DNA of 64,000 nt from Burkholderiales bacterium. GTDB lineage: Bacteria > Pseudomonadota > Gammaproteobacteria > Burkholderiales > SG8-39. The stretch's first letter is position 1. Each line of letters opens with the position of its first letter. The stretch is from positions 499 to 64,498 of the forward strand of contig DASSLQ010000194.1 in the NCBI GenBank assembly GCA_035689325.1. Direction: 5' to 3'. A model generated the notes under the pieces. The model saw nothing but the letters and a program-made list of their open reading frames with translations. It searched no databases and was not told where the DNA came from. This document shows, in pieces, positions 1-64,000 of this stretch. The position numbers and the translations under genes were made by a program.

Positions 1-627
1 CTCCTTCACCTCGAAGCCGAGCTGCGGCAGCTGCTGCGCCAGCAGATTGGCCGTGCCCGTGCCGAAGAGCGATTCCTCGTGCACGATGATCACGCTTTTC
101 GCCGGCTTGCCCGCGAGATTGTTGAGCAGCACGAGGTCGTTCATCGCCGTGTCGGCGCATACCTTGTAGCCCGGGGCGAAGCGGAAGGTGTTCTTCAGGC
201 CGCGCTCGACGATCTGGTCCGCCACGCCGACGTCGACCACGTGCGGGATGTCGTACTTCGCCGCCGCCTGGGTCGTGGCGAGGCAGATCGCCGAGGCGTA
301 CGCGCCGACGATCGCCGAGACGCCTTGCTCGTTCATCTTCTCCACCTCGGCCGCGCCGACCTCGGGCTTCGATTGCGCGTCACCGAGCATCGCCTGGAGC
401 TGCGCGCCGTCGAGCGATTTGATGCCGCCCGCCTTGTTGATGTCGTCGATCGCCATCTGGGCGCCGAGCCGCGAGAGGTTGCCGGAATAGGCGAGAAACC
501 CAGTCACCGGGTGCAGCACGCCGATCTTGAGCGCGTTCGCCTGGCCGCGCGCGCCGATCGGCAACGCGGCGCTCGCGGCGAGCGCGGTAGTGTTGATGAG
601 GAATTGCCTACGATTGGTGTGGTTCAT
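1..627 (-). CDS. ABC transporter periplasmic substrate-binding protein, type-1 PBP (Leu/Ile/Val-binding family); the 3' end runs off the window
   Basis: Absent from the ORF track because the window edge cuts it. My reverse-complement read from ATG 627-625 gives MNHTNRRQFLINTTALAASAALPIGARGQANALKIGVLHPVTGFLAYSGN... It has a twin-arginine-like signal (NRRQFL) and GGAGCA 6 nt upstream of the ATG. Confidence 0.8.
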   Translation of the reverse strand, partial: MNHTNRRQFLINTTALAASAALPIGARGQANALKIGVLHPVTGFLAYSGNLSRLGAQMAIDDINKAGGIKSLDGAQLQAMLGDAQSKPEVGAAEVEKMNEQGVSAIVGAYASAICLATTQAAAKYDIPHVVDVGVADQIVERGLKNTFRFAPGYKVCADTAMNDLVLLNNLAGKPAKSVIIVHEESLFGTGTANLLAQQLPQLGFEVKE

Positions 628-683
628 CGTCTTGCTCCATGATGAGATGCAGTGATCTTATGCGGGCGGCCGTGTCCGGCGTC

Positions 684-1460
684 CTATCCCTGCTCAAGGA
701 ATTCGCGCAGCGCTTTTTCCGGCGGCTTCACGTAGTTCGAGCGCCGGCTGACCGCGAACATCCCGGCCTGCTCGCGCAGCCGCACCGCCAGCTCCGCGGT
801 CTTCGCCACCAGCGTCACGCCGTTCACGATCGGCGCGCCATCGATGTTCGCGCCGCGCTCAGAACCGAAAAGCATCATCGGCAGGCCGCCCGCGGGCACG
901 ATGACGTCGGCGCCGGCCTCGAGCAGGATGCGGCACTCGCGCTCCCATTTCGGCGCGAGCTTGCGCTTCGCGTCGTCGCTGGCGAAGGAGTCGATGAAGT
1001 CTTTGACCGTGGCTTGCACGGCGCGCACGCCGACCACGCGGCTTTGCAGCCCGTAGCGAATGACCTGGTCCTCGTGCCACGGAATGAACACCGGGTTGAT
1101 GGTGACGAGGCCGAGCTTGCGGCCCAAGGTCAAGGCGTGCATCAGCGTCGTCTCGCCGAGCCCGAGCACCGGGATATCGACGACCGATTTCACCTCCGCC
1201 AGCCCGGCGTCCTGAAAATGCGTGATCGCCATCGCTGCATAGCCCTGCCGCTCAGCCTCGACCGCGTTCTTGATCAGGTTGCGTCCGATCCGGTACTCGG
1301 TGATCGCATGCGTGGTCGTCGCCGGCGGCGTGGTGGTGTGGAAGGTGGCCGAGAAATCCGGATCGAGGATCGCCTTCAGGTGCGCTTCCACCTTGCTGAT
1401 GTAAGGCGCCATGTGGACGCGATCGGTCGCGCCCTGGAACCAGATCTTGTACTTGCTCAT
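684..1460 (-). CDS. Asp/Glu/hydantoin racemase-family protein
   Basis: This is the C-terminal 258 aa of ORF 684..1619. The real start is ATG 1460 (MSKYKIWFQGATDRVHMAPYISK...), in an ATGA overlap with the upstream gene's stop. The tracked N-terminal extension is Arg/Pro-rich GC noise. Confidence 0.8.
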   Translation of the reverse strand: MSKYKIWFQGATDRVHMAPYISKVEAHLKAILDPDFSATFHTTTPPATTTHAITEYRIGRNLIKNAVEAERQGYAAMAITHFQDAGLAEVKSVVDIPVLGLGETTLMHALTLGRKLGLVTINPVFIPWHEDQVIRYGLQSRVVGVRAVQATVKDFIDSFASDDAKRKLAPKWERECRILLEAGADVIVPAGGLPMMLFGSERGANIDGAPIVNGVTLVAKTAELAVRLREQAGMFAVSRRSNYVKPPEKALREFLEQG

Positions 1461-2239
1461 CGCGACTCCACGAGGGCGAGCACGCGCAGCGGGCTGCCGC
1501 TGCCGTTGCGGATCTTGAGCGGCGCGGCGACCACCACGGCGCCAGTCGGCGGCACATGGTCGAGGTTGCGCAGGCATTGCAGGCCGTAGCGGCCGGCGCC
1601 GTGCATATAGTAGTGGCAAGGGTAGGGCGGTCGCAGGTGGTACGCCTGCCCTGCGTCAGTGCCGATCGATTCGGTGCCGAAACCGAGGATGTCGCGCTCC
1701 TCCACAAGGAAGCGCACCGCGTCGGTGTCCGGTCCCGGCGTGTGCTGTCCCGTCTCGTCGTAATTCTGGTAGGCGGCGGCGTCACCGCTCTTCTTCGACC
1801 AGTCGGTGCGCATCAGCACCCATGAGCGCGGCGCGATGCGGCCGTGCTGCTTCTCCCACTTGACGATGAACTCCTTGGTCAGCAGGAAGTCCGCATCCGC
1901 TGCCGCTGGCTTGCTGCAGTCGAGGACGAACGCCGGCCCGATGAAGCGCTCCGGCGGAATGCTGTCCACGGCGTTGTTGGGCAGGTCCTTGCCCGAGACC
2001 CAGTGGATCGGGGCATCGAAGTGCGTGCCGGTGTGCTCGCCGCAGGAAAAGTTGTTCCAGTACCAGGCCGGGCCGCGCTCGTCGTAGTGCGAGACCTCCT
2101 CGATGCGGAACGGCCACGCCTGACCCATCTCCGGCGGCAGCGAGATGTGCGGAAACTCGGGCGACAGCGTCTCGGTGAGATCGATCACCTTTATCTTGCC
2201 TCCCGCAAGGCCCTTCGCGAGTTCTGCAAGCACGGTCAC
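1457..2239 (-). CDS. Putative cyclase / kynurenine-formamidase-like metal hydrolase
   Basis: This is the C-terminal 260 aa of ORF 1457..2869. It has the motif GEHTGTHFDAPIHW (HxGTHxDxPxH). The GTG start at 2239 overlaps the upstream stop (GTGA). Confidence 0.8.
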   Translation of the reverse strand: MTVLAELAKGLAGGKIKVIDLTETLSPEFPHISLPPEMGQAWPFRIEEVSHYDERGPAWYWNNFSCGEHTGTHFDAPIHWVSGKDLPNNAVDSIPPERFIGPAFVLDCSKPAAADADFLLTKEFIVKWEKQHGRIAPRSWVLMRTDWSKKSGDAAAYQNYDETGQHTPGPDTDAVRFLVEERDILGFGTESIGTDAGQAYHLRPPYPCHYYMHGAGRYGLQCLRNLDHVPPTGAVVVAAPLKIRNGSGSPLRVLALVESR

Positions 2240-3468
2240 GTCGAAAGTTCCTTCTCCAGCGCCTTGGGATTGTCGCGCCAACGGGCAAGCCATTCCTGCG
2301 CGACATCGCCGGGATACACGTCCTCCACGCCTTCCTGGAGCGCCTTGACGATGGCATTGGCGAGCGCCGCGGGCGTGATCTTCGGCGGCGGCAGCAACTG
2401 GTTCCACTCGTCGTCGATCGGCCCCGGGAAGACGTTGATTACCCGCACGCCCGCCGGGCGCATCTCGGCGCGCAGGCACTGGGCGAGCGAGTGCGCCGCC
2501 GCCTTGGAAGCCGAAAACGTGCCGTGCGGCGGGAAGTTGGCGAGCGCATAGATCGACAGCAGGTTGACCCAGGCCGTGGCGCTCGCCACTCCATCGGCGC
2601 CGCGCGAGCGCATGGCAGGGCCGAATTCCTGCGCAAGGCGCAGCAGCCCGAAGTAGTTGACGTCCATCTCCGCGCGCGCGGCGTCGACGCCCGGCCGGTT
2701 GCTGATGCCGTAGCCGCGATGGTATTCGGCGTTGTTCACGAGGATGTCCACCTTGCCGCCGATCTCGGCGGCCACTTCGCGGACGTTCTTCGAATCCGTG
2801 ACATCGAGCGGCAGCAGCGTGACCTGTGGGATCTTCTTGAGGTCGTCGAAGCCGGCGAACTTCTTCCACGGCTCGGCGTACCCGACCCAGATGAGCTCGG
2901 CGCCGGCGGCGGCGAGCGCCTTGACGATCGCCTGCCCGAGTCCCGTCTTGCCGTCGGTGACGAGCACCTTGCGGAATTTGGGATCACTGGTGAACTCGCG
3001 CAGTTGCCGGTCTTCGGCCATGTTCGCCTCCTTGTCGGGCAGCGCCACGAGCACTGCCTGGCCGGCGCGATCGAGCTTGGCGGCCACGATCACGCGGCTT
3101 GGTGCCGCTCCCACCCGTTCATGCAAATGAGCGACCACCGTCGGCCCGCAGTCGAGCTTTACGAGCCCGAGTCGCCATGGCAGCCGCTCGCGGAAGAAAA
3201 GATCGTTGCTATGGTGCAGTACCGTCGCAGCGAGCAACTCGCCTTCCTCTGGCTGCGGCTTCCAGTCTAGGCGGATCGACAGGCATTTCTGGCACGCCTC
3301 GCGCGGCGGGTACTGCACGGTGCCGCAGTCCCGGCACTGCTGGAGCTCAAACCGGCCGAGCGCGGCGGCCGCGGTAAGGCCGAGCGCGACGCGGCTGCGC
3401 GCCGCGGGCGGCAGCGTCGGCAGCCGCGTGCGCAGCACAGGGTTCTTGCGCTTGGGGCGCTCTAACAT
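2236..3468 (-). CDS. DUF35 (Zn-ribbon + OB-fold, acyl-CoA-associated) fused to an SDR-like Rossmann domain
   Basis: The N-terminus has CRDCGTVQYPPREACQKC (a CxxC...CxxC ribbon) followed by an OB-fold-like stretch. The C-terminus has KVLVTDGKTGLGQAIV, LVNNAE and FSASK, with Phe where the SDR YxxxK tyrosine is expected. Confidence 0.8.
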   Translation of the reverse strand: MLERPKRKNPVLRTRLPTLPPAARSRVALGLTAAAALGRFELQQCRDCGTVQYPPREACQKCLSIRLDWKPQPEEGELLAATVLHHSNDLFFRERLPWRLGLVKLDCGPTVVAHLHERVGAAPSRVIVAAKLDRAGQAVLVALPDKEANMAEDRQLREFTSDPKFRKVLVTDGKTGLGQAIVKALAAAGAELIWVGYAEPWKKFAGFDDLKKIPQVTLLPLDVTDSKNVREVAAEIGGKVDILVNNAEYHRGYGISNRPGVDAARAEMDVNYFGLLRLAQEFGPAMRSRGADGVASATAWVNLLSIYALANFPPHGTFSASKAAAHSLAQCLRAEMRPAGVRVINVFPGPIDDEWNQLLPPPKITPAALANAIVKALQEGVEDVYPGDVAQEWLARWRDNPKALEKELST

Positions 3469-4625
3469 CCAAGAATTGCGGCGGCGGAGCCGAGGCCGCG
3501 ATCGAAGTTGACCATGCCGAACCCGCTCACCAGCCCGAGTCTCGCATCCTTCACTTGCCGCGTTGCGGCCGCGCCGGTGAGTTGGCGTAGCGCTTCCACG
3601 AGTCCGAGCGAGCCCCCGGCGGCGCCGGCCTGGCCCACCGAGAGCTGGCCGCCCGACGTATTGAGGGGGAAGGAGCCGTCCCAGGTGAAGCTATGGCTGC
3701 GGATGAAAGCTGGCGCTTCGCCCTTTGCGCAGAAGCCGAGATCCTCGAGCTGCATGACGCTGATCACCGGATAGTCGTCGTAGGTCTGCACCAAGTCCAT
3801 CTCTTGCGGTCCCGCGCCCGCCTGCTCATAGAGATTCGAGCGATCGAGCGCCCAGCCGGCGCGCATTTGCACCGGATCGGTGGCGAATGCATTGTGCCGC
3901 TCGATAGTGCCGAGCAGCCGCGCATAGCGCAGGCCGAGGCGCTTGGCGTGCTCTTCGGCGAGCACGAGGAAGCCGTCGGCGCCCGCGCAAGGCATGACGC
4001 AGTCGAAGAGATGCAGCGGCTCGGCGATCGGCCGGGCAGCGAGGTATTCATCGAGCGTGAGGGGCTTCTTGAACAGCGCATGCGGAAACTTCAGCGCATT
4101 CGTGCGCTGCGCGACGCAGAGCTTGCCGAAATCCTCCCGCTGCGCGCCATAAGTGCGCATGTAGTAGGCGGTGAGGAAAGCGAAGCTCGCATTGGGGCCC
4201 CCAGCGCCGTATGGATATACCGCGTCGCGCGCGAACTGGCTGAAGTTGGCGAGCGTCAGTCGAAACGAGTCGACATGGTTCGTATCGCCGGCGATGCAAG
4301 CCACCACATCGGCATCGCCGCTCTGCACCGCGCGCGCCGCTCGGCGCAGTTGCACCACGCCGCTCGCACCGCCGAAGGGCACGTGATCGAGCCAGCGCGG
4401 CGAAAGACCGAGATGCTGCGTGAGGCCGATCGCCGTGTCCGGGGCGAGCGTAAAGCTCGAGACCGAGAAGCCGTCGATGTCGTCCTTGCGCAGGCCGGAG
4501 CCTTTGAGGAGCTCGGCGAGGCAGCGCGCGAGCCACCAGTGCGCGGCGCGAATCGAGTAGCGCACGTAAGGAACGGTCACCGGCACCGCCACCGCGACAC
4601 CTTCGTAGCTGCGGCGGTTCGTCAT
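3462..4625 (-). CDS. Thiolase-like protein, SCP-x / Ltp type; probably not a thiolase
   Basis: The 387-aa ORF has an SCP-x-type C-terminal signature, NTSGGQLSVGQAGAAGG. The expected nucleophile site xCASG reads FGGASG, and GHP reads GQA. Confidence 0.8.
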   Translation of the reverse strand: MTNRRSYEGVAVAVPVTVPYVRYSIRAAHWWLARCLAELLKGSGLRKDDIDGFSVSSFTLAPDTAIGLTQHLGLSPRWLDHVPFGGASGVVQLRRAARAVQSGDADVVACIAGDTNHVDSFRLTLANFSQFARDAVYPYGAGGPNASFAFLTAYYMRTYGAQREDFGKLCVAQRTNALKFPHALFKKPLTLDEYLAARPIAEPLHLFDCVMPCAGADGFLVLAEEHAKRLGLRYARLLGTIERHNAFATDPVQMRAGWALDRSNLYEQAGAGPQEMDLVQTYDDYPVISVMQLEDLGFCAKGEAPAFIRSHSFTWDGSFPLNTSGGQLSVGQAGAAGGSLGLVEALRQLTGAAATRQVKDARLGLVSGFGMVNFDRGLGSAAAILGC

Positions 4626-6088
4626 TTGCGGCGCTTGCGCTCGCGCAGATCGAACGATTGGCTCGGGTCGAGCGCGAAGTCGGCAAGCTTTGCCTTTTGC
4701 ACCTTATTGGTGGAGGTGACCGGCAGCGCGGCGAGGAAAGCGACGTGCCCCGGCGCCTTGAAGTAGGCGAGCCGCTCGAAGCACCAATCCTGGATGGAGA
4801 GCGCGGTGTCGCGCTCCGGGCGCGTGCCCGCGTCAAGCACGACGCAGGCCATGACTTCCTCATCGCGCACCGCATCGGGCACCGCGATCACGGCGACCTG
4901 CGCCACGGCCGGATGCCCGGCGAGTGCAGCTTCCACTTCGAGCGCGGCGATGTTCTCGCCGGCGCGGCGAATGATGTTCTTCAGCCGGTCGACGAAATGC
5001 AGTTGCCCGTCGGCGCCACGGCGCACGGCGTCGCCGGTGTGGAACCAGCCGTCGCGCCAGGCATGCTCGGTCGCCGCTTCGTCCTTGAGGTAGCCGGAGA
5101 AGAAGCCGCGCCGCGGATCCGGCCCGGCCTGGCGCACCAGCAGTTCGCCGGAATCCGCAAGCTCGATCTGGAGGTCGTCCGCCGGTTTGCCAATGCATCG
5201 CGTGCCGACATGGCGCGGCTCGCGGCTCGCCGCCGTCATCGCGCCGCCGCCGGTCTCGGTCATCGCCCAGGCTTCGATGAGCGGGAAGCCGAAGCGCTCC
5301 TCGAACGCGGCGTGGTCGTTGGGATTCGCGTTCGCGCCGTAGCCGAAGCGCACGCGATGGCTGCGATCGTAAGGCCCGGGTTGGAGCTGCATCAGCACGG
5401 CCGGCATGACGCCGAGATAGTGCACGATGGTCGCACCGGAGTCGGCAACTTCGCGCCACCATGTCTTCGGATGGAAGCGGTCGAGCTGCACGACGCAGCC
5501 GGCACTCAGGATCATCGCCATGGTCGAGCAGGCGAGCGCGTTCATGTGGAAAAGCGGCAGCGGCGTGATGAGACGCTCTTCGCCTTCGCGCAACGTGCAA
5601 AGGCCGCCTTCGGCGAGGTAACGCCGGCCGATATTCAGGAAATAGAAATCCGAGAGCCGGCAGCCTTTCGGCTTGCCGGTCGTGCCCGACGTATAGAGGA
5701 GCGCGCACTCATCAGCGTTGCCGGGCGCCGATGGGTGCGGCGGATCGAAGCGCGCGAGCGCTGCCGCGTCGACGACGAGCGCCGCTTCGCTGTGCGCAAC
5801 GACGTACTCGAGCTCCGTGCGCTGGTAGTCCGGATTCACCGGCACTGCCGAGATGCCGAGCGAATTGAGCGCCAGGAAATGCAGCAGGAAATCGGCGCAG
5901 TTCGTCAGCCTCAGCGCGACGCGATGCCCCTGCCGGTAGCCGCGCCGCGCGTAGATCTGTGCGATGCGCGCGACGCGCTCGTGCGTTTTGGAGTACGTGA
6001 GCTCGAGCTTCTCGGGCGGGACCTTAAGGAAGAGCTTCTCGCCGTGCGCGCGGGCGGTTTGCTCGAACGCCGTGAAGACCGTCGTCAC
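4622..6088 (-). CDS. AMP-dependent acyl-CoA synthetase/ligase
   Basis: This is the C-terminal 488 aa of ORF 4622..7003, with motifs LLYTSGTTGKPKG and GWFHTGD. The start is taken as GTG 6088 (VTTVFTAFEQ...); the upstream part of the tracked ORF is antisense to dctP. The start position is uncertain. Confidence 0.85.
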   Translation of the reverse strand: MTTVFTAFEQTARAHGEKLFLKVPPEKLELTYSKTHERVARIAQIYARRGYRQGHRVALRLTNCADFLLHFLALNSLGISAVPVNPDYQRTELEYVVAHSEAALVVDAAALARFDPPHPSAPGNADECALLYTSGTTGKPKGCRLSDFYFLNIGRRYLAEGGLCTLREGEERLITPLPLFHMNALACSTMAMILSAGCVVQLDRFHPKTWWREVADSGATIVHYLGVMPAVLMQLQPGPYDRSHRVRFGYGANANPNDHAAFEERFGFPLIEAWAMTETGGGAMTAASREPRHVGTRCIGKPADDLQIELADSGELLVRQAGPDPRRGFFSGYLKDEAATEHAWRDGWFHTGDAVRRGADGQLHFVDRLKNIIRRAGENIAALEVEAALAGHPAVAQVAVIAVPDAVRDEEVMACVVLDAGTRPERDTALSIQDWCFERLAYFKAPGHVAFLAALPVTSTNKVQKAKLADFALDPSQSFDLRERKRRK

Positions 6089-6139
6089 CGGACCAGATGG
6101 TAAGATGCCGCGCGCTTGGCAGACAACGGGAGGAGGAGC

Positions 6140-7147
6140 ATGAAAGCCATCCGCTGCACGATGGCGGCGATCGGCCTTGTCGCCTCGGCGGCTGCGCTCG
6201 GCGCCGACACCATCAGCGCGACGCACGTGTTTCCGGCGTCGCTCATCTATTCGAGGAGCTTCCTCGAGTTCGTCAAGAAGGCCAACGAGGCGGGCAAAGG
6301 CGAGTTCGCCATCCAGGTGCGCGGCGGGCCGGAAGCGATCGGCATGATGGAGCAGCCCGGCGCCGTGCGTAGCGGCGTGGTCGACATGGTGTACACGCCG
6401 TGCGCCTTCTATGCGGCGCAGGTGCCGGAGTGCGACGCGGTCTCGGCCTCGACCATCGACGGTCCGACGGCGCGCAAGAACGGCGGCATGGAGCTCCTCA
6501 ACCAGATCCACCAGAAGCGTATCGGCGTCTACAACCTGGGTTGGGTCGATAGCGGCATCCGCTTCAACCTCTGGTCGACCAAGGAGCCGAAGCTCGACTC
6601 GAGCGGGCACATCGACATCAAGGGCTTCAAGGTGCGCGGCAACCCGATCTACAACGCGTTCCTCACCAACTACCTCGGCGCGCAGGTGATCAACCTGCCC
6701 TCCACCGAGCTCTATACCGCGCTCGAGCGCGGCACGATCGACCTCACCGCGTGGACGCAGATCGGCGTGATGGACCTGAACTGGGACCGCTATCTCAAGT
6801 ACCGCATCCTGCCGGACTTCTTTTCCACGGACCTGCACGTGCTCGTGAATCTGAAGAAATGGCAGTCGCTCTCGCCGAAGACGCGCGAGATCCTGCAGCG
6901 CGTGGCGATCGAGCACGAAGCATCGAGCGAGAAGGCCCTGCAGAAGCTCTGGAGCGAGGAGCAGGCTGAGCTCAAGAAGCGCGGCATCAAGACCGTGTCG
7001 CAATCGCCCGAGGCCTCGAAGCGCTTCGTCGAGGGCGCGCGCGCGGCGAGCCTCGCCCGCATGAAGGAACGCATGGAGAAGGCGGGCGGCATGGAGAACT
7101 TCGAGAAGATCGTGCAGCTCTTTACGCCGGGACCGCTGCCCAAATAA
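6140..7147 (+). CDS. dctP: TRAP transporter substrate-binding subunit (DctP family)
   Basis: GGAGGAGGAG precedes ATG 6140. The product begins MKAIRCTMAAIGLVASAAALGA, a signal peptide, and shows DctP-like sequence throughout. Confidence 0.85.
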   Translation: MKAIRCTMAAIGLVASAAALGADTISATHVFPASLIYSRSFLEFVKKANEAGKGEFAIQVRGGPEAIGMMEQPGAVRSGVVDMVYTPCAFYAAQVPECDAVSASTIDGPTARKNGGMELLNQIHQKRIGVYNLGWVDSGIRFNLWSTKEPKLDSSGHIDIKGFKVRGNPIYNAFLTNYLGAQVINLPSTELYTALERGTIDLTAWTQIGVMDLNWDRYLKYRILPDFFSTDLHVLVNLKKWQSLSPKTREILQRVAIEHEASSEKALQKLWSEEQAELKKRGIKTVSQSPEASKRFVEGARAASLARMKERMEKAGGMENFEKIVQLFTPGPLPK

Positions 7148-7176
7148 AGAAGCTCGTCTTCCGCGCCTACGACGCC

Positions 7177-7656
7177 GTGCTCTACGGCATGGCGTGGTTC
7201 GCCGCGTTCCTGATCGCGGCGATGATGGTGGTGATCACGCTCGACGTGGTAGTGCGCAACCTCGGCTACCAGAGCTCGGCGCACTTCTTCACCTTCACCG
7301 AGTACGCGCTCCTCATCGTGCCCTGCCTCGGCGCTCCCTGGCTGGTGCGCGAGAAGGGCCACATATACGTCGAGCTCGTGCTGATGCATCTCAAGCCGCG
7401 CCCGCGGCGCTGGCTGCTGCGCTTCATCGGCATCGCCTGCATCGCCGTGTGCCTCACCGTCGCCTGGTACGGCTTCGGCGTCACCATCTCGGACTACCTG
7501 GGCGCGGAGCGTGACGTGCGCTCGTTCGACATGCCGCGCTGGCTCGTGGTCGGCTGGATCCCGCTGTCTTTCCTCATGATGGCGATCGAGTTCGCACGCT
7601 TCCTGTGGCGCGGCGAGGATTTCCTCGCCTCGTTCGCGGAGCAGCTGGGCGCGTAG
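7177..7656 (+). CDS. dctQ: TRAP transporter small permease (DctQ family)
   Basis: A 159-aa, four-helix hydrophobic protein lying between dctP and dctM. Confidence 0.8.
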   Translation: MLYGMAWFAAFLIAAMMVVITLDVVVRNLGYQSSAHFFTFTEYALLIVPCLGAPWLVREKGHIYVELVLMHLKPRPRRWLLRFIGIACIAVCLTVAWYGFGVTISDYLGAERDVRSFDMPRWLVVGWIPLSFLMMAIEFARFLWRGEDFLASFAEQLGA

Positions 7657-7659
7657 CCG

Positions 7660-8979
7660 ATGGCGCTCGCCTGGTACTGGGTGGCGTTGATCCTGTTCGG
7701 CTCGGCGCTCGGCCTGATGATGCTCGGCATCCCGGTCGCCGTGGGCTTCTTCATCACCAACGTGCTCGCCGCGGTGCTTTTCATGGGCGGCGGCATCGGC
7801 ATCCAGCAGATCATCAACAACGGCTTCGGCGCGATGACCAACTTCGCTCTGGTGCCGATCCCGATGTTCCTCTTCATGGGCGAGCTCTTCTATCACACGG
7901 GCCTCGCCACGCGCTGCTTCAACGCCGCGGACAAGCTCCTCGGCAACATCCGCGGGCGGCTCGCGTACGTGACGCTGATCGGCGGCACGGCGTACGCGGG
8001 ACCGGCCGGCTCGTCCATGGGTGCCTGCGCGCTGCTCGGGCGCCTCATGGTTCCCGAGATGATGAAGCGCGGTTACAGCAAATACCTGTCGCTCGGGCCG
8101 ATCATGGGCGTGGGTGGCCTCGCCGTCATCATTCCGCCGTCGGCGCTCACTGTCCTGCTCGCGACGCTCGGCCGCACCGACGTGGGCGATCTGCTGGTCG
8201 CCGGGGTCATCCCGGGGTTTGTGCTGGCGGCGATGTACGGCGTGCTGATCTGACTATGGACGGTGATCGATCCATCGGCGGCGCCGGTGTACGACGCCGG
8301 CCACGTGAGCCGCCGTGAGAAGCTGCGGCTCTTCATCGTCGACGTCGTGCCGATGATCGTGATCATTGTCTTCTCGGTGCTCATCATGGTCACCGGCTGG
8401 TCGACGCCGACCGAGGCGGCGGCGCTGGGCGCGGTATCGGTGATCGTTTGCGCCACGCTCTACGGCGAGATGACGTGGAAAGCGTTCGTCAGGTCGCTCG
8501 ACGGCACGCTGCGCGTGACGGTGATGGCCTTTCTCGTCATCCTGGGGTCCGCGACCTTCGCGCAGGTGCTCGCTTTCACCGGCGCCTCCACCGGCCTGAT
8601 GAACTGGGCGATCGGCTTCAATGTCACCCCGATTGGCATGGTGCTGATCATGATCGGCGTCATCATCTTTCTCGGCAGCTTCATGGACCCGCTGTCGAAG
8701 ATGCTGCTCACAGCGCCGATCTTCTTTCCGCTCGCGAAGACGCTCGGCTTCGACCTCACCTGGTTTGGCCTCATCATGCTGCTTGCGCTGGAAGTCGGCT
8801 ACACCACGCCGCCCTTCGGCTTGCTGCTCTTCGTCATGAAAGGCGTCTCGCCGCCCGGCACCAGCATGAAGGACATCTACCTTGCCGGCATGCCGTTCAT
8901 CGCCTGCGTTTTCTTGCTCATCGGCATGGTGCTTGTTTTTCCGCCGCTCGCCACGTGGCTGCCGCGGATCAGTCATTGA
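7660..8979 (+). pseudogene. dctM: TRAP transporter large permease (DctM) interrupted by an in-frame TGA at 8251-8253
   Basis: ORFs 7660..8253 (197 aa) and 8263..8979 (238 aa) are in the same frame. Together they make a normal ~435-aa DctM. The junction reads ...AAMYGVLI-TGA-LWTVIDPSAAP... Confidence 0.8.
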
Positions 8980-8994
8980 ACGGAGGAGGAGGAA

Positions 8995-9771
8995 TTGCCA
9001 AGTACCGTTGGAATGGCCCGCGGCAATGAACTCGCGGGCAAAGTGGCGCTGGTCACCGGCGGCGCTCGCAACATCGGCCGTGCCATCGCGCGCTCGCTTG
9101 CCGCGGGCGGCGCGGCGGTGATGGTCAACGCGCGCACCTCGCGCACGCAGGCGGAGGAGACCGTGTCGATGATCGAGGAGGCGGGCGGCAAGGCGGCGCT
9201 GCACATCGCCGACGTCACCGACCCGGCGCAGGTACGCACGCTGGTAGATGCAACGCTCCAGCGCTTCGGTCGCCTGGACATGCTGGTCAACAACGCCGCG
9301 GTACGCGCCGAGACGCCGTTCGAATCGATGGCACTCGACGAATGGCGGCGCGTGCTCGCCAGCATCCTCGATGCGGCGTTCCTGTGCAGCCAGGCCTGCC
9401 TGCCGCCTCTCGCGCAATCTGGCGCCGGCGCGATCGTCAACATCGGCGGGCTGACGGGTCATCGCGGCGCGACCGGCCGCGCGCACGTGATCGCGGCAAA
9501 GGCCGGGCTCGCGGGGCTAACTAAGGCGCTGGCGCTCGATCTCGCGCCGCAGGGCATCACGGTGAATTGTGTGGTGCCCGGCACGATCGAAAGCGAGCGC
9601 GGCCTGCCCGGCGTGCCCGAGCGACCGGCAAGCCGGCGCGCGCCGCCGCCGATCGGCCGGCGCGGCGAGCCGGAGGAGATCGCGGCGATGGTGCGCATGC
9701 TGTGCGGGCCCGACGCGCGCTACATCACCGGCCAGGCGATCCACGTGAACGGCGGCGGATACATGCCGTGA
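8995..9771 (+). CDS. SDR-family (FabG-like) protein with a non-canonical active site
   Basis: GGAGGAGGAGG lies upstream. The Rossmann motif VTGGARNIG and NNAA are present. The catalytic positions read IVNIGGLTG (Ser replaced by Gly) and AHVIAAKAG (Tyr replaced by Val). The start could be TTG 8995 or ATG 9013. Confidence 0.8.
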   Translation: MPSTVGMARGNELAGKVALVTGGARNIGRAIARSLAAGGAAVMVNARTSRTQAEETVSMIEEAGGKAALHIADVTDPAQVRTLVDATLQRFGRLDMLVNNAAVRAETPFESMALDEWRRVLASILDAAFLCSQACLPPLAQSGAGAIVNIGGLTGHRGATGRAHVIAAKAGLAGLTKALALDLAPQGITVNCVVPGTIESERGLPGVPERPASRRAPPPIGRRGEPEEIAAMVRMLCGPDARYITGQAIHVNGGGYMP

Positions 9772-9785
9772 CCGTGTCAGCGGTG

Positions 9786-11132
9786 ATGCAGCGCCTCGCG
9801 ACCTACATCGCGCAGACGCCGAAGAAGCAGCTGCCACCCTCGGTGGCAGAGAAGACCAAGCACCACGTGCTCGATACCGTCGCCGCGATGGTGTCCGGCT
9901 CACGGCTGCGGCCGGGGCGCAAGGCCATCGCATACGCCCGCACGCGCGGCGGGACCAAAGAGGCTGGCGTCGTCGCGACGAGCATCCTCACTACGGCCGA
10001 GAACGCCGCGCTCGCGAACGGCATGCTCGCGCATGCGGACGAGACCGACGACTCGCACGCGCCCTCGCTTACGCACCCGGGTTGCGGCATCGTGCCCGCC
10101 GCTCTCGCCATGGCCGAGCGCGAAGGCGCGAGCGGCGAAGCCGTGCTGCGCGCCGTTGCGCTCGGCTACGACGTGGGCTGCCGTCTCACCATGGCGCTCG
10201 ACGCTTACCAGTTTCGCGAGGACGGTCACTCGACGCACAGCTTTGGCCCGATGTTCGGCGCGGCTGGCGCCGCGGCGGTGATTGCACGCTTCAATGAGCG
10301 GCAGGTGCGCCACTGTCTTTCGTATACGGCGCAGCAGGCCGCCGGCATTTCATGCTGGATGCGCGACGAGGAGCACATCGAGAAGGCGTTCGACTTCGGC
10401 GGCATGCCGGCGCGCAACGGCGTCGCCGCCGTGACCATGGTCGGGCATGGCTTCACCGGCGTGGAAGACGCGTTCTCCGGCGAGCGCAGCTTCTTCGTCG
10501 CCTATGGGCGCAAGGCCGAGCCGGAGCGGCTCATCGACGGCCTCGGCGAGCGCTACGAGGTCATGAACACGAACATCAAGCGCTGGTCGGTCGGCTCGCC
10601 GATCCAGGCGCCGCTCGATGCCCTGGACGTGCTGATGCGCGAGCATCGCGTAGCGGCGGACCTTGTAGAGCAGGTCATCGTGCGCGTGGCGCATCAGGGT
10701 GCGAACACCACCGACAACCGCGCGATGCCCGACATCTGCATGCAGCACCTGTGCGCCGTGATGCTGCTTGACGGCACGGTCAGCTTCAAGGCCGCGCATG
10801 ACGAGAAGCGCATGCGCCACCCGAAGGTGCTCGCGCTGCGCAAGAAGGTGGAGTTGCGCGGCGACGACGAGCTCACCAGGGCGATGCCGAGCCGCCAGGG
10901 CATCGTCGAGCTCGTTCTGCGCGATGGAACGACGCTGCGCCATCACATGAAAGCGGTCCGCGGCACGGCCGAGAATCCGATGACGCGCGACGAAGTCGAC
11001 GCGAAAGCTTACGATCTCATCGCGCCGGTTTTCGGCCCCGCGCGCGCGCGTCGGCTCTGCGATGCCGTCTGGCGCCTGGACAAGATCGGCAATGTTGCAG
11101 AATTGAGAACCCTGCTAAAGGAGAAGCGATGA
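9786..11132 (+). CDS. MmgE/PrpD-family protein (2-methylcitrate dehydratase / cis-aconitate decarboxylase superfamily)
   Basis: This is the C-terminal ~448 aa of ORF 9567..11132 (MQRLATYIAQTPKKQLPPSVAEKTKHHVLDTVAAM...). An alternative GTG start at 9768 would overlap the SDR stop. Confidence 0.85.
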   Translation: MQRLATYIAQTPKKQLPPSVAEKTKHHVLDTVAAMVSGSRLRPGRKAIAYARTRGGTKEAGVVATSILTTAENAALANGMLAHADETDDSHAPSLTHPGCGIVPAALAMAEREGASGEAVLRAVALGYDVGCRLTMALDAYQFREDGHSTHSFGPMFGAAGAAAVIARFNERQVRHCLSYTAQQAAGISCWMRDEEHIEKAFDFGGMPARNGVAAVTMVGHGFTGVEDAFSGERSFFVAYGRKAEPERLIDGLGERYEVMNTNIKRWSVGSPIQAPLDALDVLMREHRVAADLVEQVIVRVAHQGANTTDNRAMPDICMQHLCAVMLLDGTVSFKAAHDEKRMRHPKVLALRKKVELRGDDELTRAMPSRQGIVELVLRDGTTLRHHMKAVRGTAENPMTRDEVDAKAYDLIAPVFGPARARRLCDAVWRLDKIGNVAELRTLLKEKR

Positions 11133-11578
11133 GCCGTATCGTGCATCTCGCGCTGAAGGTCGACGACCTCGAGCGCACCACCCAGTTCTATCGCGAAGTG
11201 TTCGGCTTCGCGGAGATGAGCACCGATCGCGTGCGCGACCATACGTCGCGGCACCTGAGCGACGGCACCATCGATCTTGCGCTGATCCAGTACGACGCCG
11301 GTACGCAGTCGGCCGAATCGCGCGCGTCGGGCGAAGGCCCGTGCATCCACCACTTCGCCGTCGAGGTCGCCAACCTGCCAGCGGCGGAGAAGCGCATCCG
11401 GGCGCTTGGCTGCGAGATCATCAGCGACCCCGGCGTCGTGCCGGTGAAGTTCCGCTCGCCCGGTGGCATCGTCTGCGAGATCGTGCCGGAGGGCCGCTAC
11501 AAGAAGCCGAAGGCCGCCAAGGCAAAGGCGGCCGCGAAGCGGCCGGCGAAAAAAGCCGCGCGCAAAAAGAACAAGTAA
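11129..11578 (+). CDS. VOC/glyoxalase-family protein with a Lys/Ala-rich C-terminal tail
   Basis: The product begins MSRIVHLALKVDDLERTTQFYREVFGF... and ends YKKPKAAKAKAAAKRPAKKAARKKNK. It has an ATGA overlap with the upstream gene. Confidence 0.8.
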   Translation: MSRIVHLALKVDDLERTTQFYREVFGFAEMSTDRVRDHTSRHLSDGTIDLALIQYDAGTQSAESRASGEGPCIHHFAVEVANLPAAEKRIRALGCEIISDPGVVPVKFRSPGGIVCEIVPEGRYKKPKAAKAKAAAKRPAKKAARKKNK

Positions 11579-12000
11579 TGCGCTGGCGTTCCCCGGACTT
11601 CTGGTCCGGGCTCGCGCTCGCGGCGCTGGGCGGCTATATCGTCGTCGCGGCGCGCGGCTGGGACTACCTTACGCCGGATGGCCCAGGGCCCGGCTTCTTC
11701 CCGATCTGGTATGGCATCGTGATGCTCGTGCTGTCGCTCGTGCTCGTCTTCACGAGCGAGAAGGGGCAGGTCGCTGATTGGCGCGGCGCGGCTCGCGCAT
11801 TCGCCGTGTGGGCGGCATTCGCGGCGTCGCTCGCGCTGATGAAGGCGCTGGGCTTCGCCATCAGCTTCGCCGCACTCACGTACTTCGTCGTCGCTGTCAT
11901 GTACCGGCGCCCGCCGCTCGTCGCGCTGGCGACGGCGGCAGCCATCGTCGGCGCCTTCTATCTCGTCTTTCCGCTCGCGCTCGGCGTGACGCTGCCCTGA
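11578..12000 (+). CDS. tctB: Tripartite tricarboxylate transporter small membrane subunit (TctB)
   Basis: ATG 11578 overlaps the upstream TAA (TAATG). The product is a 140-aa, four-helix membrane protein, MRWRSPDFWSGLALAALGGYIVV... Confidence 0.8.
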   Translation: MRWRSPDFWSGLALAALGGYIVVAARGWDYLTPDGPGPGFFPIWYGIVMLVLSLVLVFTSEKGQVADWRGAARAFAVWAAFAASLALMKALGFAISFAALTYFVVAVMYRRPPLVALATAAAIVGAFYLVFPLALGVTLP

Positions 12001-13514
12001 TGGATATCGCCGCCGGCCTGATGCACGGTTTCGCAGTGGCGCTCGCGCCGGCGAACCTGCTGTGGTGCTTCGTCGGCGTGCTCCTCGGGACCGTGGTCGG
12101 CATCCTGCCGGGGCTCGGGCCGCCGGCGACCATCGCGATGCTGCTGCCGCTCACGGCGCTGATGAATCCCGCGGGCGCGATCATCATGCTCGCCGGCATC
12201 TACTACGGCGCGAAGTACGGCGGCTCGACGACCTCGATCCTGCTCAATGTGCCGGGCGAGTCGGCTTCCGTCGTCACCTGCATTGACGGCTACCAACTCG
12301 CGCGCAAGGGGCGCGCCGGTGCCGCGCTTGGCATCGCCGCGATTGCATCCTTCATTGCGGGCACGTTCGGCGTCCTCGCGCTGATGCTGGTCGCGCCGCC
12401 GCTCGCACGGCTCGCGCTCGCCTTCAGCTCGCCCGAATACTTCGCGCTGATGGCGCTCGGCCTGGCGATGGTGGTGCTGCTCGCCGGCCGCTCGCTCGTC
12501 AAGGCGCTGCTCGCGATGCTCGTCGGCCTGTGGCTCGCCGGCATTGGCACCGACGCCTTTACCAGCACGTCGCGCTTCACCTTCGGACGCATGGAGCTCC
12601 TTTCCGGCATCGACTTCGTTGTGGTCGCGATCGGCGTGTTCGCCATCGGCGAGGTGCTCGCCAATATGGAAGCGCGCGAAGAGCCGCGGGCGCTGCCCGT
12701 GCCCAAGGGCTTGCGCAATTTGATGCCGACGATGCAGGACATGCGCGACTGCCGCTTCGCTTTCGCCAACGGCTCGATCATCGGCTTCCTGATCGGCGTG
12801 CTGCCCGGTGCGGGATCGACGATCGCGTCGTTCATCTCGTATGGCGTGGAGAAGGCGTTCTCGCGCCGGCGGCTGCAGTTCGGCACCGGCGTAATCGAGG
12901 GCGTCGCCGCGCCGGAAGGCGCGAACAATTCGGAGACGGGCGGCGCGCTCGTGCCGCTGCTCACGCTCGGCATCCCGGGCTCGGGCACCACCGCGATCCT
13001 GCTGGCGGCGCTCGTGCTCTGGGGATTCAAGCCCGGGCCGCTCTTCATCTCGGAGAACCCGAGCATGTTCTGGGGCCTGGTCGCGAGCATGTACATCGGC
13101 AATGTCATGCTGCTTGTGCTAAACCTGCCGCTCGTGCCGCTGTTCGCCCAGGTACTGCGCGCGCCGGTCTACGTGCTTTACCCGGTCATCATCGGCCTGT
13201 CGCTGGTCGGCGTGTACAGCGTGTCGGGCAGTCTGTTCGATCTCGGCCTGCTTGCGGGATTCGGCCTGCTCGGTTATGTGATGCGCAAGCTCGACTATCC
13301 GAGCGCGCCGCTCATCCTGGGCCTCGTACTCGGCGGCGCGATGGAGCGCGCGCTGCGCCAGTCGCTGATGATGTCGGAGGGCAGCCTGACGATCCTCGTC
13401 GCGCGACCGATCTCGGCGGCGATGCTGGCGTGCGCGGCTCTCCTCCTGCTGATTCCGTTTTTTGCCAGACTGAACGCCTGGCGCTTGCGAGCGATGGAGG
13501 AGGAGAACAAATGA
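12000..13514 (+). CDS. tctA: Tripartite tricarboxylate transporter large permease (TctA)
   Basis: ATG 12000 overlaps the tctB TGA. The 504-aa polytopic protein begins MDIAAGLMHGFAVALAPANLLWCFVGVLLGTVVGILPGLGP... Confidence 0.9.
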   Translation: MDIAAGLMHGFAVALAPANLLWCFVGVLLGTVVGILPGLGPPATIAMLLPLTALMNPAGAIIMLAGIYYGAKYGGSTTSILLNVPGESASVVTCIDGYQLARKGRAGAALGIAAIASFIAGTFGVLALMLVAPPLARLALAFSSPEYFALMALGLAMVVLLAGRSLVKALLAMLVGLWLAGIGTDAFTSTSRFTFGRMELLSGIDFVVVAIGVFAIGEVLANMEAREEPRALPVPKGLRNLMPTMQDMRDCRFAFANGSIIGFLIGVLPGAGSTIASFISYGVEKAFSRRRLQFGTGVIEGVAAPEGANNSETGGALVPLLTLGIPGSGTTAILLAALVLWGFKPGPLFISENPSMFWGLVASMYIGNVMLLVLNLPLVPLFAQVLRAPVYVLYPVIIGLSLVGVYSVSGSLFDLGLLAGFGLLGYVMRKLDYPSAPLILGLVLGGAMERALRQSLMMSEGSLTILVARPISAAMLACAALLLLIPFFARLNAWRLRAMEEENK

Positions 13515-14473
13515 AGACGATTTGCATGGCGCTCGCGGCGCTGGTCGCGGCGGCCCCACCCGCGTATGCGTTCAAGCCGACGCGGCCGATCGAAGTGATC
13601 GTGCACACGGGGCCGGGCGGCGGCAGCGACCTGCTCGCGCGCGCGGTGGCGACGATGATGGAGAAGGAGCGGCTGCTGCCGGTGCGCATGCAGGTCGTGA
13701 ACAAGACCGGCGGCGGCGGCGCGGTCGCGGCGGCCTATCTCGCGGAGAAGGCCAGTGACCAGAACACGATCGGCTTTTTCACCGGTGTATGGCTAACGGG
13801 GCCGCTCACCAGCGCCGAGGCCAAGGTGACGCTGCGCGATCTCACGCCGATCGCGCGTCTCGTGCTCGAGCCGGCGCTCATCGCCGTCAAGGCGGACGCA
13901 CCGTATAAGACGCTCGCCGACTTCATCGCCGCGGCGAAGGAGCATCCGGGGCAGCTCAAGCAATCGGGCGGCTCAGTGACGAGCCGCGACAACGTCGTGC
14001 GCCAGCTCCTGCAGAAGACGACGGGCGCGCGCTGGGCGTTCATCTCGTTTCCGGGCGGCGGCGAGCGCATCGCGGCGCTCCTTGGCGGCCACGTCAGCAT
14101 GATGGTGATCGAGCCGGCCGAGGCGGGCGAGCACATCCGCGCTGGCAACATGCGCGTGCTCGCCCAGGTTAGCGAAAGCCGGCTGGCGGGCTTTCCCGAC
14201 GTGCCGACGCTCAAGGAGGCAGGCTTCGACGTTCCGGCGGTGCCCCAGGTCCGCGGTGTCGTCGCGCCGCCGGGAATTCCGGCGGAGAACGTCGCCTACT
14301 GGGAGGACGTCTTCCGGCGCCTTACGCGCACGGCGTCATGGCGCAAGTTCCTTGCCGACAACCAGTTCGAGGACGGCTATCAGGACGCCGCGGAGCTGGC
14401 GAAGTTCTACGACCAATTCACCGACCGCATGCGCACGATCCTGCAGGAGGCGGGCATCAAGACCGTGCGCTGA
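13511..14473 (+). CDS. tctC: Tripartite tricarboxylate transporter substrate-binding protein (TctC/Bug family)
   Basis: It has an ATGA overlap with tctA and a signal peptide MKTICMALAALVAAAPPAYA. The Bug-family motifs GPGGGSDLLAR and GGGGAVAAAY are present. Confidence 0.9.
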   Translation: MKTICMALAALVAAAPPAYAFKPTRPIEVIVHTGPGGGSDLLARAVATMMEKERLLPVRMQVVNKTGGGGAVAAAYLAEKASDQNTIGFFTGVWLTGPLTSAEAKVTLRDLTPIARLVLEPALIAVKADAPYKTLADFIAAAKEHPGQLKQSGGSVTSRDNVVRQLLQKTTGARWAFISFPGGGERIAALLGGHVSMMVIEPAEAGEHIRAGNMRVLAQVSESRLAGFPDVPTLKEAGFDVPAVPQVRGVVAPPGIPAENVAYWEDVFRRLTRTASWRKFLADNQFEDGYQDAAELAKFYDQFTDRMRTILQEAGIKTVR

Positions 14474-14523
14474 GGTCGCCCGGCGGGGGTAAGATCGACC
14501 TCCACATTTCCTGAGGAGGAACG

Positions 14524-14988
14524 ATGGCGACGTATCGTTTCACCGTGGACGGCAAGCGCGTGTCGGTGGACGCGCAACCGGAGATGCCGCTCCTCTATGC
14601 GCTGCGCGACGATCTCGGGCTGCGCAATCCGCATTTCGGCTGCGGGCTCGCGCAATGCGGTGCCTGCACCGTGCACGTGAATGGCGAGGCGATGCGCTCC
14701 TGCGTGCTGCCGATGTCAGCGGTCGCCGGCAAGACGGTGACGACCATCGCCGGTCTCGGCACGCCCGAGAAGCCGCATCCGCTGCAGGCCGCTTATGTCG
14801 CCGAAGGCGTGCCGCAATGCGGCTACTGCATCAACGGCTGGGTGATGACCGCCGCCGCGGTGCTGAAGAAGAATCCGAAGGCGAGCGATGCGGAGATGCG
14901 CGATGCGCTCGCCGGCCTGAAATGCCGTTGCGGCACGCATGTCGCGATCATGCGCGCGATCAAGCGCGCCCAGACTCAGCTCGCATAG
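14524..14988 (+). CDS. [2Fe-2S]-binding small subunit of a molybdenum hydroxylase (IorA / aldehyde oxidase small-subunit type)
   Basis: GAGGAGG lies upstream. The Cys clusters are CGLAQCGACTV, CGYCINGW and CRCGTH. Confidence 0.9.
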   Translation: MATYRFTVDGKRVSVDAQPEMPLLYALRDDLGLRNPHFGCGLAQCGACTVHVNGEAMRSCVLPMSAVAGKTVTTIAGLGTPEKPHPLQAAYVAEGVPQCGYCINGWVMTAAAVLKKNPKASDAEMRDALAGLKCRCGTHVAIMRAIKRAQTQLA

Positions 14989-14996
14989 GAGGCGCC

Positions 14997-17204
14997 ATGG
15001 ACCGTCGCGAATTTCTCAAGACTTCCGGCGCGCTCGTCGTCTCGTTCTCGCTGCCGCCGATCGAGGCGCTCGCGCAGGGCGCGGGCAAGCCGGCGCTCGT
15101 GCCTACCGAGCTCGATTCCTGGATCGCCATCCTGCCCGATGGCCGCGTCAACGCCTTCTTCGGCAAGATGGACATGGGGCAGGGACTCGACGTCGCGGTG
15201 GCGCAGATCGTCGCCGAGGAGCTCGACGTCGGCTTCGACAAGGTCGAGGTGCTGATGGGCGACACGTCGACTTCGTGCAACCAGGGCGGCGCTTCCGGCA
15301 GCACCGGCACGTCGAACGGCGCGCGCTTGTTGCGCAAGGCGGCGGCCGAAGCGCGGCGCGTGCTGCTCGAGCGCGCGGCCGACAAGCTGGGTGCACCCGC
15401 GGCTGAGCTGCGGGTGGAGGATGGCACCGTCGTATCGCCGCGGGGCAAAACCACGTATGCCGAGCTGGTCGGCGGCCGCTACTTCCAGCACCAGGTGAAA
15501 TGGAACGAGAAGACCGGCAACCCGATGGACATCACGGTGCCGGCGAAGCCGAAGGCGCCGGCGGAATACAAGGTCGTCGGCAAGCCGCTGCCGCGCCGCG
15601 ACGTGGCGTGGAAGGTATACGGCACGGGCGAGTTCGTCACCGATGTGCGCGTGCCCGGCATGCTGCACGCGCGCGTCATCCGGCCGCCGCGCGCCGCGTG
15701 CAGCGTGCGCGGTGTCGACGAGAGCTCGATCAAGGGCATCCGCGGCGCGCGCGTGGTGCGCAAGAAGGATTTCATCGCCGTGGTGGCGCCGCGCGAGTGG
15801 GATGCGGTGCGCGCCGCGCGGCAGCTGAAAATCGATTGGCACTACGACCCGAAGGCTTTCCCGGCGATGGACAGCCTCCATCAGCACATTCGGGCGGCGA
15901 AGCCGGTGAAGCACGAAGAGCCCATGAAGCAGGGCGACGTCGAAGCAGCGCTGAAGGCTCCAGGCGCGCGCGTCATCGAAGCCGAATACGAGTGGCCGTT
16001 CCAGTCGCACGCCAGCATGGGACCGGCGTGCGCGCTCGCCGACGTCAAGGCCGACCGGTGCACGGTGTGGACCGGATCGCAGAAGCCGCACTTCACGCGC
16101 GACGGCGTGGCAAAGCTGCTCGACATGCCGCCCGAGAAGGTGCGCGCCATCTGGGTGCCGGGACCCGGCTCCTATGGGCGCAACGACTCGGGCGACGCCG
16201 CGCTCGACGCCGCCTTTCTCTCGCGCGCCGTGGGCAAGCCGGTGCGCGTGCAGGGCATGCGTGCTGATGGCACCGCGTGGGATCCAAAGGGCCCGGCAGC
16301 GGTGCACCACGCGCGCGCGGCGCTCGACGCGAGCGGCAAGGTGATCGCGTACGACTTCATGTCGAAGGGCTTCTCGCGCCAGCACATCGCGACCAACGAA
16401 TCCAATCCTGCCGACAGCCTCGTCGGCCAAGCGCTCGGGCTCGCGCCGAAGGGCAACCAGATCTACGGCTCGCCGGAGGAATCCTACGGCTTCGACAACA
16501 AGCGGCTCGCCTGGGAGACGATCGCGCCGCTCGTCGTCGACGGCTGCTCGCCGCTGCGCACATCGCACCTGCGCGATCCGGTCGGACCGGACATCCACTT
16601 CGGCTCGGAGCAGTTCATCGACGAGCTAGCGCACGCCGCCGGCGTTGACCCGGTCGAGTTCCGCCTGCGCTACCTCACCAATCCACGGCACCAGGCAGTG
16701 GTGAAAGCCGCTGCCGAGAAGGCGGGTTGGTCATCGCTCGGCAAAGGCAAAGGCATCGCTTTCGCCGATCGCAACGGAACTGCGGTGGCGGTCGTCGCCG
16801 AAGTCGAGGTCGACCGCAAGAGCGGGCGCATTTGGGCGAAGCGCTTTACGGTGGCGCACGATTGCGGGCTCATCATCAACCCGCTGACGCTGCGCCAGAC
16901 GATCGAAGGCAACGTCGTGCAGGGCCTTTCGCGCACGCTCTATGAGGAAGTGCGCTTCGCGCCGGATGCCGTGTCGAGCGTCGACTGGGCGAGCTATCCG
17001 ATCGTCGAGATGCCGGACGCGCCGGAGGCGATCGAGATCGTGCTGATCGACCGGCCGGAGATCGCGCCGAGCGGTGCGGGCGAACCCACCATCCGCGTCA
17101 TCCCGGCAGCGGTAGCGAACGCCTTCTTCAGCGCGACTGGCGTGCGGCTGCGCCGGGCGCCGCTCAACCCGGAGCGCGTGAAGGCGGCGCTGGCGAAGGC
17201 CTAA
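14997..17204 (+). CDS. Molybdopterin-binding large subunit of the same hydroxylase (IorB-like), Tat-exported
   Basis: AGGAGG lies upstream of ATG 14997. The product begins with a Tat signal, MDRREFLKTSGALVVSFSLPPIEALAQG. It is the C-terminal 735 aa of ORF 14655..17204. Confidence 0.9.
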   Translation: MDRREFLKTSGALVVSFSLPPIEALAQGAGKPALVPTELDSWIAILPDGRVNAFFGKMDMGQGLDVAVAQIVAEELDVGFDKVEVLMGDTSTSCNQGGASGSTGTSNGARLLRKAAAEARRVLLERAADKLGAPAAELRVEDGTVVSPRGKTTYAELVGGRYFQHQVKWNEKTGNPMDITVPAKPKAPAEYKVVGKPLPRRDVAWKVYGTGEFVTDVRVPGMLHARVIRPPRAACSVRGVDESSIKGIRGARVVRKKDFIAVVAPREWDAVRAARQLKIDWHYDPKAFPAMDSLHQHIRAAKPVKHEEPMKQGDVEAALKAPGARVIEAEYEWPFQSHASMGPACALADVKADRCTVWTGSQKPHFTRDGVAKLLDMPPEKVRAIWVPGPGSYGRNDSGDAALDAAFLSRAVGKPVRVQGMRADGTAWDPKGPAAVHHARAALDASGKVIAYDFMSKGFSRQHIATNESNPADSLVGQALGLAPKGNQIYGSPEESYGFDNKRLAWETIAPLVVDGCSPLRTSHLRDPVGPDIHFGSEQFIDELAHAAGVDPVEFRLRYLTNPRHQAVVKAAAEKAGWSSLGKGKGIAFADRNGTAVAVVAEVEVDRKSGRIWAKRFTVAHDCGLIINPLTLRQTIEGNVVQGLSRTLYEEVRFAPDAVSSVDWASYPIVEMPDAPEAIEIVLIDRPEIAPSGAGEPTIRVIPAAVANAFFSATGVRLRRAPLNPERVKAALAKA

Positions 17205-18352
17205 AAGGAGCGCGGCAGGCCGAGCACGTGCTCGGCGAGATAGGAGAGGATCAGGTTGGTGGAGATCGGCGCCACCAGGTAGAGCCGGTTCTCGCGGAAC
17301 TTGCGCTCGACGTCGTACTCGGCGGCGAAGCCGAAGCCGCCGTGCGTCTGCAGGCAGACGTTGGCCGCTTCCCACGAAGCCTTGGCGGCGAGGTGCTTCG
17401 CCATGTTGGCCTCGGCGCCGCAGGGCTGGTGCTGGTCGAATAGCGCGGCCGCCTTGTAGCGCATGAGATTGGCGGCTTCGATCTCCATATAGCTCTCGGC
17501 GATCGGGAACTGGATGCCCTGGTTCTCGCCGATCGGGCGGTCGAAGACGACGCGCTCGGTGGCGTACTTGGTGGCCTTCTCGATGAACCAGTAGCCGTCG
17601 CCGATGCATTCGGCCGAAATCAGGATGCGCTCGGCGTTCAGGCCGTCGAGGATGTAGCGGAAGCCTTTGCCTTCCTCGCCGAGCAGGTTCTCCGCCGGGA
17701 TCTCCAGGTTGTCGATGAACACCTGGTTTGTCTCGTGGTTCACCATGTTGCGGATCGGGCGCACGTCGAGCCCCTTGCTCTTCGTCTCGACCAGGAACAC
17801 CGACATGCCCTCGCTCTTGCGCTTGACCTCGCCGAGCGGGGTGGTGCGCGCGAGCAGGATCATGAGCTCCGAATGCTGCAGGCGCGAGGTCCAGACCTTC
17901 TGGCCGTTGACTACATAGCGGTCGCCTTTGCGCACCGCCACGGTCTTGATCTTCGTCGTGTCGGTGCCGGCGCCGGGCTCGGTTACGCCCATCGCCTGCA
18001 GGCGCAGTTCGCCGGTCGCGATCTTCGGCAGGTATTTGCGCTTCTGCGTCTCCGAGCCGTGCCGCAGCAGCGTGTTCATGTTGTACATCTGGCCGTGGCA
18101 GCAGCCGGCGTTGCCGCCTGAGCGGGTCACTTCCTCCATGATCACGGTGGCTTCGATGAGCGAAAGGCCCGAGCCCCCGTATTCCTCAGGGATCAGTGCC
18201 GACATCCATCCCGCCTTGGTGAGCGCGTCGACGAACGCTTCGGGATAAGCGCGCTTTTCGTCCACCTGCTGCCAGTAGGCGGAGTCGTACTGACTGCAAA
18301 GAGCGCGCACCGCGTCGCGCAGCTCCGGATGATTTTCGCGGCCGAGGTTCAT
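17201..18352 (-). CDS. Acyl-CoA dehydrogenase
   Basis: ATG 18352 starts MNLGRENHPELRDAVRALCSQYD... The 383-aa product includes GVTEPGAGTDTTKIKT. It has an ATGA overlap with the upstream gene. Confidence 0.9.
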   Translation of the reverse strand: MNLGRENHPELRDAVRALCSQYDSAYWQQVDEKRAYPEAFVDALTKAGWMSALIPEEYGGSGLSLIEATVIMEEVTRSGGNAGCCHGQMYNMNTLLRHGSETQKRKYLPKIATGELRLQAMGVTEPGAGTDTTKIKTVAVRKGDRYVVNGQKVWTSRLQHSELMILLARTTPLGEVKRKSEGMSVFLVETKSKGLDVRPIRNMVNHETNQVFIDNLEIPAENLLGEEGKGFRYILDGLNAERILISAECIGDGYWFIEKATKYATERVVFDRPIGENQGIQFPIAESYMEIEAANLMRYKAAALFDQHQPCGAEANMAKHLAAKASWEAANVCLQTHGGFGFAAEYDVERKFRENRLYLVAPISTNLILSYLAEHVLGLPRSF

Positions 18353-19110
18353 TTCTTGGGCTTCAGGTGCGCGGAGGCCTCCTCGTCCACCCGCTCCCAG
18401 ATCTCCCGCGCCATCGGATCGCGCGTCTCCTCGAGGATATGTCCGACCAAGCCGACCGCGCGCGCCATCACGCCCAGGCCCTTGACGATGCGCCAATCGA
18501 GGCCCAGTTCGCAGGCGAGTGCGCCGATCGCGCCGGTGGCGTTAAGCGTGATGCTGCGCGTCGCGGCGATCTCCTCCATCAGGCGGCAGTACTTGCCGTA
18601 GTGCCCGGTCTCGCGCGCGATCTCGAAAAGGCGCGCGCTGCGCGGATCGATCGGCTTGTGGATCGGGTGGCCAAGGCCCGGCATGCGCTTGTTTTCCGCG
18701 AGCACTGTCCTCGCGTCCTTGCCGCTGGCGACGGCGTCGGAAAGGATGCGCGCCACGCCTTCCATCGACCCGACGAACACGCTGCCCAGGCCGAGCAGGC
18801 CGCCTGCGACGGCAGCTTGCAGCGCCTCCGGCGCGCCCAGGTAGGTTAGGCGCGCGACAAGCGCGCTTGGCGTAACGCCGTGCTCGACCAGCGTCACGAC
18901 CATGGCGTTAAACATCTTTGACTCGCCGGCGCTCGGCACGCGGCCGGTGAGCTCGAGGAACGCCATGTCGCCGAGGTTGAGGCTGCCGAGAATCTCGCCC
19001 GGCAGGTCCCTGCCGCGCACCACGATCCGGTCCACGGTGGACCAGGCGAGGTCGGATTTCAGGGGCTTGCGCGCCATCGAAGCCGAACTATAGGCGCCGG
19101 CGCCACCCAT
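18349..19110 (-). CDS. Short citrate-synthase-family protein (citryl-CoA lyase-like)
   Basis: The sequence LVEHGVTPSALVARLTYLGAPEALQAAVAGGLLGLGSVFVGSMEG...PGLGHPIHKPIDPRS matches this family by eye. The start is either ATG 19110 or ATG 19077; the -10 geometry favours 19077 (see findings). Confidence 0.75.
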   Translation of the reverse strand: MGGAGAYSSASMARKPLKSDLAWSTVDRIVVRGRDLPGEILGSLNLGDMAFLELTGRVPSAGESKMFNAMVVTLVEHGVTPSALVARLTYLGAPEALQAAVAGGLLGLGSVFVGSMEGVARILSDAVASGKDARTVLAENKRMPGLGHPIHKPIDPRSARLFEIARETGHYGKYCRLMEEIAATRSITLNATGAIGALACELGLDWRIVKGLGVMARAVGLVGHILEETRDPMAREIWERVDEEASAHLKPKK

Positions 19111-19146
19111 GACCCGCCGCCCAGACCAGTTGTCAGCTTGTTCAAT

Positions 19147-19161
19147 ATTACTCTGAGTAAT
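19147..19161. promoter_or_regulatory. 7-1-7 perfect palindrome ATTACTC-T-GAGTAAT in the AT-rich region upstream of pilG
   Basis: Read directly in the 126-bp intergenic region 19111-19236, the most AT-rich stretch I noticed in the window. It is a candidate operator. Confidence 0.3.
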
Positions 19162-19236
19162 GAATTATTTCACTTAAAGAAGGTTCACTAAATGCCAGAA
19201 TCCACGAAGGAACTGACCGTTTAGGGGACAACGCTT

Positions 19237-19656
19237 GTGAGCCAGGCCGCGCAATTGGAGCAGCGCGACGCAGGACCTATCAAGGTCCTGGTCATCGATG
19301 ACAGCAACACAATCCGGCGCAGCGCCGAAATGTTCCTGCGCCAAGCCGGCTACGAAGTGATTCTCGCCGAAGACGGTTTCGATGCGCTCGCGAAGATCGC
19401 GGATCACCAGCCGCGCCTGATCTTCGTCGACATCATGATGCCGCGCCTGGACGGCTATCAGACGTGTGCGCTCATCAAGCAGAACCCGAAGCTCAAGGCG
19501 ACGCCGGTCATCATGCTCTCGAGCAAGGACGGCGTGTTCGATCGGGCGCGCGGCCGCCTCGCGGGCTCCGACCGCTATCTCACCAAGCCCTTCACGAAGG
19601 AGGGGCTGATCGCGGCAGTCACCGAATACCTAAAACCGTCTTCCATCGCTTCCTGA
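19237..19656 (+). CDS. pilG: PilG-type single-domain response regulator
   Basis: The sequence closely matches the PilG I remember: KVLVIDDSNTIRRSAE...DGFDALAKIADHQPRLIFVDIMMPRLDGYQTCALIK...PVIMLSSKDGVFD...YLTKPF. It has a GTG start with AGGGGA upstream. Confidence 0.9.
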   Translation: MSQAAQLEQRDAGPIKVLVIDDSNTIRRSAEMFLRQAGYEVILAEDGFDALAKIADHQPRLIFVDIMMPRLDGYQTCALIKQNPKLKATPVIMLSSKDGVFDRARGRLAGSDRYLTKPFTKEGLIAAVTEYLKPSSIAS

Positions 19657-19666
19657 AAGGCACCGC

Positions 19667-20032
19667 ATGGCCATCAAGAAAATACTGATCGTCGACGACT
19701 CGCCCACCGACCGGCAGGTCCTGAGCGACATGCTCTCCAAGAGCGGCTTCAAGGTCTCTACTGCTGAGAGCGCGGAAGACGCCATGGTGAAGGTGAAGGA
19801 GTCACGCCCCGACCTCGTCCTGATGGATGTCGTGCTGCCGGGGCAGAACGGCTTCCAGGCGACGCGCGCGCTGACCCGCGATGAGAGCACGAAGAACATT
19901 CCGATCATCCTGTGCACGAGCAAGAGCCAGGACACCGATCGCGTGTGGGGTCTGCGCCAGGGTGCGCGCGACTACATCGTGAAGCCGATCAATCAATCTG
20001 AGCTGCTGGCGAAGATCAGCGCCCTCGGCTGA
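19667..20032 (+). CDS. pilH: PilH-type single-domain response regulator
   Basis: MAIKKILIVDDSPTDRQVLSDML...DLVLMDVVLPGQNGFQATRALT...DRVWGLRQGARDYIVKPI. Confidence 0.9.
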   Translation: MAIKKILIVDDSPTDRQVLSDMLSKSGFKVSTAESAEDAMVKVKESRPDLVLMDVVLPGQNGFQATRALTRDESTKNIPIILCTSKSQDTDRVWGLRQGARDYIVKPINQSELLAKISALG

Positions 20033-20562
20033 TGTCCGCCTCCGCCGTCACCACCACCACGCGCATCTCGCTGCGCGAGTATCAGCTTACGCTTTCCGAG
20101 CGGCTGCAAAGCGCGGAGGCGGGCGCAGGCCTGCCTTCGAAGCTCGGGCTGCAGGTGGGCGGCGAAGGCTGGCTGATCGAACTGGTGGACGCGGCGGAAG
20201 TGATCCCGGTGCCGCCGATCTCGCCCGTGCCGCTGGCGCACGGCTGGTTCAGGGGCGTCGCCAACGTGCGGGGCAATCTCTACAGCGTCAGCGATTTTTC
20301 GGTGTTCCTTGGCGGTGAGCCGGTGAAGCTCTCCGCAGAGGCGCGCCTGCTCGTACTGAGCGAGCGCTTTCGCTGCGGCGCGGCGCTCCTCGTCGCCCGC
20401 TCCCTCGGCTTGCGCGCGGCGGGCGAGCTGACTCCCCAGAGCGTGTCGACGGCGCTTCCTTGGGTACGGGGACAGTACAGCGATGCGGAGGGACGGATAT
20501 GGAAGGAGCTCGACGTAGCGGCTCTGGTGCAGAACGAAGCATTTCTCGAGGTGAGCGCATGA
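20032..20562 (+). CDS. pilI: PilI (CheW-like coupling protein)
   Basis: ATG 20032 overlaps the pilH TGA. It has the CheW-like core HGWFRGVANVRGNLYSVSDFSVFLGG. Confidence 0.85.
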   Translation: MSASAVTTTTRISLREYQLTLSERLQSAEAGAGLPSKLGLQVGGEGWLIELVDAAEVIPVPPISPVPLAHGWFRGVANVRGNLYSVSDFSVFLGGEPVKLSAEARLLVLSERFRCGAALLVARSLGLRAAGELTPQSVSTALPWVRGQYSDAEGRIWKELDVAALVQNEAFLEVSA

Positions 20563-21689
20563 AGCGACACATTGCGACATTGCTTGCGGCGGCAGCGCTC
20601 GGCGCGCCATTCGCATGGGCCGAACCAGGCGTCATGCCGAACCGGATTTTGCTCGGTCAGGCCGCCGTCTTCAGCGGCCCGGCGGCGCAGCTCGGCATCC
20701 AGATGCGTAACGGCATCAAGACGTATTTCGATTACGTTAATGCGAACGGCGGCGTGCACGGGCGCAAGCTCGAACTCGTCACCGAGGATGACCGATATGA
20801 GCCGGCGATCGCGCCCTCGGCGAGCAAGCGGCTGATCGAGGAGCAGAAGGTGTTTGCGCTGCTTGGCTACGTCGGCACGCCGACGGGCGCGGCACATCTG
20901 CCGGTGACCACCGCAGCGAAGGTGCCGCTGGTCGGCATGTTCACCGGCGCCGAGATCCTGCGCGTGCCGATGAACCGCTACGTGTTCCACGTGCGCGCGA
21001 GCTATTACGACGAGACCGAGAAGATCGTCGAGCAGGTGGTGTCGACCGGCGGCAAGAAGATTGCGGTCTTCTACCAGAACGACGCGTACGGCGAGGCCGG
21101 CCGCAAAGGCACGGAGCTCGCGCTTACCAAGCGCGGCATGAAGATCTATGCCAGCGGCACGGTCGAGCGCAACACCGTCAAGGTCGACCAGGCGGTAAAG
21201 ACGATCAACGCGTCCGAGCCCGACGCCGTGGTCATGGTCAGCGCCTATACCTCGTGCGCGGAATTCATCCGCGAGATGAAGAAGGCGGGTAGCGGCGCTA
21301 CGTTCTACAACGTGTCGTTCGTCGGCAGCAAGGCGCTTGCCGATGCGCTCGGCACCGATGGCAGCGGCGTCGCCATCTCCCAGGTGGTGCCGTTTCCGTG
21401 GAGCTTGTCCGTGCCGGTGGTGAAGGACTACCAGCAGCTTTCGAAGAAGGCCGGCCTTACCGACTACAACTTCAGCGCGATGGAAGGTTTCCTTACCGCG
21501 AAGGTGATGGTCGAAGGCCTGAAGCGCGCCGGCAAGAACCCGACGCGCGAGGGGCTGGTCGATGCGCTCGAGGCCATGCGCGACGTGGACCTGGGGGGCT
21601 TCTACATCAGCTATTCGCCGACAAACCATGCCGGCTCGAAGTTCGTCGACCTGACGATCATCGGGCGCAACGGCAAGTTCCTGCGCTAG
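20559..21689 (+). CDS. Periplasmic type-1 solute-binding protein (Leu/Ile/Val/amide-binding family) embedded in the chemosensory operon
   Basis: ATG 20559 overlaps the pilI stop (ATGA). The Sec signal is MKRHIATLLAAAALGAPFAWA. The 376-aa product has PBP1 features (GQAAVFSGPAAQLG..., NANGGVHGRKLELVTEDD). It is the C-terminal part of ORF 20460..21689. Confidence 0.85.
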   Translation: MKRHIATLLAAAALGAPFAWAEPGVMPNRILLGQAAVFSGPAAQLGIQMRNGIKTYFDYVNANGGVHGRKLELVTEDDRYEPAIAPSASKRLIEEQKVFALLGYVGTPTGAAHLPVTTAAKVPLVGMFTGAEILRVPMNRYVFHVRASYYDETEKIVEQVVSTGGKKIAVFYQNDAYGEAGRKGTELALTKRGMKIYASGTVERNTVKVDQAVKTINASEPDAVVMVSAYTSCAEFIREMKKAGSGATFYNVSFVGSKALADALGTDGSGVAISQVVPFPWSLSVPVVKDYQQLSKKAGLTDYNFSAMEGFLTAKVMVEGLKRAGKNPTREGLVDALEAMRDVDLGGFYISYSPTNHAGSKFVDLTIIGRNGKFLR

Positions 21690-21698
21690 GGGTATTCC

Positions 21699-23801
21699 AT
21701 GGGTAACCGACTCGAGATTCTTAAGATGCCGTTCGTGGCGCGCGGCGGCGGTGCCGCCGGCCAGGCCGGCGCCAAGCCCGCCGCCACTGCGGCGGCAGCG
21801 CCGTCGACCGGCCGCAGGCTGAAGCTGCTCGTGGCGTTGCTTGCGCTGCTGATGGTCTTCAATGGCGTGGTCGTGGTCTACGACGCGCGCCACGCGACGT
21901 TCAATACCCTCTACGTCGCTGCGGTCGGCAAGATCCGCATGCTCTCGCAGCGCCTTGCCAAGGCAGCGCAGCAGGCATCGCAAGGCAACCGCGAAGCGTT
22001 CAAGCAGCTGCGAGAGAGCCGCGACGAATTCAGTGCCCTCGTCAACCTGCTCTCCGCGGGCGGCCTTAGCGGCGGGGTCACCCTGCCGCCGACGCCGGAG
22101 AGCGTGCGGCCGATGCTGACGGCGCTCGAGGCCGAGTGGCGCAAGACCGAGCGCAACGCGGGCCTGGTCATCCGCGAGGAGCCGAACCTGGTGGCGCTCG
22201 GCGCGGCGGTGCGGGCCATCAACGACAACAACCCGGCGCTGCTCGAGACCGCCGACGAGGTGGCCGCGCTCAGCGTGCAAAGCGGCGCGACGTCGCGCCA
22301 GAACGCGATCGCTGCGCAGCTCGTGATGCTTACGCAGCGCATGGCGAAGAACGCCAACGCGATGCTGGCAGGCGACGTGATCGACCCGGAGGTGGCGTTC
22401 CTGCTCGGCAAGGACAGCAACTCGTTCCGCGACCTGCTGCAGGGCCTCCTGCAGGGCAATGAGGCGATGCGCATCGCGCGCGTGTCGGAAACGGAGTTGC
22501 GCGCGAAGCTCGGTGAGCTCGAGACCGGCTTCAAGGAATACGAGGTGTCGGTAAGCAGGATCCTCGGCAACATGCAGCGTCTGGTGAACGCCAAGCGGGC
22601 CACGCGCGACATGTTCAACGACAGCGAGACGCTGCTCGGCGCCGCAGAGCAGCTCGCGACCGGCTATGAGCAGCTGCTCACCCAGCGCAGACTCAACTTC
22701 ATCGCACTCACGGTGGGCTCGCTCCTCGCGCTTGCCGTGTTGCTCTTGATCGGCAGAGCGTACATCGGCGACAGCCGCCGGCGTGCCGAGCAAAGCGAGC
22801 ATCAGAACCGCGAGAACCAGAACGCCATCATGCGGCTCCTGGACGACATCGGCAACCTCGCGAGCGGTGATCTCACCGTGCGGGCGAAAGTGACCGAGCA
22901 CATGACCGGCGCCATTGCCGATTCGATCAACTACACGATCGAGGAGCTGCGGCGCCTGGTCGCCGGCATTACGCAGGCTGCCGAGCATGTGAGCAGCGCA
23001 ACGCATGAGGCGCAGACCGTGAGCGCCGAGCTCCTGCAAGCGACGCAACGCCAGGCCGCCGAGATCCAGGGTGCGGGGCAGGCGGTGACGCAGATGGCGC
23101 AATCGATGAACCAGGTATCCTCTAACGCCAACGACTCGGCGAAGGTGGCGGAGACCTCGCTCAGCGCCGCGAACAAGGGCGCCCAGGCGGTGCAGAACGC
23201 GATCCGCGGCATGAATGACATCCGCGACCAGATCCAGGAGACCTCCAAGCGCATCAAGCGGCTGGGCGAGTCGTCGCAGGAGATCGGCGAGATCGTGCAG
23301 CTCATCTCGGACATCACCGAGCAGACCAACGTGCTCGCGCTGAACGCCGCCATTCAGGCCGCGTCCGCCGGCGAGGCGGGACGCGGCTTCACGGTGGTGG
23401 CGGAGGAAGTGCAGCGCCTTGCCGAGCGCTCGGCGGAGGCGACCAAGCACATCGGCGCAATCGTCAAGAGCATTCAGCGCGACACGCAGGATACGGTCGA
23501 CGCGATGGAGCGCAGCACGCGCGGCGTGGTCGAGGGAACGAAGACCGCCGACCAGGCCGACCAGGCGCTGCGCGAGATCGAGAAGATCTCGAGCCGCCTT
23601 GCCGAGCTGATTGGCGCGATCTCGAATGCCACCCAGCAGCAGGCCGAATCCGCCGCGCAGGTCGCCGGCAAGATGAAAATCATTCTCGGCGTCACGCAGC
23701 TCACCAGCCAAGGCACCAAGCGCACCGCCGTGTCGGCGTCGAGGCTCGGCGAGCTCGCGCAGGGACTGAAGAGCTCGGTCGCCGGCTTCAAGCTCTCCTA
23801 A
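21699..23801 (+). CDS. pilJ: PilJ-type methyl-accepting chemotaxis protein
   Basis: The 700-aa product has two TM helices flanking a ~270-aa periplasmic helical domain, then HAMP and the MCP signalling domain ([38 protein letters not shown]). Confidence 0.9.
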
Positions 23802-23819
23802 GGCACCGCGCGAGGAGCG

Positions 23820-26800
23820 ATGCCCGACACCACCATCCTTACCTGGATCACCGCGGAGGTGGACCAGGCGCTCGAGCGGGTACGCGACCAGATCGCGCGC
23901 TCGGGCAGCTCGCCGCTCGACGCGCGCGCGCTCGGCGGCTGCCCGGAGCACCTGCACCAAGTGAGCGGTGCGCTCAACATGGTAGGGCTCGCCGGGGCAA
24001 CGCGATTCTGCGAAGCGCTCGAGACGACTCTGACCGGGCTCAACGGCTCGCGCGGCGAAGCGGCCGGGATAATCGATCGTGCCGTCGCCGAGCTCAAGCA
24101 ATTCGTCGATGCCGTGGCGCGTGGCGAGCCGAATGTGCCGCTGCGCCTTTACCCGGCGTACCAGGCGCTCGCCCAGCTACAGGGGCGTGCCGAGTGCGCC
24201 GAGGTGGAGCTGTTCTTTCCGGACCTCACTCCGCCCGCTCCCACGCATCCGCGCCCGAAGTCGCTCGGGGAAGGCGAGCTCGCATCCTTCCTGCATTCGC
24301 AGCGCACGCGCTGGCAGCGCGGCATTCTGGCCTGGATCAAGCGGCAGCCCGCGGGTCTCGACGAGATGCGCGAGACGCTCGACGCCATCCATGCGGTGGC
24401 GCATCAGCTGCCGGAGCGCCGCGCGCTCTGGTGGGTGGCAGGGGGCCTGGTGGATGCGCTGCTCGACGCCAGCGAGCCGCAGCGGCTCGCGCAAGCGCGC
24501 GCGCTCTGGAACAAGTTCGATATCTACATCCGTGACCTCGCCGCAGGCCAACGCGCCGACAACGAGCCGCTCCTGCGCGAGGTCCTTTACGCCATTGCCT
24601 GCTCGGCGCCGCTCACCCAGCGCATGCGCGACATCAAGCGGCTCTACGGCCTCGATGCGCTCGTCCCGTCCGCCGCGAGCGATGCTCAGACACGCGACAG
24701 GCGCAAGCTTTGCGAAGGGATCGCTGCCAAGCTCCAGACGCTGGCCCAGATCTGGCAGAGCTACCTTGCCGGTGACCCGAACAGCAGCGCCGCGTTCCGC
24801 GAGCGCGCGGCAGCACTGCGCGGCAGCGCCGTCGCGTTCGGCGACGAGCCCTTGTCCAAGCTCCTCGGCGTGATGACCGCCGCGGCCGAGCGCCTGCCGC
24901 AGAAGCCGGCCGAAGGCAGCGATTTCCTGCTGCTCGAGATGTCCTCTGCGTTCCTGCTTGCGCAGAGCCTGATCGAGCACTTCGAAGAGCCGCTTGCCGA
25001 TACCGCCGAGCAGGTGGACATCCTGTCGCAGTGGCTGGCGGAAGCAGCAGCCGGCAACGCGAGCGCAAAGGCGCCCGAGGGTCTGCGGCCGGAGCTTACG
25101 CAGCACGTCAGCGCATTGCAGCTACGCGCGCGCGTGGTGGGCGAGATCCTGACGAATCTGCACTCCGTCGAGCAGGCGTTCGACGCTTACGCGCGCGGCC
25201 ACGCACCCAAGGACATCCTGGCGAAAGTAGCACCCCAACTGCGGCAGATTCACGGGGCGCTGCGCGTGCTCTCCTGGGAGAAGGCGGCGGTCGTCATCGA
25301 ACGCTGCGAGCAAATGATCGCCACGCTCACGCCGCAAGGCGAAGACCTCGATTGGATCGCGGAGGGTCTGAGCAGCGTAGGACTGTTCGTCCGTCCTTGC
25401 GCGCAGGGGCGCGAGCCGCGCGAGGAGACCCTCGACCTTTTCCTGAAACGCCTGGAGGAGCGGCCCGCGCCGCTGCCAGCCGCCGCGGCACCCGCGCCGA
25501 GCGCCAAGCCGCTCGACGACGACCTGCTGCAGGTGTTCCTCGAGGAAGCGGTGGAGGTTCTCGCCACGATCGCCGCCAGCGTGCCGAAATGCCGCGCGGA
25601 GCCGGCGAACGTCGAAGAGCTCGCCACCATCCGGCGCGGCTTCCACACGCTGAAGGGCAGCGGCCGCATGGTCGGGCTCGCGGATCTGGGCGAGGCGGCC
25701 TGGCAGGTCGAGCGGGTGATGAATCAGTGGCTCGAGCGCCAGCAGCCCGCCACGGACGCGCTGCTCGAGCTCGCCACCGTCGCGCATGGCTGCTTCACCG
25801 ACTGGATCGAGCGCCTGCGCAATGGCGAGACGCCGCTCATCGATACCCATCCCATCAGCAAGCTTGTCGCCAGGCTGGTCGGCGACGATTCCAGCGTGCT
25901 GCGGGTGCGCGACGTCTATCTCAAGGAAGCCGCCCAGCACATCGCCACGCTGAAGAACGAATGCGCGGCATGGACCGCCAGCGAGGCGGCGGAGGCTTCG
26001 CCCGAGTTCATGCGCGCGGCGCATACCCTGGCCAGCTCCTCGAGCACGGCGCGCGTCGAGGCGATCGCGCAGGTCGCTGCGGGGCTCGAGCAGTGGATGC
26101 CGCTCGCCGAGCGCACGGTCGAGGCCGCCGAGCGCCAGATGATCGCTGCGGCGATCGACAAGCTGGGCGAGATGCACTCCGCCGTCAGCCGCGGGGAATC
26201 GCCCGCACCGGCAGCCGAAACGCTCGCCGAGCTGGAGGGGCTGCGCAACCGGCTGCTCGTTCCGGCGCGGCCGAAAGACAAGCGCGCGGTGCGCGACGAC
26301 CTGGACGGCGACTTGCTGCCGGTATTTCTCGAGGAAGCGCACGAACTCGTGCCGCAGGTCGTAGGCGACTTGCGCGCCTGGCGCGCGAATCCCCAGGACC
26401 GCACCGCGGCCGACGCCGTCAAGCGCGTGCTGCACACGCTCAAGGGCGGCGCGCGCATGGCGGGCGCCATCCGCTTGGGCGAGCTTACCCACCTGATGGA
26501 AAGCCGCATCGAGTACGCGCTCGAGGCGGGCGAGGTGACTCCAGAGCTCTTCGAGGAGCTGCAGACGCAGCTCGACCGCCTGAGCGCCGACGTCGAGAAG
26601 CTCGGCGCCCCTGCCGCTCCGGCGGCCACGGCGGCCGCCAAGACCGCGGAAAGCCCGCGCGCGCCGGCCGCCACGGCCGTGCTGCGTGTGAATGCCGAAC
26701 GGCTCGACGGCCTGATCACCGACGCGGGCGAGGCGGCAATCGCGCGCTCGCGCATCGAGGCGGAGCTGCGCCAGACCAAGCAGGCGCTGGCGGACCTGAA

Positions 26801-28469
26801 CGAGAGCATCGCGCGGCTGCGCACGCAGCTGCGTGAAGTGGAGATCCAGGCCGACAGCCAGCTGCAATCGCGCCGCTCCGAGCTCGCCGAGCACGTGCAG
26901 GATTTCGATCCGCTCGAGTTCGATCGTTACACGCGCCTGCAGGAGCTCACGCGCATGATGGCCGAGGGCCTGAACGACGTCGCGACCCTGCAGCAGGCGC
27001 TGATGAAGAACGTCGGCGAAACCGACGCCGCGCTCTTGCAGCAGGCGCGCATCGGCCGCGAGCTCCAGCAGGACCTGATGCGCATGCGCGCCGTGCCGTT
27101 CTCCAACCTCACGGAACGGCTGCAGCGCATCGTGCGCCAGAGCGCCGCCGAGCTCGCCCGCAAGGCCGAGCTCACCATCGAGGGCGGCCAGGTCGAGCTC
27201 GATCGCGGCGTACTCGAGCGCATCGGCGCCCCGATCGAGCACATGCTGCGCAACGCGCTCGTGCACGGCATCGAGGCTCCGGCGACGCGCGCCGCGGCCG
27301 GCAAGCCCGAGGCGGGCCAGATCGCCATCAGCTTGCGGCAGGAGGCGAACGAAGTCGTCGTCATGGTGACGGACGACGGCGCCGGGATCGACCTCGAGCG
27401 GCTGCAGGCCAAGGCGGTGGAGAAAGGCCTCCTTGCCGCGGACCAGCTGCTGAGCGAGGCCGAGCAGGTCCAGCTCGTGTTCATGTCCGGCATCTCGACC
27501 GCGGAGTCGGTGACCGAGCTCGCCGGCCGCGGCGTCGGCATGGATGTCGTGCGCACCGAGATCCACGCCCTCGGTGGCCGAGTCGAAGTGACGAGCGCCC
27601 GCGGCCGCGGCACGACGTTCACGATCTACCTGCCGCTCACCCTTGCCGTGACGCAGACCGTGATGGTGCGCGCGGGCGGCATGATGCTCGCCATTTCGTC
27701 GGCCTTGATCGAGCAGGTGCTGCGCGTGAAGGCCGACGCGCTCGTCTCGCACTACGAGACGGGCAGCATCGAATTCCAGGGGCGGCAGTATCCGCTGCAC
27801 TACCTGCGCCAGCTGCTCGGCAGCCGTGCCGCCACCAACATTCAGGACGACAACCTGGTACTCCTCGTGAGGAGCGGCGCGCATCGCCTCGCGGTCCACG
27901 TGGACGATCTCATCGGCCAGCGCGAGATGGTGGTGAAGAACATCGGTCCGCAGCTCTCGCGCATGCCAGGTGCCGCCGGCGCCACGGTGCTGCCCGACGG
28001 CTCGATCGTGCTGATCGTGAACCCGGTGCAGCTCGCGCATCGCGGCACCACGCCGATGCGGACCACCGTGACGCCGGAGTTCTCCGCCAACGCCGCGCGC
28101 GCCGCGCCGCTCGTCATGGTGGTCGACGATTCGCTTACCGTGCGCAAGATCACCGGCCGCTTGCTCGAGCGCGAGGGCTACCGCGTACTCACCGCCAAGG
28201 ACGGGGTTGACGCGCTCGAACAGCTCAAGGGCGAGCTGCCGGCGATCATGCTGGTCGACATCGAGATGCCGCGCATGGACGGCTTCGACCTCGCGCGTAA
28301 CGTGCGTGGCGATCCGCGCACCATGGAGATCCCGATCGTCATCATTTCGTCGCGCACCGCGGCCAAGCACCGCAGCCGCGCCGCCGAGCTCGGCGTCAAT
28401 GCGTTCCTCGGCAAGCCCTACCAGGAGTCGGAGCTACTGCAGCAGATCGCCGCCCTCGCGAAACAATGA
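23820..28469 (+). CDS. chpA: ChpA/PilL-type hybrid CheA kinase (multi-Hpt, dimerisation, HATPase, CheW-like and receiver domains)
   Basis: GAGGAG precedes the ATG and the product is 1549 aa. Hpt motifs are FHTLKGSGRMVGL and LHTLKGGARMAGA, plus three Hpt-like segments. HATPase motifs are HMLRNALVHGIE, VTDDGAGID and GRGVGMDVV. The C-terminal REC has VMVVDDS...LVDIEMPRMDG...GKP. Confidence 0.95.
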   Translation: MPDTTILTWITAEVDQALERVRDQIARSGSSPLDARALGGCPEHLHQVSGALNMVGLAGATRFCEALETTLTGLNGSRGEAAGIIDRAVAELKQFVDAVARGEPNVPLRLYPAYQALAQLQGRAECAEVELFFPDLTPPAPTHPRPKSLGEGELASFLHSQRTRWQRGILAWIKRQPAGLDEMRETLDAIHAVAHQLPERRALWWVAGGLVDALLDASEPQRLAQARALWNKFDIYIRDLAAGQRADNEPLLREVLYAIACSAPLTQRMRDIKRLYGLDALVPSAASDAQTRDRRKLCEGIAAKLQTLAQIWQSYLAGDPNSSAAFRERAAALRGSAVAFGDEPLSKLLGVMTAAAERLPQKPAEGSDFLLLEMSSAFLLAQSLIEHFEEPLADTAEQVDILSQWLAEAAAGNASAKAPEGLRPELTQHVSALQLRARVVGEILTNLHSVEQAFDAYARGHAPKDILAKVAPQLRQIHGALRVLSWEKAAVVIERCEQMIATLTPQGEDLDWIAEGLSSVGLFVRPCAQGREPREETLDLFLKRLEERPAPLPAAAAPAPSAKPLDDDLLQVFLEEAVEVLATIAASVPKCRAEPANVEELATIRRGFHTLKGSGRMVGLADLGEAAWQVERVMNQWLERQQPATDALLELATVAHGCFTDWIERLRNGETPLIDTHPISKLVARLVGDDSSVLRVRDVYLKEAAQHIATLKNECAAWTASEAAEASPEFMRAAHTLASSSSTARVEAIAQVAAGLEQWMPLAERTVEAAERQMIAAAIDKLGEMHSAVSRGESPAPAAETLAELEGLRNRLLVPARPKDKRAVRDDLDGDLLPVFLEEAHELVPQVVGDLRAWRANPQDRTAADAVKRVLHTLKGGARMAGAIRLGELTHLMESRIEYALEAGEVTPELFEELQTQLDRLSADVEKLGAPAAPAATAAAKTAESPRAPAATAVLRVNAERLDGLITDAGEAAIARSRIEAELRQTKQALADLNESIARLRTQLREVEIQADSQLQSRRSELAEHVQDFDPLEFDRYTRLQELTRMMAEGLNDVATLQQALMKNVGETDAALLQQARIGRELQQDLMRMRAVPFSNLTERLQRIVRQSAAELARKAELTIEGGQVELDRGVLERIGAPIEHMLRNALVHGIEAPATRAAAGKPEAGQIAISLRQEANEVVVMVTDDGAGIDLERLQAKAVEKGLLAADQLLSEAEQVQLVFMSGISTAESVTELAGRGVGMDVVRTEIHALGGRVEVTSARGRGTTFTIYLPLTLAVTQTVMVRAGGMMLAISSALIEQVLRVKADALVSHYETGSIEFQGRQYPLHYLRQLLGSRAATNIQDDNLVLLVRSGAHRLAVHVDDLIGQREMVVKNIGPQLSRMPGAAGATVLPDGSIVLIVNPVQLAHRGTTPMRTTVTPEFSANAARAAPLVMVVDDSLTVRKITGRLLEREGYRVLTAKDGVDALEQLKGELPAIMLVDIEMPRMDGFDLARNVRGDPRTMEIPIVIISSRTAAKHRSRAAELGVNAFLGKPYQESELLQQIAALAKQ

Positions 28470-28479
28470 AATTCGGCTC

Positions 28480-29769
28480 ATGAAGTTCGAGCTCCAGGAG
28501 CACATCGGAAAATACCCGCTGCTGCGCGAGATCGGCGCCGGCGCCACCAGCAAGGTCTACCTCGCGCGCGACCCGTTTGCCGAGCGCGATGTCGCCATCA
28601 AGGTGTTCCAGTTCGATAAGGAGGCCGACCGCGAGCAGGAGCGCATGAAGCACAAGTCGTTCATCGCCGAGGCGTCGCTCGCCGGCAAGCTTGCTCACCC
28701 GCACATCGTTGATATCTTCGACGCCGTGGTGGAGCCGGGCCGCAGCTATCTGGTCATGGAATACGTGCCCGGCAGCACGCTCGAGGCGCATGGCGACGTG
28801 TCGCGGCTGCTGCCGGTCAACAAAGTGGTGGAGATCGTCTTCAAGTGCATCCGCGCCCTGGAATACGCGCACCGGCATGGTGTCATCCACCGCGACATCA
28901 AGCCCGGCAACATCCTCCTTTCGGAGACGGGCGAGACGAAAGTGAGCGACTTCGGCGCCTCCTTCCAGCAGAAGCTCCAGGACACGACGCAGATCAGCGG
29001 CGTCGGCTCGCCCGCCTATATGTCGCCCGAGCAGGTGCGCCTCGAGCCGCTCACGCACCAGACCGACATCTATTCCCTGGGCGTGACCATGTACCGGCTG
29101 CTCACCGGACGGCTGCCGTTCACCGCCTCGACGCAGCCCGCGCTCACCTACGCCATCCTCAACACCGCGGCGCAGCGCCCGGCGATGCTGCGGCCTGAGC
29201 TGCCGGGTCTCCTCGACGCCATCGTCATGAAGGCGATGGAAAAGAGTCCCGCCGCGCGCTACCAGTCATGGCTCGATTTCGGCAAGGACTTGAGCCAGGC
29301 CTTTGCCAGCCTGCGCCTTGCCGGCGCCAAAGTGTCGGATTCCGAGAAGTTCACCAAGCTGCGCGACTTCCCGTTCTTCGCCGACTTCAACGATGTGGCG
29401 CTCTGGGAGCTGATCCGCATTGCCACCTGGAAAACCATCCCGCCGCAGACCGTCTTGATCCGGGAAGGCGAGACCGGCGACAACTTCTATTTCCTGGTCG
29501 AAGGCGATGTCGACGTCACGCTCTTCGGCAAGCTCCTCGCCACCGTTAAAGCCGGGCGCTGCTTCGGCGAGCTGCTCTACTTCGCCGAGCGCTCGCAGCG
29601 CCGCACCAGCACTGTCACCGCGCGCACGCCGATCACCGTGATGGAAGTGAAGGCCGACGCAATGCGCGCCGCGACCGACGCCTGCCAGGCCGCCTTCAAC
29701 AAGGCGTGCATGCGCGTGCTGATCGAGCGGCTGGTCGATTCGAACCAGCGCCTGGCGCAAGCCGCGTAA
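28480..29769 (+). CDS. Hanks-type Ser/Thr protein kinase fused to a C-terminal cyclic-nucleotide-binding domain
   Basis: ATG 28480 lies 10 nt after the chpA stop. Kinase motifs are GAGATSKVY, VAIK, HRDIKPGNILL, DFG and SPAYMSPEQ. The cNMP domain has FFADF..., REGETGDNFYFLVEG and FGELLYFAERSQRRTSTVTA. No TM segment is seen. Confidence 0.9.
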   Translation: MKFELQEHIGKYPLLREIGAGATSKVYLARDPFAERDVAIKVFQFDKEADREQERMKHKSFIAEASLAGKLAHPHIVDIFDAVVEPGRSYLVMEYVPGSTLEAHGDVSRLLPVNKVVEIVFKCIRALEYAHRHGVIHRDIKPGNILLSETGETKVSDFGASFQQKLQDTTQISGVGSPAYMSPEQVRLEPLTHQTDIYSLGVTMYRLLTGRLPFTASTQPALTYAILNTAAQRPAMLRPELPGLLDAIVMKAMEKSPAARYQSWLDFGKDLSQAFASLRLAGAKVSDSEKFTKLRDFPFFADFNDVALWELIRIATWKTIPPQTVLIREGETGDNFYFLVEGDVDVTLFGKLLATVKAGRCFGELLYFAERSQRRTSTVTARTPITVMEVKADAMRAATDACQAAFNKACMRVLIERLVDSNQRLAQAA

Positions 29770-29781
29770 ACACGCGGGTCC

Positions 29782-30687
29782 CTAAACCGGATCCCAGCTG
29801 AAGACCTCCTGCGTGCGCTCGAGCGCGTAGAAATGCGCGCGCAGCGCCGGCATCGCATGCTCGGCGATCGCCGCGGCGCTCCAGCCGCCCTCGCGGTGCA
29901 CCGAGCGCAGCGGCCGGTTCTGCGACATCAGAAAAAGCTCGTTCGCGCGTACCGCAAAGATCTGCCCGCTGACATCGCGCGCCTCGTCAGAGGCGAGATA
30001 CACCGCGAGCGGCGCAATCTTCGCGGTTTCCATGCTTTTCAGCTTTTCCACCCGTGCTTGCTGTTCCGGCGTCTCGGTCGGTATCGAGCCGATCATCCGG
30101 CTCCAGGCGAACGGCGCGATGCAGTTCGAGCGTACGTGGTACCTGGCCATGTCGAGCGCGATGGACTTGGAGAGGCCGACGACCCCGAGCTTGGCAGACG
30201 CATAGTTCGCCTGACCGAGATTTCCCACCAGCCCCGACGTCGATGTCATGTGGATATACGAGCCCGACTCCTGTGTCTTGAAGTGCGGCGCCGCGGCGCG
30301 CGCCACGTAGAACGAGCCGTTGAGATGTACGTCGATCACCGCGCGCCATTCCTCGACCGACATATTGAAGAAGAACCGGTCGCGGAGGATGCCGGCGTTG
30401 TTCACCACCGCATCGAGGCGCCCGAAGCCGTCCAGCGCCGCCTGCACGATGCGATTCGCCGAGGCCCAGTCCGCCACGCTGTCAACGTTGGCAACGGCCT
30501 CGCCGCCCGCGGCCCGGATCTCATCCGCCACGCGCTGCGCAGGTGCGCTGCTCGCGCCTTCGCCCTTCACCGACGTGCCGAGATCGTTGACCACGAGCTT
30601 CGCGCCCGCCGCGGCCATCGCCAGCGCAAAGTCGCGGCCAATGCCGCCACCGGCGCCGGTGACGAGCACGACCTTGCCTTTTAGCAT
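29782..30687 (-). CDS. SDR, MFE-2-type (3-hydroxyacyl-CoA dehydrogenase-like)
   Basis: KVVLVTGAGGGIGRDFA, NNAGI and YASAK are all canonical. ATG 30687 (MLKGK...) is preferred. The tracked start at 30714 would overlap the divergent gene. Confidence 0.85.
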   Translation of the reverse strand: MLKGKVVLVTGAGGGIGRDFALAMAAAGAKLVVNDLGTSVKGEGASSAPAQRVADEIRAAGGEAVANVDSVADWASANRIVQAALDGFGRLDAVVNNAGILRDRFFFNMSVEEWRAVIDVHLNGSFYVARAAAPHFKTQESGSYIHMTSTSGLVGNLGQANYASAKLGVVGLSKSIALDMARYHVRSNCIAPFAWSRMIGSIPTETPEQQARVEKLKSMETAKIAPLAVYLASDEARDVSGQIFAVRANELFLMSQNRPLRSVHREGGWSAAAIAEHAMPALRAHFYALERTQEVFSWDPV

Positions 30688-30692
30688 CGCCG

Positions 30693-30699
30693 TATTATG
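30693..30699. promoter_or_regulatory. Shared AT-rich core giving TATTAT (+) and CATAAT (-) -10-like hexamers for a divergent pair
   Basis: On the + strand, TATTAT 30693-30698 is followed by 9 nt and ATG 30708. On the - strand, CATAAT 30699-30694 is followed by 6 nt and ATG 30687. Neither start has a Shine-Dalgarno sequence. Confidence 0.35.
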
Positions 30700-30707
30700 C
30701 GCGCGCG

Positions 30708-32774
30708 ATGCCATCGAGCCTCGACGCCGCCCTCAATCCCGCGTCCGTAGCGATCATCGGCGCTTCCGACAACCCGCACAAGGTCGGCGGCCGCCCGCTG
30801 CTCTATCTGCAGCGCTACGGCTATGGCGGCGCGATCTATCCGATCAATCCGGGCCGCGCCAGGGTCCAGGGTGTGCGCGCGCTTGCGCGCATCGAAGATG
30901 CGCCGCAGCCGCCGGATCTCGCGATCATCGCGATCGCCGGCAATGAAGCGGTCGCTGCCGTCGAATCCTGCGCCGCGCGCGGCGTGAAAGTGGCGGTGGT
31001 GATGACCTCGGGCTTCGCCGAGACGGGTGAGGAGGGCGCGCGGGCGCAGGCGCGCATGGCGGCGGCAGCGCGAGCCGCCGGCATGCGCCTCATCGGCCCG
31101 AATTGCCAGGGACTCGCCAACTTCGCGACCGGCATGGTGGCCAACTTCTCCACCATCTTCCATGAGCTCGAAGGACGCGACGGGCCGGTGGCGATCGTCA
31201 GCCAGAGCGGCGCGAACTCGCAGGCGATCTACGCGCTGCTGCGCGAGCAGGGCCTGAGCGCGCGCCATGTGCACACCACCGGCAACGAGGCGGACGTCAC
31301 GGTCGCAGATCTCGCCGCCGCGGTCGTGCGTGACCCGGGCGTGCGGCTCGTCCTGCTCTATATGGAAGCGATCAAGGATCCAATGCTGCTCGCGCACGCC
31401 GCTGCCGGCGCCCGGGTGCGCGATGTTCCGATCGTCGCGCTGAAGGCCGGCCGCACGGCGAGCGGCCAGCGCGCCGCCCGCTCGCACACCGGCGCGCTCG
31501 CCATCGAGGATCGCGTAGTCGACGCCTTTTTCGAGCGCTGCGGCATCTGGCGCGCTCGCGATCCGCAGGAGCTGGTGCGCGCGGCCGAACTCTACCTTGG
31601 CGGACACCGCCCGCGCGGCAAGCGCCTCGCGTTCGTCAGCCACTCCGGCGCGAGTTGCGTGATGGCCGCCGATCACGCCGAGCGCCGCGGCATCGCACTC
31701 GCGCCGATAGCGGCGCCCGCGAAGGCCAGGCTGCGCAGCGCGTTGCCCGGCTTTGCGTCGCTCGAGAACCCGATCGACGTGACCGGTGCGCTGCTGAGCG
31801 ACTCTGGCCTGCTCGGCGCGGTGCTGCCGATCGTCGGCGACGATGCGCAAGCCGATCTGCTGCTCGTCGCGCTTCCGATCGCGGGCGCCGGCTATGACGT
31901 GCCGCGCTTCGCGCGTGATGTCGCGCAGTTCCAGCAGACCTATTGCATCGCAACCGCAGTAGCGGCGCCGCAGGCTGCCGTGCGCCAGGCGTTCGCCGAC
32001 GCGGGCGTCGCGACCTTTGCGCGCGAAGGCGAAGCGATGGACGCGCTTGCGCAGCTTGCTGATCACGCTGCGCTCTTGCGCCGCCCGGCACCGGCACCGC
32101 TACGGTGCATGGCGCTGCCCGACAGGACGCGCTTCCTCAGCGAGGCCGAGAGCCTCGCGCTGCTCGCGCAGGCCGGGCTACCGGTGATTGAGCACCGCCT
32201 GTGCCGCGACGAGCGCGAGCTCGAGCGCGCGCTCGCCGCGCTCGGCGCCGACGTCGTGCTGAAGGCCTGCTCGCCCGACCTGCCGCACAAGAGCGACCAT
32301 GGCCTCGTCGCCATCGGGCCTGCCGAACCGCGCGCCGAGTACCGGCGCCAGCGCGAGCGCTGCCTCGCGCTCGGCGCACGTTTCGACGGCGTGATCGTGG
32401 CGCGCCGCGCGCGCGGCGGCCGGGAGCTCGCGCTCGGCGCCCGGCTCGACGCGCAATTCGGGCCGGTCGTGCTGGTAGGCGATGGCGGCATATACCTGGA
32501 GGCGCTGAAGGACTACCGCCTGCTCCTTGCGCCCTGCACCGAAGAGGAGGTGCTGGCCAAGCTCGCCGAGCTGCGCATCGCGCCGCTGCTTGGCGCGCTG
32601 CGCGGGCAGCAGCCGCGCGACGTGCGCGCGCTGGCCCGCATGGCAGTCAAGCTTGGCGAGGCGCTCATCGCGTGGGACGGCGCGGTCGCGTCCGTGGACA
32701 TCAATCCGGTGATGGTGTTTGAAACCGGCGCGCTCGCTCTCGACGCGCTGGTCGAGAGTCGCCCGGGCGACTGA
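30708..32774 (+). CDS. ADP-forming acyl-CoA synthetase (CoA-binding, succinyl-CoA-synthetase-like and ATP-grasp domains)
   Basis: The 688-aa product has LNPASVAIIGASDNPHKVGG, GPNCQG, SQSGA and a C-terminal ATP-grasp-like region. Confidence 0.85.
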   Translation: MPSSLDAALNPASVAIIGASDNPHKVGGRPLLYLQRYGYGGAIYPINPGRARVQGVRALARIEDAPQPPDLAIIAIAGNEAVAAVESCAARGVKVAVVMTSGFAETGEEGARAQARMAAAARAAGMRLIGPNCQGLANFATGMVANFSTIFHELEGRDGPVAIVSQSGANSQAIYALLREQGLSARHVHTTGNEADVTVADLAAAVVRDPGVRLVLLYMEAIKDPMLLAHAAAGARVRDVPIVALKAGRTASGQRAARSHTGALAIEDRVVDAFFERCGIWRARDPQELVRAAELYLGGHRPRGKRLAFVSHSGASCVMAADHAERRGIALAPIAAPAKARLRSALPGFASLENPIDVTGALLSDSGLLGAVLPIVGDDAQADLLLVALPIAGAGYDVPRFARDVAQFQQTYCIATAVAAPQAAVRQAFADAGVATFAREGEAMDALAQLADHAALLRRPAPAPLRCMALPDRTRFLSEAESLALLAQAGLPVIEHRLCRDERELERALAALGADVVLKACSPDLPHKSDHGLVAIGPAEPRAEYRRQRERCLALGARFDGVIVARRARGGRELALGARLDAQFGPVVLVGDGGIYLEALKDYRLLLAPCTEEEVLAKLAELRIAPLLGALRGQQPRDVRALARMAVKLGEALIAWDGAVASVDINPVMVFETGALALDALVESRPGD

Positions 32775-32798
32775 CGGGCGAAAGCCGAGGGCTATAAT
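32771..32798 (+). promoter_or_regulatory. Sigma70-like promoter for etfB: CTGACG-N16-TATAAT
   Basis: The -35-like hexamer at 32771-32776 overlaps the upstream stop. TATAAT at 32793-32798 lies 9 nt from ATG 32808. No Shine-Dalgarno sequence is present. Confidence 0.4.
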
Positions 32799-32807
32799 TT
32801 TCTCGCC

Positions 32808-33557
32808 ATGAAGGTCCTCGTCGCCGTAAAGCGTGTCGTCGATTTCAACGTCAAGGTCCGCGTCAAGGCCGACAATACCGGCGTCGAGACCGCGAACGTC
32901 AAGATGTCCATGAATCCCTTCGACGAGATCGCCGTCGAAGCGGCGGTGCGGCTGAAGGAAGCGGGCGGCGCGACAGAGATCGTCGCCGTGTCCTGCGGCG
33001 TCGCCCAATGCCAGGAGACACTGCGTACCGCGCTTGCCATCGGCGCCGACCGCGCCATCCTGGTCGAGACCAGCGCCGAGCTGCAGCCGCTCGCGGTGGC
33101 GAAGCTGCTGAAGGCCGTCTGCCAGAAGGAGTCGCCGCAGCTCGTGATCATGGGCAAGCAGGCGATCGACGACGACGCGAACCAGACCGGCCAGATGCTC
33201 GCGGCGCTCCTTGGCTGGCCGCAGGCCACGTTTGCCTCCAAGATCGAGCTCGCCGCGGGCAAGGCAAGCGTGACGCGCGAAGTGGACGGTGGCCTGGAAA
33301 CGCTGTCGATCAAGCTGCCGGCCGTGATCACCACCGACCTGCGCCTGAACGAGCCGCGCTACGTCACGCTGCCGAACATCATGAAGGCGAAGAAGAAGGC
33401 GCTGGAAACGTTGAAGCCGGAAGCGCTCGGCGTCGATGTGTCGCCGCGCCTCGCGACACTCAAGGTGCTCGAGCCGCCCAAGCGCAAGGCGGGCGTCAAG
33501 GTGGCCGACGCCAAGGCCCTCGTCGACAAGCTGCGCAACGAAGCGAAGGTGCTCTAG
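32808..33557 (+). CDS. etfB: Electron transfer flavoprotein beta subunit
   Basis: [51 protein letters not shown]... Confidence 0.95.
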
Positions 33558-34496
33558 ATGGCCGTTCTCGTTCTGGTTGAGCACGACAACAAGTCGCTGC
33601 GCAAGAGCACGCTCAACACCGTTGCGGCCGCGCAGAAGGTCGGCGGCGATTTGCATGTGCTCGTGGCGGGCCACCAAGCCGCGGCGGTCGCCAAGGCGGC
33701 GGCGCAAATTCCGGGCGTAAAGAAGGTGCTGCATGCCGATGCGCCGCATCTCGGCGAGGAGCTTGCCGAGAACGTCGCCGCGCTCATCGTCTCGGTGGCG
33801 AAGAACTACTCGCACCTCCTGGCGCCCGCGACCTCGACCGGCAAGAACATCATGCCGCGCGCGGCCGCGCTGCTCGATGTGCAGCAGGTCTCTGACATCT
33901 GCGCCGTCGAGTCGCCCGATACGTTCGTGCGGCCGATCTACGCCGGTAATGCGCTTGCGACCGTGAAATCGAAGGATCCGATCAAAGTGCTCACCGTGCG
34001 CACGACTGCGTTCGATGCGCTGCCGGCGACTGGCGGCAACGCGGCGATCGAGAACCTGCAGGCGCCGCCGGACAGCGGGCTCTCGTCCTTCGTGAGCCGC
34101 GAAGTATCGAAGTCCGAGCGTCCCGAGCTCACCGCCGCGAAGATCATCGTCTCGGGTGGCCGCGGCCTCGGCTCGGGCGAGAACTTCACCAGGGTGCTCG
34201 AGCCGCTCGCCGACAAGCTCGGCGCCGCCATGGGCGCCTCGCGCGCGGCGGTGGACGCGGGCTTCGTGCCGAACGACTGGCAGGTCGGGCAGACCGGCAA
34301 GATCGTGGCGCCGGATCTCTACATCGCCGTCGGCATTTCGGGCGCGATCCAGCACCTCGCCGGCATGAAGGACAGCCGCGTGATCGTCGCCATCAACAAG
34401 GACGAGGAAGCGCCGATCTTCCAAGTGGCCGACTACGGGCTGGTCGGCGATCTCTTTCAGCTTGTGCCGAACGTGGTGGAGGAGCTTAAGAAATGA
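33558..34496 (+). CDS. etfA: Electron transfer flavoprotein alpha subunit
   Basis: The product begins [25 protein letters not shown] and includes [14 protein letters not shown] and [20 protein letters not shown]. Confidence 0.95.
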
Positions 34497-36271
34497 GCAC
34501 CTACCAAGCGCCGCTCAAGGACATGAAGTTCGTGCTGCACGAGCTCGCCGGGCTTGAACAGCTGGCCAAGCTCCCGGGCTATGAAGAGGCCTCGCCCGAC
34601 ACGGTCGACGCCATCTTAGAGGAAGCTGCGAAGTTTGCGACGGGAGTCCTTGATCCGATTAACTATTCTGGCGATCAGGAAGGCTCGACATGGGCCGATG
34701 GCGCGGTGCGCACGCCCAAGGGCTTCCGTGAAGCTTATACGCAGTTCTGCGAGGGCGGCTGGAACGCGCTGCCGTTCGAGGCCGAATGGGGCGGGCAGGG
34801 ACTGCCGCGTCTCGTCTCGACGCCGGTGCAGGAAATGTGGAAGAGCGCGAATCTGAGCTTCTCGCTCTGCCCGCTGCTGACGCAGGGCGCGATCGAAGCG
34901 CTGCTCTTGCGCGGCTCGGAGGAGCTCAAGCGCCGCTACCTGCCGAAGATGGTGGCGGGTAGCTGGACCGGCACCATGAACCTCACCGAGCCGCAAGCCG
35001 GCTCGGATCTTTCGCTCGTGCGCACGCGCGCGGAGCGCCAGGGCGATCACTACCTCATCTCTGGCCAGAAGATCTTCATCACCTACGGCGAGCATGACCT
35101 CGCGGAGAACATCGTGCACCTCGTGCTCGCACGCACGCCCGAGGCGCCGGAGGGGGTGAAGGGCATCTCGCTCTTCGTCGTGCCGAAGTTCATTCCGAAC
35201 GAGGACGGCAAGGCGGGCAAGCGCAACAGCGCGAAATGCGCCTCCATCGAGCACAAGCTCGGCATCCACGCGAGCCCGACCGCCGTCATGGTCTACGACA
35301 AGGCCGTGGGCTACCTCGTCGGCGAGGAGAACCGGGGCCTCGAATACATGTTCATCATGATGAACGCCGCGCGCTTCGCGGTGGGCCTGGAGGGCGTGGC
35401 GATTGCGGAGCGCGCCTTCCAGCGGGCCCTGGCGTTCGCCAAGGAACGCATCCAGGGCCGCGATCTCGTCCAGGGCGGCAAGCCCGTGCCAATCATTCGC
35501 CACCCGGACGTGCGCCGCATGCTGATGCTGATGAAGGCACAGACCGAGGCGATGCGCGCGCTCGCGTACACGACGGCAGCGGCCATGGACTACGCGCGCA
35601 AGCACCCGGACGCGGAAGCGCGCAAGCGCCACCAGGGGCTCGTCGACCTGATGATCCCGGTGGTGAAGGGCTGGTCTACCGAGACCGGCATCGAAATCGC
35701 CTCGCTGGGCGTGCAGGTACACGGAGGCATGGGATTCGTGGAGGAGACAGGTGCCGCGCAGTACCTGCGCGACGCACGCATCACCACCATCTACGAAGGC
35801 ACCACCGGCATCCAGGCGATGGACCTGGTTGGGCGCAAGATCGCGCGCGAGGCGGGCGCGACCGCAAAGGCATGGCTCGCCTCGCTCACGGCGCTCGACG
35901 CGGAGCTCGCCAAGTCGGCGAACGCCGACGTCAAGGCGCTGCGCGCCGAGCTCGCGCAAGGCGTGCAGGCGGTGAGCGATTGCGTGAACTACATCGTCGA
36001 GAGCAAGGACCCGCGCGCCACCTTCGCCGGCGCGGTGCCGTTCCTCAAGCTCATGGGCATCGTCGCCGGCGGCTGGCAGATGGCGCGCGCGGCGCTCGCG
36101 GCGGAGCGGCGCTTGAGCTCCGGGGACAAGGACTTCCTGCAGGCCAAGATCGCGACCGCACGGTTCTACGGCGATCATGTGCTGGTGCAGGCAAGCGCGC
36201 TGCGCGACACGGTGGTGAAAGGCGCGGCCGGGGTGCTGGCGGTTCCGGAAGAGCAGTTCCTCGCTGCGTAG
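34493..36271 (+). CDS. Large acyl-CoA dehydrogenase (about 590 aa, with the C-terminal extension domain)
   Basis: It has an ATGA overlap with etfA. The product includes [18 protein letters not shown] and NLTEPQAGSDLSLVRTRAERQGD. Confidence 0.9.
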   Translation: MSTYQAPLKDMKFVLHELAGLEQLAKLPGYEEASPDTVDAILEEAAKFATGVLDPINYSGDQEGSTWADGAVRTPKGFREAYTQFCEGGWNALPFEAEWGGQGLPRLVSTPVQEMWKSANLSFSLCPLLTQGAIEALLLRGSEELKRRYLPKMVAGSWTGTMNLTEPQAGSDLSLVRTRAERQGDHYLISGQKIFITYGEHDLAENIVHLVLARTPEAPEGVKGISLFVVPKFIPNEDGKAGKRNSAKCASIEHKLGIHASPTAVMVYDKAVGYLVGEENRGLEYMFIMMNAARFAVGLEGVAIAERAFQRALAFAKERIQGRDLVQGGKPVPIIRHPDVRRMLMLMKAQTEAMRALAYTTAAAMDYARKHPDAEARKRHQGLVDLMIPVVKGWSTETGIEIASLGVQVHGGMGFVEETGAAQYLRDARITTIYEGTTGIQAMDLVGRKIAREAGATAKAWLASLTALDAELAKSANADVKALRAELAQGVQAVSDCVNYIVESKDPRATFAGAVPFLKLMGIVAGGWQMARAALAAERRLSSGDKDFLQAKIATARFYGDHVLVQASALRDTVVKGAAGVLAVPEEQFLAA

Positions 36272-38012
36272 GCTCGTCCTCCTTCTAGCGCTCGTCGCGG
36301 CGCCGGCATTCGCGGCCGAGCGCACGCTCGCGGACTTCTTCCGCGAGTTCACCGACGAATGGATGCGTGGCGACCCGAACCGCGCGGCGGCGACACGCTA
36401 TTTCTCGGGCGAGGAGCAGGCGGCGCTCGAGCGCCAGCTCACGCCCGAGACCCGCGCCTGGCGCCACCAGCGCGTCGAGCTCGCGCGCAAAGGGCTCGCC
36501 CAGCTCGCGACATTCGATGCCCGGAAGATGTCGCGCGACGAGCGCGTCTCTGCCGATTTGATGCGCTGGCAGCTCTCGCAATTGATCGAGGGCGAGGCGT
36601 ACGAGGACTATCGCTTCCCTCTCGACCAGTTCAACGGTCCCAACGTCTCGCTCGCCAACACGCTTACCGTGCAACACCCGATGCGCACGCCGGCCGATGC
36701 GCGCAACTACGTCGCGCGGCTCGGGCAGGTGCGGCTGCGCATGGAGGAGGCGATCGCCGAGTCGGAACGCCTCGCCGCGAAGCGCATGATCCCGCCGCGC
36801 TTCATCCTGCGCTCCACGCTCGCGCAGATGGAGCACTTCATCGGCACGCCGCCTGCGCAGAACCCGCTGGTCGCGATTTACGCCGAGCGCATGGCGGCGA
36901 TCGATGGGCTGCGCGCCGAGGAGCGCGACGCACTCAAAGCACAGGCCGAGCGCATCGTCGCCACCGACGTGTACCCGGCGTGGAAGAAGGCGATCGCGCT
37001 GCTCGAGTCACTCGTGCCGCGTGCGACCGATGATGCAGGGCTGTGGCGTTTCCCCGGCGGCGACAAGGCCTATGCCTACGACTTGCGCCGCTTTACGACC
37101 ACCAACCTCTCGCCGCAGGCCATCCATGACATCGGTCTGCGCGAAGTGGCGCGCATCGAGGGCGAGATGGAGAAGGTGCTGCAGCGCCTGGGTCGCACGC
37201 AGGGCGCGCTCAAGGAACGCACCAAGGCGCTCGAGCGTGAGCTCGCTTACCCGAATACCGACGCAGGGCGCGCCGCGATCATGGCCGACATCGAGCGCAT
37301 CCTGCGCGATGCCGAGAAGCGCGCGGCGGCGCTCTTTGCCGAGACGCCGAGGGCGCCGGTCATCGCGCGCCCCTATCCGCAGTTCCGCTGGGCAAGCGCC
37401 GCCGCGAGCTACAGCTTCCCGGCGCCGGACGGCTCGCGGCCGGGGACCTTCCAGATGCCGCTGCGTCCTTCGCAGCTCACGCGCTACGGGCTGCGCACGC
37501 TCGTCTATCACGAGACCGTGCCCGGCCATCACTTCCAGATCGCGCTCGAGCAGGAGAACCGCGCGCTGCCGCGCTTCCGGCAGCTGCGCGCCTACGGCTT
37601 CATCTCCGCGTATGGCGAAGGCTGGGCACTGTACGCCGAGCGTTTAGCCGCGGAGACGGGCTGGTACGAGGGCGATCCGGAAGGACTGCTCGGCCAGCTC
37701 GAGGCCGAGCTGTTCCGCGCGCGGCGCCTGGTGGTCGACACGGGGCTGCATGCGAAGCGCTGGACGCGCGAGCAGGCGATCGGCTATGGCATCGGCCCGA
37801 GCGAGGTCGAGCGCTATGTGGTGTATCCCGGGCAGGCCTGCTCGTACAAGCTCGGAGAGCTCAAGATCCTCGAGCTGCGCGAGCGCGCGCGCGCCGCGCT
37901 CGGCAGTCGCTACTCGCCGAAGGAATTCCATCGCGCGGTGCTCGGCACCGGAACCGTGCCGCTCGAGCTGCTCGAGCGGGAGATCGACACCTATATCGCG
38001 GCAGCGAAGTAG
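36264..38012 (+). CDS. DUF885-family protein, probably secreted; start codon unresolved
   Basis: The first ATG is at 36363, but a signal-peptide-like stretch and the conserved N-terminus (RRLVLLLALVAAPAFAAERTLADFFREFTDEW) are encoded upstream in frame. The only candidate start there is CTG 36264. The C-terminal part has HETVPGHHFQ. Confidence 0.75.
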   Translation: MRRLVLLLALVAAPAFAAERTLADFFREFTDEWMRGDPNRAAATRYFSGEEQAALERQLTPETRAWRHQRVELARKGLAQLATFDARKMSRDERVSADLMRWQLSQLIEGEAYEDYRFPLDQFNGPNVSLANTLTVQHPMRTPADARNYVARLGQVRLRMEEAIAESERLAAKRMIPPRFILRSTLAQMEHFIGTPPAQNPLVAIYAERMAAIDGLRAEERDALKAQAERIVATDVYPAWKKAIALLESLVPRATDDAGLWRFPGGDKAYAYDLRRFTTTNLSPQAIHDIGLREVARIEGEMEKVLQRLGRTQGALKERTKALERELAYPNTDAGRAAIMADIERILRDAEKRAAALFAETPRAPVIARPYPQFRWASAAASYSFPAPDGSRPGTFQMPLRPSQLTRYGLRTLVYHETVPGHHFQIALEQENRALPRFRQLRAYGFISAYGEGWALYAERLAAETGWYEGDPEGLLGQLEAELFRARRLVVDTGLHAKRWTREQAIGYGIGPSEVERYVVYPGQACSYKLGELKILELRERARAALGSRYSPKEFHRAVLGTGTVPLELLEREIDTYIAAAK

Positions 38013-38018
38013 CCGGAT

Positions 38019-39548
38019 CTAGGCTTTCGCGCGCAGGCCGAAGAAGCGGCGGATGCGGCTGAGGAGATCGGCCTGCTCGGTCGGCACCTGCATCGGCTGG
38101 GTCGTCCAGACCTCGCGGATCTTCTCGAGCTCGGGCCGGCGCGAGGCGATGACGCGCGCGATGCCCTCCGCGATCTCGGGCCGCCCGAGCAGCAGGCCCT
38201 GGAACGACTTGCCGTCGAGCCGATAACACTCGACGTCGCTCTTCGCCACCACGGTGGCGCTCCTTGCATCGCCGGTGAGAAGCGCCATCTCGCCGAAGAA
38301 CTGCCCGGCGCGCAGCGTGCTTACCGTCTGCGGCACGGCGTTCGGCGGCTCGTAGCGCACGTCGACCTCGCCGAACATGATGATGTAGAGCCAGTGCGCG
38401 ATGTTGCCCTGCTTGGTGATGACGTCGCCGCGCGCGAACGGCGCGTACTGCAGGCGCTCGGCGAGCTCGTTCATCTCGTCCTCCGAGAGCACCGAGAAGA
38501 GGTCCACCTGCCGCAGCAGGTCGAGGCGCCGGCCGAGCTCGCGCTTGCGCACGACGTCGGCGTGCGCCTCGTCGCGCGACACGGCGTGCACCGTGCGCTG
38601 CTCCTCCGCGATGCGGATACCGGCGCGCTGCAGCGAGGCGAAGAGATGCACGCGCACCATCGAGTCGGTCATCTCGTCTTCCAGCAGATCGGTGAGGAAA
38701 TAGCGCAGCTCGTACTCCAGGTTGCCGGCGACGAAGCCGTGCAGCACGGTCGTCGGTGCCGGGTGGCGCGCGACGTTCGCGATCGGCACGTCGCGCATCT
38801 CCTCGTTGACGATGGCGATGATGCGCGCCGGCGGCACGCCCGGATCCACCATGAAGCGCAGTGCCCGGCGCCACTGCAGCGGCTGGCCCTCGCGCCGGCC
38901 GAGGATCGCGACGCGGCCCTTCATGATCGCGCTGTTCGGGATGACGATGGTCTCCCAGTTGCGCGTCTCGATCAGGATCGAGCGCCAGCGGATGTCGCGC
39001 ACCTGGCCGGTGAGCTCGTCGATGCGCACCCAGTCGCCGACCTGCACGGTGTGGTCGAGCTGGATCGAGAGGCCGCCGAGCAGGTTGCCGAGCGTGTCCT
39101 GCATGGCAAAGGCGATCACCGCCGTCAGGATCGCGGACGTCGTCACGATGCTCGAGAGATCCACACCCGCGCCGCGCAGCTGCGCGAAGCCGTAGATCAC
39201 GTAGAGGATCAGGATCACTACGTCCTCGACGATGCGCGGCAGCGCGCGGCCAATCACGGGAAGGAGCAGCCGGAAGAAGGCGAAGCCGGCGAGCCGGATG
39301 AGCGCGATCGCCGAGACGATGCGGAAAACCGTGTGCACCCCGGAGGCGGCAGCCGGCGCGAGGCTCTCGAGCACGACGCTCGCCGCCTGGCCGAAAACGC
39401 CGATGAGGAAGAACCACAGCGTGTTGAGATAGACCGAGCGGTCGAGCGGCCGCAAGCGCAGCAGCAGCCCCGTGAGGGCGAGTGCCAGCAGCGTCAGCCA
39501 TCCCACTTCGGAGTGCAGCAGCGCGTTCAGGCTGTAGCGCTCGGCCAT
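38019..39548 (-). CDS. MscS-family mechanosensitive channel with a C-terminal cyclic-nucleotide-binding domain
   Basis: ATG 39548 (MAERYSLNALL...) overlaps the upstream stop (ATGA). The MscS core is AFAMQDTLGNLLGGLSIQLDHTVQVGDWV. The cNMP motif is FFGEMALLTGDARSATVVA. Confidence 0.85.
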   Translation of the reverse strand: MAERYSLNALLHSEVGWLTLLALALTGLLLRLRPLDRSVYLNTLWFFLIGVFGQAASVVLESLAPAAASGVHTVFRIVSAIALIRLAGFAFFRLLLPVIGRALPRIVEDVVILILYVIYGFAQLRGAGVDLSSIVTTSAILTAVIAFAMQDTLGNLLGGLSIQLDHTVQVGDWVRIDELTGQVRDIRWRSILIETRNWETIVIPNSAIMKGRVAILGRREGQPLQWRRALRFMVDPGVPPARIIAIVNEEMRDVPIANVARHPAPTTVLHGFVAGNLEYELRYFLTDLLEDEMTDSMVRVHLFASLQRAGIRIAEEQRTVHAVSRDEAHADVVRKRELGRRLDLLRQVDLFSVLSEDEMNELAERLQYAPFARGDVITKQGNIAHWLYIIMFGEVDVRYEPPNAVPQTVSTLRAGQFFGEMALLTGDARSATVVAKSDVECYRLDGKSFQGLLLGRPEIAEGIARVIASRRPELEKIREVWTTQPMQVPTEQADLLSRIRRFFGLRAKA

Positions 39549-39883
39549 CAGAACTTGATCCGGCCCCGCAGCATCTCGCCCCACATCACCCAGTCGCCGA
39601 GGAAGCTATAGACCGGGTAGGTGAACGTGGCCGGCTTGTTCTTCTCGAAAAAGAAGTGCCCGACCCAGGCGGCCGCGTAGCCGGCGACGATACCGGCCAG
39701 AAGCCACCAGAAATTCAGGGTCGCCACCGCGGTGATGACACCGGCGAGGCCGAGCGTAGTCCCGAGGAAGTGCAGCCGCCGGCAGGTGCGGTCTGCATGC
39801 TGCGATAGATAAAAGGGATAAAACGCGCCAAAACTGCGGTATGCCTCGGCGCTTGCGGACGCCGTATTTTCATCCCTACCCAC
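39548..39883 (-). CDS. DUF962 (Mpo1-like) small membrane protein
   Basis: The conserved part is FGAFYPFYLSQHADRTCRRLHFLGTTLG...HFFFEKNKPATF. GTG 39883 is preferred as the start because TACAAT lies 7 nt upstream. The tracked ATG at 39955 would overlap the divergent gene. Confidence 0.7.
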   Translation of the reverse strand: MGRDENTASASAEAYRSFGAFYPFYLSQHADRTCRRLHFLGTTLGLAGVITAVATLNFWWLLAGIVAGYAAAWVGHFFFEKNKPATFTYPVYSFLGDWVMWGEMLRGRIKF

Positions 39884-39938
39884 GTCGCCGATTGTACCGG
39901 GTCGGAACAATCGTGCCGCGCTCGGGTCGGATAGCCTA

Positions 39939-42176
39939 GTGGCAAGAATCCTCATCGCGGACGATCACCGCGCGAACCGCGACGCACTTGCGGCGCTGCT
40001 TGAAATCGCCGGCCACGAGGTCCTGAGCGCGGCGGAGGGCAACAAGGCGCTCGAGCTCGCGCGCAGCCACCGCCCGGAGCTGGTCATCACCGACGTGCTG
40101 ATGCCCGTCATGGACGGCTACGAGCTGACCCGGCGCCTGAAGCTCGAGCCGTCCACGGCCGGCATCAGTGTGATGTTCTACACAGCTTATTTCGGCGGCC
40201 AGGACGCAAAAGAGCTCGCATCCGCGCTCGGCGTGGCGCGCGTGCTGGTCAAGCCCTCCGACAACGCCGCGATCGTGCGCGCGGTGGAGGAAGTGCTCTC
40301 GGCGCGCCCGGCCGTGCCGGCCGACCCGCGCGCCGACCTCGAGCGCGAGCACCTGCGCCTGATGGTCGACCAGCTGCTCGAGAAGACCGGGACGCTCGAA
40401 GCCCAGCAGCAGCGCATCGAGCGCATGAACCGCACGCTCGCGATGCTATCGGCGATCAACGCACTCATCGTGCGGGCGGACGACCGCCAGGCGCTGCTCG
40501 AGGAAGCCTGCCGCATCGCCATCGACAAGGGCGGCTTCCGCCTCGCCGCCGTCGGGCTGTCGGATCGCAGCCGGCGCCTTGCGCTCGCCGCGCGCGCCGG
40601 CGAGGGCAACCCCGAGCGCGAGCTCGAGCGCCTGAAGATCGGCACGCAGGCGATGATCTGGAACGACGCCGAGAGCGGCTCGTTCGTCGCGCTGCCGCTC
40701 ATCGTGGCCGACCAGCCGGTGGGCGTGCTCCTGCTCTACGCGCGCGTGCGCGACTTCTTCGACGACGAAGAGATGCGGCTGCTGCACGAGCTGGCGGGCG
40801 ACATTTCGTTCGCGCTGCACCACCTCGAGCAGAAGGCCGAGATGGATTACCTCGCCTACCACGACTCGCTCACCGATCTGCCGAACCGCAGCCTGTTCAC
40901 CGACCGCATGACGCAGGCGCTGAACGCGGCGCGGCGCGAGAAGCGCTTCGCCGCCGCGGTGTTCGTCGATGTCGAGCGCTTTCGCATGGTGAACGAGACC
41001 TTCGGGCGCAAGGCGGGCGACGACCTGCTGCGCACGATCGGCGCGCGCCTGCGCGCGGCCGCGCGCGAGCAGGACTCGGTGGCGCGCATCGGCGCCGACC
41101 ACTTCGCCGTCGCGGTGGCGCCTTTCGACCGGCCGGGCGACACCACGCACTGGCTGATCGACCGCCTGGAGCAGGCCTTCACGCCGCCGATCACGATCGA
41201 CGGCGTCGAGCTGCGCGTGGCGCTCAAGGCCGGCATCGCCGTGTTCCCGGCCGACGGCGAGTCCACCGAGTCGCTCTGCGCGAACGCCGAGACCGCGCTC
41301 AGCAAGGCGAAGGAGCTCAACCAGCGCTACCTGTTCTACGCGCCGGAGATGAACGCTCGCGTCGCCGAGTCGCTCGCCATGGAGAACCGGCTGCGCCGCG
41401 CGCTGGAGGAGGGGCGTCTCGCGCTTCACTACCAGCCGAAGATCGACGTCAAGACGGGCGCGGTCGCCGGGCTCGAAGCGCTCATCCGCTGGATCGATCC
41501 GGAGCTCGGCACGGTGCCGCCGGCGAGGTTCGTGGGCCTGCTCGAGGAGACCGGCATGATCCTCGCCGCCGGCCGCTGGGCGCTGCGCCAGGCGGCGAGC
41601 GACATCCACCACTGGGAGTCGCTCGGCATCGCCGTGCCGCGCGTCGCCGTCAACGTGTCGGCGATCCAGCTCCGTCAGAAGGACTTCGTCGACTCGGTGC
41701 TCGATGCGATCGGCGGCGAAATGCGCGGCGGCCGCGCGCCGCTCATCGACCTCGAGATCACCGAGAGCGTATTGTTGGACGACATCGAGGAGAGCACGCG
41801 CAAGCTCCAGACGCTGCGGCGTGCCGGCATCGAAGTGTCGGTCGACGATTTCGGCACTGGCTACTGCTCGCTCAGCTACCTCGCGCGGCTGCCGGTGGAT
41901 ATGCTCAAGATCGATCGCAGCTTCGTGGTGCGCATGGGCGACGCCGGCTACCCGCGCAACATCGTGGCGATGATCGTGTCGCTCGCGCACACTTTAGGGC
42001 TAAAAGTCATTGCCGAAGGCGTCGAGGACACCGAGCAGGTGCATCTGCTGAAGGAGCTCGGCTGCGACCAGATCCAGGGCTATTACGTGAGCGCGCCGGT
42101 GCCGGCCCCGCAGATCGAGGCGCTCCTGCGCCCCGACGCCGGCAGGACCCTGCGCCACCGCATCGCTGCGGCCTGA
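39939..42176 (+). CDS. Response regulator with REC, GAF-like, degenerate GGDEF and EAL domains
   Basis: REC motifs are ILIADDH...ITDVLMPVMDG...VKP. The GGDEF site reads RIGADHF. EAL motifs are intact: EALIRW, DDFGTGYCSL, KIDRSFV and EGVE. Confidence 0.9.
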   Translation: MARILIADDHRANRDALAALLEIAGHEVLSAAEGNKALELARSHRPELVITDVLMPVMDGYELTRRLKLEPSTAGISVMFYTAYFGGQDAKELASALGVARVLVKPSDNAAIVRAVEEVLSARPAVPADPRADLEREHLRLMVDQLLEKTGTLEAQQQRIERMNRTLAMLSAINALIVRADDRQALLEEACRIAIDKGGFRLAAVGLSDRSRRLALAARAGEGNPERELERLKIGTQAMIWNDAESGSFVALPLIVADQPVGVLLLYARVRDFFDDEEMRLLHELAGDISFALHHLEQKAEMDYLAYHDSLTDLPNRSLFTDRMTQALNAARREKRFAAAVFVDVERFRMVNETFGRKAGDDLLRTIGARLRAAAREQDSVARIGADHFAVAVAPFDRPGDTTHWLIDRLEQAFTPPITIDGVELRVALKAGIAVFPADGESTESLCANAETALSKAKELNQRYLFYAPEMNARVAESLAMENRLRRALEEGRLALHYQPKIDVKTGAVAGLEALIRWIDPELGTVPPARFVGLLEETGMILAAGRWALRQAASDIHHWESLGIAVPRVAVNVSAIQLRQKDFVDSVLDAIGGEMRGGRAPLIDLEITESVLLDDIEESTRKLQTLRRAGIEVSVDDFGTGYCSLSYLARLPVDMLKIDRSFVVRMGDAGYPRNIVAMIVSLAHTLGLKVIAEGVEDTEQVHLLKELGCDQIQGYYVSAPVPAPQIEALLRPDAGRTLRHRIAAA

Positions 42177-42307
42177 TAGCTCGTTCGGGTTTTTCGTTGC
42201 CGCGTGTCGCATCGACTTGACACAGTGTCTCGAAGATTCGACGTCACGTTCTGAAGACAGCCGACTGGCAAGTCGCGCCCGGCTCCCTAAACTGCGCGAC
42301 GCTTGCG

Positions 42308-42889
42308 ATGAACGAAGGCGGCCACTTTTCTCTTTCTGTCCGGGCGGATGAGCGCGATGCGCTCATCACCGTCGTGGACGACGGCTCCGGAATCTCCGGC
42401 GCGCTGCTGCAGCGGGCTCTGGAGCTCGCGCTGAACCGCCGTCCGGGGGAACGCGCCTACACCGTGCGCATTCCGCTCGATGCCATCCCTCGGCCGGCGA
42501 GCGCGCCGCCGCTGACCTATGGCTCTTCGCCGCGCCGGCGCATCCTGGTGGTCGACGACAACATCGACGCCGGCCAGAGCCTCGCCATGCTGCTGCGGGA
42601 GCTCGGGCACGACGTCCAGGTCGCGCACGACGGCAACGCCGCGCTCGAGGCGGTGCGCATCAACCGCCCGCAGCTCGTGCTGCTCGACCTGAGCATGCCG
42701 GGCGTCGACGGCTATCGCGTGGTCATGCGCCTGAAGAGCGACCCGCAGCTTACGCGCGTGCGTTTCGTGGCCGTCACCGGCTCGCAGGGCGACGAGGCGC
42801 GCTGCCGGTGCCGCGAAGCCGGCTTCGACGAGTACCTGGTGAAGCCGGTCGCATTTGCGACGTTGCGCGAACTGCTCGCGCGGCTCTAG
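42308..42889 (+). CDS. Receiver domain preceded by a truncated HATPase_c remnant (probable relic of a hybrid histidine kinase)
   Basis: The N-terminal ~75 aa contain only the G1-box region (ITVVDDGSGISGALLQRALE). No HisKA, H-box or N-box is present. The REC is intact (ILVVDDN...LLDLSMPGVDG...VKP). Confidence 0.7.
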   Translation: MNEGGHFSLSVRADERDALITVVDDGSGISGALLQRALELALNRRPGERAYTVRIPLDAIPRPASAPPLTYGSSPRRRILVVDDNIDAGQSLAMLLRELGHDVQVAHDGNAALEAVRINRPQLVLLDLSMPGVDGYRVVMRLKSDPQLTRVRFVAVTGSQGDEARCRCREAGFDEYLVKPVAFATLRELLARL

Positions 42890-44512
42890 CTACATGTTGG
42901 GGTAGTTCGGCCCGCCGCCGCCCTCGGGCGCGACCCAGACGATGTTCTGCCGCGGGTCCTTGATGTCGCAGGTCTTGCAGTGCACGCAGTTCTGCGCGTT
43001 GATCTGCAGGCGCGGCTTGGTCTCGACGTCCACGAACTCGTACACGCCTGCCGGGCAGTAGCGTCCCTCGGGACCCGCGTACTCCTCCCAATTGCGCAGC
43101 GCGAGTGCGGGGTCCTTCAGCCGCAGATGCACCGGCTGGTCCTCGTTGTGGTTGGTGTTGGAGATGAACACCGACGAGAGCCGATCGAACGTCAGCGTGC
43201 CGTCCGGCTTCGGGTAGGCGATCGGCTTCGCCTCGCCCTTGCGCTTCAGCGTCTCGTTGTCGGCATGCGCGTGATGCAGCGTCCAGGGCGCCTTGCCGCG
43301 GAACAGGACCTGGTCGATGCCAACCATCACGGTGCCGGTATAGAGCCCCTTCGACATCCAAGGCTTGAAGTTGCGCGCCCGGTACAGCTCTTCGTACAGC
43401 CAGCTCTTTTCGAACGCCTGCGGATACGCGCCCAGTTCATCGTTCGCGCGCCCGGCCTTGAGTGCCTCGCACGCCGCCTCCGCGGCGAGCATGCCGGACT
43501 TGATCGCGCAATGGGTGCCCTTGATGCGCGAGGCGTTGAGAAAGCCGGCATCGTCGCCGATCAGCGCGCCGCCGGGGAATACGAGCTTGGGGAGCGACTG
43601 CAGTCCACCCGCCGTGATGGCGCGCGCTCCGTAGCAGATTCTCTTTCCCTGCTCAAAGAAGCGGCGGATGGCCGGATGCGTCTTGAAGCGCTGGAACTCC
43701 TCGTAGGGCGAGAGATAGGGGTTCTCGTATCCAAGGCCGACGACAAAGCCGACCGCCACCTGGCGGTTCTCCATGTGATACATGAACGAGCCGCCATACG
43801 TCCCCGCATCGAGCGGCCAGCCCGCGGTGTGCATCACGAGCCCCGGCTCGTGCCGCTCGGCCTGCACTTCCCAGAGCTCCTTCAGCCCGATGCCATAGAC
43901 CTGCGGATCGGCGCCGTCGCGCAGCCGGTAGCGCTCTTCGAGCTGCTTGCCGAGCTGCCCTCGGCAGCCTTCGGCGAACAACGTGTACTTGCCGTGGAGC
44001 TCCATGCCCGGCTGATAGGCGTCGGTCTTCTCGCCCTGCCGCGAGATGCCGAGATCGCCGGTGGCGACGCCTTTCACCGCTTGCCCTTCATACAACACCT
44101 CGGCGGCGGCGAAGCCGGGGAAGATCTCGACGCCCGCGCTTTCCGCTTCTTTCGCGAGCCAACGGCATACGTTGCCCAGGCTCACGACGTAGTTGCCATG
44201 GTTCTGGAAGCATGCCGGCAGCAGGAATGCCGGCGTTTCCAGCGCGCCTTTCTCGCGCAGGAAGAGGAAGCGATCGCGCGTCACCGGCGTATTGAGCGGC
44301 GCGCCCTTCGATTTCCAATCGGGGATGAGCTCGTCGAGCGCGCGCGGGTCCACCACCGCGCCCGAGAGAATGTGCGCGCCGACCTCGGAGCCCTTCTCCA
44401 GCACGCAGACCGAAACGTCGGAGGAGAGCTGCTTCGCGCGGATCGCGGCCGCGAGCCCCGCGGGACCGGCGCCGACGATCACGATGTCGTACTGCATCGA
44501 TTCGCGCGGCAT
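42890..44512 (-). CDS. Electron-transfer flavoprotein:ubiquinone oxidoreductase (ETF-QO)
   Basis: The product has YDIVIVGAGPAGLAAA and a C-terminal 4Fe-4S region, CPAGVYEF...NAQNCVHCKTCDIKDP. Confidence 0.95.
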   Translation of the reverse strand: MPRESMQYDIVIVGAGPAGLAAAIRAKQLSSDVSVCVLEKGSEVGAHILSGAVVDPRALDELIPDWKSKGAPLNTPVTRDRFLFLREKGALETPAFLLPACFQNHGNYVVSLGNVCRWLAKEAESAGVEIFPGFAAAEVLYEGQAVKGVATGDLGISRQGEKTDAYQPGMELHGKYTLFAEGCRGQLGKQLEERYRLRDGADPQVYGIGLKELWEVQAERHEPGLVMHTAGWPLDAGTYGGSFMYHMENRQVAVGFVVGLGYENPYLSPYEEFQRFKTHPAIRRFFEQGKRICYGARAITAGGLQSLPKLVFPGGALIGDDAGFLNASRIKGTHCAIKSGMLAAEAACEALKAGRANDELGAYPQAFEKSWLYEELYRARNFKPWMSKGLYTGTVMVGIDQVLFRGKAPWTLHHAHADNETLKRKGEAKPIAYPKPDGTLTFDRLSSVFISNTNHNEDQPVHLRLKDPALALRNWEEYAGPEGRYCPAGVYEFVDVETKPRLQINAQNCVHCKTCDIKDPRQNIVWVAPEGGGGPNYPNM

Positions 44513-44515
44513 GCG

Positions 44516-44529
44516 CCGATTATAATCGG
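44516..44529. promoter_or_regulatory. Perfect 14-bp palindrome CCGATTATAATCGG carrying TATAAT on both strands
   Basis: On the + strand, TATAAT 44521-44526 is followed by 9 nt and ATG 44536. On the - strand, TATAAT 44524-44519 is followed by 6 nt and ATG 44512. There is no Shine-Dalgarno sequence on either side. Confidence 0.45.
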
Positions 44530-44535
44530 CGGCCC

Positions 44536-44933
44536 ATGTCGTCTCGCCGCAAGCTCGTGCACGTCGAGCGCATTCCGATCCGCTGGGGCGACATGGACGC
44601 GATGGGCCACGTGAACAACACGGTGTACTTCCGCTACATGGAGCAGGCGCGCATCGGCTGGTTCGACGCGCTCGTGCCGGGGGAAGAGGCGTGGAAGTCG
44701 ACCGGCATCGTCATCGCCAACGCCAGCTGCAACTTCAAGCGCGCGATCAATTACCCCGGCACGGTGGAAGTGCAGGTCTACGCCGGAGCGCCGGGCGGCT
44801 CGAGCGTGCCCACATTCTATGAGCTGCTGATCGGCGGCGAGCTGTACGCGGACGGCGCGGCGACCGTGGTGTTCATCGACATGGCGCGCCAGAAGCCGGT
44901 GCGCATCCCGCCAGCCATTCGCGAGCGCCTGCA

Positions 44934-44937
<4 letters not shown>
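44536..44937 (+). CDS. Acyl-CoA thioesterase, 4HBT/YbgC family
   Basis: [31 protein letters not shown]. Confidence 0.85.
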
Positions 44938-46850
<1,913 letters not shown>

Positions 46851-46859
46851 GGAGCTGTT

Positions 46860-46925
46860 GTCGCCCCCGCGAAAGCGGGGCCCAGTTTTTTTGAAATTCT
46901 GGATTCCCGCTTACGCGGGAACGAC
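46860..46925. repeat. Inverted pair of REP-like units (BIME-like) between two convergent genes
   Basis: Unit 1 is GTCGCCCCCGCGAAAGCGGGGCCCAG (46860-46885). The reverse complement of unit 2 (46899-46925) is GTCGTTCCCGCGTAAGCGGGAATCCAG. The spurious translation ...PRKRGP...WIPAYAGTT is typical of a dispersed proteobacterial extragenic repeat. Confidence 0.5.
46865..46892 (+). terminator. Rho-independent terminator after the acetoacetyl-CoA synthetase gene
   Basis: The stem-loop is CCCCGC-GAAA-GCGGGG (46865-46880), followed by CCCAG and a run of seven T (46886-46892). Confidence 0.6.
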
Positions 46926-46955
46926 GATGCGCTGCTTTTTGAGAGTTTCACCAAA

Positions 46956-47921
46956 TCATTCGCCCTTGATGCCGGCCTTGGCGATCACCTCGGCCCAGCG
47001 TTTGAGCTCGGCTGTCACGACGCGCGCGAATTCCTGCGGCGTGCTGCCGACCGGGTCGGCGCTTTGCTCGATGAGCTTCTGCTTCACGTCCGGAAGCTGC
47101 ACGACTCGCGCCAGTTCCTTGTACATGCGCGCGACGATCGGCTCCGGCGTCTTCGCCGGCGCAAACACTCCGACCCAGGAATCCACCTCGTAGTCCGGCA
47201 GGCCGAGCTCTTCGGCGACCGTGGGAATCTCCGGCGCAGCGCCGCTGCGCTTCAGCGTGGTGACCGCGAGTGCGCGCAGCCTCCCGGAGCGCGCTGACGG
47301 CAGCGCTGCGGGCGCCGTGATAACGAGAAGCGCGACCTGCCCGGCGACTGCGTCGGCGAGGGCTGGCCCGCCGCCTTTGTAGGGCACGTGGACCAGGTCG
47401 ATGCCGGTCCTGAGCTTGAGCAGCTCAGCGGCGATGTGGCCGGGCGTACCGTTGCCGGGAGAAGCGTACGCATACGCGCCGGGTCGCTCCTTCGCGGCGG
47501 CGACGAGCTCGCGCAGCGTTCTCGCCGGCACGCTCGGATGCACGGAGATGAGCTGCGGCACGCTGACGAGGAGCGACACCGGGCTGAAGTCGCGCTCAAC
47601 GTCGTAGTGCAGCTTGTAGAGCATCGGATTGATGGTGTGCGAGGACAGCGTGAAGAGGAACGTGTAGCCGTCGGGCGTGCTGCGCGCCACCGCTTCGGTG
47701 GCCACCGCGCCCCCGGCGCCACCGCGGTTCTCGATGATGATCGGCTGCCCGAGGCCCTCGGCAAGGCGCGGCTGCACGATGCGCGCGACGATGTCGACGG
47801 TGCCGCCGGGCGGGAAGGAAACGACGAACTTGATGGGCTTCGACGGATACTGCTGCGCGTACACGGCCCAACTGCACGCCTGCAGCAGCACGAACGTCGC
47901 GCATTTCCAAAGCGCAGCCAT
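46956..47921 (-). CDS. Orphan Bug-family (TctC-like) periplasmic binding protein
   Basis: AAGGGGA lies upstream. The signal peptide is [22 protein letters not shown], and the product includes [12 protein letters not shown] and [12 protein letters not shown]. Confidence 0.9.
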
Positions 47922-47969
47922 GCCGGTCCCCTTGTCCGGTGAGACGGCGCCACTGTACGCCTTACGGAG

Positions 47970-49292
47970 CTACGCGAGGAGCTGCGCCACCGCGCGCGCG
48001 TAGCGCTCGGCCGCCTTGTCCTGCAGCGCATGCCGACGCTCGCGCACCACCCAGCGGCCAGCCACCATCACATCGCGCACCAGGTCGCTGACACCGGAGA
48101 AGACCAGCGCGTTGGCAATCGCGTCCCCCGTGCGCGGCGCGAGGTCCGGATGCTCGCCGTCGAGCACCACGAGATCGCCGCGCTTGCCGGGCGCGAGCGC
48201 GCCCATCTCGCGGCCGAGCGCCTGTGCACCGCCCGCCGCCGCTTCGAGCCAGAGCGTCGTGCCTACCGCGGCGGAGGTGGAGCTGATGTTGATGTTGCGC
48301 CGGCGTCCAACGAGGCGCTGGACATACTCGAGCAGGCGCAGTTCTTCCGCCGGGTCGCGCGAGACGTGGCTGTCGCCGCCGATGCCCCAGCGGCCGCTCG
48401 CGCCGCGATAACCGATGAGCGCAAAGATGCCGTCGCCCAGGTTCGCCTCGGTCGTCGGGCAAAGGCCCGCCACGGCGCCGCTCGCCGCGAGGCCGGTCGC
48501 CTCGGCCGCGTGCAGGTGCGTCGCGTGCACCAGGCACCAGCGGCCATCGACCGGGCAATTCTCGAGCAGCCATTCGACCGGGCGTTTGTGCAGCGCGAGC
48601 GTGCATTCCTCGACCTCGCGCGTCTGCTCGGCCGCGTGGATGTGAATCACGCTGCGCTCGTCCACCGCGGCCACCAGCGCCTTCAGCGACTCCGGATCCA
48701 CCGCGCGCAGCGAGTGCGGCGCCACGCCGGCGTTGACGTCCGCGCTGCGCGGAACGCGCGCGGCGATGTCGAGCACCGTGCGCACATCGCTCGCGAAGCG
48801 CCGCTGCCGCGGTTCGAGCGGCTTTGCGCCGAAGCCCGACCAGCGGTAGAGCGAGGGCAGGAGAGTGATGGCGATGCCGGTATCGCGCGCCGCGGCGAGG
48901 TGCTGGTCGACCATCTCAGACGGATGGTGCACGTAGTGGAACTCGGCGACCGCGGTGTAGCCATGCTGCAGCATCTCGATATAGAGCTGCGCGGCAATCG
49001 CCTGCGCCTGCTCCGGCGTGAGCCGCTCCATGAACTGGTACATGAGCTCGCGCCAGGACCAGAAGTCGTCGTGCGCCGCGGCGCGCACCTCGGTAAGGCC
49101 GGCCATCGCGCGCTGGAACGCGTGCGAGTGCAGGTTCGCCATCCCCGGCAGCACCGGGCCCGCAAGGCGCTCCGCGCCCTTCGCCGCAGCGCCCGGCTCG
49201 ACAGCGGTGATGGTGCCGTCCTCGACCGTGATGCGCACGTCGCGCGCCCAGCCCGAAGGCAGCAACGCCTCGCGCGCGAAATACGTTTTCAC
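47970..49292 (-). CDS. hutF: Formimidoylglutamate deiminase
   Basis: (M)[32 protein letters not shown]...[18 protein letters not shown]. It has a GTG start. Confidence 0.9.
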
Positions 49293-49295
49293 GTC

Positions 49296-49306
49296 GCTAT
49301 CATAGC
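49296..49306. promoter_or_regulatory. 5-1-5 palindrome GCTAT-C-ATAGC centred between the hutF and hutI start codons
   Basis: On the + strand, TATCAT 49298-49303 is followed by 6 nt and ATG 49310. On the - strand, TATGAT 49304-49299 is followed by 6 nt and GTG 49292. The whole intergenic region is only 17 bp. Confidence 0.4.
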
Positions 49307-49309
49307 CAG

Positions 49310-50491
49310 ATGGACGACGCCGTCTGGCTGAACGCGCGGCTCGCCACCATGGCGGGACCGGTGATCCGCGACGGCGCGCTCGCCGTCAGCGCCGGCCGCA
49401 TCTCCTGGGTCGGCGAGCGGCGCGAGTGGCAGGGCGACGCGCGTATCGAGCACGACGCCCGCGGCGCGTGGATCCTGCCCGGCTTCGTCGACTGCCATAC
49501 GCACCTGGTTTACGCCGGCAGCCGTGCGCACGAGTTCGAGCTGCGGCTGAAGGGCGCAAGCTACGAGGAGATCGCCAAGGCGGGCGGCGGCATCCTCTCC
49601 ACCGTGCGCGCGACGCGCGCCGCTTCGCAGGATGACTTGCTGTCTCTCGCGCGGCGGCGGCTGCGCTCGTGGATTGCGGAAGGCGCGGCGGTGGTCGAAG
49701 TGAAGTCCGGCTACGGCCTCGATCGCGACACCGAGCTCAGGATGCTGCGCGCCGCGCGCGAGCTCGATGGCGTGACGGTGAAGACCACGTTCCTGGGCGC
49801 GCACGCCCTGCCCGAGGAATACAACGGGCGCGCGGACGCCTATATCGACTTCGTCTGCGACGACGTGCTGCCGGCCGCGGCCGCGGAGAACCTGGTCGAT
49901 GCGGTAGACGCCTTCTGCGAGCGCATCGCCTTCAGCCGCCACCAGACCGCGCGTGTCTTCGAGACGGCGAAGCGGCTCGGCCTGCCGGTGAAGCTGCATG
50001 CCGATCAGCTGTCTGACCTTGGCGGCGCTGCGCTCGCTGCAAAGCATGGCGCACTTTCCGCAGATCACCTGGAGTACACGAGCGAGGCAGGTATCGAGGC
50101 GCTCGCGCGCGCCGGCAGCGTCGCCGTGCTGCTCCCCGGCGCATTCTATTTTCTGCGCGAGACGCGCCTTCCGCCGATCTCGGCCTTGCGCAGCCATCAC
50201 GTGCCGATCGCGCTGGCGACGGATCACAATCCGGGCTCGTCGCCGCTTTCCTCGCCGCTCCTCGCGATGAACATGGCATGCACGCTGTTTCGGCTGACGC
50301 CCGAGGAAGCGCTTGCCGGATTCACGGTGCACGCGGCGCGCGCGCTTGGAATGCAGTCATCGCACGGCACGCTGGAAGCCGGCAAGGCGGCCGATCTTGC
50401 ACTCTGGGAGATCGAATCGCCGGCCGAGCTCGCCTACGCGATCGGCGCCAATCCGTGCGTCGGCCGGGTGCGCGCCGGCGCCCTTCAGTGA
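49310..50491 (+). CDS. hutI: Imidazolonepropionase
   Basis: [12 protein letters not shown]...[40 protein letters not shown]. Confidence 0.95.
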
Positions 50492-50799
50492 CCGTGCACG
50501 CTCTCGTCCGACACGACGTAGGCCCAGAGCGCCTCGATGTCCTCGGGCTTGAGGATGCTGCCCCACGCCGGCATCTGGTTCTTGCCGCGCGCGACCGAGC
50601 TCACGAAGCGCTCGCGCTCGCTGTGCGGGAACTTGCGCAGGTCGAAAGCGCCCTGCGGATCCTGCATGCGCGCGCCGTGGCACGGCGAGCAGTTGCGCTC
50701 GTAGACATCGGCGCCGCGCTGGATCGCCTGCGGCGCCGGTGCCTGCGCCAGAGCAGTACTGCTCGCCAGCATTACTCCGGCAACAGCGCGAAGGTCCAT
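50485..50799 (-). CDS. Small class-I c-type cytochrome (periplasmic)
   Basis: This is the C-terminal 104 aa of ORF 50485..51957. It has a signal peptide [20 protein letters not shown], a heme site CSPCH and a distal Met in NQMPAW. Confidence 0.8.
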
Positions 50800-52463
50800 A
50801 CCGAGCCACCCACGGGAACGCGGTCCTTCAGCGCCTCGCGGGCGATGTTCCAGTAGAGCCCGCCGATGCCGGAAAGCACCGTCACGTACTGCTTGCCCTT
50901 GTAGGTGTAGGTGACCGGCATGGCATTGATTCCTGAGCCGGTTTGGAACTGCCAGAGCTGCTTGCCGGTAGCGGCATCGAGCGCGATGAACTCGCCTGTC
51001 TCCTTGCCGGTGAAGAGCAGCTCGCCGCTCGCCAGCATCGCCGACCACATCTGGAAGTCGGTGAGCGGCACGCGCCACTTCTTCTCCGCGGTGAGCGGAT
51101 CGATCGCCTCGATATGGCCGACCGGCTCGCCCGCCGCGCGCGGCAGCGGCAGGTTCTCGATGAACATGTAGCGCTGGCCTTTTTCGAACGACTTGGTCTC
51201 GAGGTGCTTGTACATGCGCCCTTCGTGCAGCGTGTTGGCGTAGAGCAGGCCCGTGGTCGGGTTGAACGCGGCGTGCTCCCAGTTCTTCCCGCCGCGCGTG
51301 GAGGGCCAATGCTCGGTGGCCTTCATATCGCGGATGCTCTTCGCGATGTCGGTCTCCACCGGCCGGCCGGTCTTCATGTCGATATGGCTCGCCCAATTGA
51401 CTTTCTCGTACGGCTTCGCGGAGATGAGCTGGCCGTTGGTGCGGTCGAGCACATAAAGAAAGCCGTTGCGGTTCAGCTGCATCACGACCCTGCGCGGCTT
51501 GCCGGCGACCTTGAGCTCCGCGAGGATCAGTTCCCAGCAGGCGTCGTAGTCGTACGCGTCGTTCGGCGTGAACTGGTAGTGCCACACGATCTCGCCGGTC
51601 TTCGGCCGCATCGCCAGCACGGACGACGTATAGAGGTTGTCGCCGGGGCGGCTCTGCGACGCCCATGGCGCGGGATTGCCGGTGCCCCAGTAGATCAGAT
51701 CGAGCTGCGGGTCGTAGGAGCCCGTGATCCACGCCGAGCCGCCGCCCACTTCCCAGGCGTTGTTGTTCTGCGGCCAGGTCTCGTTGCCCTTTTCGCCGCG
51801 CGCGGGAATCGTGTAGCGGCGCCAGAGCTGCTTGCCGGTGTCCGGATCGTAGCCGTCGATGAAGCCGCGCACGCCGTATTCCGCGCCCGAATTGCCGATG
51901 ATCAGCACGCCGTTCGCGATGAGCGGCGCTACCGTGAGCGAAATGCCGTCGGTCCATTCGCCGACCTTGGTCTTCCAGATTTCCTTGCCGGTCTTCGCAT
52001 CGAGCGCGAGCACATGCGCGTCGAGCGTCGTGCGATAAACGCGCCCGTTATAGAGCGCCGCGCCCTTGTTCGAGACGCCGCAGCACACCACGCGCGGCGT
52101 ATCGGCCGGCCATTCGAGAGTGTGGCGCCAGAGCTGCTTGCCCGTGCCGACATCGATTGCCACGGTGTGGCGCGCGTTGGTCACGTACATCACGCCGTTG
52201 TAGACCAGCGGCTGCGCCTGCTCGCCCCAGTTGTTGTCGAGGCTCACGTTCCACACCGGCACCAGGCGCTTGATGGTGTTGCGGTTGATCTGGTTGAGCG
52301 GGCTGTAGCGCTGCAGGTGGTAGCCCATCCCGTACGTCAGGACGTTGTCCGTCTTCAGCGCGTCAGTGAGCTGTCCGTCCGCCTTCAGCTCATCCAGCGT
52401 CTGCGCGCTCACCGTCCCGGCGGCGAGCACGAGCGCTGCCAAAGTCCATCCGCTGCGTTCCAT
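50772..52463 (-). CDS. PQQ-dependent dehydrogenase, methanol/ethanol (type I quinoprotein) family
   Basis: AAGGAGGAGGAG lies upstream of ATG 52463 (MERSGWTLAALVLAAGTVSA, a signal peptide). The vicinal disulfide motif is VVCCGVSNKG, the active-site region reads NDAYDYDA, and beta-propeller W-motifs are present. Confidence 0.9.
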   Translation of the reverse strand: MERSGWTLAALVLAAGTVSAQTLDELKADGQLTDALKTDNVLTYGMGYHLQRYSPLNQINRNTIKRLVPVWNVSLDNNWGEQAQPLVYNGVMYVTNARHTVAIDVGTGKQLWRHTLEWPADTPRVVCCGVSNKGAALYNGRVYRTTLDAHVLALDAKTGKEIWKTKVGEWTDGISLTVAPLIANGVLIIGNSGAEYGVRGFIDGYDPDTGKQLWRRYTIPARGEKGNETWPQNNNAWEVGGGSAWITGSYDPQLDLIYWGTGNPAPWASQSRPGDNLYTSSVLAMRPKTGEIVWHYQFTPNDAYDYDACWELILAELKVAGKPRRVVMQLNRNGFLYVLDRTNGQLISAKPYEKVNWASHIDMKTGRPVETDIAKSIRDMKATEHWPSTRGGKNWEHAAFNPTTGLLYANTLHEGRMYKHLETKSFEKGQRYMFIENLPLPRAAGEPVGHIEAIDPLTAEKKWRVPLTDFQMWSAMLASGELLFTGKETGEFIALDAATGKQLWQFQTGSGINAMPVTYTYKGKQYVTVLSGIGGLYWNIAREALKDRVPVGGSVWTFALLPE

Positions 52464-52561
52464 GGCTCCTCCTCCTTGGTTAGGCATGTTAGCGAGCCCA
52501 TAAGTCGCTGTTAAGGGGATCGCTGTACCGTGCCAGCACTTAGTGGAAAAAGGAGTCGATC

Positions 52562-52972
52562 ATGAACGCCAAAGCAAGCATTGCATTCGGCAGTGCTCTC
52601 CTCATGGCCGCCCTGCAGGCGGGTGCAGCTACTCTGCCCGCGGCCCGGACACAGAACGGTGTCGCGTATCTCACCGGGGGCATTGGCGAAGACGAAGCGT
52701 CCGCAATGAGGGCCGAAGCCAGGCGTTACCCGGTGAGCATGTTTTTCACGGCGGGCAAGGACAATGCGTTTCTGGCCGATGTGAAGGTCACGGTCAAGGA
52801 CAAGGCCGGGAAGGAGGTCTTGAGCACCGCGGCGGGACCCATCCTTCTCGTGAACGTGCCGTCGGGGAGCTATACGGTCACGGCGAAGAGAGACAGCAAG
52901 GTGCTGCATCGCACCGTGCATGTCGGCAAGACCGGTGGAAAGCAGCTCGTCTTCCACTGGCCGCAGACATAG
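52562..52972 (+). CDS. Secreted hypothetical protein (136 aa)
   Basis: AAAGGAG lies upstream. The signal peptide is MNAKASIAFGSALLMAALQAGAA. The rest looks beta-rich (ADVKVTVKDKAGKEVL...GSYTVTAKRD), possibly a carboxypeptidase-regulatory-like fold. Confidence 0.6.
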   Translation: MNAKASIAFGSALLMAALQAGAATLPAARTQNGVAYLTGGIGEDEASAMRAEARRYPVSMFFTAGKDNAFLADVKVTVKDKAGKEVLSTAAGPILLVNVPSGSYTVTAKRDSKVLHRTVHVGKTGGKQLVFHWPQT

Positions 52973-53112
52973 GAAGTGACGCGGCAGCCGGCGCCGGCGC
53001 GATGCTCAGGGCGTGTCGAATCAGATGAGCCCGCGACTACGTCGGCCTGCCGGCTGCCGATTCACCTGGCATCTGGCTTGCTGCGCTGGCTCATCATGCT
53101 GGAGGGTTGCAG

Positions 53113-53295
53113 ATGAATAGTGCGGATATTTCGGCACTAGCACGCCATCTTTTCGAAACGCAGGGTGCCAAAGCCATTGCAGAAGCGGCTCACTAGGCCG
53201 AGTCCTGCAGCAAGGCAGGCGATACGGAACAGGCCAAAACCTGGCAGCGCGTCGAAGCCGTTTTGCGCGAGATGCGCGGCCCGCGCCAGACCTAG
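53113..53295 (+). pseudogene. Small helical ORF (about 60 codons) with an in-frame TAG at 53194-53196
   Basis: GGAGGG lies 6 nt upstream of ATG 53113. The translation is MNSADISALARHLFETQGAKAIAEAAH-TAG-AESCSKAGDTEQAKTWQRVEAVLREMRGPRQT-TAG. It is not in the ORF track. Confidence 0.4.
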
Positions 53296-53301
53296 CCGAA
53301 A

Positions 53302-54099
53302 TTACGACCCGGGGTCGGAATTCCTGCCGAGCATCAGGAAGAGTTCGAGCAGGGTCCTGAGCTGTGGCCGCAGCTCGCGCGCCAGGTCTTCGCGAAAGCC
53401 ATAGGGCGGCGCTTCGTCCATGTAGGTCGCCTCCGACAGCTCCAGCTGCACGGCGTGCACCTCGTCTGTCGGATCGCCGTAGCGCCGGGTGATGTAGCCG
53501 CCTTTGAAGCGGCCGTTCAGCACCGCGCTGTAGCCCTCGACCGATTTCGCCAGTGCTTCGCCGATACCGGGCGCGCACGACTTGCCGTCGGCGGTACCGA
53601 GGTTGAGATCGGGCAGCTTGCCGGCGAAGAAACGCGGCAGCACGGAAAAGATCGAATGCGCGTCCCAGAGCAGCGCGTAGCCGTGCTTCGCTTTGATGTC
53701 GGCGAGCGCCTGTTGCAGCCGTGCGTGATAAGGCCGCCAGTAGGTCTCGATGCGCTCGGCGACCTCTTCCTCCGAGGGTGGAAAGCCTGGGAGATAGAGC
53801 GGCTCGCGATGGAAAGTGTCGAGCGGCACGATGCCGGTCGTGTCCTGCCCGGGGTAGAGGTTGGCGTTGTCCGGCGGGCGGTTGAGATCGACGACGTAGC
53901 GCGAGTGCGTGGCAACCAGCACCGAGGCGCCGAGGTCGCTAACGAAGTCGTAGAGCCGCTCGAGATGCCAGTCCGTGTCCGGCAAGGCGCGCGCAGCGCT
54001 GCTCAGCCGCGGCGCGAGCCAGCCGGGGACATGGGTGCCGGTATGCGGCATCGAGACGAGGAGGGGCGACGTGCCCGCGCGAAAGCGGAAGAGCTCCAT
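53302..54099 (-). CDS. hutG: N-formylglutamate amidohydrolase
   Basis: This is the C-terminal 265 aa of ORF 53302..54747 ([25 protein letters not shown]...VVDLNRP...). It has an ATGA overlap with hutH. Confidence 0.9.
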   Translation of the reverse strand: MELFRFRAGTSPLLVSMPHTGTHVPGWLAPRLSSAARALPDTDWHLERLYDFVSDLGASVLVATHSRYVVDLNRPPDNANLYPGQDTTGIVPLDTFHREPLYLPGFPPSEEEVAERIETYWRPYHARLQQALADIKAKHGYALLWDAHSIFSVLPRFFAGKLPDLNLGTADGKSCAPGIGEALAKSVEGYSAVLNGRFKGGYITRRYGDPTDEVHAVQLELSEATYMDEAPPYGFREDLARELRPQLRTLLELFLMLGRNSDPGS

Positions 54100-55571
54100 C
54101 AGAGGGAGGGCAGCAGGCCGGGGACGAACTGATGGAAGGCTCCGGCCTCGATCAGCGCCTGGATCGCGGTGATATCGGGAGCGAAGTAACGGTCGTGATC
54201 GTAGAAGCCGACTTTCGAGCGCACCAGCGCGTGCACCTGCTGCAGCCGGGACGATGTTCGCAGCGGCGCCCGGAAGTCGATGCCCTGCGCCGCCGCGAGG
54301 AGTTCGATCGCCACGATGCCAGCGGTATTGGCGGCCATGTCGCCCAGCCGCCGTGCGGCGAAGGTCGACATGCTGACATGATCCTCCTGGTTGGCGGAAG
54401 TGGGCAGGCTGTCCACGCTCGCCGGGTGCGCGAGCGACTTGTTCTCGCTCGCCAGCGCGGCGGCGGTCACTTGCGCCAGCATGAAACCGGAGTTCACGCC
54501 GCCGTGCTCGACCAGGAACGGCGGCAGGCCGGAAAGCGTCGGATCGATGAGCAGCGCGACGCGCCGCTCGGCGAGCGCGCCGATCTCGGCGATTGCCACC
54601 GCGAGCGCATCCGCCGCGAGCGCGATCGGCTCGCCGTGGAAGTTGCCGCCGGACAGGATCTCCTCGCCGACGATGAGCGGATTGTCGGTAACGGCGCTCG
54701 CCTCGGTCTCGAGAACGCCGGCCGCGTAGCGCAACTGCTGCAGGCACGCCCCCATGACTTGCGGCTGGCAGCGCAGGCTGTACGGATCTTGGACGCGCGG
54801 GTCGTTCTCAAGGTGCGAGCGGCGGATCTCGCTGCCCTCGAGCAGCGCCAGATAGTGCTTGGCGACGTCCCGCTGCCCCGCATGGCCGCGCAGCTCGTGG
54901 ATGCGCGCATCGAACGGCGTATCGCTCCCGGCGGCGGCATCGACCGAAAGCGAGCCCGCCGCCACCGCGGCCGCGAATACGTCTTCTGCCGCGAACAGGC
55001 CGGCGAGCGCCAGCGCCGTCGAGACTTGCGTGCCGTTGAGCAGCGCCAGGCCTTCCTTCGGCGCGAGCTTGATCGGCTGCGGATGCTGCACATCGCCGAT
55101 GCCGAGCAGCGCGAGCGAGAGATGCGCGAGCGGCGCGAGATCGCCGGAAGCGCCGACCGAGCCCTTGGCGGGGATGCGCGGATAGAGGCGGCGGTTGTAA
55201 AGCTCGAGCAGCCGCTCCGCCAGCAATGGGCGGACGCCGGAATAGCCACGCGCCAGGCTTTCGATCTTGAGCGCGAGCGTCAACCGCACAGTCGCATCGT
55301 CCAGCAACGGTCCGGTGCCGGCGGCGTGCGAGAGCACGATGTTCCGCTGCAGCTCCTCGAGCTGCGACTCCGCAATGCGCGTCTGCGACAGCCGGCCGAA
55401 CCCGGTGTTGATGCCGTACGCGGGCTTGCCGGAGGCGAGGATGCGGCCGACTGCCGTCTCGCTCTGGCGCATGCGCTCGAGCGCTGTCGGCTCCAGCGCG
55501 AGCGGCGGCGCCTGCCGGGCGATGGCGCGCAGGTCGGCGAGCGCCAGGCGGCCGGTGCCGAGCTTGATCAC
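54099..55571 (-). CDS. hutH: Histidine ammonia-lyase
   Basis: The MIO-forming motif [14 protein letters not shown] is present. GTG 55571 overlaps the hutU stop (GTGA). Confidence 0.95.
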
Positions 55572-57223
55572 TTCGCGAGCGGCAGGTCGAGGCCTTGCGC
55601 GCGCGCGCAGGCGAGCGCCGCCTCGTAGCCGGCGTCGGCGTGGCGCATCACGCCGCTCGCCGGATCGTTCCACAGCACGCGCTCGATGCGCCTTGCGGCT
55701 GCCTCGGTGCCGTCGCAGACGATAACCTGCCCCGCGTGCTGCGAATAGCCCATGCCGACGCCGCCGCCGTGATGGAACGAGACCCACGTAGCGCCGCTCG
55801 CGCAGTTGAGAAGCGCATTGAGCACCGCCCAGTCCGAAACCGCGTCCGAGCCGTCACGCATCGCCTCGGTCTCGCGGTTCGGGCTCGCCACCGAGCCGGC
55901 ATCGAGGTGATCGCGGCCGATGACGATCGGCGCCTTGAGCTCGCCGCTTGCCACCATCTGGTTGAACGCCAGCCCCGCGCGATGCCGCTGGCCGAGGCCG
56001 AGCCAGCAGATGCGCGCCGGCAATCCCTGGAAGCGGATGCGCCTGCTGGCGAGGTCGAGCCAGCGCCCGAGCGCTTTGTCTTCCGGGAACAGCTCGCGCA
56101 CCTTCGCATCCGTGCGCGCGATGTCCTGCGGATCCCCGGACAGCGCCACCCAGCGGAACGGGCCTTTGCCGACGCAGAAGAGCGGCCGCACATACGCCGG
56201 CACGAAGCCCGGATAGTCGAACGCGTTTTTCACGCCCGCGTTCTTCGCCTCCTGGCGGATGTTGTTGCCGTAGTCGACGCAGGGGACGCCCATCGCCTTG
56301 AAGCCGAGGATCGCGCGCACGTGCCGGGCGATCGATTCGCGCGCTGACAGGGCAACTTCCTCCGGCTCTTTTTCTCTGAGCGATTTCCATTTGCTGAGCG
56401 ACCAGTGCTCCGGCAGATAGCCGTGCGCCGGGTCGTGCGCGGAGGTCTGGTCTGTGACCAGCGCCGGTCGGAACTGCGAGCTTTGCGCGCGCTTCAAAAA
56501 CTCGGGCACGAGCTCGGCGGCATTGCCGAGCAGGCCGATGGAAATCGACCGGCCCGCCTGCTGCAGCAGGGCGGCGGCCTCGTCCACGGTTTTCGCCTGC
56601 GCGTCGAGATAGCCGGTCTTGAGCCGCATGGCGATGCGCTCTGGATCGCATTCGATCGCGATCATCGACGCGCCGTTCATCGTCGCCGCGAGCGGCTGCG
56701 CGCCGCCCATGCCGCCGAGCCCGGCGGTAAGGATCCATTTCCCCGACCAGTCGCCAGCGCAATGCTGGCGCCCGGCTTCGGCGAACGTCTCGAACGTGCC
56801 CTGCACGATGCCCTGGCTGCCGATGTAGATCCAGGAGCCCGCGGTCATCTGCCCGTACATCATCAGGCCCTTGCGGTCGAGCTCGTCGAAGTGCTCCCAG
56901 GTCGACCAGGCCGGAACCAGATTGGAGTTGGCGATGAGCACGCGCGGCGCATCGGCATGCGTGCGGAAGACGCCGACGGGCTTCCCCGACTGGACGAGCA
57001 GCGTCTGGTCGGCCTCGAGGCGCTTGAGAGCGGCGACGATCGCGTCGTAGCACTCCCAGTTGCGAGCGGCCTTGCCGATGCCGCCATAGACGACGAGCTC
57101 CTCGGGTCGCTCGGCGACCTCCGGATCGAGGTTGTTCATCAGCATGCGCAGCGGCGCTTCGGTGAGCCAGCTCTTCGCCGAGAGCTGGGTGCCGCGCGGG
57201 GCGCGGATGACGCGGGGCTGCAT
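55568..57223 (-). CDS. hutU: Urocanate hydratase
   Basis: The 551-aa product has [17 protein letters not shown] and [22 protein letters not shown]. Confidence 0.95.
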
Positions 57224-57229
57224 GGCGCA

Positions 57230-57245
57230 ATGCTAGCGCTAGAAT
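57230..57245. promoter_or_regulatory. Back-to-back -10-like hexamers around the 10-bp palindrome CTAGCGCTAG
   Basis: On the - strand, TAGCAT 57235-57230 is followed by 6 nt and ATG 57223 (hutU), with no Shine-Dalgarno sequence. On the + strand, TAGAAT 57240-57245 is followed by a normal leader with GGGGGAG before ATG 57273. Confidence 0.35.
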
Positions 57246-57272
57246 GGCGCGTCCATCGCGGGGGAGACCGAT

Positions 57273-58202
57273 ATGAAATGGCTGGCTTTGATTGCCGCCG
57301 CGGGCGTCGCGTTCGGCGCCCAGGCGCAGGAAAAAGTGGTGCTCGGGATGAGCGGCTGGACGGGCTTTCAGCCGCTGAAGCTCGCCGAGCTCGCCGGCAT
57401 CTTCAAGCAGCACGGCGTCGACATGGAGATCCGCTTCATCGCGCCGGTGCAGCGCTCGGCGGCGCTTGCCTCGGGCGCGCTTAATGCGGCGGCGACGACC
57501 GTGGATCAGCACATCGTCTGGACCTCCGCCGGCATCCCTACGGTGCAGGTTGCGCTCATCGACAAGTCGAACGGCGGCGACGGCCTCGCGGTGCGCAACA
57601 ACATCAGCTCGCTCAAGGAGCTGAAGGGCAAAACGATCAACGTCGATGGCCCGGGCACCGTGCAGCACTTCATGCTCTCTTACATCCTCGAGAAGAACGG
57701 GATGTCCATCCAGGACGTCACGCGCTCCACGCTCGCGGCGCAGCCGGCGGCGCAGGCCTTCGTCGCCGGGCAGGGCGATGCGGCGCTGACCTATGAGCCG
57801 TATCTCTCGACCATCCGGGCAAAGCCCGACGCGGGCAAGATCCTGGTGACGTCGAAGGAATATCCGGTGGTCGTCGACGTGCTGGTGTTCAAGAAAGACT
57901 TCATCGAGAAGAACCCGAAGATCGTAAGAGCGACGGTCGACAGCTTTTTCGAGGCGCTCGACTTGATCAAGCGCGAGCCCGACAAGGCCTACGAGATGAT
58001 GGGCAGCGTGGTGAAGCAGCCGGGCGACGCATTCGCCAAGTCTGCGGCATACATCTCGTGGCAGGACCGCGCCGCGAACAAGGCCTATTACGCCAAGGAC
58101 CACAAGCCCTTCGTCGACTTCGCGGTGCGCGTGCTGAAATCGACCAAGGTGATCGAGAAGGAGCCGAAGTCGGAAGAAATGGTCGACCTGCGCTTCCAGT
58201 AA
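57273..58202 (+). CDS. ABC transporter substrate-binding protein (NitT/TauT, NMT1-like family)
   Basis: The signal peptide is MKWLALIAAAGVAFGAQA. The 309-aa product includes GMSGWTGFQPLKLAE. Confidence 0.8.
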   Translation: MKWLALIAAAGVAFGAQAQEKVVLGMSGWTGFQPLKLAELAGIFKQHGVDMEIRFIAPVQRSAALASGALNAAATTVDQHIVWTSAGIPTVQVALIDKSNGGDGLAVRNNISSLKELKGKTINVDGPGTVQHFMLSYILEKNGMSIQDVTRSTLAAQPAAQAFVAGQGDAALTYEPYLSTIRAKPDAGKILVTSKEYPVVVDVLVFKKDFIEKNPKIVRATVDSFFEALDLIKREPDKAYEMMGSVVKQPGDAFAKSAAYISWQDRAANKAYYAKDHKPFVDFAVRVLKSTKVIEKEPKSEEMVDLRFQ

Positions 58203-58203
58203 G

Positions 58204-58974
58204 CTGGAACCGCTAAAGCCCGTCTCGCATCGCGCCCGGCTGCTGCTGGGCGCGTCGTTCTTCGCGCTGTTCTTCGCCGTCTGGGCGCTCGCCACCTTCG
58301 GCGGGCTGGTGGACGCGATGTTCCTGAAGGACCCGCTCTACACGCTGCGCACGGGCGTCAGTCTCTTCCGCGAGTTCGGCTTCAGCAGGGACGTCGGCAT
58401 CACCGTGTTCCGCGTGGTCGGCGGCTTCATTCTCGCCGCGCTGGTCGCGGTGCCGCTCGGCATCCTGATGGGCGCATATAAGCCGGTGGAAGCGTTGCTC
58501 GAGCCGTTCGTCTCCTTCGCACGCTATCTGCCGGCGTCGGCGTTCATCCCGCTGCTGATTCTGTGGGCGGGGGTGGGCGAGAAGCAGAAGCTCGCGGTGA
58601 TCTTCATCGGCTCGGTGTTCCAGATCATCCTGATGGTCGCGGTGATCGTCGGTTCGACGCGCCGAGACCTGATCGAAGCGGCCTACACCCTCGGCGCGGA
58701 TTCGGGCGCTATCGTGCGCCGCGTGATGCTGCCCGGCGCCGCGCCGCAGATCGCCGAGTCGCTGCGCCTCGTGCTCGGCTGGGCATGGACCTACGTGATC
58801 GTCGCCGAGCTGGTCGGCGCGGAGAGCGGCATCGGCCACATGATCATGGACAGCCAGCGGTTGCTCGACACCGGGCAGATGATCTTCGGCATCTTCTGCA
58901 TCGGCGTCATCGGCCTGATTTCGGATTTCATCTTCAAGTGGGCGAACCAGCGCCTCTATCCATGGGCCTTCTGA
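58204..58974 (+). CDS. ABC transporter permease (NitT/TauT family); start codon unresolved
   Basis: The first canonical start is GTG 58309. However, TM1 (ARLLLGASFFALFFAVWALATFGG) is encoded upstream in frame, after the stop at 58150-58152. Only CTG codons are available there, the first at 58204. Confidence 0.75.
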   Translation: MEPLKPVSHRARLLLGASFFALFFAVWALATFGGLVDAMFLKDPLYTLRTGVSLFREFGFSRDVGITVFRVVGGFILAALVAVPLGILMGAYKPVEALLEPFVSFARYLPASAFIPLLILWAGVGEKQKLAVIFIGSVFQIILMVAVIVGSTRRDLIEAAYTLGADSGAIVRRVMLPGAAPQIAESLRLVLGWAWTYVIVAELVGAESGIGHMIMDSQRLLDTGQMIFGIFCIGVIGLISDFIFKWANQRLYPWAF

Positions 58975-59729
58975 TCGACGGCGTCGCGCACCAGTTTCCC
59001 GGCGTGCACGGCGGGCCGCCGACGCAGGCGCTCGAGCGCACCGGGCTCAGCGTCGCGGACAACGACTTCATCGCCGTCCTCGGGCCCTCGGGCTGCGGCA
59101 AGTCGACGCTGCTGCGCATCGTCGCCGGGCTGGAGAAGCCGACGACCGGGCGCGTGCTGCTCGACGGCCAACCCGTTACTGGTCCGGGCCCTGATCGCGG
59201 CATGGTGTTCCAGTCCTACACGCTTTTCCCCTGGCTCACGGTGGAGCAGAACATTCTGTTCGGCTCACGCGCGACGCCCGAGCGGGCGAAGCAGCTCATC
59301 GGTCGCGTCGGGCTGCGCGGGTTCGAGCGCCACTACCCGAAGATGCTTTCCGGCGGCATGCAGCAGCGCACCGCGCTTGCGAGGGCGTTGGCGAACGATC
59401 CGAAGATACTGCTGCTGGACGAACCCTTCGGCGCGCTCGACAACCAGACGCGCGCGCTGATGCAGGAGCTCTTGCTCGGCATCTGGGAAGCCGACCGCAA
59501 GACCGTGCTCTTCGTGACGCACGATATCGACGAGGCGATCTTCATGGCGAACCGCGTCGCGGTGCTCTCGGCGCGGCCGGGACGCATCAAGGCTGACGTG
59601 CGCATCGAGCTGGCGCATCCGCGCCATTACACGATGAAGACCAACGCACAGTTCTCGGCCTATAAGGCGCAGCTCACCGAGGAAATTCGAACCGAGGCAA
59701 TGAAGGCCGTCGAGATGCAGCAGGCCTGA
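58962..59729 (+). CDS. ABC transporter ATP-binding protein (NitT/TauT family)
   Basis: ATG 58962 lies within the 3' end of the permease gene. Walker A is GPSGCGKST, the signature is LSGGMQQR and Walker B is LLLDEP. Confidence 0.9.
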   Translation: MGLLIDGVAHQFPGVHGGPPTQALERTGLSVADNDFIAVLGPSGCGKSTLLRIVAGLEKPTTGRVLLDGQPVTGPGPDRGMVFQSYTLFPWLTVEQNILFGSRATPERAKQLIGRVGLRGFERHYPKMLSGGMQQRTALARALANDPKILLLDEPFGALDNQTRALMQELLLGIWEADRKTVLFVTHDIDEAIFMANRVAVLSARPGRIKADVRIELAHPRHYTMKTNAQFSAYKAQLTEEIRTEAMKAVEMQQA

Positions 59730-59754
59730 GAGGGCGCTGCGCTAAGATCGGCGC

Positions 59755-60702
59755 ATGGCGCTCGCGTTGCCGAAGATCGATGACCTGCTGTTGCTCGACA
59801 TGCACGTGCACGTCGGGCCCGAGTTTCTGCAGCGGCGCTACACCGCGCAGGCGCTGATGGAGGAGGGTCGCCGCGAGGGGTTCGGCGCGGTGATGAAGAA
59901 CCATTTCCAGCCGACGACCGCCTGGGTCGCGCAGCAGGCGCGCGCGGACGACAAAGTGAGGTTTGCGGGTGCGATCGTGCTGAACGCCGCCATCGGCGGC
60001 GTCGACGATCACGCGATCCGCTCCCTCATGTCGGGCTGGAAAGGCGATGTGCGCGCGCCGGATCCGAACCGGGGCGGGGCGGTCGTGTGGATGCCGACGC
60101 TGTCGACGGAGGCGCATCTCAACCTCTACGGCCGCCGCGAGATGCCGGAAGCCTGGGGCGTGAAGGGCAAGTACTCGCGCCTCGTGCCGATCGGCGCCGG
60201 CTACCGGCTGGATGAGACCGACGCGAAAAGCATGGCGGCGCTGGAGCGCATGCTGACGGCGCTCGCCGAGAACGATCTCACGCTCGCCACCGGGCACCTG
60301 AACGCGCAGGAGACCGTAGCGCTCGTGCGCCGCGCGCGCGCGCGCGGCATTCGCCGGATCATCATGACGCATCCGCTGTTCCAGGCGACGAACCAGGCGA
60401 TCGACATGCTCGCGAGGCTGTGGCGCGATTACGGCGCCTACAGCGAATTGGCCTTCGTGAACATCGCGATGGACCATCTCAGCTACGAGGCATACGTCGA
60501 CGTCATCCGCGCCGTGTCGCCGGAGGGCGTGATCCTCACGACGGACCTCGGTCAGGTGATGAACATGAAAGTGGCCGACGGCTGGCGCGAGTTCATGGCC
60601 GAGCTCAAGAAGCGCGGCGTGAAAGACGACGACATCGCGCGCATGGCGGTGTTGAACCCGCACCGCCTGCTCTACGGTGCGGAGCTCGCGGCACGCCTCT
60701 AG
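59755..60702 (+). CDS. Metal-dependent hydrolase-like protein (amidohydrolase/TIM-barrel type), family uncertain
   Basis: The N-terminus has DMHVHVGPE, with GHL and THP motifs later. TAAGAT lies 6 nt upstream of the ATG, and there is no Shine-Dalgarno sequence. Confidence 0.6.
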   Translation: MALALPKIDDLLLLDMHVHVGPEFLQRRYTAQALMEEGRREGFGAVMKNHFQPTTAWVAQQARADDKVRFAGAIVLNAAIGGVDDHAIRSLMSGWKGDVRAPDPNRGGAVVWMPTLSTEAHLNLYGRREMPEAWGVKGKYSRLVPIGAGYRLDETDAKSMAALERMLTALAENDLTLATGHLNAQETVALVRRARARGIRRIIMTHPLFQATNQAIDMLARLWRDYGAYSELAFVNIAMDHLSYEAYVDVIRAVSPEGVILTTDLGQVMNMKVADGWREFMAELKKRGVKDDDIARMAVLNPHRLLYGAELAARL

Positions 60703-61421
60703 CGGCCGAGGAAACTGCGCCGGATGTCGGGATGCGCGAGGAGCTCGCGCGCCGGCTCGACCAGCGTCACGCGCCCGAGTTCCAGCACCACCCCAACATC
60801 GCAGCGCTCGAGCGCCTGGCGCGCGTTCTGCTCGACCATCAGCACGGTCACGCCGTGCTGCGTCAGCTGGCGAACCCGTTCGAACACCGCCTGCATGGGC
60901 GCCGGCGCGAGGCCGAGCGACGGTTCGTCGAGAAGCAGGAGCCGCGGGCGGGCCATCAGCACCATCGCCATCTCGAGGAGCTGCTGCTCGCCGCCGGAAA
61001 GGTTGCCCGCGTCGACGTCCCAGCGCTCGCGCAGGCGCGGGAAGAGCTCGCCCATGGCAGCGGCTTCGCGCGCGAGCGCACCGCGCTTCAGGCGCCGCGT
61101 ATAGCCGCCGAGGAGCAGGTTCTCCTCGACCGAGAGCAGCGGGAAATTGCAGCGCCCCTGCGGGACGAGCCCGATGCCGGCGCGCAGGCGCTCGGGCGCG
61201 CCGAGTGGCGCCACGTCGGCGCCCTCGAAGACGACGCGGCCCGTGCGGCACGCCACGATGCCGGCGATGAGCTTGAGCAGCGTCGACTTGCCGGCGCCGT
61301 TGGCACCGATGACGGTGGTCCAGGTGCCGGCCTGGATGCGCAGGTCGACGCCGTGCAGCACGGTGTTGTCCTCGTAGCCGCCGGTGGCGGCGTGCAGCTC
61401 GAGCACCGCTCGCTCAGCCAT
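60699..61421 (-). CDS. livF: Branched-chain-amino-acid-type (HAAT) ABC transporter ATP-binding protein, LivF-like
   Basis: GANGAGKSTLL, LSGGEQQLLEMA and LLLLDEP are present. The preferred start is ATG 61421 (MAERAVLELH). Confidence 0.9.
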   Translation of the reverse strand: MAERAVLELHAATGGYEDNTVLHGVDLRIQAGTWTTVIGANGAGKSTLLKLIAGIVACRTGRVVFEGADVAPLGAPERLRAGIGLVPQGRCNFPLLSVEENLLLGGYTRRLKRGALAREAAAMGELFPRLRERWDVDAGNLSGGEQQLLEMAMVLMARPRLLLLDEPSLGLAPAPMQAVFERVRQLTQHGVTVLMVEQNARQALERCDVGVVLELGRVTLVEPARELLAHPDIRRSFLGR

Positions 61422-62178
61422 GGCCGAGGTACGACTCGATGACACGCTCGTCCTTGGCGACCTGGTCGGGCGTGCCGGCGGTGAGCAGTCGGCCGCGGTC
61501 GAGGACGAAGATCCAGTCGCAGATGTCGAAGACGAGCTGCAGATTGTGCTCGACCACGAAAAGCGTGACGCCGCGCGCGGGCATGCGCACGAGCTCGCGG
61601 CGCAGGTCCTCGATCAGCGCCGGATTCACGCCGGCGACCGGCTCATCGAGCAGCATCACCTTCGGGTCGCTCATCAGCGCCATGCCGAGCTCGAGCAGCT
61701 TCTTCTGCCCGTACGAGAGCGCCGCAGCCGGTGATGCCGCGTGCGGCGCCAGCCGGATCTCGGCCAGTACCTGCAGCGCACGCTCGCGCATGGCGCGCTC
61801 GTGGCGCCGCGTGCCGGGAAGATGGAGCGACTCGGCGAGGGCGGAATAGCCCGGCGCGGCCTGCGCGGAGGCGAGCAGATTGTCGAGCACGCTGAGACGC
61901 GCAAACACCTTGAGCTGCTGGAACGTGCGGCGCACGCCGGCGCGCGCGATCCGCACGGCCGCCATGCCCGTGAGGTCCGTGCGCTCGTCGAGTTGCACGC
62001 TGCCGCTGTCCGCGCGCTGGAAGCCGCTGATGCAGTCGAAGAGCGTGCTCTTGCCGGAGCCGTTGGGGCCGATGAGGCCGGTGATCGTCCCGGCCCGCAC
62101 CGCCAGCGACACGCCGTCGAGCGCGGTGACGCCGCGATAGCGCTTCACAATGTCGCGCACGCTCAGGACGCTGGTCAT
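61414..62178 (-). CDS. livG: HAAT ABC transporter ATP-binding protein, LivG-like
   Basis: This is the C-terminal 254 aa of ORF 61414..62610. It has GPNGSGKSTLF, LSYGQKKLLELG and MLLDEP, and an ATGA overlap with livM. Confidence 0.9.
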   Translation of the reverse strand: MTSVLSVRDIVKRYRGVTALDGVSLAVRAGTITGLIGPNGSGKSTLFDCISGFQRADSGSVQLDERTDLTGMAAVRIARAGVRRTFQQLKVFARLSVLDNLLASAQAAPGYSALAESLHLPGTRRHERAMRERALQVLAEIRLAPHAASPAAALSYGQKKLLELGMALMSDPKVMLLDEPVAGVNPALIEDLRRELVRMPARGVTLFVVEHNLQLVFDICDWIFVLDRGRLLTAGTPDQVAKDERVIESYLGHG

Positions 62179-63077
62179 CCGAGGAGCCGCCGCGGCTGGT
62201 AGAGCACGATGGCAAGGAGGATCGCACCGTAGATGAGCGAGCGCAGCTCGGGCGTGAGCCGCAGCGCTTCCGGCAGCGCGGTAAAGATCACGGCGCCCGC
62301 GACCGGCCCCCACAACGTGCCCGCGCCGCCGAGGATCACCATGGTGTGGAGCGTCTCCGTCACCGAGAAGCCGAACACGCCGGGGTCGATGTAGGTGATG
62401 AAATGGGCGTACAGAGCGCCCGCGACGGCGGCAAGCGCGCCCGAGATACAGAAAGCGAACAGGCGCGTGCGGAACGCGTCGATGCCGCACGCGGCCGCGA
62501 GCTGCTCGTCGTCGCGCACGGCGAGCATGGCGCGGCCGAAGCGCGAGTGCACGATAAGCCCCGTGAGCGCCACGGCGCAGGTGGCTGCAAAGGCGGCGGC
62601 GTAGTACCACTGCGTGCGCTCGACGACGGCGAAGCCGAGGAAACGGGCGGACGGGATATTGGGCAGGCCGAGCGAGCCGCGCGTGACATCCTCCCAGTTG
62701 AGCGCGACGAGCTGCAGAAGCAGCGTCGCGGCGAGCGTGACGATGACGAACGCGTGCCTCGAGACGCGCAGGCTCGGAAAACCGATTGCGACGCCGGCGA
62801 CGAGACCGCCGGCGGCGGCGAGCACGAGCGTCGCGGCCGTGTCCCAGCCGGCGCGCAGCGCGAGCAACGTGGCGACGTAGGCACCGATGCCGAAGAAGGC
62901 CGGCGTGGCGAGCGAAAGCAGGCCGCAGTAGCCGAGCACCAGGTTCAGCGATTGCGCGAGCACCACGTAGATGCCGGTGACCACCGCGATGTGCAGCAGG
63001 TAGGGCGACTGCACCAAAAGCGGGAAGGCGAGCACCACAAGGCCCGCGGCTGCGAACGCCGCGGTGCGGCGATTCAT
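62175..63077 (-). CDS. livM: HAAT ABC transporter permease, LivM-like
   Basis: This is the C-terminal 300 aa of ORF 62175..63791 (MNRRTAAFAAAGLVVLAFPLLVQSPYLLH...). It has an ATGA overlap with livH. Confidence 0.9.
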   Translation of the reverse strand: MNRRTAAFAAAGLVVLAFPLLVQSPYLLHIAVVTGIYVVLAQSLNLVLGYCGLLSLATPAFFGIGAYVATLLALRAGWDTAATLVLAAAGGLVAGVAIGFPSLRVSRHAFVIVTLAATLLLQLVALNWEDVTRGSLGLPNIPSARFLGFAVVERTQWYYAAAFAATCAVALTGLIVHSRFGRAMLAVRDDEQLAAACGIDAFRTRLFAFCISGALAAVAGALYAHFITYIDPGVFGFSVTETLHTMVILGGAGTLWGPVAGAVIFTALPEALRLTPELRSLIYGAILLAIVLYQPRRLLG

Positions 63078-63955
63078 ACGCGCACGGTGCGGCCGAAGAT
63101 GCCCTGCGGCCGGGCGAGGAGCATCGCGATCATCACGATGAACGCGATCGCATCGCGAAGCGCCGCGTTGCCAAGACCCCCGGCGTAGCTCTCGGCGAGG
63201 CCGAGCGCGAGCCCGGCGATCGCTGCGCCCCAGACGTTGCCCATGCCGCCGATGATGACGACGGCGAAGCTCTTCACCACGACCTCGCTGCCCATGTTGG
63301 GATAGAGATCGAAGAGCGGCGAGATCGTGACGCCCGCAAGCCCGACGAGCGCCGCGGCGAGGGCGCCGGTCCAGCGCGCGACCCGCCGGCCATCGATGCC
63401 GACCATCAGGCAGGCCTCGGGGTTCTGCGCCATGGCGCGCATGGCGCGCCCGATCTCGCTGTAGCGAAGAAAGCTCCAGAGCGCGGTGAAAGCGACCAGG
63501 AACGTGCCGGCGACGAGCAGCCGCTGCCCGAAGAGCAGCACGCCGCCGAGGTCGAGCGACAGGTTCTCGAGCGGCGCCGAGATGTCGAGCGGCGTCGCGC
63601 CGAAGATGAGCCGCACGGCGTTCTGCAGGATGATGCCGAGGGCGAGCGTACCGAGTACCACGGCTTCGAAGCCGCGCTCCAGGTTCGGCACGATTATGAG
63701 CTGAGCGAGGAGCGCGCCGAACGCGCTCATGAGCGCGATGGTGGCGAGCGCTCCCGGCCAGTAAGGCAGGCCCAGGCTGCGCATCACCCAATAGAGCAGG
63801 AAGGCGGCGAGCATGTAGAGCTCGCCGTGCGCGAAATTGACCTGGCCGAGGATGCCGAAGATGAGCGCCAGCCCGATCGCGGCGAGCGCGTAGCCGAGGC
63901 CGACCGAGAGGCCGTTCGCCGCGAGCTGCGCGAGGAAAAGCGGGTCGGTCGCCAC
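63074..63955 (-). CDS. livH: HAAT ABC transporter permease, LivH-like
   Basis: The 293-aa product includes GLGYALAAIGLALIFGILGQVNFAHGELYML. It has a GTG start. Confidence 0.9.
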   Translation of the reverse strand: MATDPLFLAQLAANGLSVGLGYALAAIGLALIFGILGQVNFAHGELYMLAAFLLYWVMRSLGLPYWPGALATIALMSAFGALLAQLIIVPNLERGFEAVVLGTLALGIILQNAVRLIFGATPLDISAPLENLSLDLGGVLLFGQRLLVAGTFLVAFTALWSFLRYSEIGRAMRAMAQNPEACLMVGIDGRRVARWTGALAAALVGLAGVTISPLFDLYPNMGSEVVVKSFAVVIIGGMGNVWGAAIAGLALGLAESYAGGLGNAALRDAIAFIVMIAMLLARPQGIFGRTVRV

Positions 63956-63964
63956 GCCGGGCGC

Positions 63965-64000
63965 TACTTGGCGGAGACGAGCTCCTTCACGGTTGGCGTG
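63965..64000 (-). CDS. 3' end of an upstream gene; by operon context possibly the cognate binding protein
   Basis: Only 11 codons are visible (...TPTVKELVSAK-TAG). The call rests on position 9 nt upstream of livH alone. Confidence 0.3.

Follow-up and report, generated by a model that had tools for sequence, protein, structure and literature searches.

Leaderless genes have been described in which a promoter box stands directly in front of the start codon. In TA-led genes (Zheng et al. 2011, BMC Genomics 12:361) and in genomes of GeneMarkS-2 group C (Lomsadze et al. 2018), a TANNNT or Pribnow box is centered approximately 10 nt (a 6-8 nt spacer) before the start of operon-first genes. Leaderless genes were detected in 9 of 71 Betaproteobacteria, where they made up 2.8-10.6% of genes (Zheng et al. 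2011), and of the Proteobacteria only 5.6% belong to group C (Lomsadze et al. 2018). In Mycobacterium tuberculosis, M. smegmatis, Deinococcus deserti, and Burkholderia cenocepacia J2315, transcription starts on or within a few nucleotides of the start codon; B. cenocepacia has only about 90 leaderless protein-coding genes, enriched for regulators. A symmetric -10 element is known to make promoters bidirectional (Warman et al.; bioRxiv 10.1101/2020.01.31.928960; NAR 2026 gkag028).

We found that a 64-kb stretch of DNA at 67% G+C (the window), from an uncultured soil Burkholderiales MAG, has -10-like hexamers 6-9 nt upstream of gene starts far beyond chance. The pattern is real and ordinary in kind: the rule that such a hexamer lies near the start has been published before (Zheng 2011, GeneMarkS-2 group C, and B. 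cenocepacia dRNA-seq). A preliminary description had listed eleven hexamers with their start codons and spacers, and all were reproduced literally, with every member of the 6-nt, 7-nt, and 9-nt classes exact. The gene identities that it gave were upheld by Pfam, apart from a 'hydrolase' that is a DUF6282 protein; its 'citrate-synthase-like' gene is citryl-CoA lyase in the NCBI annotation, and the DUF962 gene is Mpo1-like (Pfam). The sites, together with a twelfth candidate and a contrast case, are:

6086-6102, minus strand: AMP-binding enzyme, the twelfth candidate; TACCAT 6102-6097, 8-nt spacer, GTG 6088, start by coding potential only
19075-19092, minus strand: citryl-CoA lyase; TATAGT 19092-19087, 9-nt spacer, ATG 19077, the weakest of the eleven
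30685-30699, minus strand: SDR; CATAAT 30699-30694, 6-nt spacer, ATG 30687
30693-30710, plus strand: ADP-forming CoA ligase; TATTAT 30693-30698, 9-nt spacer, ATG 30708
32793-32810, plus strand: etfB; TATAAT 32793-32798, 9-nt spacer, ATG 32808
39881-39896, minus strand: Mpo1-like/DUF962; TACAAT 39896-39891, 7-nt spacer, GTG 39883
44510-44524, minus strand: ETF-QO; TATAAT 44524-44519, 6-nt spacer, ATG 44512, with no earlier start codon in the ORF
44521-44538, plus strand: thioesterase (4HBT_2); TATAAT 44521-44526, 9-nt spacer, ATG 44536
49290-49304, minus strand: hutF; TATGAT 49304-49299, 6-nt spacer, GTG 49292
49298-49312, plus strand: hutI; TATCAT 49298-49303, 6-nt spacer, ATG 49310
57221-57235, minus strand: hutU; TAGCAT 57235-57230, 6-nt spacer, ATG 57223
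57240-57275, plus strand: NMT1-type binding protein, the contrast case; TAGAAT 57240-57245, 27 nt upstream of ATG 57273, GGAG Shine-Dalgarno (SD) sequence
59743-59757, plus strand: DUF6282 protein; TAAGAT 59743-59748, 6-nt spacer, ATG 59755

The hexamers were concentrated next to start codons. There are 143 TANNNT hexamers in the window (both strands), and 11 of the 57 genes had one at a spacer of 6-9 nt (binomial P = 3e-7 against the non-coding rate and P = 9e-16 against non-start ATG/GTG codons). Four of 55 upstream positions held 12 of the 26 hexamer matches (P = 8e-8). Eight of the 12 hexamers that match TATAAT in at least five of six positions adjoin a start codon, and all three perfect copies of TATAAT lie 6-9 nt upstream of a gene start. 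In other high-G+C betaproteobacterial loci, the same method found no excess of proximal hexamers.

Chance, or a choice of starts biased toward codons preceded by an A+T-rich hexamer, is hardly credible as the source of this pattern. Four of the 12 sites do have an in-frame alternative start codon upstream, and one site (citryl-CoA lyase) was not conserved. Against this, an independent, blind gene caller that used coding potential gave the identical start in 10 of 11 cases, and the eleventh (thioesterase ATG 44536) was settled by conservation. In eight of the 12 cases no ATG, GTG, or TTG precedes the start within the open frame, NCBI and JGI annotations of these genes or of orthologues agree, and N-terminal profile coverage in Pfam also supports the starts. 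The gene caller, the enrichment statistics, conservation (below), and the ORF structure together effectively refute selection by chance.

The hexamers have the properties of promoters. The logo of the 12 sites (T11 A12 T8 a6 A11 T12, or TAtaAT) is invariant at A2 and T6, and A+T richness is limited to the hexamer, with G+C-rich flanks. We considered whether the hexamers might be translation signals, as an unstructured or S1-binding patch, with the promoters within upstream genes, and regard this as very unlikely. Three observations could be read that way. Genes with a hexamer lacked an SD sequence, as had been claimed (mean duplex energy of -1.5 kcal/mol, versus -4.9 in other first genes). A recognizable -35 was absent at 11 of the 12 sites, where matches were no better than random, and none of the 12 had a TG extended -10; the one exception is etfB (CTGACG, 16-nt gap). 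Lastly, RNA after the start codon was slightly less structured over 30 nt (a weak signal, P = 0.035), with no signal at 45 and 60 nt. A translation signal should, however, also occur upstream of operon-internal genes. A hexamer preceded none of these 28 genes and 11 of the 29 that are first or gapped (Fisher P = 1.9e-4), and this restriction argues for promoters over translation signals. In addition, the informative positions are T1, A2, A5, and T6 and the middle ones can also be G or C, which is the profile of a -10 element and not general A+U richness, and the same core is used on both strands at three divergent pairs.

The remaining operons use ordinary leaders and GGAG-type ribosome-binding sites, indicating that two designs of gene start coexist. 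Two initiation modes had been proposed for this genome, and the proposal was borne out; it matches the dual promoter-box and RBS gene-start model of GeneMarkS-2 group C. Of the genes offered as SD-bearing first genes for comparison, those at 6140, 14524, and 52463 have AGGAGG and that at 57273 has GGAG, but chpA (23820) is operon-internal.

Hexamer and spacer length were conserved in relatives that are 76-90% identical, while spacer sequence and N-terminal codons drifted. At approximately 88-90% nucleotide identity, there were 0 mismatches in 46 positions of the hexamer cores and 12 in 57 positions of the spacers (Fisher P = 4.6e-4). Spacer length was kept despite changed N-terminal codons and, once, despite a changed neighboring gene: the SDR-side arrangement is kept in L004, L168, L169, and L170, and in L169 and L170 an aldolase_II gene replaces SDR with hexamer and spacing unchanged. 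In more distant Betaproteobacteria, the same genes have GGAG and a -10 box 25-35 nt upstream.

Individual sites followed this pattern to different extents. The ETF-QO hexamer is kept in L164 (spacer of 6 nt) and in L001-L004 and L025 (spacers of 7-8 nt), and orthologues in distant relatives have a GGAGA SD. The thioesterase ATG is 9-10 nt downstream from the hexamer in L001, L003, L004, and L164, where the next codons differ. GTG 44557 was rejected as a start for this gene, as it is not conserved. For DUF962, TACAAT and the 7-nt spacer are kept in L164 and L168 with four of seven spacer bases different; L170 has TAGAAT at +7, L169 TAGAAT at +6, and L004 TAAAAT at +7, and the distant L010 and L066 have a GGAGG SD. 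Five genomes have a 9-nt CoA ligase spacer of variable sequence, and NCBI calls the same start (P0241). The hutU site is identical in L164 and L165, its hexamer is missing in L002, and in relatives no more than 81% identical an SD is present in place of the hexamer; an in-frame stop four codons upstream means that no other hutU start is possible. DUF6282, with an in-frame stop within the hexamer, is identical in L165. The profile alignment of HutF_N begins at residue 1 of hutF, and hutI homologues at 89-93% identity likewise have a called length of 393 aa. The start of citryl-CoA lyase is common to NCBI and the listed 88-95% homologues (240-242 aa); its hexamer is absent in L161-L163 (88% identical). 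The etfB TATAAT is kept with a spacer of 9 nt in L169 and L170 and of 6 nt in L168 and L004. Because this site is 33 nt downstream from the CoA ligase stop, it is predicted to be an internal promoter; etfB and DUF6282 are 33 and 25 nt after same-strand genes, so longer transcripts may also cover both.

Five divergent gene pairs in the window had overlapping or back-to-back -10 boxes. At three, a single near-palindromic A+T-rich core makes up nearly the whole intergenic region (17-23 nt), and this shared core would serve both genes. ETF-QO and thioesterase share the palindrome ATTATAAT. At hutF/hutI, the palindrome TATCATA fills a 17-nt gap, with start nucleotides 18 bp apart; the gap is identical in L164 and L165, and L025 keeps the palindrome with 9-nt spacers. 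The hexamers of hutF/hutI and of SDR/CoA ligase are offset by one base, so that A2 of each pairs with T6 of the other, which places the predicted starts 18 bp apart. The TAGAAT of the NMT1-type gene and the hexamer of hutU stand back to back in a region conserved in L164 and L165. We think it very unlikely that the cores ATTATAAT, TATCATA, and CTAGCGCTAG are instead operators for dimeric regulators that lie near starts because the intergenic regions are short. Full conservation and perfect or near-perfect palindromes in these cores would suit operators, but seven of the 12 sites have no palindrome (6088, 19077, 32808, 39883, 57223, and 59755) or an imperfect one (30693-30699), the sites have no operator sequence in common beyond TAnnnT, and a symmetric -10 by itself can give a bidirectional promoter. 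Regulator binding and promoter function could be compatible at these cores.

Based on positional enrichment, the logo, the restriction to first genes, the absence of SD sequences, and conservation of hexamer and spacer length, we believe that the hexamers are probably sigma-70-type -10 boxes that start mRNAs that are leaderless or have a leader of at most 3 nt. All the computational tests that were run support -10 hexamers with a transcription start on or within approximately 3 nt of the start codon. The optimum distance from hexamer to transcription start is 7 bp. With spacers of 6-7 nt, RNA polymerase would begin with the start codon's first base, and with spacers of 8-9 nt, 1-3 nt upstream. 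The ribosome would bind the 5'-terminal start codon of an mRNA without a usable leader directly, and we propose that these mRNAs are translated in this way. Use of the hexamers by RNA polymerase, the exact start nucleotide, and leaderless translation are what we infer from the DNA.

It is quite possible, at somewhat less than even chances, that the -10 elements are real and that many transcripts, above all those with 8-9 nt spacers, have a leader of 1-4 nt, which would imply a short-leader, SD-independent variant or inefficient translation rather than the strict 5'-terminal-AUG pathway. Four of the 12 sites have 9-nt spacers; the A of the start codon is then the tenth base downstream from the hexamer, at the limit of where E. 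coli transcription usually starts. Five genomes share a G as the seventh base after the TATTAT of CoA ligase, suggesting a 3-nt leader, and spacers switch between 6 and 9 nt in the same gene (etfB, and hutF/hutI in L025). For the 9-nt class, a 2-3 nt leader is more likely than a strictly leaderless mRNA. At the 6-nt sites, on the other hand, the canonical +7 falls on the start codon's own A or G, and published surveys class transcripts as leaderless when the 5' UTR is as long as 5-10 nt. Short leaders refine the proposal of -10 boxes at the start codon and do not replace it.

The sites in the window resemble TA-led genes and group C (Zheng et al. 2011; Lomsadze et al. 2018) in the TANNNT or Pribnow box, the lack of an SD, and the coexistence of SD-led genes in the same genome. 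The box is at 12 of 29 operons (about four in ten), compared to 25-50% in group C genomes, and at 21% of genes (CI 11-34%, from a 64-kb sample), compared to the lower shares in Betaproteobacteria. The window differs in its host, an uncultured organism, in a sizeable class of 9-nt spacers, and in a logo closer to TATAAT than the actinobacterial TAnnnT. It shares with M. tuberculosis, M. smegmatis, D. deserti, and B. cenocepacia J2315 a -10 motif directly upstream of ATG or GTG, which in those species is backed by dRNA-seq and proteomics and here is predicted from the sequence. In contrast to B. cenocepacia, the genes are mostly for catabolic enzymes (hut genes, ETF/ETF-QO, CoA ligase, and SDR). 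A limited search of the literature found no description of divergent pairs that are leaderless on both sides. Compared to the bidirectional promoters of Warman et al., the 18 bp at hutF/hutI and SDR/CoA ligase is the commonest distance in E. coli, and the predicted 23 bp (6088/6140) and 29 bp (hutU/NMT1-type, 57223/57273) are also favored, whereas ETF-QO/thioesterase predicts 21 bp, which is not listed as preferred. Unlike those promoters, one or both divergent transcripts here would be leaderless, and the 17-23 nt intergenic region consists of the shared -10 core and two spacers.

Twelve gene starts in the window are preceded by a -10-like hexamer at a distance of 6 to 9 nt. The preliminary description had listed eleven such hexamers, all before starts without a Shine-Dalgarno (SD) sequence, as candidates for leaderless mRNAs. 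When we re-read every locus, all eleven hexamers, start codons, and spacer lengths (nucleotides between hexamer and start codon) proved exact. An extra candidate, before an AMP-binding enzyme, lies outside the range of that description.

Hexamer, start codon, and spacer at the twelve sites
ETF-QO: TATAAT, ATG 44512, spacer 6 nt
SDR: CATAAT, ATG 30687, spacer 6 nt
hutI: TATCAT, ATG 49310, spacer 6 nt
hutF: TATGAT, GTG 49292, spacer 6 nt
hutU (minus strand): TAGCAT, ATG 57223, spacer 6 nt
DUF6282: TAAGAT, ATG 59755, spacer 6 nt
DUF962/Mpo1-like: TACAAT, GTG 39883, spacer 7 nt
AMP-binding enzyme (region 6086-6140): TACCAT, GTG 6088, spacer 8 nt
etfB (site 32793-32810): TATAAT, ATG 32808, spacer 9 nt
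Thioesterase: TATAAT, ATG 44536, spacer 9 nt
CoA ligase: TATTAT, ATG 30708, spacer 9 nt
Citryl-CoA lyase (citrate-synthase-like): TATAGT, ATG 19077, spacer 9 nt

The aligned sites resemble a -10 element embedded in G+C-rich DNA. The logo of the twelve sites was T11 A12 T8 a6 A11 T12, the first T being missing only from CATAAT, and A+T richness was limited to the hexamer. Spacers were 6 nt at six sites, 9 nt at four, and 7 and 8 nt at one each. The start codons were ATG (nine) and GTG (three), the set expected for leaderless starts, and the gene identities are backed by Pfam. We rejected a division into two spacer classes (6 versus 9 nt): the bimodal look is confined to the window, and relatives add spacers of 6, 7, 8, 9, and 10 nt.

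The hexamers are found next to start codons far more often than expected by chance. The window is 67% G+C and TANNNT is rare, with 143 copies over both strands. This motif occurred at spacer 6-9 in 11 of the 57 genes (binomial P = 3e-7 relative to its frequency in non-coding DNA; P = 9e-16 relative to ATG and GTG codons that are not gene starts), and positions 6-9 took 12 of the 26 TANNNT matches within 60 nt upstream of starts (P = 8e-8). Of the twelve hexamers in the window that agree with TATAAT at five or more of six positions, eight adjoin a start codon, among them all three copies of perfect TATAAT.

The hexamers are restricted to genes that begin a transcription unit or follow a gap. 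A hexamer preceded 11 of 29 first or gapped genes, whereas the 28 operon-internal genes had none (Fisher P = 1.9e-4); those of etfB and DUF6282, after gaps of 33 and 25 nt, are at internal promoter positions. In GeneMarkS-2, restriction to first genes is the criterion that separates promoter boxes from non-SD ribosome-binding sites. The duplex energy with the anti-SD sequence ranged from +1.3 to -5.0 kcal/mol at the hexamer sites (mean -1.5), indicating no SD, compared to a mean of -4.9 kcal/mol for the other first genes. Because the profile is -10-like and not that of a general A+U-rich patch, and because of the first-gene restriction and the lack of an SD, we take the hexamers to be a promoter signal. 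The logo, the enrichment, the restriction, the missing SD, and conservation in relatives all support, at the level of sequence, the earlier reading of them as probable -10 elements of leaderless mRNAs.

Other promoter features were scarce. At the twelve sites, the best matches to a TTGACA-like -35 element placed 16-18 bp from the -10 were 2-4 of 6, equal to random positions. Only etfB passed a two-hexamer scan, leaving 11 of the 12 sites with no recognisable -35, and a TG extended -10 was absent from all twelve. The -35 elements are poorly conserved also in other high-G+C bacteria that are rich in leaderless genes, and for that reason the missing -35 weakens the promoter reading without excluding it. 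A signal of reduced structure at the 5' ends was weak and varied with window length.

Two modes of initiation coexist in the window, as had been suggested. Next to the SD-less hexamer genes are first genes with strong SD sequences, including AGGAGG-type sites that reach -12.1 kcal/mol (dctP at 6140, a 2Fe-2S gene at 14524, and the PQQ dehydrogenase at 52463) and a GGAG at 57273. The suggestion that chpA (23820) is one of these SD-bearing first genes was incorrect; it is operon-internal. The GGDEF-EAL response-regulator gene (GTG 39939, window 39895-39941) lacks both an SD and a proximal TANNNT, which places it outside both classes. The sequence directly before its start, GGATAGCCTA, is largely kept in loci fetched from related genomes (L numbers), with one change in L164/L168 and one in L170; L169 is more diverged.

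The start codons do not depend on having seen the hexamers. Our gene caller, a 3-periodic Markov model that is blind to upstream motifs and found the 57 genes, picked the start of the preliminary description in 10 of 11 cases. The exception was the thioesterase, for which it chose GTG 44557 over ATG 44536 with a negligible difference in score; we rejected GTG 44557, which is not conserved in orthologues, unlike the ATG 9-10 nt past the hexamer. At 8 of the 12 sites no ATG, GTG, or TTG precedes the proposed start in the open frame. A 6-nt spacer keeps the hexamer in frame with the gene, and because of this the hexamers that begin with TAG or TAA (hutU, 57233-57235; DUF6282, 59743-59745) close the upstream reading frame with a stop four codons before the start. 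Pfam domains start a few residues from the N-terminus (HutF_N aligns from residue 1). NCBI's own starts, known from only two records of identical proteins (P0002, citryl-CoA lyase, 242 aa; P0241, CoA ligase, 688 aa), are the same, and the gene boundaries in relatives match in JGI and ENA calls. Exact-sequence look-ups of the window's hutU, etfA, and ETF-QO proteins and of P0002 gave no match.

Two genes outside the hexamer set have less usual starts. The DUF885 gene (window 36219-36365) is called from ATG 36363 by our caller and, in relatives, by JGI, but an SD and a -10 box are both missing. L170 has GTG at the equivalent codon, and conservation over the preceding 50 nt is like that of coding sequence, with the frame open from 36219. 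For the gene with candidate starts in 8980-9015, the run GGAGGAGGAGG follows TTG 8995 and precedes the best-scoring start, ATG 9013, by 20 nt. Because of this position, neither codon has a normally spaced SD, and the assignment is uncertain.

The hexamers are under selective constraint. The nearest species representatives are uncultured Betaproteobacteria (ETF-QO about 80% identical), and protein searches gave many closer relatives from soil metagenomes (76-95% identical). We compared the window with L164 and L168 (both from a single 150-kb contig, nucleotide identity about 87.5%), L165 (about 90%), L161-L163 (about 82%), and L169 and L170 (76-78% in CoA ligase). Pooled over sites in relatives with about 88-90% nucleotide identity, mismatches numbered 0 of 46 in the hexamer cores and 12 of 57 in the spacers (Fisher P = 4.6e-4). 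In syntenic relatives, the stretch upstream of hutF/hutI, hutU, and DUF6282 was identical to the window and the first codons were changed, and at ETF-QO, thioesterase, and DUF962, hexamer and spacer length were retained with 3-4 spacer bases changed. In five genomes, the 20-nt region between SDR and CoA ligase kept CATAAT at +6 and TATTAT at +9; this architecture is unaltered even in L169 and L170, where an aldolase_II gene takes the place of the minus-side gene. Conservation was not universal: the citryl-CoA lyase hexamer was missing from L161-L163, and hutU in L002 had no clear hexamer. The lyase gene is operon-internal in one relative (115-kb contig).

Spacer length changes between some orthologues. 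The TATAAT of etfB is retained with a spacer of 9 nt in the window (32793-32810), L169, and L170, and 6 nt in L168 (about 12039-12056) and L004 (about 19295-19280). The hutF/hutI spacers are 6/6 nt in the window and 9/9 nt in L025 (3576-3600). Both steps are exactly 3 nt and, if they mean anything, might reflect, for example, a tolerated 3-nt leader.

The neighbourhood of the citryl-CoA lyase has two further features. The only well-conserved block of the 159-nt region between pilG and the lyase is TTCTTTAAGTGAAATAAT (minus strand, 19164-19181), which contains AATAAT and is common to L161-L163, the loci without the proximal TATAGT. For one of the two operons, it may be the genuine (leadered) promoter or a site of regulation. 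Within the pilG-pilH-pilI-pilJ-chpA cluster, a periplasmic-binding-protein gene (20649-21689) lies between a CheW-like gene and pilJ. Its orthologues in L161, L168, L169, and L170 belong to the Peripla_BP_5/6 family, and it has the same place in all relatives fetched, an unusual passenger of a pil-chp cluster.

We propose that the hexamers are sigma-70-type -10 elements that set the transcription start relative to the start codon. We infer that RNA polymerase uses them, as well as the precise +1 and the translation mode. With spacers of 6-7 nt, +1 would fall on the start codon, at 6-nt sites on its A or G; with 8-9 nt it would fall 1-3 nt before it. In the 9-nt class the A of the start codon is the tenth base past the hexamer, and a leader of 2-3 nt is predicted. 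For CoA ligase, an invariant G at spacer position 7 suggests a 3-nt leader. The mRNAs would be leaderless or nearly so and translated from a 5'-terminal AUG or GUG.

Several divergent gene pairs have shared or adjoining -10-like cores. Overlapping or back-to-back -10 boxes occurred at five of eight divergent (head-to-head) gene pairs.

Divergent pairs, with start separations predicted from hexamer +7
hutF/hutI: TATCATA 49298-49304, gap 17 nt, predicted separation 18 bp
SDR/CoA ligase: TATTATG 30693-30699 (one arm CATAAT), gap 20 nt, predicted separation 18 bp
ETF-QO/thioesterase: core ATTATAAT, gap 23 nt, predicted separation 21 bp
6088/6140: overlapping hexamers, gap 51 nt, predicted separation 23 bp
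hutU/57273: back-to-back hexamers, gap 49 nt, predicted separation 29 bp

At hutF/hutI and SDR/CoA ligase, position 2 of one -10 pairs with position 6 of the other, and the start nucleotides of hutF and hutI are themselves exactly 18 bp apart. The hexamer offsets at the other three pairs are 2, 4, and 10 nt. At 6088/6140, TACCAT overlaps by 2 nt a TAAGAT that lies 33 nt before the AGGAGG-led dctP (ATG 6140). A perfect 10-bp palindrome, CTAGCGCTAG (57233-57242), links the TAGCAT of hutU to the TAGAAT of the divergent NMT1-type binding-protein gene, and L164 and L165 have the whole stretch unchanged. A hut regulator could use the palindrome as its operator, or it could simply be the symmetric centre of two promoters placed back to back.

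Orthologues farther out are SD-led. In Dechloromonas and others, ETF-QO carries GGAGA and a TATAAT-like box 25-35 nt upstream, etfB in L001 has GAGGAG and TATAAT 35 nt upstream, and DUF962 in L010 and L066 has GGAGG. The hutU relatives from metagenomes with at most 81% identity, used as an outgroup only, all have a GGAG-type SD. Under one uniform procedure there was no excess of proximal hexamers at other high-G+C betaproteobacterial loci; a small peak did appear there at spacer 6, which a low background of leaderless genes would lead one to expect. These comparisons used direct orthologue contexts and an ORF-based scan independent of start calls; a self-trained caller set starts wrongly on 20-kb loci (for example, ETF-QO in L001-L003), and its per-locus counts were dropped. 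Because neighbouring Betaproteobacteria orthologues keep GGAG and a distal -10, a change from SD-led to leaderless would be recent enough to trace.

Taking the results together, we offer a reading that we hold with somewhat more doubt than confidence: an uncultured, widespread soil lineage of Burkholderiales may have shifted about 40% of its transcription units, including central catabolic operons (hut, ETF/ETF-QO, and acyl-CoA metabolism), from SD-led to leaderless, with several divergent pairs shrunk to 17-23 nt, in which a single symmetric -10 core would drive two leaderless mRNAs with starts about 18 bp apart and polymerases in the two orientations would contend for the same stretch of six to eight base pairs. 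If so, the shared cores would be a minimal bidirectional expression module that ties promoter symmetry to leaderless translation, and the 17 nt between hutF and hutI would offer a very compact system in which to test how promoter orientations compete. This would be a proteobacterial lineage with leaderless starts apparently about as common as in Actinobacteria, and the genes concerned are ordinary metabolic genes, not regulators. The orthologous SD-led and leaderless versions in related genomes form a natural series on the exchange of initiation modes. For annotation, we advise a dual promoter-box and ribosome-binding-site model for gene starts in this lineage; NCBI and JGI calls agree already with the starts examined. 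Current concepts are unchanged, and the apparently recent replacement of SD-led starts and the minimal bidirectional cores are of moderate side interest.

The rule itself is already published, and the window adds one more case of a known type. In the work of Zheng et al. (2011), TA-led genes are those with TANNNT about 10-12 nt ahead of the start, and they are treated as equivalent to leaderless genes; of 71 Betaproteobacteria, 9 had such genes, which made up 2.8-10.6% of the total. GeneMarkS-2 'group C', to which 5.6% of Proteobacteria belong, has a Pribnow box at a distance of 6-8 nt before the starts of first genes in 25-50% of operons, and in Burkholderia cenocepacia, dRNA-seq confirmed that the motif lies immediately ahead of leaderless genes. 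Candidate leaderless genes made up 12 of the 57 genes (CI 11-34%) and 12 of the 29 first genes (CI 24-61%) in these 64 kb, and compared to the Betaproteobacteria of Zheng et al., this share, as estimated from 64 kb, is unusually high. In the limited literature searched, leaderless divergent pairs that share one -10 are not described; looser analogues of double-leaderless pairs are lysG/lysE of M. tuberculosis and qseC/qseM of Mesorhizobium. Warman et al. found that bidirectional promoters in E. coli stem from -10 symmetry, in which position 2 pairs with position 6, and that starts 18 bp apart are the commonest, with 10, 23, and 29 bp also favoured. The symmetry at hutF/hutI and SDR/CoA ligase is the same as in those promoters, with the difference that in the divergent pairs here one or both arms would be leaderless.
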